The translations under genes were made by a program, and so were the position numbers. A DNA stretch of 56,050 bases from Macrostomum lignano. Lineage: Eukaryota. Shown one piece after another: positions 1-56,050 of the stretch. The stretch spans positions 1 through 56,050 of the forward strand of contig NIVC01003557.1 in NCBI GenBank assembly GCA_002269645.1. The letters run 5' to 3'. The first letter of the stretch is position 1, and every line of letters starts with the position of its first letter. The notes below the pieces were generated by a model. It worked only from the letters and a program-made list of their open reading frames with translations, had not been told where the DNA came from and made no database searches.

Positions 1-537
1 GAGAGCACATGCCTGACGATTAGAAAGTCAAAGGGCCGCTGTACACCCTGTGTGAGCGTGTGTATGAGTGCTGTGCTTGCGTACAGTATTGGCGCGCTTG
101 TATGTGCTCAGGAATGAGTGGAATGGGCAGAATTGCCTCAGCCTCAGGATGCTTTAGCGTTACCCTCAGCCCTCCTATACAATATTTATTCATTCAATGA
201 CGAGTAGTTGACCCGACCTTGACAACAGAATTCAATGCAGCATACAGTGTATGGCGCGATCTCTTGCCGCGGGTCAGAGAAAGACACGAGATGCCAATCC
301 GCCGCGTGACTTTCATTCCAGGGTAAATCGTGAAAATATAAACAAATAAAGCAAGCTGATGGTAGAAGTTTCGAAAAACTTGTTTACAAAAAAATCCAGC
401 AATTGCTAGCGTGACTTTACAAATCGATACTAAATCGTGATGCTTTCACAGAGAAACCTAACGTTGTCTTAAACGTGCAAAATAAGACGAAGAAACTTTA
501 ATTTAGTTTAAAGTTGATGATGACTATTAAGTTAGAG

Positions 538-1092
538 CAGGGGTCGGCAACTCCGGCCCAAGGCGCCACATGAGGCCCGCGAAGCCTTTCCATCCAGCCC
601 TCGGGTCCTTTGAAACTTCACAATACTCGTAGTAATCTGGCCCGCTCATGGTTTGTGTCTCTTCTCAGCTTTCATATCCCCTCTCCCCTCTCTACTATCC
701 CCTTTCTCCTCTCTCCTACGACGTATCCCCTCTCCCCCACTCCGCTCTCTCTTCTCCCCCTCTCTCCGCCTCTCTTCTCTCTCCCTTCTCTCCCCTCTCC
801 TTTCTATCCTCTCTCCTCTCTTTCCTCTCTCCTCTCTTTCCTCTCTCCTCTCTCCTCTCACCCCTCTCTCCTCTCTCCTCTCTTTCCTCTCTCTCTCTCT
901 CCTCTCCCCCCTCTCTCTTCTCTCCTCTCTCCTCTCTCCTCTCTCCCCTCTCTCTTCTCAGCTCCCTTCTTTTCTCATCATGTCTTGTTTCTTATCTCTT
1001 CGATTCCCTTTCCTTTCCTCTCTCATCTGGCCGTAGCCATGACCTGGATTCTTGATCCGGCCCTTGAGGTAAAAAAAGTTTGCCCACCTTTG
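538..1092. mobile_element. Non-autonomous hAT (Charlie-like) MITE with internal CT-rich microsatellite
   Basis: 8-bp TSD AGTTAGAG at 530-537 and 1093-1100. Imperfect TIRs CAGGGGTCGGCAACT / reverse complement CAAAGGTGGGCAAACT. The interior (~655-1025) is CT-rich low-complexity sequence. Confidence 0.85.
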
Positions 1093-1398
1093 AGTTAGAG
1101 TTACAAGCAGGGGTCTTTGTGCACTCTGGCGCACTTTTAAGCGACATTGTCATACAACCGGCATGAGGCATCACTGCCCATTCCGCCGACTCCCCTGAGC
1201 AAGCACACAAGCGCGCGGATACGTATGCAGGCACACACTCACACAGGTGTACAGCGGCCCTACCTTCCAATCTTCAGGCATGTGTACTCTCCGTGCTTTC
1301 GGGCTTGGCTTACTTAAGTAATCCTCATTTAGAATTAGCACAGCGGACAAAGATAATGCATTCCATGGGAAATCATTGATTATCTGGTGTAATTTCAG

Positions 1399-1862
1399 GC
1401 CTGGACCAGTTATTTAAGACGACAGTCACCAGTGCCAATCGTGACTCGCCGCGGACCTCCAGATGTCGACTGCGCATCGAGATTGAGGACTTCAATGGCG
1501 AGACCTACATGGGAGAGTACCGAATGTTCCAGGTGCTGGATCCTAAGCAGAACTATCGATTGAAGGTGGGAAATGCCGTGCCAGACTCGGATCTGACCAG
1601 CTGGGCCAGAGTGCACAACGAGATGCAGTTCAGCACGTACGACCGCAAGCACGATAGACAGGCTGGCACGTCCTGCTCGCATCAGCACGGCTACGGAGGC
1701 TGGTGGTACGAATCCTGCCACCACATGAATCTCAACGGAGCCTATCTCACTGACAGGAATATTACTAATAGTAGTGCTGATAGCAAATTTTATGCATCAG
1801 TTCTGCATCGTTCATCGTATCGGCCAGTGAAGAGAACGCTGATGATGCTCAAGTGCGGCTGA
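1399..1862 (+). CDS. Terminal exon of a fibrinogen C-terminal domain (FReD/FREP, ficolin/tenascin-like) protein; upstream exons not found in window
   Basis: Acceptor TTTCAG at 1393-1398. Translation (G)LDQLF...LRIEIEDFNGETYMGEYRMFQV...NYRLKVG...HNEMQFSTYDRKHD...CSHQHGYGGWWYESCHHMNLNGAY...MMLK matches the FReD motifs MxFSTxDxDxD, C...GGWWYxxC and NLNG. Confidence 0.9.
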
Positions 1863-2089
1863 GATGCTTTGAGCAAGCGTAATTCCTATCTACTCACGTA
1901 GAAGCGTGCACTGAGAACCGTAAATTTAAGAATCAGTACAGATAGTTATTATCTGTATCGTATTTAACTCGTTAGGGATTGGTAACTCTGTGGTAACGCT
2001 TCCCAATCTCGTGTCGAAAAGCGTGTCGAGAAAGTCACGTTTAAATATATTGTATGTAACAAACCTGAAGTTGTATCTCTATCTAGCTA

Positions 2090-2280
2090 CCTTCTTCTTC
2101 TTATTCTTCTTCCATTCGGGCGCGCTCGGTCCAAGGCCCATGGCACCGGGCGTCAGACGGCGCCCGCCTTCCCGAGGAAGTTCAGCACCGCGACGCAGTT
2201 CTCGAAAACTGCCGCGGGCTCCGGGCTTGGCCCCCAGAGGCGGCAGCGGTGTGGAGTGAGGGCAGGGCAGGAGATCAGCA
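2090..2280 (-). mobile_element. Short 3' fragment of a non-LTR retrotransposon with (GAA)n tail
   Basis: The minus strand reads HRCRLWGPSPEPAAVFENCVAVLNFLGKAGAV-stop, similar to LINE ORF2 C-termini (VLxFLxxxG). It is followed by a ~40-nt UTR and a (GAA)n tail at 2091-2112. No TSD found. Confidence 0.45.
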
Positions 2281-2439
2281 GATGGGCCTTTCACAGAAAG
2301 TAGCACGAGTAGCACCCGGATGCTACTCAGACACCCCAGATGCTAATCTGACACCACCGATGCTACTCAGTGCCGTAGCCATTCATGCACCACCTTCCGT
2401 CACCACTGCCTGTCCTTCGCTGCTCCTCTTAACCTCTCG

Positions 2440-2900
2440 ATTGTCCATCCGGTCCATTTCTTCAGCTTTTCTTCCAACTCTGTCTTTTCGGTCTTCTTGT
2501 TCTTCTTTCACTTCTATTTCTCCTTGAATAAAGACATTTGTCATGGCTGCCTTCCTCGTCTGATGTTCGTAATATTAGACATTTCTCCACTTGATGATCT
2601 CCTCCACAGATTCTGGTTCCTTTCCTGATACATCCTTAAGTTTTCTCTAAACCTGCAGGCATTTGTTTTTTCTTTTTCCATGAAATCCGTAGCATTCATC
2701 TGTAACGGTTCATTTCAAACTCTTTGAGAGTCTCTTCATACTTTTCTTCCTCAGACACTCGCACCCATAGAGCTGCAGCGTCGCCAATGTGACCGCCGCC
2801 AAAGTTCATCCAGCCCTATCATTGAGCTGGTTGCGACGCCAATTCGGATTCTGATCTTCCAGTTCTTCTCCATCAATCACAATCCCTAGCATGACGTTGT
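2440..2900 (-). pseudogene. Degenerate RTE-clade LINE remnant (RT C-terminal region)
   Basis: Across stops and frameshifts the minus strand gives LYGCECLRKK, FEMNRYR*MLRISWKK and FIQGEIEVKEEQEDRK. These match the RTE consensus LYGCExW, FEMWCYRRMLRISW and EGKIEGKRxRGRP. Confidence 0.7.
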
Positions 2901-3145
2901 CTCCACCATTCCCTGTCACCTTCTAGCTAATGCAAAGCTGAAAACTGACTCTCGAATTTCACGCTCATGAAATCTACCAAAGTGCAATTCGTGGCAAACG
3001 AAAACTAATTCGGGGCGCGCGACGGTCTCTGCCTCCATCAGCTTTGAATTCAAAGCTTCGTGACCGAACGGGGTTTCTCAAGATTTAGGCAAATGATTTA
3101 AAATCAATAGAAAAAGCAGAAAACCAAACTGAGCGACGAACAGAA

Positions 3146-4039
3146 ATGATTTATTACTATCCTGCGTGGCTGCTCCACGCTGCACTGGGGGCGACTTTAT
3201 TCGCCTGCCTGTTGGCGTCCTTCCTGTGCCACCTGCATCGGAAGCGACGTTCCCGGAGACTGTTGGCCAACCGGACCGGCTGCCTGCTCAGCGGCCTCGT
3301 GGCAGTTTGCGGTCGAGACCAAGATCAACCTACAATTCGTGCAATAAGCCATCAGTCAGAGAAGCCACAACAGCAACAACAGCAGCAAAAGAAGCGTCTT
3401 CGAGCGAGCACCACGAGGCAGCCTCATCGGACGAGAAATCAGCGATCCCGCAGTAGGCTTCGATCCAGCTCCACGGTCGCTTTGCCGCCTGCTGGGGATC
3501 ACGCGGTGGGGTGAGCACATCGATTTCAGCCACGCTTTTGAAGACAACCCAGACGCTACAAAGACACCTAACATGCTACTGCAGACACCCCACATGCTAC
3601 TCAGACACCCCAGATGCTACTCAGACACCCCATATGCTACTCAGACACCCCATATGCTACTCAGGCACCCCAGCTGCTACTCAGACACCCCAGCTGCTAC
3701 TCATACACCCCAGCTGCTACTCAGATACCCAACAGGCTACTCAGACACCCCAGATGTTACCTAGCACCCAAAGGTTTCTCAGACACTCCACGTGCTGCTC
3801 AGACATCCCGGATGTTACCTGCTAGTCATGCACGCCCCGACGCCATTCCAGCTTTTCAACAGTTGGTGTCTCAGCCTCGCCGACGGTCAGATCAGCACCG
3901 CATCCGTCCCCAAGAAGTGCCTCTTGCAGCGCCGTCTCAGGGAGCGGCGGTGGTGTCTGCAACTACGGGTTTAACATGGCTCTTGGAAACTTTAAAGGCG
4001 GCGGGCGGCGGGTGCGGTAGAAGCAGCGGATTCAAGTGA
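3146..4039 (+). CDS. Possible 2-exon orphan single-pass membrane protein (3146-3510 + 3827-4039)
   Basis: An N-terminal hydrophobic stretch (AWLLHAALGATLFACLLASFLC) is followed by the basic RKRRSRR. The phase-2 donor GG|GTGAGC and acceptor CTGCTAG are compatible, and the intron is filled by a 20-bp tandem repeat like the other introns here. No family recognised. Confidence 0.35.
3555..3815. repeat. 20-bp minisatellite (GATGCTACTCAGACACCCCA); short related copy at ~2315-2390
   Basis: Tandem degenerate units seen directly. Confidence 0.9.
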
Positions 4040-4079
4040 ACTAAACGAATCTTAACGATGCACTGCATTCACTCGCATG

Positions 4080-5181
4080 AATCCCAGATCCTCAATTGCT
4101 GGGCCAGCCTCCCAGATCCTCAGTTGCTGGGCCAGCCTCCCAGAGTGTCAGTTGCTGGGCCAGCCTCCCAGATTCTCAGTTGCTGGGCCAGCCTCCCAGA
4201 TCCTCAGTTGCTGGGCCAGCCTCCCAGAGTGTCAGTTGCTGGGCCAGCCTCCCAGATTCTCAGTTGCTGGGCCAGCCTCCCAGATCTTCAGTTGCTGGGA
4301 CAGCCTCCCAGATCCTCAGTTGCTGGGCCAGCCTCCCAGAGTGTCAGTTGCTGGGCCAGCCTCCCAGAGTGTCAGTTGCTGGGCCAGCCTCCCAGAGTGT
4401 CAGTTGCTGGGCCAGCCTCCCAGAGTGTCAGTTGCTGGGCCAGCCTCCCAGAGTGTCAGTTGCTGGGCCAGCCTCCCAGAGTGTCAGTTGCTGGGCCAGC
4501 CTCCCAGAGTGTCAGTTGCTGGGCCAGCCTCCCAGAGTGTCAGTTGCTGGGCCAGCCTCCCAGAGTGTCAGTTGCTGGGCCAGCCTCCCAGAGTGTCAGT
4601 TGCTGGGCCAGCCTCCCAGATCCTCAGTTGCTGGGCCAGCCTCCCAGAGTGTCAGTTGCTGGGCCAGCCTCCCAGATCCTCAGTTGCTGGGCCAGCCTCC
4701 CAGAGTGTCAGTTTAGCTGGGCCAGTCTCCCAGATCCTCAGGTGCTGGACCAGCCTCCCAGAGTGTCAGTTGCTGGGCCAGCCTCCCAGATCCTCAGCTG
4801 CTGGGACAGCCTCCCAGATCCTCAGTTGCTGGGCCAGCCTCCCAGATTCTCAGTTGCTGGGCCAGCCTCCCAGATTCTCAGTTGCAGGGCCAGCCTCCCA
4901 GATCCTCAGTTGCTGGGACAGCCTCCCAGAGTGTCAGTTGCTGGGCCAGCCTCCCAGAGTGTCAGTTGCTGGGCCAGCCCCCAGATTCTCAGTTGCAGGG
5001 CCAGCCTCCCAGAGTGTCAGTTGCTGGGCCAGCCCCCCAGATTCTCAGTTGCAGGGCCAGCCTCCCAGAGTGTCAGTTGCTGGGCCAGCCTCCCAGAGTG
5101 TCAGTTGCTGGGCCAGCCTCCCAGATCCTCAGTTGCAGGGCCAGCCTCCTAGATCCTCAGCTGCAGGGCCAGCCTCCCAGA
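4080..5181. repeat. 28-bp minisatellite (CCTCCCAGAGTGTCAGTTGCTGGGCCAG), ~39 copies
   Basis: Tandem units seen directly. The array generates spurious ORFs in three frames. Confidence 0.97.
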
Positions 5182-6059
5182 TTAGATGCCGAATCAAAGA
5201 TAACTACGCTCGTACATTGCTGTAATCAAGAGAATTAAAATAAAAACAACGAACAACTATTCAATTCAGAGAAAGAAAAGGAATTAATCAGACAAATAAT
5301 TCAATTGTAAACGCTACATAAAATTTATATTGTTTCAAAAATAAAAAAACTGATAAGAAAGTTTGCAAGCACTTTGCAGGCAAAGTGCGCGGCTAACTTT
5401 GTTTATCATTTACAATTAATTTTAGGCGTTGTTCTGAAAAGGCAGTCTAGTAAGAAAAAACAATTTTTCAGTTAAATAAGATAAAATCATGTTCAATGAA
5501 AAACAAAGTCACGAAGTCAAGTACAGCTGATAAAAACACACAGTTTAAAGTAAGGCTTCAAAACAGACAGTGTGGATCTTCAAGTACTGCTTGTTTTTCC
5601 TTATCAGCCTAGAAGTGGACTCAAGAACTGTCAGAACTACATGTATCATTCAAGTAGATCGAATGCAATTGTGTGAAAAGGTGTGGGTAATTGTGGAAGA
5701 TTGTGGGAAATTGTAGAAGAGGTGTGAAAAAGCATGGGAAATTGTGGGAGGCGTGGAAAGTTGTTGAAGATATGTTCAATGATCTATCGCACCTCTAAAT
5801 TTAACTTAAATCCCTTACAAGTAAAAACAAAGGTGCAGAGTGACCTAGAGTACTTTATTTGTTTTTGAAAGTTAATTGATGTAAAATTAATCATCAGTTG
5901 CTAAAATAGATCGCGAAAAGTTACCACTCTAGTAGCTCTAGAAAACAGGTGGCATTTAAAAAGCTGAAAAACAAGTACTCGATGGAATTTAGTTGCTTTT
6001 ATCGTTAACTACCGATTATAACGGAAAATTCAAGTGCTCAGATGACCAGGTAGTCAATA

Positions 6060-6305
6060 AGAGGTGCTAATTGCTCAAATGGCCTGGTTGCTCAATTAGG
6101 AGAAGGTGTTAATTGCCTATATGGCCAGGTGCGCAATTAGAGGTGCTAATTGCTCAAATGGCCAGGTGCGCAATTAGGGGGGGTGCTAATTGCTCAAATG
6201 GCCAGGTGCGCAATTAGGGGGGGTGCTAATTGCTCAAATGGCCAGGTGCGCAATTAGGGGGGTGCTAATTGCTCAAATGGCCAGGTGCGCAATTAGGGGG
6301 GGGGG
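6060..6305. repeat. ~40-bp minisatellite (GGTGCTAATTGCTCAAATGGCCAGGTGCGCAATTAGGGG)
   Basis: About 6 tandem units. Confidence 0.9.
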
Positions 6306-6366
6306 TGCAAAATGCTCAGTTGACCAAATCCGATACCTAGAAGAAAATCTGCACTATAAACAGAGC

Positions 6367-9300
6367 TCAGGTGGTAAGGCTCAGGTGGCACAAGGCCATG
6401 ATTGCAAGCGGCTGTTTCTTGCCACCTTTGCTGCCGCCGCCGAGGGTCACCAGCGGAGCGTAGGCCGAGTTGCGCCGACTCTCCAGCAGGCCCGTCAGCG
6501 ACAGCTTCAACGACGAATCGGACAATGCACCCGACTGGTCAGGGAAGGCAACCTCGACTGTCAGGCTGTCAGGCCGGTGCTCCAGGCTGTACCAGACCTC
6601 GCCGCCCGACCGAGTTCGACGAGTCGACAGCTCGGCTCGACGCCGCTGCCTCTCCGTTGAACCGTCGATATCGAATTCGACAATGCTGACCGAACCGACG
6701 GTAACGTCGATGTGGACTCGAATGCCGCCGTCCATCAGGCCAATTGCGACGCCGGCGGCTGGCGCCATCGGCCCCGCGCCAAACTGGGCGTCGCCGACGA
6801 GGCGAAGCGGCGCCAAAGCGGTTGGCGCCGACGGAGTGTCGCGAGACTGCAGCGACAGGCGGCTGGCGCGAGTGGCGACACAGGCGCGGCCGAGACCGAC
6901 GCCGACGCGCGGAGGGAAGGCGACGATGGTCCAATCGGCCGGCTGCAGCGGCACCAGAGTGGCGTTCGACAGTCGGCGGGTGGCTGCGGCCGCTGGCGGA
7001 GTCGGCGACGACGTCTGGGTTGATTTGGGATGAGCGGCTGCTGGGACTTTGATGAGTGGCCGGGGATCTGGGAGGCTGGCCTAGCAACTGAGGATCTGGG
7101 AGGCTGGCCCAGCAACTGGGGATCTGGGAGGCTGGCCCAGCAACTGAGGATCTGGGAGGCTGGCCCAGCAACTGAGGATCTGGGAGGCTGGCCCAGCAAC
7201 TGGGGATCTGGGAGGCTGGCCCAGCAACTGAGGATCTGGGAGGCTGGCCCAGCAGCTGAGGATCTGGGAGGCTGGCCCAGCAACTGAGGACCCGGGAGGC
7301 TGGCCCAGCAACTGGGGATCTGAAAGGCTGGCCCAACAACTGAGAATCTGGGAGGCTGGCCCAGCAACTCAGGATCTGGGAAGCTCGGATCAGCCTGGTG
7401 AATGTGGTCCAGCATCAGTCAGTCCCGCAGCAGTCTCACCAGGCTGGCATTCCTGGCAGCGATGGAGCTGACATCCAATCCCGGCAGATCCACAAACAGC
7501 CGCCTGCTGCCCAATTCAGTTCTGTAGCGCCGCAGCACAGCAGCTTCAGGCTGCGGCTCACCTGGCGCCTTGGCCATCCAGACAGTCAACGAGGCGGTGG
7601 CGCCACCACCAGCGTCGCAAGCTTCAACAAGCCAGCACAGCTGGGCGAGCGAATCGGAAAGCAGACTGGCCCTGACAGGAAAGGTCACCGCAGACGGGGC
7701 CGATGCGGAAGAAGATTTCTCTCTCATAGAAGTCACGAGCTCCCACATGGGGACCACGTGCTCCCAGCCGTAGCGGCGGTTGCCGATGTCCCTGGCTGAG
7801 TAGCCGGTTGTCCAACGACAGACAGGAGGGCACGCGGCGTCAGCTCGCTGTGGAAGCGAAGAAACCGCCGATGGTCGATCGGCTCCTGAAGAAGAAATGT
7901 TTCATTGTCGTGAGCATCTACACCCTCTGAGGCTTTAGGGTTGGCCCTAGTGGTCCCACTAAAGTTCGCACCTTATCAGCCGGAGCGCCAGGCCCGCGCA
8001 GGATGTCAGCATTGACAATGACAGGCCCAGGAAGTCGGTCAGCCACTCTGGCGACTCTCTGCAGGCAGAGCTCCACCACTTCGATCGCTTTGAAGTCCAG
8101 CTTGATGCCAACGGTGGAGTTGGAGGCTGCCACTGTGGCCAGGTATTCATCGAAGGTCAAGTCGGAATCTGTGTCAGGCGGATGGGCCATGATGGGCAGC
8201 AGCTCCTGCTGGCTTGTGCCGGCACCCTTCATCAGTACGTCAGATTCTAGGACCATGACTCGATTCGGGCCTGAGGAATAGGGCGGTTTCGGCTCTCTGA
8301 GCAATCTAGCATTTTGGTTTGAAATTACTGAGACTTCCTGAGTTTCCTGGGATAGGTTCTCTGTTCTAGATCCCTCTGTCTTAGGTCTCTGTTCTAGATC
8401 TGTCTTAGTTCTCTGTTCTAGATCCCTGTCTTAGGTCTCTGTTCTAGATCCCTGTCTTAGGTCTCTGTTCTAGATCCCTGTCTTAGGTCTCTGTTCTAGA
8501 TCCCTGTCTTAGGTCTCTGTTCTAGATCCCTGTCTTAGTTCTCTGTTCTAGATCCCTGTCTTAGGTCTCTGTTCTAGATCCCTGTCTTAGGTCTCTGTTC
8601 TAGATCCCTGTCTTAATTCTCTGTTCTAGATCCCTGTCTTAGTTCTCTGTTCTAGATCCCTCTGTCTTAGGTCTCTGTTCTAGATCCCTGTCTTAGTTCT
8701 CTGTTCTAGATCCGTCTGCCTTAGGTCTCTGTTCTAGATCCCTGTCTTAGGTCTCTGTTCTAGATCCCTGTCTTAGGTCTCTGTTCTAGATCCGTCTGCC
8801 TTAGGTCTCTGTTCTAGATCCCTCTGTCTTAGTTCTCTGTTTTAGATCCCTGTCTTAGGTCTCTGTTCTAGATCCCTCTGTCTTAGGTCTCTGTTCTAGA
8901 TCCCTGTCTTAGGTCTCTGTTCTAGATCCCTGTCTTAGGTCTCTGTTCTAGATCCCTGTCTTAGGTCTCTGTTCTAGATCCCTGTCTTAGGTCTCTGTTC
9001 TAGATCCCTGTCTTAGGTCTCTGTTCTAGATCCCTGTCTTAGGTCTCTGTTCTAGATCCCTGTCTTAGGTCTCTGTTCTAGATCGGTCTTAGGTCTCTGT
9101 TCTAGATCCCTGTCTTAGGTCTCTGTTCTAGATCCCTGTCTTAGTTCTCTGTTCTAGATCCCTGTCTTAGGTCTCTGTTCTAGATCCCTGTCTTAGTTCT
9201 CTGTTCTAGATCCCTGTCTTAGGTCTCTGTTCTAGATCCCTGTCTTAGGTCTCTGTTCTAGATCCCTGTCTTAGGTCCTCCAGAATATTCTGATCCACTG

Positions 9301-9540
9301 TCATAAATAGGTCACTGATTTGCCCGATACATTGGCATGCAATTTTCCAATAATCATGCAATTATCAATCACCATTCAACGCATCGTGAAGCAGTTTCTT
9401 AGAATTGGTAGCGTGGGACCACGTGATCTTAGTGGCGTCGTCTTTAACCTCGGGAAAATAGGACAGAATGTCGTGCATTTGCTTAGGTTTGACTTCAAAC
9501 ACAGACGAATAGGCCATTTTAAACAGGTAGACAGCAAGAC
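6367..9540 (-). CDS. FAM151: FAM151/menorin-family protein (DUF2181 domain plus C-terminal domain); exons 9373-9540, 7972-8270, 7440-7885, 6367-7014; 1-nt deletion at ~7816
   Basis: Spliced translation gives DILSYFPEVKDDATKITWSHATNSKKLLHDALNG / VLESDVLM...PIMAHPPDTDSDLTFDEYL...GIKLDFKAIEVV...VNADILRGPG / LSV(G)WTTGY...VTFPVRASLL...LTVW, all hallmark FAM151 motifs. All introns are GT-AG and phase-consistent once one missing base is restored. The start is uncertain: ATG 9517, or an upstream mini-exon ending at donor 9877. Confidence 0.92.
7055..7382. repeat. Inverted copy of the 28-bp minisatellite family at 4080-5181, in the last FAM151 intron
   Basis: Unit CTGGGAGGCTGGCCCAGCAACTGAGGAT is the reverse complement of the 4080-5181 unit. 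Confidence 0.95.
8345..9277. repeat. 26-bp minisatellite (GTCTCTGTTCTAGATCCCTGTCTTAG) filling a FAM151 intron
   Basis: About 35 tandem units. Confidence 0.97.
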
Positions 9541-12073
9541 CTGGAGATTATTCATTGATAGTAATAAATATAGAAAGCATTTCCAGGAATAGAAATATTT
9601 TAGGAATCATTCAGAAGTGAAACTTACCAGTATAAATGAAGTACAGACCAACAAATACCCAGAATAGCATATAGCACACAATGTACTTTTGTGTAGAACG
9701 TGGAAACAATTGCAAGTAGGACACTGGGTTCAATGGATTGGCCACAAACTGGGGCCTCTTTCTAAAATTCAAGCAATTTGTGTGCAATTTATGCCAGATC
9801 TCTCATGCCATGTTAGTTAGCTTTATCAGCTTTTGTAAGAAAATTTATTACAGAAAGAAAAAATGGTATAAACTCACCCTGCAGCATATGCCATAAATAT
9901 TAGTACTCAGCCAGCAGTCAGGCTGTAATAAATTTAATATTTAAAATTATATTTATGGTAGCTGAAATTTGTGAAATTAGAAATAGAAATTTCTGACAAT
10001 GTCTAGGGCTATCTTAAAAATAGTTTTCTCTCATTAGGATATAATTATAATTATTATTATCCAATTGTTGCAAAGTAGACAAAGTATTTTTTAAATACAG
10101 TAAATACAAACAAATTTCTCAACTTTATAACTGACACAAAGCCCTGGTCATTTACTACAAAATTCTAATCAGATTTACACTAAGTGAAACAAGGCTTTAA
10201 ACTATTTTTTGAATACTTTGACTATTTGTAGACTTAAGGAAGATATCAATAAATAAGAATATAAGATTTGAAAGGAATCTACTTCTAAGATAAGATTGAC
10301 AATACTCAAAATCAAATGAACTTGACTAACATTAGTATAGATTAGGGAAAAAAGTAATTAAATGAAAAGAAGCCTTACAAGTTTTGTTTACAATGCAAAA
10401 TAGTGATCACGAAAGTAGTGTAAATTATGTTATTCCTGTAATCCTGTATTAGCATATTGTTGATATTATAGTTCTAAACTTTATCGCATATCATTAAAAT
10501 ATCTTCATACAGCACCATATATATTATTCGAAATGGCTACAGAAGGCCTAAATGACTTATAGTCACCAATGTAATATTAGTACTAAATAAAAAAAAATAA
10601 ACCATTTTCGAATAGGCCTTGAAGCTTGAAAATTATGCCGCTAACTCGTAATTTTTTGTGGTAAATATATAACTGAAAACACTTGAAGATAATAAAAATT
10701 ATAAAATGATTAATGAAGAGATGGGGAATATTTAGCGTTCAACAAAATTTTGATCGCAAACCGCACACCGTGCATACGATTAAGGGTAACTCTGCTGACT
10801 GCTCTGTCAACTGGCAAAGTAAAGTATTATAAAGCAAACCGCATTCAATAAATTGATGACATGCGCCAGTTAAACTCTGAAACCAAGCACGGAAATCTAT
10901 TGCTTGAATATGATTTATTTTTCTTTTTAAGACAAAAACCTAAAATAAACATTTTATTCCATGTTTTTTGTTGACATGAAATTATATAATCACAAATATT
11001 AAAGCCTTTAGTTATTACACAGTACTTTTGTTTAACGGTGTTGCCTCGCCTGACAAGTTTGCCTCCGTGTAGTTTTAAGCTACATGGCCTCTATTCGCAT
11101 TCAATACTTAAAGTATGAAACCTAGCATGCTTCTTAACAATTTTAAAGGGTTTGGGAAAGCCTGGCATTGAACTCGATGCCTCAGCTAGGCCCACCCAGT
11201 TCCAGCCTGATGAACGCTTTCCAGTCCGAGATCCGCCCAAGAAGAAGTGCTACCGAATCTTGCACTTTTCATAGGTAAAGTCCAGCTGATCCAGTTCCGC
11301 TTCGCTGGTTATGTCGGCCATGATTGCCAGATTGCCAGTGCCAAACTCGCACGTACGTACAGCAGTCTGTTCACCGACCATGAGTTGCCTGTGTTTACAT
11401 GCTACAGCTTGTTTTTTATACTTCACTCTACATGGGTCGTCTCCGTAGCCAGACGGTTTTTGTAAAATTCAACGTTTTCAACTAATATGTTTGTTGTTTG
11501 CCGTAAATAAATATTCACAGAAGCTGGCTGTGGGTATACCCTGCAGCAAACGCCTACATACGAGGCAGGGACAACTAAAACCCTCGGGACGCGAAACGAG
11601 CCAATTCATGGCAAAAAATCTGAGGGGCTTGCTTAAAAGTATTGTTCTATGGCTTTTTCAAGTCTTCTCTGCTATCAGGCATTAACGGTTAGATTAAATA
11701 GTAAAGCGAGGCAATGCGCCTGCTTCGCAAGGTTTGCAACTGCCAACTGACAATAACTGCAGGGATCAACACCTGGACACAATCCAACTTTGCTTATAAC
11801 AGCAGACGCAATTCGACGATTTATGGCTTCGCCTTTCAGTGATGTTTTTGGCTTTGAGCCTTTGCTTCGAAGCGATGCGGCGGCTGCTCAATGCATCAAT
11901 TCAACGGCGATGGCTAATTGTGAAAAAAGAACAGCAGCGCGCAGCTGTGGCCTCCAGGTTGGCGGCTAGAATCAAAATTGCCTAGCAGCGAATGCGCGGG
12001 AACGTCACGCGAGGATTGCCAAGGCATTAGAGAAAATTACCGTCGCGACGATCAAAAGGCGGAATACTTTTGT

Positions 12074-12112
12074 CACGGACTACTTAACTTAACCACAATT
12101 AAGTAGTCCGTG
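12074..12112. mobile_element. 39-bp TIR-only micro-element with 8-bp TSD (hAT-like)
   Basis: Perfect 14-bp TIRs CACGGACTACTTAA / TTAAGTAGTCCGTG separated by 11 nt, flanked by the direct repeat ACTTTTGT at 12066-12073 and 12113-12120. Confidence 0.75.
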
Positions 12113-12710
12113 ACTTTTGTCCACTTGGAGCGACTGCGCGTACCCAGTGCGCAGAGGCGTGTGTGACAAAACGTCTACCAGTTGACTGCTGGCCTAGCTA
12201 TAAAGCGCTGTGTCAATGGAGTACTTCTGAAGCGATGCAGGACGCAGGCTGAACCTTATAGTTGAAGTGCTTCCCCAATAGTTTGGTGACTTTAACTAAT
12301 ATAACATGTAAATTTTGACAAATCGTTCATTGACCCGGACTTTACAATCCGGGTATTGCAAAAAGCAAACCTTAGTTTCTCAGCCAGATATTTCAACCTG
12401 CTTGTGACTTCCGGGGGGAGACTGCAAGTAACCCCGGGGAATTCAAAGCAGCCTGAGATATCCGGACCGCGGATTATTCTTTAAGATGCTTGGAACGTCC
12501 GGGGGGAGATCAGAAAGTACTTGTACTATATGGGCGGATAACACAAGACACGGATATCCGAAAGTATAACTCCGGAGCAGAGGTACGTGTAGCATCGGCA
12601 GAGTCAGGTGCATTTGCAAGGGACAAAGAACAAAGAACAGCACAATCTTCCATTGATTATTGTTCATATTCACTAGGATAGTCAAATAGCGGGACAATTA
12701 TTTCTAGCAG

Positions 12711-15700
12711 TCAATAACAGGGATCAGGACACGGCTGTAGCCTTAGAAACAGGTGGTCAACTAGCAGGGCATTGCGTAGTTCGCGTTCAAACTCCTCCTG
12801 GGTGACCGTGGCGTCGGCCACTCCACGTCGCATTATCGACACCCGGGCGGTCAGGTCTAACACTCCAAGGCCGTCAGACGGTAGGTCAAGTACTGCCAGG
12901 CGCCAGTAGAACCACCGATCCGGCTGCATGCTGTAGTTCTGCAGCAGGTGGCTCACTGTGCTGGCCGATAGAAGCGGCTGGTCTGGACAGTGCGGCAGGA
13001 GGGTCTTAAGATTGGCTTGGTTACCGAAATTTTGTCGGCGTCTAAGGCAACATCGAGAGTTGCTAAACACATTTTGATGAGAGATGTTAGACACGGAAAT
13101 GTTGACGAGAGAGATGTTCGACACGGAAATTATGACGAGAGAGATGTTCGACACGGAAATGATGACGAGAGAGATATTTGACACGGAAATGGTGACGAGA
13201 GGTGTTAGACACGGAAGAGGTCCATAATCTTAGACACAAAATAAAGTAGATTGCAGAGAAATAATATGCTTTAATCAGTACGTCGTTTAAAGTAAAGACA
13301 ATATTCGAAAAATATATAAAAACACGTAAAAATCACCATTAAGTTCGCGATGTCCTTTGCAGGTAACATCTATTGAGCATTCGAAATTGGAAATCGTCAC
13401 ACTCCGACGGTTGATCCTGTGAGGCGAAATGCGACGTCTGTGCTCAATCTAGATGACGTTGTTGCGTTAGTTTATAAAAATCTTTCGAGACACTAGAATA
13501 ACTAGATGGGCCACTCAGCACATTTGCGTGTAAGCTACTTTCAGTTCAGTAGTAAGTTAAACTGAAGAAGACTTTATCGTATTTTTAAAGCCAAGACTCA
13601 TTTATTGGCTCTTAGACTTACCCCCCTTCAGCTTAAACCCTCCAAATGCGCCTTTCCACACTACCCCCCCCCCCTGCCCCGCCCCAATTTTTATTGCCTT
13701 TCTCGGAATTCCAGCCTAAAGCTGCCATGTACATTTCAGTGGACTGGCCACAATGTACATTATTGCTGAATTAATTAGCAAGCTGTTTACGTCTTCAAGT
13801 TAGGCTTCTAAACTTATCAAAGTCATTTCAGCTGCCTTTAAAATAGCTTATGTATTCTTCTTTGCTACTGAAATGGAAGTAGAAAGCTATTTTACTAAGT
13901 ATATATGCCTGAGTGACCCATCTAGTTATTCTAGTATCTGTTTTCGAACTTAAAAGCGACGAATAATTAATAAGAATGCACCTGGCCTGCAACAGTGGAA
14001 CCCGAACGCCGGAGCTGTCAGCAGCCGAAGCCACCGATTCGGAGTCGAGAGGATCGCAGAGCAGCTTCTTGACGCGTAGCAGCAGGTCGTAGCGACCCGG
14101 GTGCACGCCGACAAAACTGAAATCCATGCTTAGCGGCTGGCCCAGAAACACAGGGCTGAGCAGGGGCGCGGGGAACAGGGCCCCTGTTAGAGACGACTCA
14201 GGCACCAGTCTGGCTGCTTCACTGCGCTGCTGCTCCTAGGGGAGAGGAGAGAGCATGGTTTTCGGCATTGGAGATAGATTGGATAGATTGGATAAAGAAG
14301 ATTGGAAATAGGCTATCAGGGGCAGAGCACATGTACATGTAGCTACAATGCATGACAATCATCAGATGACATCCAAATGCAGTGGCGTCGCCACTGGGGG
14401 GACTGTAAAACCAATGGGGGACATACCAGTGCTTTTCTTCCAGCCCCACCTTGTGACCCGTTGTGGAAATCAATATTGTTGCTTTAGGGCGCCAAAATGA
14501 GTTGCCTGTCTGTGGCGCCAAAATGAGTTGCCTGTCTGCGGCGCCAAAATGAGTTGCCTGTCTGTGGCGCCAAAATGAGTCGCCTGTCTGTGGCGCCAAA
14601 ATGAGTTGCCTGTCTGTGGCGCCAAAATGAGTCGCCTGTCTGTGGCGCCAAAATGAGTTGCCTGTCTGCGGCGCCAAAATGAGTCGCCTGTCTGTGGCGC
14701 CAAAATGAGTTGCCTGTCTGTGGCGCCAAAATGAGTTGCCTGTCTGCGGCTCCAAAATGAGTTGCCTGTCTGTGGCGCCAAAATGAGTTGCCTGCTTGCG
14801 GCGCCAAAATGAGTTGCCTGTTTGCGGCGCCAAAATGAGTTGCCTGTTTGCGGCGCCAAAATGAGTTGCCTGTCTGTGGCGCCAAAATGAGTTGCCTGTC
14901 TGTGGCGTCAAAAATGAGTTGCCTGTCTGCGGCGCCAAAATGAGTCGCCTGTCTGTGGCGCCAAAATGAGTTGCCTGTCTGTGGCGCCAAAATGAGTTGC
15001 CTGTCTGCGGCTCCAAAATGAGTTGCCTGTCTGTGGCGCCAAAATGAGTTGCCTGCTTGCGGCGCCAAAATGAGTTGCCTGTTTGCGGCGCCAAAATGAG
15101 TTGCCTGTTTGCGGCGCCAAAATGAGTTGCCTGTCTGTGGCGCCAAAATGAGTTGCCTGTCTGTGGCGTCAAAAATGAGTTGCCTGTCTGCGGCGCCAAA
15201 ATGAGTTGCCTGTCTGCGGCGCCAAATGGATAATTTTCAACTGGTTTCAAATCTCACTTGAGCACGTCCGTCAAGGAGCAGCTGCTCAGGCTGAGCCCTG
15301 TACAGCCCCAGCAGCGCGTGCAGGTAGAGCCTGGCGAACGGGTTCCTACCGCAGCAGGTGTCTTTATTAACAAACGCCCAACAGTTGCGCAGATAATCGG
15401 CGCCAAAATGGCGTCGAATTCGTTCAACCCAGCAGGCGTCGCTGGCGCCTCGGTCGGTTGTCGGCGAGTCGATGTTGACATCCACGACGCCGCAGAGGCG
15501 ACGAAAAGCTGGCGAAACCTTGCAGACGCGGGCCAGTTCGAGTAGGTTGAGGCTGGCAGCGATTCGGGCCAGACAGTCTGGCGGCAGCCGGTCGAGCAGT
15601 GGCGGCCCCGGCCTGCGGAAAAAGATACAGAAAAAACACTGAGGCAGCTGAATTTCCCAGGACTGCAGGGGTCGGCAAAGTTTTTCTGCCCTGAGCTAAG

Positions 15701-16577
15701 GACTGCGGACCAGCTAAGAGAGGAGAGGCGAGAGGAGAGAGGAGAGGAGAGGAGAGAGGAGAGAGGAGAGGAGAGAGGAGAGAAGAGAGGAGAGAGGAGA
15801 GGAGAGGAGAGAGGAGAGGAGAGGAGAGGAGAGAGGAGAGAGGAGAGGAGAGGACAGGAGAGGAGAGGAGAGGAGAGAGGAGAGGAGAGGAGAGAGGAGA
15901 GGAGAGGAGAGGAGAGAGGAGAGAGGAGAGGAGAGAGGAGAGGAGAGGAGAGAGGAGAGGACAGGAGAGGAGAGGAGAGGAGAGGAGAGAGGAGAGGACA
16001 GGAGAGGAGAGGAGAGGAGAGGAGAGAGGAGAGGAGAGGAGAGAGGAGAGGAGAGGAGAGGAGAGGAGAGAGGAGAGAGGAGAGAGGAGAGGAGAGGAGA
16101 GGAGAGTAGGGAGAGGAGAGGACAGGAGAGGAGAGGACAGGAGAGGAGAGGATGATGCCATTGGGCATTAAGAATCCTATAGGCTTAAAACCATGGTGTC
16201 ACTGCATAGCCCAGCATAAGCACACCAGCGCCAACTCACAAATCGTTCGCAGAAGCGCAAGGAACCTCTGCATCTTCATCTGACAGCTCATTCTCATCCT
16301 CAACCAATTCTTCCTCTTCCGTTAGAATGCCAGAGAGTTTCTTCGACTCGCCGTCAGTGCACGAATCGAAGGCGGGCAGACGGTTGCGGCTGCTGTGCGT
16401 GTCGCCCCAGTTGATGATCTCGTAGGCAACCGCCTCGCCCGAAGGCAACCGCCAGATGCCCTGCTCGAAGTGGCCTGTTCCCACCAGAGTCGACAGGATT
16501 CGAGGCGGAGATGCTGTGCTCAACAGGCTCAGCTCGGTTGGGGCTAAGCCAAGGCTGCTCAGAAATGTTTTTATCAT
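12711..16577 (-). CDS. F-box protein, 425 aa, C-terminal putative PP2/Nictaba-like beta-sandwich; exons 16240-16577, 15258-15612, 13982-14235, 12711-13041
   Basis: All splice phases are consistent (2,0,2). Exon 2 encodes the F-box LLDRLPPDCLARIAASLNLLELARVCKVSPAFRRLC followed by WVERIRRHFG. The C-terminal half has FVGVHPGRYDLLLRVK, PDRWFYWRLAVLDLP and ALLVDHLFLRLQP. Confidence 0.8.
13070..13220. repeat. 30-bp minisatellite (GACACGGAAATGTTGACGAGAGAGATGTTC) next to the last F-box acceptor
   Basis: About 5 tandem units. Confidence 0.85.
13492..13935 (+). mobile_element. ~440-bp MITE, copy 1
   Basis: Perfect 19-bp TIR ACTAGAATAACTAGATGGG / CCCATCTAGTTATTCTAGT. The interior is homologous to copies at ~23158 and 37732. 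Confidence 0.8.
14488..15226. repeat. 26-bp minisatellite (GGCGCCAAAATGAGTTGCCTGTCTGT) in an F-box gene intron
   Basis: About 28 tandem units. Confidence 0.97.
15718..16152. repeat. (GAGAG/GAGGA)n purine microsatellite in F-box intron 1
   Basis: Seen directly. Confidence 0.95.
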
Positions 16578-16719
16578 TTTTAAATAAAATACTTTGGATT
16601 TAAAATCTGCGTAGTCTTTTATTTAGGTCTTGCTTTACCGTTTAACTAAGAAATTTTATAGCCATATTAATTACGTGTTAATTAAGACAACTTCATTGTC
16701 TATGTGCCATACTTGAAAC

Positions 16720-17010
16720 ACCAAGTCTTGATGTACTTTAGCGATAACCATTAAGTCTTGAGTCTTGATGTACTTTGGCGGCATTTATTGAGTCTTGATG
16801 TACTTTGGCGACATTTACCGATTCTTAAGTACTTGGCGGCATTTATTGAGTCTTTATGTACTTTAGCGACATTTATTGAGTCTTTATGTACTTTAGCGAC
16901 ATTTATTGAGTCTTAATGTACTTTAGCGACACCATCGAGTCTTGTGCTTTGGCTATATTTATTGATTCTTTATGTACTTTAGCGGCATTTATTGAGTCTT
17001 GATGTCTTCA
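16720..17010. repeat. Degenerate ~30-bp minisatellite (GAGTCTTGATGTACTTTGGCGGCATTTATT)
   Basis: About 9 diverged units. Confidence 0.8.
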
Positions 17011-17559
17011 AATAATGAAAAAAACAACTAGAAAGTCGAAGTAATCATTACTACTAATTATTAGTAATGAAGTGACAAAAATATAAATGAAGTAAGAGAA
17101 AAAAATAGTACAATAAATTCGAAATGATTAGAATTGCTATATATTTTTCGCGATAATATACAATAATACTGGCGGCTCATGAGTACGGAGTGGGAGAATT
17201 AACGCAAGAATTAATTAAGAATTAAAAAAGTTCAAAAATAAGAAAGCAAAGACTAAGTCGGAATATTCGATTAAAAGCTGGATTAACTCCATATTGCACA
17301 ATAGAAAGTCTGAGTGTGTGTGGCACTAATTATAAGCAGTAAATTAATTTTATTCAAACATGTAAATAGAAAATTAAGGAAGGTAAAATTTCGTTACACT
17401 TTTTAAACATTTATTGTATGCGACAAATTTACAAATATTATTATAAATCAAATAAGTACTGTTTTTTGCTTTAAATTACGCTGCTCATGTAAAATAATTG
17501 ATTGGCGATAATAATTGATTGCAGGACCCAATCTTAATAGTTCATGGCTCTTATCTTTG

Positions 17560-18165
17560 CCATCCAACCACCTTCTGTTCTTATTTCTAATTGCCTATGG
17601 CTCTTATTTCTTACACCCAACACCCCCTATCCCTCCCCACTGACCGCCTATGACCCTTAACTCTCATACCCACCAACCCTCCATCCCTGCCCACTGACTG
17701 CCTATGACCCTTATCTCTCATACCCACCACCCCTCTATCCCACCCTCACTGCTGTCTATGACCCTTAACTCTCACACCCACCACCCCTTCATCCCTGCCC
17801 ACTGACTGACTGCCTATGGCCTTTATTTCTCACACCCACCACCCTTCTATCCTCCCCACTGACTGTATATGGCTCTTATCTCTCACACCCACCACCCTTC
17901 TATCCCTCCCCACTGACTGTATATGGCTCTTATCTCTCACACCCACCACCCTTCTATCCCTCCCCACTGACTGTATATGGCTCTTATCTCTCACACCCAC
18001 CACCCTTCTATCCCTCCCACTGACTGTATATGGCTCTTATCTCTCACACCCACCACCCTTCTATCCCTCCCCACTGACTGTATATGGCTCTTATCTCTCA
18101 CACCCACCACCCTCTATCTACGGTCCTTATCTATCGCACCCCCTGTTTATGCCCCTTATCTCACA
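17560..18165. repeat. 54-bp minisatellite (CACCCACCACCCTTCTATCCCTCCCCACTGACTGTATATGGCTCTTATCTCTCA)
   Basis: 54-nt periodicity (for example 17881 to 17935). Confidence 0.93.
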
Positions 18166-18576
18166 CGTCATCGCCCCCCCTTAGGATTGCTTTTGAATGT
18201 CAAACTAAGTGCCAATAAACATTTGTAGTAACCTGACTGGAATAAATTACAGCTAGAGAACATTCGGTAGCATTAATTCTTGTGAAATAAATACAGTAAC
18301 TATCCAATAGTAAGTATTGCAGCTTCTGACAAAACTAAGATAAATAGTTTTTTAATCAGGCAAAAAGCGGAAAAAAACAAAAAAACATCATAGATTGCTT
18401 GGTTGAGTAAGATTTATTCATATATAAAAACATGCATAAAATTCTATTATTACAACAAGTTAAAAGGTAGAGATTTAAAATATTTGATTAAAAATGAATT
18501 GTAGCAAAATAATGAATTGATAATCTTATTCTAATGCATAAATCGTCTGTCCAACTAGCCTCGAAGATTAAACCCA

Positions 18577-21500
18577 TTAAAAGGCCGTGTCGTTTTCGGG
18601 TAGCATTAGTTCCAAGAATTTCTGAAAAAAAATTATACACATGTATTTACTTCAGCTCACATATGCGAAAAGTTATAATATAAAAAATATTTTTTCACTC
18701 TTGCAGATCACTCTAAACCGATTTTCACACTTGCATATCGCTTCAAACCGTCTAGTTTCTACTAACTGGCAAACTTTGCGACTTTCTACCCCCACCACGT
18801 TGTCGATGACCCTTTTCTTCATGCCCCACCACCTTTCTATCCCTCTCCACTGACTGTCTATGGCCCTTATCTCTCACACCCACCACCCCTCTATCCCTCC
18901 CCACTGACTGTCTATGGCCCTTATCTCTCACACCCACCACCTCTCTATCCCTCTCCATTGACTGTCTATGGCCCTTATCTCTCACACCCACCACCCCTCT
19001 ATCCCTCCCCACTGACTGTCTATGGCCCTTATCTCTCACACCCACCACCTTTCTATCCCTCCCCAATGACTGTCCATGGCCCTTATATCTCACACCCACC
19101 ACCTCTCTATCCCTCTTCACTGACTGTCTATGGTCCTTAACTCTCACACCCCCTACGAGAAGCTTCCGCACTTGCCTCCACACTTACCCTGGCAAACTCA
19201 GGCCCAGTGGCGAGGGTCTCCCCGCCAGGCAGCAGCCGCACGCCGTCAACGGTGGCTTCAACGTTTTCAACAGCATCAGCACCGTCGCTGCACCCGCCGT
19301 CACCCGACTGTTGCGTTAGCAAGCGGAACTGACGACGCACAGGCGGAACTGAAGCTGCAGCAGCTCCAGCCGCCTCTACGTGCAGCTCAATCAGGCGAGC
19401 AGTTGTTAGCAGTAGTCCGGAGTTCGAATCCACGGCTACAATTTGCTCGCTTGGACAGCATCTACCAAGTTGATGAAGCAACGCGGCAGCGGACGTCGCT
19501 GAACTGTCGGGCACGTCGACATCGACAATGGCAATCGGCGTCGATTTTGTTGACGACAGAGCCGACTGCATCCACGATGACAGTTGAACAGGTGTAAACT
19601 CTTTGCGACGCACTACAAAAAAATCGATTTTTAGGAATTTTTTAGATAATTTCAAATACCAATCTTGCTTAAGTTCTTTGACAGAACTCTTAACTAAATT
19701 AACGCTAGTATTCAACCATGGAAATTTTCGTTCCACATGGAGAAGGAGAAAATCTTTTGCAAAAATCTTTAGGAGACGATTAGGGAGTTTTTCTGGATTT
19801 TTTCTGGAAATTTCTGGAGCAATCCCTGAAAAATTCTGGGAAATCCCTGAGGAGTTCTAGGGGAATCCCTGAGGAATTCTGGGGGAATCCCTGAGGAATT
19901 TTGGGGGAATCCCTGAGGAATTCTGGGGGAATCCCTGAGGAATTCTGGGGAATCCCTGAGGAATTCTGGGGAATCCCTGAGGAATTCTGGGAAATCCCTG
20001 AGGACTTTTTGGGAAATTCCAAGAGACTTCCGGGGGAATCGCTAAGAAATTTTTAGAAAATCGTTAGAGGAAGCCCTGGATTCTTCCATAAAATTTGCTG
20101 CGTAATATCGTCAACAAATCAACTAAAAATTAGAATATAGAAAAATAACTCACGACAGGTGCCGAGCAGGCAGCCCAGCGGCAGGGTGACGGCCATCCCT
20201 GGCCGACGCTTAATCAGCCGCTTGAACTCCCTCCTGGCCCACTGCTGGGCGTCGCCACCGTCGTTGTCCGGCCAGGCGACTCCGAGAGCGTTGCCGGCGG
20301 GAACCGTGGCTCGAAGACGCCAGCCGTTGCCTTGGGCCGCAGATTCTGACGTTCGCAACGGCAGATTTTCGGCGTACAAACGCAGATTGCGCAACAGTTG
20401 GAACCGGTCGATGCGAACACCGCTCGATGGCGCGTCAGACTGGGGCGTCAGCGTGGCCAGCAGGCGGACGAAGAACGCCGGGTCGTAGCAGAGGTCCAGG
20501 CGACCGAGTGCGAGCGACATCTCAGAGATGTGCAGCGGTGGCGGCTGGGCAGACCTGGGTGATGTAAATTCAGCGATGGATTATTTAAGATTAGCGATGG
20601 ATTATGTAAGATCAGCGATGGATTATCTAAGATTAGCGACATATTATCGAAGATTAGCGATGGATTATCTAAGATTAGCGATGGATTATGTAAGATTAGC
20701 GATGGATTATCTAAGATTAGCGACATATTATCGAAGATTAGCGATGGATTATCTAAGATTAGCGATGGATTATGTAAGATTAGCGATGGATTATCTAAGA
20801 TTAGCGATGGATTATCTAAGATAAGCGATGGATTATGTAAGATTAGCGATGGATTATATAAGATTAGCGATGAATTATCGAAGATTAGCGATGGATTATA
20901 TAAGATTAGCGATGGATTATGTAGAATTAGCGATAGATTATCGAAGATTAGCAGACTCACGCTCCATCATCCTCGACTTCAGCAGAACCGGCAGCAGCCA
21001 TGCAGACTTTCAAATCCGCTCCTAAAAGACGACCTTCACCAAGGACGTCAGCTTTAGGCCTTGCCTTCAAGGACAGCGGCACCCTGAACTGGTCGGGCGC
21101 CTGAGGACACGACTGGTCCACCTGCAAGCGGCCCAGCTTGATCTGGAATCGAACTGGACGATTAACTTCTCCTTTGTCAGGCTGTTGCGAAAATTCGACT
21201 TGCCCGACAAATCCAGGAAGGCAGCGTCGGTAGAGACGTCGCGATTTCGGCTGTAACATCGTCATGCCGACCTTCATACTACTGCTAATACTACTGCTAG
21301 AAGTAATAGCGTTGTCATTGACCAATTGTTCAAAACAGACTCTCCATTGGTCGGAATCGACCAGCTCCACTGACGATTGATTTGACAATACCGACGAGAC
21401 CGGCGTAGACAGCCAGCGTCGGTAAAGCCGTTCGACAGCAGCCGCTGCGTCGGGTTTCAATCGCACGAAACGACGCTTGACGCCAGTTAATTTGGTTTTC

Positions 21501-24500
21501 AACCATACGGGACCGACGTTGTCGATGCTGAGGTTGGCAACGTTTCTACAGCCTCTGCCGGAGCCTCTGCAGCGCTGGCAAGCTGCGCCGTCAGGCGTCG
21601 TTGTCATTGTTGTTAGTAGGTTCGAATCCAAACGTAACAGAATGCCAATGCTGTGCAGGTCGACGCGGAACTTCCACGCTTGGCTTCCGTTTCCGGTTCC
21701 GGTTCCATTCTCGCGTCCAGTTCCGTCACCTGACCCACTTCCGGTTCGATTCTCACGTCCAGTTCCGTCACCTGACCCACTTCCGGTTCGATTCTCACGT
21801 CCAGTTCCGTCACCTGACTCACTTCCGGTTCGATTCTCGCGTCTAGTTCCGTCACCTGACCCACTTCCGGTTTGATTCTCGCGTCTAGTTCCGTCACCTG
21901 ACCCACTTCCGGTTTGATTCTCGCGTCCAGTTCCGTCACCTGACCCACTTCCGGTTCGATTCTCGCGTCTAGTTCCGTCACCTGACCCACTTCCGGTTCG
22001 ATTCTCGCGTCTAGTTCCGTCACCTGACCCACTTCCGGTTCGATTCTCGCGTCTAGTTCCGTCAACTGACACGCCTCTGGTTCGAGTTTCTCGAACTGTA
22101 TTTCCATTCGAACCACTTCCGGTACGATTTTTCCGTCCATTTCCGTTACTAGAAATAGTTCCGGTTTGATTTTTGCACTTACTAGCGTCATCGGAACCAT
22201 TTCCAGTTGGTTTCTCTTGTCCAGAATCGTTACCATTAAAGCTATTAGGTGGTTCATGTTCAGTTTCATTTCCTGCGACATGTACACGTCCGATATCGTC
22301 ATTTTTAGTACTTGGTCTACTTCCGGCAAACGCTTGACGCAAATTTTCGACTAACTGAGCGATCGCAGCGGCTACGGCAGGCGACACGACCAAGCAGATT
22401 CTGTGAAGCGGACAGGACAGCACTACGGATGTAACATCGGCAGACCAGTTGGCCGCAAGTTGGAATCGCGGATAAGTGCAGGCCGACTGATAGCTATCAG
22501 ATGAAGGAGTCTCCAGAATCAGCAGAGGCTCTTCAATGAGTTCCGCGCTTGTGCTGGTCAGCGAGGCGCTGGCGGATGGGCGTTCGAAGGTCGCAGAGCA
22601 GGAGGCCTGCAGTTAATATGGGAATGTGTAGACAAAGATGCAAGGATACAGAAAGGACACACAGCACAGATGCAGACACAAGGACACAAAGAAAATATAA
22701 CGCACGAGGACACAGATATAAAGAGACAAGGACACAAGGACACAAAAACCAAAACACAACAAGAGGACACAAGAACACAGACACGAGGATACAAAAACAC
22801 AGAGAGAGACAATTGCCAGGTGCAAAGCCAAACAGACATGCTGACAGAACACTACGGCTAAAAGAGATGCTGGCCCACACTCACATGTTCAAAGCCAACT
22901 GTGAGATGGTCAAGGCTAAACGCAACGCTGCCTGCGCCAGTGGGTGAGTCGCCAATCACCATGGAAACGGTATTTGTAGCGACAGTCAAGCTGCCAAACT
23001 GCAAATTAGCAATGTCATTTAGGAATTTATTATAACTTCGCAGAACACTGTTGGCAAAATAGTCGCGCGCGCAACATACTACTAGTAATTAAAATGTCAG
23101 TAGTATTTTATATTAACAGTCACAACAAATCAGATTAAATCAGTTTAAAGCACATACTATAATAACTAAATGGGCCACTCAGCACATTTGCGTGCCAGCT
23201 ACTTTCAGTTCAGTAGTAAGTCAAACTAAAGCATTCTAATGCATTTTTAAAGCCATTTAAACTCATTTATTGGCTCTTACCCCCCTCAGCTTAAAGCCCA
23301 AACCGCGCCTTTCCACACTACCCCACCCCTCCGCCCGCCCCAATTTTTATTGCCTTTCTCGGAATTCCAGCCTAAAGCTGCCATGTACATTTCAGTGGAC
23401 TGGGCAATGTACATTGTGGCAGAACCAATTAGCAAGTTGTTTACGCTTGCAAGCTTTGGCTTCTAAACTTATCAAAGTGATTTCAGCTGCCTTTAAATTT
23501 ATAAAACAGCTTATGTATTCTTCTTTGCTACTGAACTGAAAGTAGAAAGCTGTTTTACTTAGTAAATGTGCCTGCTTCAGTTGTCCATCTAGATAATTCT
23601 ATTATCTGTGGTTTATGGTAAAAAGATTTACACTACACTCAACAAGAGTTTTTATTAGTCTTCAATACTCAGTAGGCATGCAAAATTATAGAAAGAAACA
23701 TTCAACACCATTAACACGGTGTGGGTATTGAGTAGATAAATTTGACTAGCGCCAAACAAGCAGAGCTTGAGTTTTGTAATTAGAATATTTCTATCTATCA
23801 TTACCATCTTAGATGAGGCTGGAGACGCTGAGGTGGTGGCTGCAATATTGGCGACTTGTGTTGTAAAAAAACTTGGCAGAGAAATGAAAATATTTAAAAA
23901 ATAAGACAAAAAACAGAATAACTACTCATATTAAGGCAAGTGTGCGTGCAATTTTGTTTTAATAATAACTAATCTACATTGAATTACTTTTTCAAACTCA
24001 TTTAAACTACTTCAAGTAGTTTGATTTCTTTTTAAATAATAATTCAAGGCAAAGGTTTGGACAAAAAAGACTCATTAAAATAACAACTGCTCTCTCACCA
24101 GCGGTCTGTTGAGGCCTTAGCAACGGTTGCCAAGTGTTGACAATGGAAACAGCGCTACTCACAGCGGAAGGAGCAATTCTAATATTGAGTCGTGATTTGA
24201 AGATCAAAGTAGGAGCAGGCAGCGATAGACAAATAGTCTCGGTGCTGAGCAGCTGCGAGTGTTGGGGCAACAGGTTCAACAGTTAAACAAAATATTTTCA
24301 TTGTCCGAACAAAATCTCACAGTTCGGCATCAAAATCTCACGCTAGATTCGAATTTGGGATAGAATTCTCACCCTGTGATTAAAATCTCACCCTTTGATC
24401 AAAATCTCACCCTGTGATCAAAATCTCATTATATGTTCTAAATCTCACTCTAAGCGCAAAATCTCACCATGTGATCGAAATCTCACAACTAGATCACAGT

Positions 24501-25059
24501 TAAGGATAAAAATTTCACCCCACATCCCCAGTGAAAATCTAGCCAATGGGGAACTTTGCAAGCTAACAAACTTTTGACCTTCAAACGCTCACCTCAACAC
24601 CATCAGCAATCGCAGAATCCTGCAGTGTCATTGGCTTCCGAAAGCCATCCTTATAAAAGGTCAAACAAAGATCAGTCAATTCTGTCTCGCTAAATGAGCC
24701 GTTGAAACCGCCAAGTTGAAAGCAAAATGCGTTGCCGCCGCCGCCGCCGCTAGCAGTTTGGTTGCCATGGTTACTATTTGGCTGGGGGCGAGCATTTTGA
24801 AAAATTTGCACACGCAACGCCGAAGTTTCAACGCTCAGCGCGGGCGAAAATCGCTGCTCTGGCGAGGCTGCCGCGGCTGCGACCGACGATGGCTCTGGAG
24901 AAAAGAATAGAAAAAATACTACTCTTACTACTCAATAAAAGTTTCTCAGTAAATAGCTGTAAATAGGAGAAAATAGCTGTATCCTTGCTATAAGCAAAGA
25001 AAAAAATGAAAAAAGACAGACAGACTAACAGACAGAAAGACAGACAAGACAGACAGATA

Positions 25060-25094
<35 letters not shown>

Positions 25095-25219
25095 AAGACA
25101 GACAGACAGACAGACTAACAGACAGACAGATAAGACAGACAAATACACAGACAGACAGACAGATAAGACAGACAGACAGACAGATAAGAAAGACAAATAC
25201 ACAGACAGACAGACAGATA

Positions 25220-25279
<60 letters not shown>

Positions 25280-28200
25280 GGACAGGCTACAGGCAGACAG
25301 AACCTACCAGTTTCCCGAGGCTTGGCTTGGTTGCTAGGCGCGGGCTGACCCTGAGCAGCCATCGTTGCCATGCAGTCGCTAAGCAGAGGCAGCTCATCAG
25401 GCCACAGCCGCAATTGGCAGGCTGCCAACCTAACTGTCAGCGAGCGAGGCAAACTGCGAATCGATAATAGATCGGTAGGTTTGGAGTTCGAGTCCGACTT
25501 CGAGACGCTGCGACTGAAGATGCTGGAAGATGCGAAAAAAGATAATGGCACTGTTGGGGAGTACACGCGTACTTTTCGCTTACGTGTACAGGTAGGTACT
25601 CAGGACTAATCTGGCTTCAGCTTCGGTCATCCGCTTAAACGCAGTCTAAATACCTCTCAGATTCGATCTAGATACCCTCAGATACGATCTAGATACCCTC
25701 TCAGATACCATCTAGATACCCTCAGATGCAATCTAGATACCCTCTCAGCTGCAAGCTAGATACCCTAAGATGCAATCTAGATACCCTCAGATGCAATCTA
25801 GATACCCTAAGATGCAATCTAGATACCCTAAGATGTAATCTAGATACCCTCAGATGCAATCTAGATACCCTAAGATGTAATCTAGATACCCTCAGATGCA
25901 ATCTAGATACCCTCCCATGCGCAATCTAGATACCCTAAGATACGATTTAGATACCCTCCCAGGTGCAATCTAGATACCCTCAGGTGCAATCTCGATACCC
26001 TCTTAGATACAATCTCGATACCCTATCAGATATAATCTAGATACCCTCAGAGACAATCTCGATACCCTCAGTTGCAATCTCGATACCCTCAGTTGCAATC
26101 TCGATACCCTCAGTTGCAATCTCGATACCCTCAGTTGCAATCTAGATTCTCTTTCAGACGCAATCTATATACCCTCTCAGATACAATCTAGATACCCACT
26201 CAAAACTAGCCAAGCCTCACCTCCATCTGTCCAGCGGCTCTCTCTGGACGCCGCCCTCGCCCTCGCTCTCGTCATGCGCCACGGCCTCAACGCCGGCGTC
26301 AGCCAGCCGAAGCTGCCAGATCGTTGACGGTCGTTGCCGACGCAGCACCAAGCCGACGGAGCAGGCTCCCACGGACAGGTCGTAGGCCCACCTGGTGCCC
26401 GCAGGCCGGCCCAGCTGATCAACTCCATCAACGGAATCCTCGCCGCTCTCGGCGATCTCCGACGCCGCTAGCGAAGCAATCGACAGCAAATCGGATCGAT
26501 CGGCTACAAGCCTTAGTCCGGGCGTTTCCATGGCAACAGCCAGCCAAGCTTGGCAACAATGCTCGTCAGAAATGGTGGCATCCGAGCACCGCAGCCTGGC
26601 AATCTGAGCAGTGAGCACCGGCTGCTCATTACCGATTTTATTACCGTCGCTCTCGCCGTAAAACCGAAGCAGTCTCGAACTATTTCCGAGTTGGTTGCTA
26701 CCCTGCCCGGCAACCACAAGATCGCCAACGCGGCTGCCCGCGGCCAGCTGACAGACCGAGGCCGACAAGCCAGAGATTCGAACCCGCAACTCATCAGCCA
26801 GTAGAGCCATGTCGGATGATGACGTCATCACCGCATCCTCTGGGGTGAACAGCTCCTTCAAAGCCGGCCGACTGTAGCTGAACTCGTAGAATTGCACGGC
26901 ATCAGTTGTGTCATCGGAATTTGACTGAGCAGAGGAGCTGGTGCTGCTCAACAGCAGGCTGCCCAAGTCTGCGTACAGGGCGCGGTTTCCGGCGCCGCCA
27001 CGGAGCGGCAGGATGAGTCGAGGCGCGCTGATCTCAGCCCGGGCTGTCAGGCCGCCGGCTTGGCGAATCTGGCAGATTTTGAAAATTCAACAAAAAATTC
27101 ATCGACATACTGTATCTGAGGAAAAAATTATTTTTATAAACTGACCTCAGTCTGGGCCGATTCAAGTACGTCGCCAGCTTGCCAGTTTAAGCGAGATTGC
27201 AGCTGCTCCAGCGGCTCTTGAATTGAAGTGCTGAACTCCTGGGATTTTTTTAAATGACTGGATGTTCACATATTAAATAATTTTAAAGTGGGTCATCTAG
27301 GGTCTCGACGGTAGGAAGGCCACTCAAGTTCATTTAAGGTCGGTCACGGGGCTGCATGCTCATTCAAGGTCATCTAGTGTTGCAAGGGTAGGATGGTCAT
27401 TCAAGGTCATCTGGGGTCGCGAGTGTTGGATGGTCATTCAAGGTCATCTAGTGTTGCAAGGGTTGGATGGTCATTCAAGGTCATCTAGGGTCGCGAGTGT
27501 TGGATGGTCATTCAAGGTCATCTAGTGTTGCAAGGGTTGGATGGTCATTCAAAGTCATCTAGGGTCGCGAGTGTTGGATGCTCGTTCAAGGTCATCTAGT
27601 GTTGCAAGGGTTGGATGGTCATTCAGGGTCATCTGAGGTCGCGAGGGTTGGATGGCCATTCAAGGTCATCTGGGGTCGCGAGGGTTGTATGGCCATTCAA
27701 GGTCATCTAAGGTCGCGAATGCTGTTGATTAAAGCATAAAGTTTTGTTTAACAAGCTCAGGTGAACCAGGTTCATAATAGTAGGCATATTAATTACCTTC
27801 AGCCCAGCCATCAGCTCGGGCAAAAGTACAAGCTGCACTTTATTCAATTTGCAGTCAATATCCAATCGGCTTGGGCCGGGACCAGCTGGCCAACTGGTAA
27901 TCCGAATTCTGGCCACAGGCTCGTCAGGCAAATCGGCTAATAACGGCTTGGCGTACAGTCGACGCCTTTGCCGATTGGGCACCAGACAGGATCGGCCAGT
28001 GTCCGCTTCTAAACCGGTGCACTCCAGCTGTAGTTCGCGTTTCAGCCGGTACTCCGTCATAGCACCACCAGTCGATGCCGGCCGCTCGTAGGTGGCCGAA
28101 GCTTCGATGCGCAGCTCGGACAGCCGGCACACGCACAGGATCTGGTGCTCGGCGGAGGCCAAATCCAGCCTGGCATTGGTGAGCCGCAGCTCCAGGCTGA

Positions 28201-31200
28201 CTGGAGGCGGCGGCGACTGGCGAATGCGGCGGTGCGGCCGCGCCGGGCCGTCTTGGGAATGCTGCGGCTGATTGATGGGTGGGGATGGTACTCAAGAGTA
28301 GCAGGCAATAATAGGGGTTGTGTCCTAGCATCTGTCCTAGTGTCTGTCCCAGTGTCTGTCCCAGTGTCTGTCCCAGTGTCTGTCCTAGTGTCTGTCATAG
28401 TGTCTCTCTTAGTGTCTGTCCCAGTGTCTGTCCCAGTGTCTGTCCCAGTGTCTGTCCCAGTGTCTGTCCCAGTGTCTGTCCCAGTGTCTGTCCCAGTGTC
28501 TGTCCTAGTGTCTGTCATAGTGTCTGTCTTAAGTGTCTGTCATAGTGTCTGTCCTAGTGTCTGTCATAGTGTCTGTCTTAATTTATTTGCAGTCTTAATT
28601 TATTTGCAGTCTTAATTTATTTGCAGTCTTAATTTATTTGCAGTCTTAATTTATTTGCAGTCTTATTTATTTGCAGTCTTAATTTATTTGCAGTCTTAAT
28701 TTATTTGCAGTCTTAATTTATTTGCAGTCTTAATTTATTTGCAGTCTTAATTTATTTGCAGTCTTAATTTATTTGCAGTCTTAATTTATTTGCAGTCTTA
28801 ATTTATTTGCAGTCTTAATTTATTTGCAGTCTTAATTTATTTGCAGTCTTAATTTATTTGCAGTCTTAATTTATTTGCAGTCTTAATTTATTTGCAGTCT
28901 TAATTTATTTGCAGTCTTAATTTTAGACAGCGCGCGAGAACGGCAACACCGGAGCGCTAGAGGACTTCCTGGAGAGACAGGACATGGTGTCGGCCAACAC
29001 CAGATTCCGCAAGTCACCGGGCAGGCTCGCGACCTTCGTGGGCTGCAAGCGGAGGCGGCGGAACGCGCGCGGCCGGAACGCTACGCGGAGGCTGGCACAG
29101 CTCGACCACGTGCTTGTGCGCTTTCGTGAGCGCCGCCGCGTCACCAACTGCCACACCATTACGCCGCTGGCTCTGCGGTCCGACCATCGGCTGCTCATCT
29201 GCGACCTTCGGCTTCGGGACCCGCTCTACCGTCCGCCAAAGCGGCCACCGCGGCGCTACTACCGCGCGCTCAGGGACGCCGAGACGCGACGTCGCTTTGC
29301 CGGTGCCTTTGTCACTGCGCTGGGCGACAAGCGTGGAGGAGCCGAGTACGCGGAGGTGAGCGCTGCAGTTCGAGCCGCTGCGGAGCAAGCAGTCCCGCTG
29401 ATGCGACCGGCCCAGCGCGGGCAGCCGGTCTGGCAGGACGACCCCGCGATCGACGAAGCGAGGGAAGATCTGGAGAGGCTCCGACTGAGTGGGCGGCCAA
29501 CTCGCGAGGCGGAGGAGGCTCTGGCGGCTGTCTACCTGCAGCGGCAGCAGTCCGCTGTCGATGACGCCATCCAAGCCGTCATTGCCGCAGGGCCCGATGC
29601 CAGAGGGCGCGTGGCCTGGTCCGCCATCAACACTCTGACGGGGCGAAAGCGGCGCATCGCGCTCAACCTGGCAGGCGACACTCCGGATGAGCGCAGGAAC
29701 GAGCTGCGCGAGTTCTTCGCCGCCATTGTCAACGCGCCGCCCCCTCCGCTTCCAGAAAATCTGAGGCTGCCGCCGGAGACGCCGTTGCCGGCGGAGGAGA
29801 GCTTCAATGTTGCCCCAGTCAGCACAGCCGACGTTGTGAAGTTCGCTCGGCAGTCGCCGGGCGGCAAAGCGCTTGGTCCGGACGAGGTGCCCACCGAGGC
29901 GCTGCGGATCCACTGCGTGGCCACTGAGGTCGCCAGAGTGATGAACCGCGTGCTTTTCGGTGAGGTGGCGCCAAACGAATGGACCACGGCGCACATCGTC
30001 GCCATTCCAAAGAAGCCGGGCACCACCAAGCTCGAGGAGCATCGAGGCATCTGCCTACAGTCCTGCGCCGCGAAGCTGTTCAACCGCATGCTGCTATCGC
30101 GGTTACAGACTGTGCTGGACCCGTACCTGCGACCTGAGCAGAACGGATTCCGGCCCCATCGCGGCACAGTGACGCAGATCCTGGCTCTTCGACGAGTCAT
30201 CGAGGAGGCGCGCATCCGCCAGTTGACCCTGATCCTGATCTTCGTCGATTTCAGGAAGGCTTTCGACTCGGTCGTGAGGGACGCGCTCCCAGAGGTGCTC
30301 CGTGCGTACAACGTGCCAGAGCTGCTGATTTCTGCTGTCATGGCGCTGTACCACGGCACGACGGCTGCTGTCTCAACACCGGACGGCCTATCGGATTTCT
30401 TCGAGACATCCTCCGGGGTGCTCCAGGGAGATACGCTAGCGCCGTTCCTATTTATTCTGGTGCTTGACTGGGTGCTACGGACTGCTCTGCCTTCCAACGA
30501 CGACGGCTTCCTGCTGCGGCGACGCGTGGGTCGACGCCAATCGGAGAGACGGCTCAGCGTGCTTGGCTACGCCGATGACCTCGCCCTGCTGTCCTCGACC
30601 GTCGAGGGCGCCCAACGACAGCTGGATAGGCTGGTTGCCGTTGCGGCGAGCGTCGGCCTGGTGGTCAACACGCAGAAGACCGTCGTGCTATGCGTGCCGG
30701 ACGACACCGAGGCTGCAATCTTCTGCCGAGGCGCTGACGGACAGGCGAGTGAGCTTTCAAGATGTCAGCAGTTCGTCTACCTCGGCGGTCTGGTTCCCGA
30801 CGTCCGCGAGGATCTGCGGCGTCGCCGAGGACTTGCTTGGGCTGCCTTTCGTTCTATAAGGTCAGTCCTGCAGTCCGAGGCCCTACCGGACCGCCAGAGG
30901 GCGGCGCTGTTCCAGGCGGTGATCGAGACCGTCCTGTTATACAACGCCGAGACCTGGACGCTGACAGACTCGCTCGAGGCTCAAGTCGACGCGGCGCACG
31001 CTGGCCTGCTGCGCGCCGCCTTCAAGATCGGCAACGAGCGAGTCACCAACACGGCGCTCTATCATCGCGCCGGCCTGGCCCGTCCTAGCGATCTGCTGCG
31101 CCGTCGGCGACTCCAGCTGGCAGGCCACGTCATCCGCGCCGAGGCCTACTGTCCGGAGCCGGTGCAGGAGGTGCTGCTACTTACGTTGCAGGCACCCTAC

Positions 31201-34200
31201 CGGCGGGGACAGGCGAAGACTCGGCGCTACGTCGACTGTCTGCTGGCTGACGCCGGCGCCCCGGACTCTGCCGGCGGTGCGGCTTTTGTTCGCGCCCAAG
31301 CTTTGAAGCGCGCCATCTGACGCTGCTTTTGTGAACTGGCAGCGTACTCTGTTGTTGCTGTTGTTGTTGTTCTGTCTTAAGTGTCTGTCCTAGTGTCTGT
31401 CCTAGTGTCTGTCCTAGTGTCTGTATGCCTGTCTTAGTGTCTGTCCCAGTGTCTGTCCCAGTGTCTGTCCCAGTGTCTGTCCCAGGGTCTGTCCCAGGGT
31501 CTGTCCCAGTGTCTGTCTTAGTGTCTGTCCCAGTATCTGTCTTAGTGTCTGTCCTAGTGTCTGTCCTAGCGTCTGTTTTAGTGCCTGTCTTAGTGTCTGT
31601 CCTAGTGTCTGTCCTAGTGTCTGTCGTAGTGTCTGTCCCAGTGTCTGTATGCCTGTCTTAGTGTCTGTCCCAGTGTCTGTCCTACCGTCTGTTTTAGTGT
31701 CTGTCTTAGTGTCTGTCCTAGTGTCTGTCCTAGTGTCTGTCGTAGTGTATGTATGCCTGTCTTAGTGTCTGTCCTAGTGTCTGTATGCCTGTCTTAGTGT
31801 CTGTCCCAGTGTCTGTCCCAGTGTCTGTCCCAGTGTCTGTCCCAGTGTCTGTCCATGTGTCTGTCCATGTGTCTATCTTAGTGTCTGTCCATGTGTCTAT
31901 CTTAGTGTCTGTCCCAGTGTCTGGCCCAGTGTCTGTCCTAGCGTCTGTTTTAGTGTCTGTCTTAGTGTCTGTCCCAGTGTCTGTCCCAGTGTCTGTCCCA
32001 GTGTCTGTCCCAGTGTCTGTCCCAGTGTCTGTCCCAGTGTCTGTCCCAGTGTCTGTCCTAGCGTCTGCTTTAGTGTCTGTCTTAGTGTTTGTCCCAGTGT
32101 CTGTCCTAGTGTCTGTCCCAGTGTCTGTCCCAGTGTCTGTCCTACCGTCTGTTTTAGTGTCTGTCTTAGTGTCTGTCCCAGTGTCTGTCCCAGGGTCTGT
32201 CCCAGTATCTGTCTTAGTGTCTGTCCCAGTGTCTGTCCTAGTGTCTGTCCCAGTGTCTGTCCCAGTGTCTGTCCTAGCGTCTGTTTTAGTGTCTGTCTTG
32301 GTGTCTGTCCTAGTTTCTGTCTTAGTGTCTGTCCTAGTGTCTGTCCTAGTGTTTGTCCTAGTGTCTGTATTAGTGTCTGTCCTAGTGTCTGTCATAGTGT
32401 CTGTCTTAAGTGTCTGTCATAGTGTCTGTCCTAGTGTCTGTCATAGTGTCTGTCTTAAGTGTCTGTCCTAGTGTCTGTTCTAGTGTCTGTCCTAGTGTCT
32501 GTATGCCTGTCTTAGTGTCTGTATGCCTGTCTTAGTGTCTGTCCCAGTGTCTGTCCCAGTGTCTGTCCTAGCGTCTGTTTTAGTGTCTGTCTTGGTGTCT
32601 GTCCTAGTTTCTGTCTTAGTGTCTGTCCTAGTGTCTGTCCTAGTGTTTGTCCTAGTGTCTGTATTAGTGTCTGTCCTAGTGTCTGTCATAGTGTCTGTCT
32701 TAAGTGTCTGTCATAGTGTCTGTCCTAGTGTCTGTCATAGTGTCTGTCCTAGTGTCTGTCCTAGTGTCTGTATGCCTGTCTTAGTGTCTGTATGCCTGTC
32801 TTAGTGTCTGTATGCCTGTCTTGGTGTCTGTCCCAGTGTCTGTCCCAGTGTCTGTCCCAGGGTCTGTCTTAGTGTCTGTCCCAGTATCTGTCTTAGTGTC
32901 TGTCCTAGTGTCTGTCCTAGCGTCTGTTTTAGTGCCTGTCTTAGTGTCTGTCCTAGTGTCTGTCCTAGTGTCTGTCGTAGTGTCTGTCCCAGTGTCTGTA
33001 TGCCTGTCTTAGTGTCTGTCCTACCGTCTGTTTTAGTGTCTGTCTTAGTGTCTGTCTTAGTGTCTGTCCTAGTGTCTGTCGTAGTGTCTGTATGCCTGTC
33101 TTAGTGTCTGTCCTAGTGTCTGTATGCCTGTCTTAGTGTCTGTCCCAGTGTCTGTCCCAGTGTCTGTCCTAGCGTCTGTTTTAGTGTCTGTCTTAGTGTC
33201 TGTCCCAGTGTCTGTCCCAGTGTCTGTCCTAGTGTCTGTCCCAGTGTCTGTCCCAGTGTCTGTCCCAGTGTCTGTCCCAGTGTCTGTCCCAGTGTCTGTC
33301 CCAGTGTCTGTCCTAGTGTCTGTCCCAGTGTCTGTCCTAGCGTCTGTTTTAGTGTCTGTCTTAGTGTCTGTCCCAGTGTCTGTCCCAGGGTCTGTCCCAG
33401 TGTCTGTCTTAGTGTCTGTCCCAGTATCTGTCTTAGTGTCTGTCCCAGTGTCTGTCCTAGTGTCTGTCCCAGTGTCTGTCCCAGTGTCTGTCCTAGCGTC
33501 TGTTTTAGTGTCTGTCTTGGTGTCTGTCCTAGTTTCTGTCTTAGTGTCCGTCCTAGTGTCTGTCCTAGTGTTTGTCCTAGTGTCTGTATTAGTGTCTGTC
33601 CTAGTGTCTGTCATAGTGTCTGTCTTAAGTGTCTGTCATAGTGTGTGTCCTAGTGTCTGTCATAGTGTCTGTCTTAAGTGTCTGTCCTAGTGTCTGTCCT
33701 AGTGTCTGTCCTAGTGTCTGTATGCCTGTCTTAGTGTCTGTATGCCTGTCTTAGTGTCTGTCCCAGTGTCTGTCCCAGTGTCTGTCTTAGGGTCTGTCCC
33801 AGTGTCTGTCTTAGTGTCTGTCCTAGTGTCTGTCATAGTGTCTCTCTTAGTGTCTGTCCCAGTGTCTGTCCCAGTGTCTGTCCCAGTGTCTGTCACAGTG
33901 TCTGTCCCAGTGTCTGTCATAGTGTCTGTCCTAGTGTCTGTCCTAGTGTCTGTCCTAGTGTCTGTCCTAGCGTCTGTTTTAGTGCCTGTCTTAGTGTCTG
34001 TCCTAGTGTCTGTCCTACCGTCTGTTTTAGTGTCTGTCTTAGTGTCTGTCCTAGTGTCTGTCCTAGCGTCTGTTTTAGTGCCTGTCTTAGTGTCTGTCCT
34101 AGTGTCTGTCGTAGTGTCTGTATGCCTGTCTTAGTGTCTGTCCTAGTGTCTGTATGCCTGTCTTAGTGTCTGTCCCAGTGTCTGTGCTAGTGTCTGTCCC

Positions 34201-37200
34201 AGTGTCTGTCCCAGTGTCTGTCCCAGTGTCTGTCCCAGTGTCTGTCCTAGTGTCTGTCCCAGTGTCTGTCCTAGCGTCTGTTTTAGTGTCCGTCTTAGTG
34301 TCTGTCCCAGTGTCTGTCCCAGTGTCTGTCCCAGTGTCTGTCCTAGTGTCTGTCCCAGTGTCTGTCCCAGTGTCTGTCCCAGTGTCTGTCCCAGTGTCTG
34401 TCCCAGTGTCTGTCCCAGTGTCTGTCCTAGTGTATCAATGTGTCTGTCTGTCTGTATCAGCGGTCTGTCTGTCAGTCAGTCAGCAGAGCAGAACTCACGG
34501 CAAGCACAGGCGGCGGCAGCGGCAGGTCGGCAAGCCGGTTGCACACGTCTTCGGCCAGGTGCAGACAGCCAGCCAGACAGTCGGGCTGCAGACAGGCTCC
34601 CAGAGCGTCCAGTTGAGTTTCCGCCGACATTCGTTCGGGCGACACCACGGCCGACAGGCTGAGAAAACCGAAATCTTCGTCCGGGATTTTATAGGGCACC
34701 CGTTTCAGACGCTTGACAATTTTTGCGCCTTGTGTCTCAAATCCCGAATCGGCAACTTCGACCGCATCGAGCTGACTGCTAAGCAGGCGAAGAGGTCGAC
34801 TGCGATCCAGCTTGGAGCCCGCGCCCACCGGCTGCGGGTGAGCCAAATCCTGGTGGGATGCGGAGGGTGTCTGAGGATTACAGCAGGTGAATCATGAGGA
34901 TTACAGCAGGTGAATCATGAGGATTACAGCAGGTGAATCATGAGGATTACAGCAGGTGAATCATGAGGATTACAGCAGGTGAATCATGAGGATTACAGCA
35001 GGTGAGTCATGAGGATTACAGCAGGTGAATCATGAGGATTACAGCAGGTGAGTCATGAGGATTACAGCAGGTGAATCATGAGGATTACAGCAGGTGAATC
35101 ATGAGGATTACAGCAGGTGAATCATGAGGATTACAGCAGGTGAATCATGAGGATTACAGCAGGTGAATCATGAGGATTACAGCAGGTGAATCATGAGGAT
35201 TACAGCAGGTGAATCATGAGGATTACAGCAGGTGAATCATGAGGATTACAGCAGGTGAATCATGAGGATTACAGCAGGTGAATCATGAGGATTACAGCAG
35301 GTGAATCATGAGGATTACAGCAGGTGAATTATGAGGATTACAGCAGGTGAATCATGAGGATTACAGCAGGTGAATCATGAGGATTACAGCAGGTGAATTA
35401 TGAGGATTACAGCAGGTGAATCATGAGGATTACAGCAGGTGAGTCATGAGGATTACAGCAGGTGAATCATGAGGATTACAGCAGGTGAGTCATGAGGATT
35501 ACAGCAGGTGAATCATGAGGATTACAGCAGGTGAATCATGAGGATTACAGCAGGTGAGTCATGAGGATTACAGCAGATGAATCATGAGGATTACAGCAGG
35601 TAAATCATGAGGATTACAGCAGGTGAATCATGAGGATTACAGCAGGTGAATCATGAGGATTACAGCAGGTGAATCATGAGGATTACAGCAGGTAAATCAT
35701 GAGACTTACAGCAGGCACAGATATTAAGTATTAAAAGAAAATGTTTTTGAGATTTAAGTCTCACCTCAACCGACAGCAAGTCCACAAACAGTCTGGCCTC
35801 AAGCCAGTTAGGCTGTTTCACCGCATTCAATCGCAGCCTTTCAATCAGAGCCTTCAACTTCGTGGTCTCCATGGTAACAACCAACTTGTTAACTACCGCG
35901 TAAGCCTGCCATTTTAGCGGGCTCTCAATCTTGTTGGGATTTTCTTGCTCATGCTGTTTGGAGAAATTCGGCAGAACAGAAGGCACGCCCAGCAGACTGG
36001 TTAGAGATGGCCCGCTCCACTTGGCTGCCCCGGCAACGGTTGCTAGGGCCTCAGGACTCAGCCGTAGTTGAACTATTTGGGTTTTGAAGACTAACGACAT
36101 TCTGCGGAATAGTTTAGTAAAATAGTAGTCACCGTTAGATTGATATAGCTAATGGTCTAACATTAAAAACCGTTCTAATCCAAATACCCTATTATAAGCT
36201 ACCAATGTCCAATTATAGGCTACCAATGCCCAATTATAAGCTACCAATGCCCAATTATAGGCTACCAATGCCCAATTATAAGCTACCAATGCCCAATTAT
36301 AAGCTACCAATGTCCAATTATAGGCTACCAATGCCCAATTATAAGCTACCAATGCCCAATTATAGGCTACCAATGCCCAATTATAAGCTACCAATGCCCA
36401 ATTATAGGCTACCAATGCCCAATTATAAGCTACCAATGCCCAATTATAAGCTACCAATGCCCAATTATAAGCTACCAATGCCCAATTATAGGCTACCAAT
36501 GCCCAATTATAAGCTACCAATGCCCAATTATAAGCTACCAATGCCCAATTATAAGCTACCAATGCCCAATTATAAGCTACCAATGCCCAATTATAAGCTA
36601 CCAATGCCCAATTATAAGCTACCAATGCCCAATTATAAGCTACCAATGCCCAATTATAAGCTACCAATGCCCAATTATAAGCTACCAATGCCCAATTATA
36701 AGCTACCAATACCAATTATAAGCTACCAATACTCAATTATAAGCTACCAATACTCAATTATAAGCTACCAATACTCAATTATAAGCTACCAGTACTCAAT
36801 TATAAGCTACCAATACTCAATTATAAGCTACCAATACTCAATTATAAGCTACCAGTACTCAATTATAAGCTACCAATACTCAATTATAAGCTACCAATAC
36901 TCAATTATAAGCTACCAGTACTCAATTATAAGCTACCAATACTCAATTATAAGCTACCAGTACTCAATTATAAGCTACCAATATCTCTATAATAAGATAC
37001 CAAAATCGCATCTCACTACTCACTTTGGCAAATCCATAGGCGCATTAACGCCAAAACCGCAGGCGATTGCGGCATCAACAATGGGCTTATCGATGCACTG
37101 ATTGGCAACAATTCTCAGCCTAAGCGTCAGTTGGTGCACTGAGTTGGGCGCAGTTTCAGGCGCCAGGCACAACTGTCTGAGATGCTCATCAACCAGATTG

Positions 37201-39081
37201 GACTCTGCAGGGCCGGTCTTCAGCCACAGCAGTTCCACCTCGTCCATCAGGCAGGTGAGCCCCCGGTCCGACGACAGAGGTCCGGTGGGCAGGTGAAACG
37301 ACAAGCCGTCCAGGTGGCCGCGGAATCGGTGCCGATCTTTTTCGGCAGTGCCGCCAGATCGACCAGCGCCGTTGCGACCGACGCCGCGACGTGTGAGAAA
37401 GCGCAGAGTTTTGAGCAGCTCCTCGTCAAGTTCCGGCTCAGCTTCCTCGGCCTCATCGGCGGCCGAGGATGAGGATGACACTTGGAAAAAGTTGGCTAGG
37501 CGATTTGCCGTGGACTGTTGGGTATTGATGGAGGGGTAGAGGGTGCGTGTAAAAATCAAGGCGTCAGCCGGCCGGCCTCTCTGCGACGGAGAGGCGACTG
37601 TTGCGCGTCACATGAGTTATAGAATTGTAAAAGAGCCGCGAAAAAAGTCCTCCTAATAATCGTTGTGTTGGCGCTTAACTTTCTACTAACTTAGTAGGCT
37701 TAATAAGAGTTCAATAGGCTACACCACAGGTACTAGAATAACTAGATGGGCACTCACGCATATATACTCAGTATAACAGCTTTCTACCTACTTTCAGTTC
37801 AGTAGCAAAGAAGAATACATAAGCTGTTTTATAAAATTCAAGGCAGCTGAAATCACTTTGATAAATTTAGAAGCCCAAACTTCCAGGCGTAAACACCTTG
37901 CTATTTGGTTCAGCAGAAATGTACATTGGCCAGTCCACTGAAATGTACATGGCAGCTTTAGGCTGGAATTCCGAGAAAGGCAATAAAAATTGGGGCGATG
38001 CGGGGGGGGGTAGTGTGGTAGGCGCGGTTGGAGGGTTTAAGCTGGAGATAAGAGGCAATAAATGAGCCTTGGCTTGGCTTTAAAAATAAATTAAAATGCT
38101 TCTGTTTAACTTACTACTGAACTGAAAGTAGCTTACATGCAAATGTGCTGAGTGGCCCATCTAGTTGATGATGGAATCCAGTGTTTCTACAGCGCCTCTA
38201 GCACGCCTCAAATACGACTCTCTCAGTCGCAGACAATAAAACGCTTCAATGTGATCCTTCGGCGACTTTTTGACGACTCTGAGTCGTCTAGAGTTACTTC
38301 TCTCTTATCATACTTGTTACCTGCAACGACTCTGAAAACTGGCCCCTGAGCATGCACACACGATTAAAACGGTACCTAGGGCTAAGAAGCGTCACATACT
38401 ACTTGCGTTGCCCCAAAGTTGTTTCAGATTCGTTGCAGGTTGCAGAGTTGTAACTGAGGCGTTCCAGAGCCGCTGTAAAATCGCTGAGTTGCGTCCAAAG
38501 CGCACCAGTGTCACTCTATGAATTTTAGAATTGCATTTCGCATTTAGTAGAAAGTTAAGCGCTAACACAACGACTGGTGGACGACTTTTTCGCAGCTATT
38601 TTATGGTTTTGCAACTTAGGTGATCCGCTCTCAATACAGTCGTTTGAGTTGTCAAAAAAACAAGAGTTACCCATCGTACATCGTATAGAGACATCGGCTC
38701 TAACTTTCCCTAATATCTCACACTTTGCATATCATATTATTGTACACGACTAGCCCCATGCCCAATTGTTGTGTACAAGCCCGCCCAATTCCGGAAATTA
38801 GAGATTTTTGCATTAAAACTCACAACGCAATGCACAATGCGACAGGCTCCAATATCCAGGATGTAGGGCGATTTGTCTGGTCGGCAGAGTTTAACAAATT
38901 TTGACTGGCCGTTTGGCAGCTTGGTGTGACAACAGCGGCAGGCCTCTGTGGCAACCAGCTGCCTGCCATCGTAGCCGAGTGCCGACAGGGAGCCTAGCGA
39001 AGCTTTCAGGCTGTGGAGGATAGATAGAATGAATGTTTGTGTGTGGCATGGAGCACAGACAGACAGACAGACAGATAGATG

Positions 39082-39121
<40 letters not shown>

Positions 39122-39164
39122 CACACATAGATAAATAGATAGATAGATAGATAGATAGATAGAC

Positions 39165-39224
<60 letters not shown>

Positions 39225-42200
39225 TCATCGCAGTCAGCAGTTTTTCAAGGTAAAAGCGAAACTTAGTGAGTTTATTTGAGACCACTGTGTACTTTTATCT
39301 GTTATCTGTTAAGCACATGCGGGTTCGCCCTCTCTGTCTTATAAGCGTACTCACCTGTACTTCTTAGCGATCCGCTTTAAACTGGCTTCAATTTTATCCA
39401 ATTTCACGTCTAAGATAGAAGTCCGACTGCAATGTAGAAAAAAGTCGTAAAATTCTGCTACATTCTTTTAGAACATCAGGAAATTGTCAAAAACATTACA
39501 TAGTGAGTGTTCTGGCGCACTTTTTTAGCGAAAATTATTTTTGTGCTTTCAAATCCATTACAGATTTCATTATCAAGGTATTAATTCCTAATTAGAGATC
39601 CAGTTATTCAAGGTATGAATCCCTAATTAGAGATCCCATTATTCAAGTTATTAATCCCTAATTAGAGATCCCATCAACAAAGTATGAATCCCTAATTAGA
39701 GATCCCATCAACAAAGTATGAATCCCTAATTAGAGATCCCATCATCAAAGTATGAATCTCTAATTAGAGATCCCATCATCAAAGTATGAATCTCTAATTA
39801 GAGATCCCATCATCAAAGTATGAATCTCTAATTAGAGATCCCATCATCAAAGTATGAATCCCTAATTAGAGATCCCATCATCAAAGTATGAATCCCTAAT
39901 TAGAGATCCCATCAACAAAGTATGAATCCCTAATTAGAGATCCCATCATCAAAGTATGAATCCCTAATTAGAGATCCCATCATCAAAGTATGAATCTCTA
40001 ATTAGAGATCCAACAAGGTCATGTGAAGCGACTGTGAAGCGAAAATCACCAAAAAGTACATCCCCTGAGTACTGCTCACCCTTCGCGCAGTGCAAAGCAG
40101 ATTTGATCAGCGTCCAGCATTACTTTCGCATTAAACTGGTTAGCAGCGGCACCAGCAGAGTCGCTATCTCTATTGCGACTAAAGCCAGCTGCACTGGAAT
40201 CAGCGCCTCTGGCATTGTTGGTGGCTGCGCGAACATCTTGACGGAACAATCTCTGCGATATAGATATAGTGTATAGCACATAAATGGTTAGAAAAATCAC
40301 ACTAAATTTTATTTCTTGTAAAATAAAAAACACTTACATTAAGTCTATCAACTTGGCCAGTAAGCAAGTCGTATTGTTTACTAGTCATGTCGAATTTGAA
40401 ACCGCGAATAAAAATTTTTAGTACCGCTCTTGGTTGGGCGTTTGTTTCTATTAGACTGACGTTCAGACTGATTGATAGAGGCTGAAGCACTGCAATGTAG
40501 CGTTTGGTGACCAGTTTTCGCTGTTAGTTGGGAGCGAGAGTACATTGAGGTAAGGGTGTTGGGGGCTAAACTGGAGTGAGTGTACGTTGGGGCAGGGGAT
40601 TGAAGCCTAGAGGGGAGTGAGTGTACATTGGGGCAGGGGTTGGGGCCTTGATAAGAGCGAGTGTACATTGGGGCAGGTGGTTGGGGCCTAGACGGGAGTG
40701 AGTGCACATTGTGAAAGGGGGTTGGGGCCTAGACTGGAGTGAGTGTACATTAGGGCAGGGGATTGAAGCCTAGACGGGAGTGGGAGTGAGTGTACATTGG
40801 GGCAGGGGATTGGGGCCTAGACTCGAGTGAGTGTATATTGGGGCAGGGGGTTGGGGCCTAGACTGGAGTGAGATTACATTGGGGCAGGGGGTTGGGGCCT
40901 AGACTGGAGTGAGATTACATTGGGGCAGGGGGTTGGGGCCTAGACTGGAGTGAGATTACATTGGGGCAGGGGGTTGGGGCCTAGACGGGAGTGAGTGTAC
41001 ATTAAAGTTTTTGAAAGGGATACAAATCGCGAATAATTTATTTACCGTGATGAAATTTCAAACTGTGACCGGTAAATACTTCCGACATTGCTGCTTTAAT
41101 ATCGTCCTGAAATACAATTAGAAATATTTCCTTTTCCGTTAAGTAAATTCAGTCTTTCTAGAACATAAAAGTAAAAAATACAAAACTAAACAACTGACAT
41201 GCTGACTTTGCTGGCTCAGCGGAGGCGACAAGTGCATTGTCAATGAGTGCAATTCGACCGACTGGAATGAATGGTTTTGAAAATTGAAATTTACGAGCTG
41301 TCATTCGAAGTTACAAATTATTGGCAATACATTAATGGCGAAAAGCTCCACTACACCTTATCTGTAAGCTCCACTCTCCCTCATCTGTATTCTGTAAGCT
41401 CCACTCTCCCTTATCTGTAAGCTCCACTCTCCCTCATCTGTAAGCTGAACTCTCCCTTATCTGCAAGCTCCATTCTCAATAATCTGTAAGCTCCACTCTC
41501 CCTTATCTGTAAGCTCCACTCTCCCTTATCTGTAAGCTCCACTCTCCCTTATCTGTAAGCTGAACTCTCCCTTATCTGTAAGCTCCACTCTCCCTTATCT
41601 GTAAGCTCCACTCTCCCTTATCTGTAAGCTAAACTCTCCTTTATCTGTAAGCTGAACTCTCCCTTATCTGTAAGCTCCACTCTCCCTCATCTGTAAGCTG
41701 AACTCTCCCTTATCTGTAAGCTCCACTCTCCCTCATCTGTAAGCTGAACTCTCCCTTATCTGCAAGCTCCATTCTCAATAATCTGTAAGCTCCACTCTCC
41801 CTTATCTGTAAGCTCCACTCTCCCTTATCTGTAAGCTCCACTCTCCCTTATCTGTAAGCTCCACTCTCCCTTATCTGTAAGCTCCACTCTCCCTTATCTG
41901 TAAGCTCCACTCTCCCTTATCTGTAAGCTCCACTCTCCCTTATCTGTAAGCTAAACTCTACTTTATCTGTAAGCTCCACTCTCCCTTATCTGTAAGCTCC
42001 ACTCTCCCTCATCTGTAAGCTGAACTCTCCCTTATCTGTAAGCTCCACTCTCCCTCATCTGTAAGCTGAACTCTCCTTTATCTGTAAGCTCCACTCTCCC
42101 TCATCTGTAAGCTAAACTCTCCCTTATCTGTAAGCTCCACTCTCCCTTATCTGCAAGCTCCATTCTCAATTATCTGTAAGCTCCACTCTCCCTTATCTGT

Positions 42201-43267
42201 AAGCTCCACTCTCCCTCATCTGTAAGCTGAACTCTCCCTTATCTGCAAGCTCCATTCTCAATAATCTGTAAGCTCCACTCTCCCTTATCTGTAAGCTGAA
42301 CTCTCCCTTATCTGTAAGCTCCACTCTCCCTCATCTGTAAGCTCCACTCTCCCTTATTTGTAAGCTCCACTCTCCCTCATCTGTAAGCTGAACTCTCCCT
42401 TATCTGTAAGCTCCACTCTCCCTTATCTGTAAGCTCCACTCTCCCTTATCTGTAAGCTCCACTCTCCCTTATCTGTAAGCTGAACTCTCCCTTATCTGCA
42501 AGCTCCATTCTCAATAATCTGTAAGCTCCACTCTCCCTTACCCTGGTATCTGTAAGCTCCACTCTCCCTTATCTGTAAGCTCCACTCTCTTTAACCTGCA
42601 AGCCTCATCATTCCTTAACTATTAAAACGCCCATATACACGAACAAGCAGATATTTACCCTTTGATCTCCGTGGAAAAGCAGCTTCTCAAACGCCACACC
42701 AGCTAATAACGGTTTGGATTCGTCAGACTTGTCTTCATAGCAAACATGCAACTGGTGCACCTCAATGCATTTTATTAGCTCTGGCATTTTCTGAAGCCAA
42801 GACAACCAATTTTGAGGCTTTTGTTGCTGTTGCGAACTCTCCGATTCATCAGATTTGACAGGCAATACTGCAGAGTGAGGCAATTTCGATATTGAAGACT
42901 CTCGACGCCTAACTAATAGGTGAACATCCCGCATGACTAACTCCAGTCCTTGTCCGGGAAACAGCCGATTCTTTGAGCCAAACCAGGTAACTGCATAGTT
43001 CAAAATTAGCTTGCCGGTGGCTTGAAAACTCTTCCTATTGAGTTCGATACTTCCAATATTGTAGTGGACTAAATCAAGTCCCGGTGCCACTTGGGCCAGT
43101 CTCTGGCGGACATCCTGATTTGCCTGATCAGCATTGGATAAGTTGAGAAGCAGGAATTTACCTGGGTTTTGGTGGACAGAAGCAATGGGTGAAAATAATT
43201 GTAGAAAATAGTTGACTTTGATCTTTAATTTAAATGATTCACTTTTAGAGTTTATAGAGTGCATCAT
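18577..43267 (-). CDS. VPS13: Divergent, shortened VPS13-family bridge-like lipid transfer protein, ~2384 aa, 20 exons
   Basis: Phase-consistent GT-AG model: 42659-43267, 40338-40520, 40080-40252, 39355-39426, 38824-39010, 37024-37514, 35765-36101, 34499-34849, 27797-28267, 27146-27238, 26221-27068, 25308-25522, 24593-24894, 24099-24252, 23805-23854, 22885-22998, 20961-22606, 20154-20554, 19188-19600, 18577-18621 (7155 nt). Motifs: Chorein_N-like [12 protein letters not shown] and [24 protein letters not shown]; [11 protein letters not shown]...[11 protein letters not shown]; RBG repeat [11 protein letters not shown]...[12 protein letters not shown]; C-terminal [37 protein letters not shown]; PH-like [18 protein letters not shown] at ~18414-18419. 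The start ATG (43267) and the last exon are provisional. Confidence 0.85.
18800..19150. repeat. Second array of the 54-bp minisatellite, in the last VPS13-like intron
   Basis: Same unit and orientation as 17560-18165. Confidence 0.93.
19790..20045. repeat. ~21-22-bp minisatellite (GAATCCCTGAGGAATTCTGGGG)
   Basis: Tandem units, intronic. Confidence 0.9.
20573..20950. repeat. 21-bp minisatellite (TTAGCGATGGATTATCTAAGA) filling a whole intron
   Basis: About 18 units between the donor at 20960 and the acceptor at 20555. Confidence 0.95.
21690..22075 (-). repeat. Coding 42-bp tandem repeat ([14 protein letters not shown])n inside the large VPS13-like exon
   Basis: 8-9 units; the reading frame stays open through the array. 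Confidence 0.9.
23158..23601 (+). mobile_element. ~440-bp MITE, copy 2 (diverged)
   Basis: Colinear with 13492-13935 (TGGGCCACTCAGCACATTTGC..., GGAATTCCAGCCTAAAGCTGCCATGTACATTTCAGTGGAC...). Confidence 0.8.
25006..25280. repeat. (GACA)n microsatellite, intronic
   Basis: Seen directly. Confidence 0.97.
25650..26200. repeat. 21-bp minisatellite (ATCTAGATACCCTCAGATGCA)
   Basis: About 25 tandem units, intronic. Confidence 0.93.
27290..27720. repeat. 37-bp minisatellite (GGATGGTCATTCAAGGTCATCTAGGGTCGCGAGTGTT)
   Basis: About 11 units, intronic. Confidence 0.92.
28575..28920 (+). repeat. 17-bp perfect tandem array (GTCTTAATTTATTTGCA) x20 at the LINE 5' junction
   Basis: 20 units (one lacks an A) plus a final GTCTTAA. 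The first 7 nt of the unit equal the 3' end of the TSD. Confidence 0.97.
28927..31370 (+). mobile_element. 5'-truncated RTE-clade non-LTR retrotransposon, young insertion
   Basis: 10-bp TSD TCTGTCTTAA at 28572-28581 and 31371-31380. Short 3' UTR ending in (GTT)n. Truncated within the APE endonuclease. Inserted antisense in a VPS13-like intron. Confidence 0.92.
28984..31320 (+). CDS. LINE ORF2: APE endonuclease C-terminus plus intact reverse transcriptase
   Basis: ANTRF...QLDHVLV...SDHRLL (APE); [57 protein letters not shown] and LAGHVIR (RT). No stops or frameshifts; the frame is open from 28927. Confidence 0.97.
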   Translation: MVSANTRFRKSPGRLATFVGCKRRRRNARGRNATRRLAQLDHVLVRFRERRRVTNCHTITPLALRSDHRLLICDLRLRDPLYRPPKRPPRRYYRALRDAETRRRFAGAFVTALGDKRGGAEYAEVSAAVRAAAEQAVPLMRPAQRGQPVWQDDPAIDEAREDLERLRLSGRPTREAEEALAAVYLQRQQSAVDDAIQAVIAAGPDARGRVAWSAINTLTGRKRRIALNLAGDTPDERRNELREFFAAIVNAPPPPLPENLRLPPETPLPAEESFNVAPVSTADVVKFARQSPGGKALGPDEVPTEALRIHCVATEVARVMNRVLFGEVAPNEWTTAHIVAIPKKPGTTKLEEHRGICLQSCAAKLFNRMLLSRLQTVLDPYLRPEQNGFRPHRGTVTQILALRRVIEEARIRQLTLILIFVDFRKAFDSVVRDALPEVLRAYNVPELLISAVMALYHGTTAAVSTPDGLSDFFETSSGVLQGDTLAPFLFILVLDWVLRTALPSNDDGFLLRRRVGRRQSERRLSVLGYADDLALLSSTVEGAQRQLDRLVAVAASVGLVVNTQKTVVLCVPDDTEAAIFCRGADGQASELSRCQQFVYLGGLVPDVREDLRRRRGLAWAAFRSIRSVLQSEALPDRQRAALFQAVIETVLLYNAETWTLTDSLEAQVDAAHAGLLRAAFKIGNERVTNTALYHRAGLARPSDLLRRRRLQLAGHVIRAEAYCPEPVQEVLLLTLQAPYRRGQAKTRRYVDCLLADAGAPDSAGGAAFVRAQALKRAI
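34877..35715. repeat. 23-bp minisatellite (GAGGATTACAGCAGGTGAATCAT) filling an intron
   Basis: About 36 nearly identical units. Confidence 0.97.
36190..36982. repeat. 21-bp minisatellite (CCAATTATAAGCTACCAATGC), two variant domains
   Basis: About 37 units; the variant changes near 36710. Confidence 0.97.
37732..38165 (-). mobile_element. ~440-bp MITE, copy 3 (inverted)
   Basis: Reverse complement of 13492-13935; ends ACTAGAATAACTAGATGGG and CCCATCTAGT. Confidence 0.8.
39058..39224. repeat. (GATA)n/(GACA)n microsatellite
   Basis: Seen directly. Confidence 0.97.
39580..40012. repeat. 34-bp minisatellite (AATCCCTAATTAGAGATCCCATCATCAAAGTATG)
   Basis: About 12 units, intronic. Confidence 0.95.
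40560..41002. repeat. ~41-bp G-rich minisatellite (GGGGCAGGGGGTTGGGGCCTAGACTGGAGTGAGTGTACATT)
   Basis: About 11 units, intronic. Confidence 0.92.
41350..42590. repeat. 23-bp minisatellite (ATCTGTAAGCTCCACTCTCCCTT)
   Basis: About 54 units with recurring variants, intronic. Confidence 0.97.
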
Positions 43268-45294
43268 TTTGCATTAACTTTAAATTTGGCATCTAAATCC
43301 TAAACAACCCAAAATATCAAATTTAAACCATGTTTTTTTCAAGTTAAATGCTATTTCATTCAATTTACATATTTTTATAGTGTGGAAGGCCTTCTTACAT
43401 GAAATACTAACTTTCTATGAAATTTAAAATCTGTACATATTTTATAGACAATTTTGTAGTATAAATACAAGTAAATACCCATTTTGGACTGAACCTTGTA
43501 ATCCTTTCAACTAGAAAACAAATTTATTAGTGAGTTTCAAGTAAATATTGAGAATTGTATCAAAATTAGTTAATTTTTAATAAGGGAAGTAGAATGAGCA
43601 TGTACTGAATATACTACTAATAAGTAGACTACCTAAATCAGAAATACATAAATAATACCAGAGGCTGTGACCCTCTAATCTCAGTAATGCCTAGGACAAA
43701 TATTTTTATTTTAAGAAAAGTCTTTTTATAGTGTATTTTTAAGGGAAAGTAAATATATTTATCCATTTAGTCTCTAAATAATCTATAAAAATATAAGCGT
43801 GGCATGTGTTTAGTTTTATTATATTAAACTAATTCAAATTGAAATTAATGTAAATAAAGAAAACAGTTAATAAAATATGACAAGGTATTGCCTTGTTTCT
43901 TAAAAAAGTTCTTCTATACATGGTAGGAGTATACTTCTCTATTTAAATCTCAAATGCTATCACCAATGTTGAACAGGGGTATAGTTCTATCTTATTAAAT
44001 CCTATCGTCAAGTAACTAAATTTTTAATAGTGCTCACTTAATCTTAGCTACAGTCACCAAGCTTATGCTAGTGATAAACTTCTGATATACTTTTAGTACT
44101 ATTCTTTGTACTGATAGTGTATCATATAAAACTGGTAGCATATGTGTTCTTTTGGCCTGAGCAGTCTTATGGCACTGTACTTTGTTTTATCTTATGTATT
44201 ATGGCTGTCTCCTATTTAGGTTTTTCTCTCAGTCTAGGTGTTACTAGGATCAGAGGGTAATGGCTTACATTCTAGGTTTATTGCACTGAAGTGAATTCTT
44301 AGATTCTGTCTGGATATTCTTATCCTTTGGTAGATCTTCTGCCTTCTAAGGCAATTTTCTAGATTCTTAATCTAGAGGTCTCATTCTCTAAGAATGGAGT
44401 GAGTTCTCTCAATCTTGGGGCTTTCAATGTAATTTTTATATAGAATCTTAAAAAAAAACAAAAAAAATTTCTCAAAAATTGATAAAACAAATGCAATCAA
44501 AAAAGAAAGCTAATATTCATTGTCTAATAGCATTGTAACAAAATCTCTCATTTTATGTTATATATGTTCTATATTATGTTATATGGGCAAAAAACACTGG
44601 CAATATTAATACAGTTGCTGTGCAAATAATGAGTGCCTATATATTTATAAGGTATTTTTGTACTAGAATTTTTATAGACAAATTTGAATTAACACTTGAC
44701 AAATAGTTCTCTTATAATATTATGAGTTAAAACTAACAAAAGGTAACTGTGCAGGCATGATTTACATGTGTTTATAGCTTAGCAGTTGTTACTACTATTA
44801 ATTATGCAAAATACAAGGGAAAACCAAGGGGTATTTCAAAAAAGCAAGAATTAGACATTTGCTTTCAAAATGATAGATTATAGTCAAATATAAGTGGACT
44901 ATAATAGCTGTGCATTACAGTATAACACCTATATTTATTTTAGTTACTATGTAAATAACAATAGTACTATTTACACAGTGTCAGGCAAAAAATAGACAAC
45001 AATAAACCTTCATTAAAAAATAAATAATAAAACAAGGCAAAGCACAAAGATCTTTAGTTATTTCCCAGTGGAGCAATTCATATACGCCCCACTATACATT
45101 TTATCCTACGCCCCTTCGATGCGCGTCTAGCGCCCTGGCGCACAATTTGTCCAGTCAGGGCAACTACGTTTACCCTGCGCCCTTTCGACAGTCGAATAAA
45201 TAATAACGGGATATCCTATTTATTCTACTTATAGTAGGAAGTAAGTAAATACCGGTATATGTATTCACGGGCCATACTAATGGATCCCAGCCTG

Positions 45295-45507
45295 CACCCT
45301 GCTGCTCCCCCGCCCTGCTGCTCCCCGCCCTGCTGCTCCCCCGCCCTGCTGCTCCCCGCCCTGCTGCTCCCCCGCCCTGCTGCTCCCCCGCCCTGCTGCT
45401 CCCCGCCCTGCTGCTCCCCGCCCTGCTGCTCCCCCGCCCTGCTGCTCCCCGCCCTGCTGCTCCCCCGCCCTGCTGCTCCCCCGCCCTGCTGCTCCCCCCC
45501 TGCTGCT
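45295..45507. repeat. 15-16-bp GC-rich repeat (CCCTGCTGCTCCCCG)
   Basis: About 13 units. Confidence 0.92.
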
Positions 45508-45969
45508 TCAAATGAATTTTTATTTTAATGTTAACTGCAGCCTACAATTTCCTAAGATTCAAAGATAGTCATTATTAGAAAATCAGGTATAATATCAGAA
45601 ATATAAAATGGACAATCGCTTTATTTTCCATACTAGAAACACTGCCACGATTCATGGTTAAGTAATACGTAAATTTGTATTCACCTAATTTGTAAACGGA
45701 ATTGTAGTTTTGCGATTTAAATCTGATATCATTTTGATATCTTACAGTTACAGTTACATTTTCTAAAGTGACTGTTCATAATTAATAAAACTGAAAAGGG
45801 CTATGCTCCGTTAATAACATCAAGGAGCTAAGCTAAGAAGGTAGCGCATTTTAAAATGATTATTAAGATTAGCATCAGATTTTAATGTTGAATAATGATA
45901 TAAATAGAACACAGATGCCAAAAACGCATATTTAAATGTTACTATCTACCAATCCATATCAAAGCGAAG

Positions 45970-46520
45970 CAGGGGCGTAGCCAGGAATTTTGATTGGGGG
46001 GGGGGGCCGTGAGTTAGGGGGCGCCAGCTTCTTATAGGGGGGCGCCAGTTTCTTATAGGGGGGGGGGGCGCCAGTTTCTTTTAGGGGGGCGCCAGTTTCT
46101 TATAGGGGGGCGCCAGTTTCTTATAGGGGGGGCGCCAGTTTCTTTTAGGGGGGCGCCAGTTTCTTTTAGGGGGCGCCAGTTTCTTTTAGGGGGGCGCCAG
46201 TTTCTTATAGGGGGGCGCCAGTTTCTTTTAGGGGGGGGGGCGCCAGTTTCTTTTAGAGGGGGGGCCAGTTTCTTTTAGAGGGGGAGCGCCAGTTTCTTTT
46301 AGAGGGGGGGCGCCAGTTTCTTTTAGGGGGGGGGTGCCAGTTTCTTTTAGAGGGGGGGGCGCCAGTTTCTTTTAGGGGGGGGTGCCAGTTTCTTTTAGAG
46401 GGGGGGGGCGCCAGTTTCTTTTAGGGGGGGGCGCCAGTTTCTTTTAGGGGGGGCGCCAAGGCCAGAGTTGGTGATTGGGGGGGGCCACGGCCCCCTTGCC
46501 CCCCTCTGACTACGCCCCTG
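45970..46520. mobile_element. hAT-type MITE with internal ~22-bp tandem repeat (GGGGGCGCCAGTTTCTTTTAG)
   Basis: 8-bp TSD AAGCGAAG at 45962-45969 and 46521-46528. TIR CAGGGGCGTAG(C/T)CAG (15 bp, 1 mismatch). Confidence 0.92.
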
Positions 46521-46563
46521 AAGCGAAGTGAAATTAAGGACAAAACATTATCTAACCCTGCTT

Positions 46564-49514
46564 TCACAGTCGAAACAATTTCTGTCTATTTCCTCTTAAT
46601 TCATCCATCAAATTTTCTGCATCACTGTCGCTAGAGCTAGTGCAATTCTGGTCATCGTCCGGGACATTGTCGGCCTGCTGGGAATAGGCGAAGCGTTCAA
46701 TCGACTGACGCTGATTCTTCTGTGACCCATGCCCACCTGCACCACATGCTGAACGCTTTCTGCTGTCCACCGGTGCTGCAGTTGCGCTGGACGCCTGGTG
46801 AGCAGTGGCGTGGATCCGATGTCGAGTTGGGGTTGCTGGTGTAGTGGCGGTAGCAGATACGGGATGCGATGAAAATGCACCAGCAGCTGGTGTCATTACC
46901 GTTGAAGCTGGAGAGACATATGCCGCTGCAGCCGCTGTAGATGTGCCCGCTGGGTCTCTGGCCAGGCTTGCTCGGTGACGCCGCTTTTTTAAACGGTCCG
47001 TACCGCGGTGCAACAGGTCTTTGCATATATCATGCACCTTAGCCGGTGTTGGCTTGGCTTCGTCCAAAGCATATAAGCTCGTGATGGCATCTGCGTGTGT
47101 TATAGTTTTATAGATAGATTTAGGAAAAATTCCAACTCTTAAGGTATTAGATAATATTACATTTCTACTAACAGTAGCTGATTTAGGAGTCAGTTCATGT
47201 TTAAGTTTATTTTTCAGATTTACGAAAATTTGCAGCATGAAAATTCTGCGAAGTTATTTAAGAATTATTTGAATGCCGCTTGAGTGGTCTCATAAAGCTC
47301 ATGATATTGCATAATGAAATGATTCTCACCTTGAAAATAATTCAGGAGTATTACTTTAAAGCCCAGATGCTGATCAGTCAAAGCTGTGTTAGCTCCTGCC
47401 AGACGAGCTCGACTCTGCATATCTCTTCCGTTGAAGTTGACAGCTGCCTGTAGGTCGGGAGTCAAACAGGAGTCCATCATCGTCCGAACTGTCTCTGACA
47501 CTGTCGACCGCTTAGCGAGAAGAAGCAGAGTTTTCTATAATGACAGAAACAACGGATATGGTTGACAAGTAATAGTTGAATCCGTGATTATCTGAGATTG
47601 TGTTGTCACTTGTCGTCAGGGAGAGTGCAAAGAGAATGAAACAGACGAGTCTAACATAGAGGGGTGCAGAAATTGAAAAAAATGAGACAAAAATACGATA
47701 ATTTAGCTAAATTGAGGTTGAGATTAAAATGAGGTAATTAATACGCTCGTAGAGGGGTGATATAAATATTGAGGACTAAACTTGAGTCTAAGATTAAAAT
47801 CTGCTTGAAATATCTGGCTCAAAACTTACCATTTCTGAAAGCATCTCTGTTGGCTGCAACTCAACGAACTCCACATACGCTTGCCAGCTACTGATGGGCC
47901 AGAACTGTGGTGAACGTGGAGCCGGTGCTGTCGACTGACGGTGCAGGTGCAGCTCTGCGCGAATTGACGCCAGTTCTTCTAGGCAGCGCTTTTGTTGGGC
48001 TTCCAATTTACTGTTTTTCACCATTTGTTCGCGGAGAAGTGACAGCTGCACGAAGAGGATTCCACGAATACTTTCTAAAGGAAAGTCGACCACCGACTGA
48101 ATCTGCCGCTGAAGCACGTGTACCGGACTTGGCCCGAAGCCAAATACTGAAGGCTTTGGGACAGCTGAGATGTCTGCGGCTGCTGCCTCTTCGACCCATG
48201 GAGCCATCACTGCAGCTTCAATTATTGTGATTGCTTCCTCATCCGCTTCCACTTCCGCTGCCGCTTTCGCTTCCGCTGCCGCTTTCGCTTCCGCTGCCGC
48301 TTTTGCTTCCGCTGCCGCTTTCGCTTCCGCTGCCGCTTTCGCTTCCGCTGCCGCTTTCGCTTCCGCTGCCGCTTTCGCTTCCGCTGCCGCTTTTGCTTCC
48401 GCTGCCGCTTTCGCTTCCGCTGCCGCTTTTGCTTCCGCTGCCGCTTTCGCTTCCGCTGCCGCTTTCGCTTCCGCTGCCGCTTTCGCTTCCGCTGCCGCTT
48501 TCGCTTCCGCTGCCGCTTTCGCTTCCGCTGCCGCTTTCGCTTCCGCTGCCGCTTTCGCTTCCGCTGCCGCTTTCGCTTCCGCTGCCGCTTTTGCTTCCGC
48601 TGCCGCTTTCGCTTCCGCTTGCACTGCAGCGCTTTCCAAAAGCTCCGTCTGATTTCCGCCTGATATCAAGTGTGCAGGCAGCGGGCACAGCGTCGCTAAT
48701 GTCTCAGGCAGTTGTTGATTTGGTAGCTGAAGTTGCGGGCGCCGCTTCTCAGTCGATCGGCCGTCCCAGAAGTGATCTGTGTCGGACGCAGAGCCACTGG
48801 ACAGGTTCTGTGAAAATATTTAATTTGGATTCTGGTCTAAGTACATTCAAAGTGTATAATCTTCTAGTCTAATTTGAATAAGCATAGTATTTCTCCTTCT
48901 TCTTCTCGAATTCATTAATCACTATTCACTGAGACATTCAGAAACACGAAGCTCACCCTTCCTTGATACAACCGACGGGCCTGGCGCTGATCGCTCTTGC
49001 AAAAAACTCGTGGAAGCACGAGAGCTAGAATATCCTTGAGCGTCTTTTTTTTCTTGATTAATTCTCGAGCAAATGCAAGGGCTGGTGAATCCAAAGAGTC
49101 GTCTAACACAACCTAAAATGAAATATAATTAGGTCTATAATGCGTGTATAAATGAGCTCAATTACTGAACTTCAGCGACAGCTAGTAGTTAATGTCTGTA
49201 CGCGCAGCAATTTGGTGAATTTTATTTTTTCAAATCGGCCCTAATCTCAATGTCAGTCGTAATTAAATCAATAATTCGTTGATAACTTAAGCTTGTAACT
49301 ATATAAAGTTATAAACAAAAAAGCTCACCTGGACAATAATTGCAGCAAAGTGCTGCCCTTCGTAGAGTGCCTTGCAGAACCATTTCTCAGTGCTATCTTT
49401 CAAAGCAAGCCACTCTGAGTCTGTCAAGTTTTCCAACTCTTCCGGGAGAATCAGATGCTCTTTGTTTGCCTCAACAACCTGTCTATCAGCTTTGAAAATT
49501 ACAATAAACTTCAT
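46564..49514 (-). CDS. DUF4806-type transposon accessory protein, 683 aa; exons 49329-49514, 48957-49112, 47830-48807, 47330-47534, 46564-47090
   Basis: Phase-consistent GT-AG model without stops (2052 nt). N-terminus MKFIVIF...; C-terminal domain STVSETVRTMMDSCLTPDLQAAVNFNGR...FKVIL...DAITSLY...KVHDICKDLLHRGTDRLKKRR resembles DUF4806. Internal (AEAKAA)~20. Confidence 0.7.
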
Positions 49515-49863
49515 GATAACAAAAAAGTTTTTATATGCTATAGATGGATAGATATTTTATGAATTCGATGAGAATTCTTACATCTAGCTAATTGATCTGA
49601 TGCAAAGTGAAAAAAGCTCATTTGAGAAAATTTAAGCAAGGCTTCAGCTTCGAGAGGTTGGCACAGGGCGATCTCATTGGTTCCGAGCATTGATAAACTC
49701 AGGAACCAATTTCTATTGGGTCTTACCAAATATCATGTATCTTCAACACATAATCGCATTCGACTTACCATAACCTATCTTAACCTTTCCTACCCATCTT
49801 TTTACCTGATTTACCTACATACAATTAATAATCTACTACAGGTAAAAGCATCTTTCAAACAAA

Positions 49864-51823
49864 ATGTCTTCCAAGAAAAATTTGCAACGACTTGCAACAA
49901 AGCACTTGCTATCTTCATTTGTTGATAAAGAAAAGAGAGAGCAGGACAAGGTCACCACAGAGGCATCAAGCGGAGCGGAAGAACAACGGATGGACGTCGA
50001 TGAAGGTGACCAGGAAGAGTTAAGTAATGTTGACTTTGATGAGATGGAGTGGAATCGTGATGCAGACGACATCTCCGAAGATGACACCGAAGAAGAGGAG
50101 AGAGAGGAAGATAATCGGCCTTTAGAAGTAAAGCTAGAAGCATTGCTTCTTCTATTTCTCTCAACGTACAATATTTCTCGCAGCGCCATGGCTTTCCTTC
50201 TCGCCGGACTTCGAGAAATCGGCATTCCTGCTCCAAAATCTGTTTTCCGACTGGAACGGCTTCTGAAGAAAGAATTTCCTGTAGGGGAATTACTGGCCAT
50301 GGGGATGGACATTTTAAGTACATCTCAATACTCAATAATCTCCAACTATTAACTCGTCATGGGTTACTGCAACTTGCGCCTGAAAATCTGCAGAAATCAA
50401 GTGGTTCAACAAAAGTGTACACATTTGAGGCCCACCTGAATAGTGACGGATGTCCTCTTTTCCGTGCGAGTCAATTTGGCTTGTGGCCATTATTAATGAC
50501 AATTCCAAAAGCATTCGCTAAGCCATTTCCGGTGGCAATTTGGGCTGGTATAGGCAAGCCACCATTAAAAGAATATTTGCAAGAATTCTGCGCGGAGGCG
50601 ACGATGTTCTTATCTGAACCCGTTAAAATCTCCGATGAGATAAGCATCATGCTCTCCGCTATTTACTTTATATGCGACACCCCTGCGCGCAACTTCCTAA
50701 TGTGCACATCCGGTCACACATCTTACGTTGGTTGTCAATACTGTAGAGCCGTGGGTTCACGTGACGACAACAGAGTTGTCTTTTCAACAACCATCGCCGA
50801 GAGTCGTTGTGGACAGATATATCGCGAAGGAGGTGAAAGCAATCAAGCTGAATCTAAAATATTGTCACCGCTGCTGCACTTGCCGAATATGGACTTCGCG
50901 AACTGGTTCCCACTCGATTTTCAGCATGCAATCTGTCTTGGAGCCGTGAGAAAAATTATGAACTTTTATTTTGGAAAAGGAGGCTGCAAACATTCTAGGA
51001 AACAGTTAAACATCTGTCGGACTACATTGATGAAATTGCCTGCTGGACTCCAAGCAACTTTCAAAGAAGGCCACGGCGCATTGACAAGTGCTTGTCATTT
51101 CTGAAGGCAACTGAATTCAGACAGTATGTTTTGTATCTGGGTCCTGTACTTTTTAAGAGATACATACCAGAAAAACTTTACAAAAACTTCTTACTTTTGC
51201 ACTTTGCCGTGTTCTGCTACTCATCCGAGAAGTACTCTGAACTTTGGTCTCAAGCAAAAAGTTGTATCGAAGTCTTTGTAGAGCAATTGTCCAAAATGTT
51301 TGGCAAAAAAGCTATCAGCTACAACATTCACGCTCTGCTTCATTTCGACTACTTTGTAAGGAAATTTGGTAATCTGAACAACTTTTCGACTTTTCCCTTT
51401 GAGAACTATCTTGGTTCCATAAAGAGGAAAATTAAAGTCACCAGGCATCCAGCTGCACATGCTGTTGTTCAAGCGCTCAAAGTTCGAAATTTGAATTTGA
51501 AGGATCATTGTCTCCCGCCCTTAAAGTACAGCACAAAGAAGGGTGACAACTGCTGCTTCGTTGGTTCGCAGTGTGTGCTAATTCAACACGTGACTATTAA
51601 CGGCAAAGTGTCAGGTAGAATTCTGCGGCCTACTGAAAGCCTCTATACGTATCCATTCCCTTCGCTGCTTCTTGGAATTGGTGTATATCACCTGACATCC
51701 GAGATCACGACTGGACAACCAAGCCGCAAATGTTGGCTCCTACCCCATGCGACTTCGGCAGCAGCTGAGGGCGAGACAGTGGACTCATTCTATGTAATTC
51801 CACTAGCAGGGCACGATGAATAG
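49864..51823 (+). pseudogene. EnSpm/CACTA-like transposase with two frameshifts (~50280 and ~50995)
   Basis: Motifs LNSDGCPLFRAS..LWP, FICDTPARNFL..SGHTSYVGCQYC, PLDFQHAICLG, PSNFQRRPR..KATEFRQYVLYLGP, YNIHALLH and FSTFPFENYLGSIK. The conserved blocks lie in three successive reading frames. Confidence 0.88.
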
Positions 51824-52274
51824 ATTTCTCAGGTAAATATAGTTCATTGGCCTTTCTACTTACTTGTGTCTGTGTTTTATCAATCAATTTAAATAAACAC
51901 CTGTCAGTAAATTAAAAAAGTTCTAAATTATTATTTAATTATTTAATTAGATTCAATTATCGACTTTCATTTCTAAAATAATTATGTTAACAGGATCGAT
52001 AGCGTCATCGACATCTTCCGATTCGTCCTGCGCTGTGTCCCAGAGAAGATGAAGTAAAGCTGTGATTCCATAAAGCAGCTAGAACAGCTGGAATTCCATA
52101 AAGACTGGAGAGGGCTGATAATAAGTAGAGCCATAAGTTTTCATGGAGTCTTGTGAAAGCCTTCACTTCCTATCCTATATACCAAAATGAGTCGTCTGTA
52201 TGTACAGTATGTATGAATGTTATTTTTAAACCCCCATCTCGATCATTTGTAGAAGTCTGTGTCACTGTCAGTGT

Positions 52275-52392
52275 AACACAAACACACACATATATATATA
52301 TTATATATATATATATATGTGTGTATATATATGTACATATATATATATAAAACATATATATATGTGTGTGTGTGTTTGTGTGTATATATATA
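52275..52392. repeat. (TA)n/(CA)n/(TG)n microsatellite
   Basis: Seen directly. Confidence 0.9.
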
Positions 52393-55300
52393 CTTGTGTT
52401 GTTCCCTTGCTCCCCATTAATATTTTATTACCTTTGCGACTTACTGTGTATATTCTTGTTAACCTGTGCTTGTGTTGTGAGCCAGCCACACACAAGTCGT
52501 GCTGGTTTCTACGATATCCCACTATGAAAAATCCATGGAACTAGCTCTTGTTGAGGCATCAAACTAGCTATCGAGACTTTATTTTTAAGCCTCGTATTCT
52601 AATTCTATGCTAGATTTCCAGGAATTCGAGGCTGGTTCGAGAATAGTTTGCGAAAACGCTACCCTAGAACACCTGGTGTTTCCGTGTCCTTAATATGGCT
52701 TGTGTAAAATCCGAGACCTCTCTGTCTCCTTTCTTTATTGCATTTCCTAAGGGAAGCTAACAAAGGGGAATCACAGTCACTGAACAAAGTAAGCACTAAG
52801 GGTTGCGTAAATACTCGTATGAATTGCGTTTTAGACCGCTTTATTAATCAAGCCATATTGTTATGAACCCCTTTTCGCGATCGATTCTTCAACTATATAG
52901 TTGAGATTATTCTCACTGCTCCCAAAAAATTACTAAGCTAAGGCCCCAAAGCCTTCAAATTTGTGCAGACCTTGTGCAGTATGTTTACATCCGAATGCTA
53001 AATATTCAAATGAGTGCGTTACTAAGTGTCAAGCTAAATATTACTTTAGAGTTAATCTTCAAGTTCAATGCTTGGCAGGCTTGTCATTTGAGTATTCGAA
53101 TTCTCAGTAAAGAGTATTGCAGCTTTTATCTAAAGGCAAATTTCTCAATGACTCGTAAACTTGTGCACCCAGGTCAAGTAATTTTCCAAGAAATGCCTTT
53201 TCTATTCATCCTGTGTGAGCATTTTTGTAAGAATTAGCTGGTAAAATAAACTGAGTCTTGCTTTCAATTCCTTGCAATCAATATACATGTACCTATATTT
53301 GAAAATGAGGAACCTAATACTTGTGTTGCTTTATTATTGTCAGATTATAGTTTTTAGTATATACATGTTAGGACATAGATAACTTTAATGGAGACTCAGA
53401 TATGAGATTCTAACCGATTATTAGAGCGTGCCAGTCGGTGTCACCCACAAAAAGAATGTCTCTATCTCAATCAGCTTTCGACTTCGAGATTTTTGAAGGG
53501 CGCTTATGCTTTCGCAGTTTTTGTACAGATGTTAAGAAACGGCGAATGCAACTGCTTGTTATTCTGAGTCTGTTTGAAATATCTGATACCATTTTTTTTC
53601 GTAACTTGTGATACGGTATACATGTATATAATTAAGCCAATATATACCAAAGCTCTATACGAAAGAACAAAGCAAACCAAACAAAGATTTCCTAGCTCTG
53701 CTTCTCCCCTTTCCCCTTAAGAGTGGTGTGCCACGATTTGCATGGATTTGGCCTTAAAAAATCGGGATACCGAACCGAAGCAACTGAAGCAGAAATTCGT
53801 TTCTGCGTTGTGCCTCTAACGGGCGACAGTGATTAGATTCAAACGGATTTGTTATTAGCTCGACTCGTATATAGCCTAAAGTTTATGTCAAGATTTCTAG
53901 ATTGTATATTGGTATTAATTGAAACGTATATCGTTTCCCACAGCTGTTTTGGAATCATCAATCAGCTGCTTTGATTTCTCGACTCCGCCCCGAATGCATT
54001 TGCCGAAAAAACTACTAGCTTATGCGACTGTGAACTGGCATCATCGATACACAAAGAGACTGAAACCTCGAGAACGCTAGCTATAAGTCCGTTTTTTGTT
54101 CTGCCTTGCTTTCTTGGTTCTGCTTTGTTGAAGGCCTTCCTAATGTATCAAAACCAAGATTTATATCTGTTTAGCTGCATAGCTAACAAAAATCGTGGAA
54201 ACCCATTCTATTCATGGTCTGAGAACCCTGATCATGCATGGACGACTATATATAAGCACCCGGACAGGAAACGGAAAATACATTATTTTTTTCTGTACAA
54301 CATGGGGCAAAGTTCCTTTCTGAGGAAGAGAGGAGTGGGGGCCCTTCTCCGCAACACTCTTTCCCTCACGGCATCCCAAACAAGCAAACGCGTACATATC
54401 GCGTTCCAGCCTGAAGCCAAAGTGAGCAAGTGCATGAAAAGACAGTGACACAGACTGTGGGGTTGTACATTGACAAGTGGTTTGAATAAGGATAACTGTT
54501 GCCTTTTCTCCTCGATTGCACTATAATTTAGTGACTCTAAAACGTTATTTATCTGCATTTTTTCACCAACTGTTTGCTGATTATTTTAAATTGCCAATCC
54601 TGCATAAATAAACAGTGCCGAATTCTGAAATAGTAGTTATTGGCATTGGCATGTCATCAATAAATGAGATTCTGTCTTGCGCTCAAAACTTATTTTCCAT
54701 GATTGATTCTTTTGGTGGCTGAGGAACGGACTGGCTGGGGGAAGAAAGAATGCCCTCATCTTGTACAGGCGGCAATTTCGCTTTCAGTCCAGTAGAATCT
54801 AGGAGTCCATGGATCGTGCCTGGATCAAACAAAGAGGCTGGAAAAAAAACTTTTTTCTTATCGGGGGAGTATCGGACGAGACAGTAGGAACCTGGTGGCG
54901 TGGCAAAAAAGATGTCGGAAGGAGAAGCTCGAGAGGCTAATAAATTAGATTTTTGCTTCTAAATGGAAGAAGCAAAAGAGATAAAGGGTTCCGAATGCCG
55001 TGGGTATCCTCATGCCCATTTCCAAACATATACAATATAGACAGGTAAAGTGAAGTAAAAAAGCCTCTAGGACCATAAAAATGGTTTATCTCACCGCTCG
55101 ATCGATACAGAGCGGGTCTCTTTCTTGGACAGAGCATATGTCCAACAGATACGGCTCTGTTGGACCAATGCTATACTTTTTGCGGCCTCAGTCATACATA
55201 TCGGGGGGAAGAACCTTCTGTGTTGATTTTTCGTCCCGGCAAGCCTCGAGATTTGGTCTGTGACTCGAAGAATAAGAACAAAGAGGTTCGGTTGTCTCCA

Positions 55301-55489
55301 GAGCGGCCAGATGTGGGTCTGCGATCTGTGAAGCATCTGCATTTGGCCCCCTGTCTTTAGCAAACTCAGCATTGCTTTCCTGTGCCTGGTCCCCTGGGTC
55401 CAGGAAACTGCTTTCTCCTGGTCAAGGAAGCTGTATTAGTAGACCCAAACATGAAACTCCACAGATCACTAGAGCGTATCAGTCGGTGT

Positions 55490-56050
55490 CATCTGTAGAA
55501 TTTCATATTTGACTCTAGTAAAACAGCTTGGCAATTGCTGATTGATTATCCTGGATTTCCCGTATTTTAATGCATAGAAAATTTTCCGGAATCGCCGCCT
55601 TGGAATATCTAGAAAGCAGATTAAGCTAGAGACATGATTCTTTCTAGGGAAGAAGGGACTGACACGCTCTAATGATCTGTAGAATCTCATATTGAGTCTT
55701 CTAATAACAGCTTTTGGCAATTTTGATATTGCATTCACCTTATTTAAATACATGGAATTTTCCTGGAATATTCTCCGCCTTTGAATATCTGGAAAGCAGA
55801 TTAAGCTAGAGACACGATTCTTTCTGGGGAAGACAGGGACGTGACACGCTCTAATGATCTGTAGAATCTCATATCTGAGTCTTCTAATACAGCTTGGCAA
55901 TTTGTGATTGATTTTCTGCGAATTTCACCATTTGAAATGCATTAGCAATTTTCTGGAATCGCCGTTTTTGAGTGAATATCTGGAAAGCAGATTAAGCTAG
56001 AGACACGATTCTTTCTGGGAAAGACAGGGACTGACACGCTCTAATGATCT
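55490..56050. repeat. ~185-bp satellite, at least 3 diverged units, running off the window end
   Basis: The anchor GACACGCTCTAATGATCT recurs at 55661, 55843 and 56033 (periods 182 and 190). Confidence 0.9.

What the first reader, a model, noticed from the sequence alone, without database searches (positions are those of the whole stretch)
18577..43267. Compact VPS13 paralog in which the VAB adaptor domain seems replaced by a repeat loop and ATG2_C is missing
The 20-exon model gives ~2384 aa, versus roughly 3000-4400 aa for canonical VPS13 proteins. Chorein_N, RBG-type repeats, the C-terminal GIxxL / LQxD block and a PH-like end are recognisable. Where VPS13s carry the six-repeat VAB (adaptor-binding) domain, just before [12 protein letters not shown], this protein has only a ~200-aa Gly/Ser/Asn-rich disordered segment with 14-aa repeats. 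After the LGCLLGTC motif (equivalent to LGSLDxLGNP) the chain goes almost directly into the PH-like domain, without the Gly-rich amphipathic ATG2_C helices. This would be an adaptor-independent lipid bridge intermediate between VPS13 and the ATG2/SHIP164 architecture, possibly a lineage-specific fifth VPS13-like class.
Basis: partly seen in the sequence, partly recalled or inferred. Interest (0 to 1): 0.75.

Follow-up and report, generated by a model that had tools for sequence, protein, structure and literature searches.

The report
Divergent flatworm VPS13-like gene lacking VAB
This is a real 20-exon gene of the flatworm Macrostomum lignano encoding a very divergent VPS13-type lipid-bridge protein that has a low-complexity repeat linker where VPS13 proteins carry their adaptor-binding (VAB) domain, and no recognisable ATG_C helices, although both gene ends remain uncertain.

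Summary
The gene is real. On the minus strand I rebuilt a 20-exon, 2398-codon open model (43267 to 18577), with GT-AG at every junction and consistent phases. UniProt fragment models from Macrostomum lignano match it at about 99-100% per exon and confirm most junctions.

It belongs to the VPS13 family but is extremely diverged. Pfam gives only a weak VPS13_N hit (E=1e-3). Tests against PDB-validated human VPS13C and VPS13A give three weak, colinear signals. The strongest is the post-linker region against the VPS13A post-VAB region (z=6.6, 0 of 1000 shuffles). ATG2A controls are not significant.

The VAB domain is absent. Its site is a 201-aa Gly/Thr/Arg/Ser/Asn linker holding a 42-bp x 9.3 tandem array, inside one uninterrupted exon.

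No canonical ATG_C is detectable, and there is too little room for ATG_C plus PH.

Not confirmed:
- The ATG at 43267. A database model joins an upstream exon, absent from the window, to an acceptor at 43162.
- Chorein_N.
- The PH-like end. AlphaFold2 pLDDT was 35.
- LGCLLGTC as the equivalent of LGxDxLGNP.

Verdict: a new variant of a known kind, of moderate interest. Whether it is a working adaptor-independent bridge or a decaying duplicate is open.

The parts
42659..43267 (-). Exon 1 as modelled (aa 1-203). The true exon probably begins at 43161, after the acceptor CAG at 43162. Codons 1-36 from the ATG at 43267 are doubtful.
   Evidence: ORF and splice-site inspection. P0002 joins another upstream exon to KFLLLNLS. 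The coding-potential segment starts at 43189.
42674..42850 (-). aa 140-198, the only Pfam-detectable piece. It matches VPS13_N profile positions 123-187 (the '...HVCYEDK...' strand).
   Evidence: Pfam PF12624, E=0.0011-0.0026. phmmer against VPS13C 171-225 gives E=9e-4, with 1 of 500 shuffles reaching it.
41199..41261 (-). Exon 2 (21 aa), optional and uncertain.
   Evidence: Phase-compatible AG...GTCAGT and used in P0002. Spacing to VPS13C fits slightly better without it.
40338..40520 (-). Exon 3.
40080..40252 (-). Exon 4.
   Evidence: 100% match in P0002.
39355..39426 (-). Exon 5 (24 aa, [23 protein letters not shown]).
   Evidence: Found through P0002. Splice sites TTGCAG|...|GTGAGT.
38824..39010 (-). 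Exon 6.
37024..37580 (-). Exon 7. P0002 uses an alternative acceptor at about 37514.
35765..36101 (-). Exon 8.
34499..34870 (-). Exon 9. Acceptors at 34870 and 34849 are both in phase.
   Evidence: P0003.
27797..28261 (-). Exon 10. P0003 starts it 2 codons earlier.
27146..27238 (-). Exon 11.
26221..27068 (-). Exon 12. With exons 10-11 it carries aa 967-1078, which resemble the duplicated VPS13C '...NFLNNFQTAKE...DLKAPVIVIPQ' region.
   Evidence: The junction after a 77-nt intron is confirmed by P0003. phmmer against VPS13C gives E=0.0033.
25308..25522 (-). Exon 13.
24593..24894 (-). Exon 14.
24163..24252 (-). Exon 15 (contains [12 protein letters not shown]). P0003 extends it and adds a 12-aa micro-exon before exon 16.
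22885..22998 (-). Exon 16.
20961..22606 (-). Exon 17, one uninterrupted 548-codon exon. In order it holds the last pre-linker strands and helix, the linker, and the start of the VPS13 post-VAB region.
21689..22291 (-). Low-complexity linker (aa 1666-1866) at the position of the VAB domain.
   Evidence: Composition. It lies immediately before the region that aligns to the VPS13A/C post-VAB start.
21697..22085 (-). 42-bp x 9.3 tandem array (14-aa [14 protein letters not shown] units in the exon's frame). It is also open in a second frame.
   Evidence: TRF: 95% matches, no indels. Alternative-frame reading in P0003/P0004.
20154..20554 (-). Exon 18, ending ...[10 protein letters not shown]. With the 3' part of exon 17 (20961-21688) it forms aa 1867-2242, homologous to VPS13 RBG11-12.
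   Evidence: Global alignment z=6.6 against VPS13A and z=3.5 against VPS13C. ATG2A and other VPS13C regions are not significant. Two-sequence HMM E=0.0018.
19188..19612 (-). Exon 19 (C-terminal domain of unverified fold). Phase-compatible alternative CAG acceptors at 19792-19846 would add up to 78 aa.
18577..18621 (-). Exon 20 ([14 protein letters not shown], stop TAA).
   Evidence: Strong donor GTAAGT at 19187 and T-rich CAG acceptor.
28984..31320 (+). Non-LTR retrotransposon reverse-transcriptase ORF inside intron 9. It is not part of the protein.
   Evidence: RVT_1 E=9e-29.

Best explanation
The locus encodes a highly diverged, lineage-restricted paralog of the VPS13A/C type of bridge-like lipid-transfer protein in Macrostomum lignano.

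Shown:
- An intact ~2400-codon, 20-exon gene.
- Colinear, weak but specific similarity to VPS13 in the N-terminal region, the mid region and the post-VAB region.
- Complete absence of the ~650-aa VAB domain. Its insertion point (the loop between RBG10 and RBG11 in VPS13A numbering) is a 201-aa hydrophilic low-complexity linker with a young 14-aa tandem repeat.
- No detectable ATG_C. After the last VPS13-alignable block only 156-234 residues remain, against about 370 in VPS13A/C.

Inferred:
- The protein still forms a continuous hydrophobic groove of roughly 10-12 RBG units and moves lipids between apposed membranes as VPS13 does.
- It cannot use VAB-dependent adaptors, and it lacks the Gly-rich amphipathic ATG_C helices. 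Its C-terminal targeting must therefore rely on the unclassified terminal domain or on other partners.
- It probably arose from a duplicated VPS13 gene that lost accessory domains and evolved fast.
For: - Gene model. All junctions are GT-AG, phases are consistent and there are no stops. P0002 and P0003/P0004 confirm the junctions.
- Organism: the UniProt entries matching at about 99-100% are from M. lignano.
- Family, N-terminal signal: Pfam VPS13_N E=1e-3 at a colinear position. VPS13C 1-450 against our 1-430 gives E=9e-4 with 1 of 500 shuffles reaching it, and our 126-430 against VPS13C 100-460 gives z=2.8.
- Family, mid signal: E=0.0033.
- Family, C-terminal signal: HMM E=0.0018 with 0 of 2000 shuffles reaching it. 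Global alignment z=6.6 against VPS13A and z=3.5 against VPS13C, with six negative-control VPS13C regions and ATG2A non-significant.
- Local best hits fall in the expected colinear order.
- UniProt names the fragments 'VPS13_mid_rpt' and 'VPS13_C domain-containing'.
- Reference sequences were validated against PDB entries 9yqp, 9yg5 and 8kbx.
- VAB absence: one continuous exon, linker composition, tandem array, and no VAB signal in the protein or in six frames.
- ATG_C absence. Intron 18 is 541 nt and holds a 22-nt x 9.5 tandem array.
- Not an ordinary ortholog: a 242-aa query found only itself among 1.84e9 representatives.
- The VAB as an insert between RBG10 and RBG11: PMC7613979.
Against: - Every similarity signal is individually weak (bit scores near 0-17), and Pfam's gathering cut-off of 80 is far from met.
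- Chorein_N, the pre-VAB end and PH gave no significant signal.
- AlphaFold2 without an alignment was uninformative (mean pLDDT 36 and 35). The groove and the RBG count (crude strand count) are therefore inferred, not shown.
- There is no transcript evidence here.
- The 5' exon is missing from the window, and the exon 19 acceptor and the reading frame of the repeat are ambiguous.
- With such divergence, failure to detect ATG_C or PH by sequence is weak evidence of absence. Only the shortage of residues is firm.
- Function is untested. The gene could be a duplicate on its way to decay.
Confidence: 0.72

Rival explanations
1. It is a decaying or non-functional duplicate of a canonical VPS13 gene. 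M. lignano is a hidden tetraploid. On this reading, domain losses, extreme divergence and a repeat expansion inside an exon are signs of relaxed selection, and no working lipid bridge is made.
For: - Extreme divergence: only itself was found in 1.84e9 representatives.
- A young 95%-identical tandem array sits inside the coding exon.
- That array is open in two frames and is read in a different frame in the database models.
- Introns are loaded with repeats and a retrotransposon.
- Recent whole-genome duplication (PMC5704211).
- A second, diverged copy exists (P0001).
Against: About 2400 codons in 20 exons stay open, with every splice site canonical. The VPS13-like blocks are retained in colinear order. 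At least two near-identical annotated copies keep the same exon structure. A dead gene this diverged would be expected to carry stops and broken splice sites.
Confidence: 0.18
2. It is an ordinary full-length VPS13, and the missing VAB and ATG_C are artefacts of assembly or of the gene model (collapsed repeats, missed exons).
For: - The 5' exon is indeed missing from the window.
- Tandem arrays sit exactly at both 'missing domain' sites, and such sites are where assemblies can collapse.
- The exon 19 boundary is ambiguous.
Against: - The VAB site lies inside one continuous open exon, and the independent UniProt models P0003 and P0004 have the same arrangement.
- A collapse would have to remove ~2 kb of non-repetitive coding sequence cleanly and in frame.
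- No VAB- or ATG_C-like coding sequence is found in any frame of the 56-kb window.
- The retained regions are far too diverged for a canonical ortholog.
Confidence: 0.05
3. It is a diverged ATG2 or BLTP3/SHIP164 family member. These naturally lack a VAB domain, so it would not be a VPS13 derivative.
For: It has no VAB. Its size (~2400 aa) is within the ATG2 range of some invertebrates (from general knowledge). ATG2 shares its terminal RBG domains with VPS13 (PMC7613979).
Against: Every ATG2A comparison was non-significant where VPS13 comparisons were significant. The N-terminal test gave E=0.047 at a non-colinear position, the C-terminal phmmer test gave no hit, and global z was 0.7 and 0.08. 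No ATG_C was found, although ATG_C defines ATG2. BLTP3 was not tested because no validated reference sequence was available.
Confidence: 0.05

Closest known systems
[quoted passage not shown]
   Same: Colinear similarity in the N-terminal region (the 'YED' strand), the mid 'AP-x-I-x-I-P' junction region and, most clearly, the RBG11-12 region that follows the VAB domain (LHSxGxxL, GxVW, LxGxQ[IV]EF, LQVD[NQ], I[QS]EMxL...D..F). Total length is about that of VPS13A minus VAB minus ATG_C.
   Different: It has no VAB domain and no detectable ATG_C. The PH-like end and Chorein_N are unverifiable. Similarity is near the detection limit, whereas true orthologs across animals are readily found.
Plant VPS13X (At3g50380; Levine 2022, PMC7613979)
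   Same: A short, highly divergent VPS13 paralog with a reduced or altered set of accessory domains and fewer RBG units.
   Different: VPS13X keeps its VAB repeats, which is what identifies it as a VPS13, and loses the PH domain. Here the VAB is what is lost.
ATG2
   Same: A rod-like RBG protein without a VAB domain. Its terminal RBG domains are related to those of VPS13.
   Different: ATG2 is defined by ATG_C (and ATG2_CAD), and none was detected. All ATG2A similarity tests were non-significant.

Membership tests
VPS13 | N-terminal Chorein_N segment (first ~100-120 aa) | tested here: inconclusive
   There is no Pfam match to profile positions 1-122, and no significant alignment of aa 1-125 (or the P0002-type N-terminus) to VPS13C 1-100. 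The true first exon is probably outside the window.
VPS13 | VPS13_N / mid-region beta-groove sequence (RBG1-10) | tested here: inconclusive
   Weak colinear signals: PF12624 E=1e-3, but 17 bits against a cut-off of 80; VPS13C N-terminus E=9e-4; z=2.8; mid region E=0.0033. A crude strand count suggests about 8-10 units before the linker. AlphaFold2 was uninformative.
VPS13 | VAB domain (six beta-repeats inserted between RBG10 and RBG11) | tested here: not met
   The site is a 201-aa low-complexity linker inside one continuous exon. No VAB similarity appears in the protein or in six frames of the window.
VPS13 | Post-VAB region (RBG11-12; old Pfam VPS13_C / SHR-BD end) | tested here: met
   Two-sequence HMM E=0.0018 with 0 of 2000 shuffles reaching it. 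Global alignment z=6.6 (VPS13A) and z=3.5 (VPS13C), with controls non-significant. UniProt names P0003 and P0004 'VPS13_C domain-containing'. The current Pfam gives no hit.
VPS13 | ATG_C amphipathic Gly-rich helices | tested here: not met
   There is no Pfam hit and no similarity to VPS13C/A ATG_C in the protein, in the possible exon 19 extension or in six frames. Only 156-234 residues remain after the last aligned block.
VPS13 | C-terminal PH-like domain | tested here: inconclusive
   No sequence similarity (z=0.1 and -1.1). The AlphaFold2 single-sequence model has pLDDT 35.
ATG2 | ATG_C and ATG2-type N- and C-terminal RBG sequence | tested here: not met
   ATG2A (validated) against our N-terminus, C-terminus and full length: E=0.047-0.11 at non-colinear positions or no hit, z=0.08-0.7.
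BLTP3 / SHIP164 | Six RBG units with a C-terminal coiled coil and BLTP3-type N-terminus | not tested
The Pfam scan returned no BLTP3 family.

The most novel reading that the evidence does not exclude
Macrostomum carries a functional, lineage-specific VPS13-derived lipid bridge that has dispensed with both the VAB adaptor-binding domain and the ATG_C membrane-binding helices. A rapidly evolving repeat linker sits in the RBG10-11 loop. This would be an animal VPS13 that is targeted by a mechanism different from all described family members.
Probability: 0.3. Interest if true: 0.6.

Novelty: new variant of a known kind. Interest (0 to 1): 0.45.

Why it matters
The VAB repeats are treated as the feature that definitively marks a protein as VPS13 (PMC7613979), and they mediate organelle-specific recruitment. 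A naturally occurring, intact VPS13 rod without VAB and ATG_C would show how much of the accessory apparatus is dispensable, and it would make a minimal natural scaffold for study. M. lignano is transgenic-tractable (PMC7053086), so localisation and knock-down are feasible. If the gene is only a decaying duplicate, the locus instead illustrates domain loss after whole-genome duplication.

Tried and rejected
- The search for homologous proteins failed three times. The two working searches returned only M. lignano fragment models.
- The look-up of encoding contigs found neither P0001 nor P0002.
- phmmer of our protein against PDB found nothing relevant.
- Sliding-window Smith-Waterman against VPS13C and ATG2A was at noise level.
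- Two AlphaFold2 single-sequence runs gave mean pLDDT 36 and 35. I therefore ran no fold search.
- I searched for an upstream Chorein_N exon with human and yeast N-terminal peptides and with the P0002 N-terminus. Nothing turned up except a 6-aa 'ADYLPL' match at ~50119, which is probably chance.
- The ORF piece 39967-40119, initially taken as coding, was rejected as an intronic repeat.
- The possible exon 19 extension shows no similarity to the last VPS13 RBG12 strands or to ATG_C.
- Minus-strand ORFs downstream of 18577 are repeats or other genes, not further VPS13 exons.
- Supplementary files of two VPS13 papers held no sequences.
Full report
**Observation.** The finding lies on the minus strand. 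Stop-to-stop ORFs and splice-site inspection gave a first 17-exon model. Three short phase-compatible exons were then added. The final model has 20 exons, 7197 nt and 2398 codons with no internal stop, running from 43267 to 18577.
- Donors are almost all GTGAGT or GTAAGT, and 15 of the first 16 acceptors are CAG.
- The large introns hold microsatellite arrays and a plus-strand non-LTR reverse-transcriptase ORF at 28984-31320 (RVT_1 E=9e-29).

**Organism and independent models.** The few database relatives are all UniProt entries of Macrostomum lignano.
- P0002 (A0A1I8JMG8, 'VPS13_mid_rpt domain-containing protein') is 100% identical to exons 2 and 4-7.
- P0003 (A0A1I8IN26) and P0004 (A0A1I8JLW3), both 'VPS13_C domain-containing protein', cover exons 9-18 at about 99% identity and confirm those junctions, including a 77-nt intron. 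They differ from the window at roughly ten residues.
- P0001 is a frame-scrambled model of a diverged second copy. That fits the hidden tetraploidy of this species (PMC5704211).

**How diverged it is.** Pfam detects only VPS13_N: E=0.0011, 17 bits against a cut-off of 80, with aa 140-198 matching profile positions 123-187. Nothing is found for VAB/SHR-BD, VPS13_C, ATG_C or PH, nor in P0003 and P0004. phmmer of our protein against all PDB sequences, which include full-length VPS13C and ATG2A, finds nothing relevant. A 242-aa piece of exon 17, covering the region that is conserved among VPS13s, found only its own UniProt model among 1.84 billion representative proteins. This is not an ordinary ortholog.

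**Targeted homology tests.** I wrote human VPS13C and ATG2A from memory and validated both against PDB. VPS13C scored 8464 bits over 1-3753 against 9yqp_B. ATG2A scored 4466 bits over 1-1938 against 8kbx_B. The VPS13A C-terminal sequence was transcribed from the alignment to 9yg5_B. With HMMER filters off and shuffle controls:
- N-terminal region: VPS13C 1-450 against our 1-430 gives E=9e-4, with 1 of 500 shuffles reaching it, matching VPS13C 171-225 to our 143-196. Our 126-430 against VPS13C 100-460 gives z=2.8.
- Mid region: our 967-1078 matches both copies of the duplicated VPS13C region, E=0.0033.
- Post-linker region: a VPS13C+VPS13A HMM gives E=0.0018, with 0 of 2000 shuffles reaching it, at our 2006-2063 opposite '...FLSGIQIEFKQ...LQVDNQL'.
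- Post-linker region, end-gap-free global alignment: our 1867-2242 against the region between the VAB end and the ATG_C start gives z=6.6 for VPS13A (0 of 1000) and z=3.5 for VPS13C. Six other VPS13C regions and the equivalent ATG2A region are non-significant.
- Restricted local alignments fall in the expected colinear order: LHSIGILL opposite LHSLGLSL, GPVW opposite [12 protein letters not shown]...D..F opposite IQEMALKID..F.
- All ATG2A tests are non-significant.

The combination of three independent colinear signals is good evidence for VPS13-family descent, closest to the A/C type.

**The VAB site.** In VPS13 the VAB repeats are an insert in the loop between RBG10 and RBG11 (PMC7613979). 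In VPS13C they end just before '...EITLSLHSLGLSLV'. In our protein the equivalent strand, [12 protein letters not shown], is preceded by 201 residues (aa 1666-1866; 21689-22291).
- These residues are 26% Gly, 13% Thr, 13% Arg, 12% Ser and 10% Asn, with 4% hydrophobic residues against 32% in the rest of the protein.
- They include a 42-bp x 9.3 tandem array, 95% identical and without indels.
- All of this lies in one uninterrupted 548-codon exon, and the independent models P0003 and P0004 have the same arrangement.
- No VAB-like sequence occurs in the protein or in any frame of the 56-kb window.

The VAB domain is therefore truly absent at this locus.

One caveat concerns the array. It is open in two frames. 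The UniProt models read it as ([14 protein letters not shown])n by way of a 13-nt and a 47-nt GT-AG 'intron'. A 13-nt intron is not credible, so for the window sequence the [14 protein letters not shown] frame is the parsimonious reading. AlphaFold2 gave only that alternative repeat reading high confidence, which is a known tendency with perfect repeats.

**The C-terminal end.** After exon 18 (...[10 protein letters not shown]) comes a 541-nt intron that holds a 22-nt x 9.5 tandem array. Exon 19 and a 14-aa exon 20 follow. Several in-phase CAG acceptors (19792-19846) could lengthen exon 19 by up to 78 aa.
- Neither the 156-aa tail nor the extension resembles ATG_C, PH or the last RBG12 strands.
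- AlphaFold2 of the long version had pLDDT 35.
- The firm point is arithmetic. VPS13A/C have about 370 residues after this point and our protein has 156-234. ATG_C, normally the best-conserved part of the family, leaves no trace.

**The N-terminal end.** The sequence CAG|GT at 43162 has a good pyrimidine tract. P0002 joins '...YRCGADYLPLNSVANESLR' to KFLLLNLS at that point. This peptide resembles the 'LNRFLGDYVENL' start of VPS13 by eye, but it is not encoded anywhere in the window. The ATG at 43267 and the first 36 codons are therefore doubtful, and the gene probably starts beyond the window or in unassembled sequence. Chorein_N is not verifiable.

**Architecture.** The length before the linker is 1665 aa, against about 1940 aa for a VPS13A-like pre-VAB part. 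A crude amphipathic-strand count calibrated on VPS13C and ATG2A suggests about 8-10 RBG units before the linker and 2 after it. The protein therefore looks like a VPS13A-type rod stripped of VAB and ATG_C, not an intermediate towards ATG2 or SHIP164.

**Interpretation.**
- Most likely (0.72): a lineage-restricted, fast-evolving VPS13 paralog that still forms a lipid-conducting groove but cannot use VAB-dependent adaptors. The groove and the transport function are inferred from family membership, not shown.
- Main rival (0.18): a duplicate under relaxed selection that is decaying. The intact 2400-codon ORF, canonical splice sites and retained colinear blocks argue against a dead gene.
- Assembly or model artefact (0.05) and ATG2/BLTP3 membership (0.05) are unlikely, for the reasons given above.

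**Novelty.** The fragments are already auto-named as VPS13-domain proteins in UniProt. No description of a VAB-less animal VPS13 was found in the searched literature. I rate it a new variant of a known kind, with moderate interest (0.45).

Noticed in passing
window 28984-31320 (+), inside intron 9: Intact 778-aa ORF of a non-LTR retrotransposon with a reverse-transcriptase domain (RVT_1 E=9e-29). It is GC-rich compared with its surroundings.
   Followed up: partly
window ~31400-34500 and many other introns (e.g. 36150-36715, 38900-39290, 41400-42570): Kilobase-scale microsatellite and minisatellite arrays fill the introns. AT skew reaches -0.63 at 32-34 kb. Several arrays are open in all three frames and mimic ORFs.
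   Followed up: no
window 21697-22085: The 42-bp coding tandem array is open in two frames. UniProt models A0A1I8IN26 and A0A1I8JLW3 read the other frame, ([14 protein letters not shown])n, through a 13-nt and a 47-nt GT-AG gap. AlphaFold2 single-sequence prediction gave that reading pLDDT 84-91 as stacked beta-hairpins, while everything else was below 50.
   Followed up: partly
window 7422-8430 (-): Two ORFs match Menorin/FAM151 (PF10223, E=7e-29 and 2e-14). This is a separate gene downstream on the same strand.
   Followed up: no
window 46567-48819 (-): ORFs of another gene upstream on the same strand, one carrying a long (AEAKAAAE)n repeat followed by a coiled-coil-like tail. There is no Pfam match. 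If the true first exon of the VPS13-like gene lies beyond the window, this gene would be nested in its first intron.
   Followed up: no
window ~50119 (-): The peptide '...EEAMLLALLLKADYLPLSP' shares ADYLPL with the N-terminus of P0002 and vaguely resembles a Chorein_N start. The surrounding DNA looks like the antisense strand of an acidic coding region, so the match is probably chance.
   Followed up: partly
window 19812-20015 (intron 18): A 22-nt x 9.5 tandem array lies directly upstream of exon 19. It contains several in-phase CAG acceptors, which makes the exon 19 start ambiguous.
   Followed up: yes
P0001 (UniProt A0A1I8JP50) against window 24831-28176: A UniProt model named 'SKA2 domain-containing protein' is a frame-scrambled prediction over a diverged second copy of this same gene. 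It is both evidence of a homeologous copy and a misannotation.
   Followed up: partly
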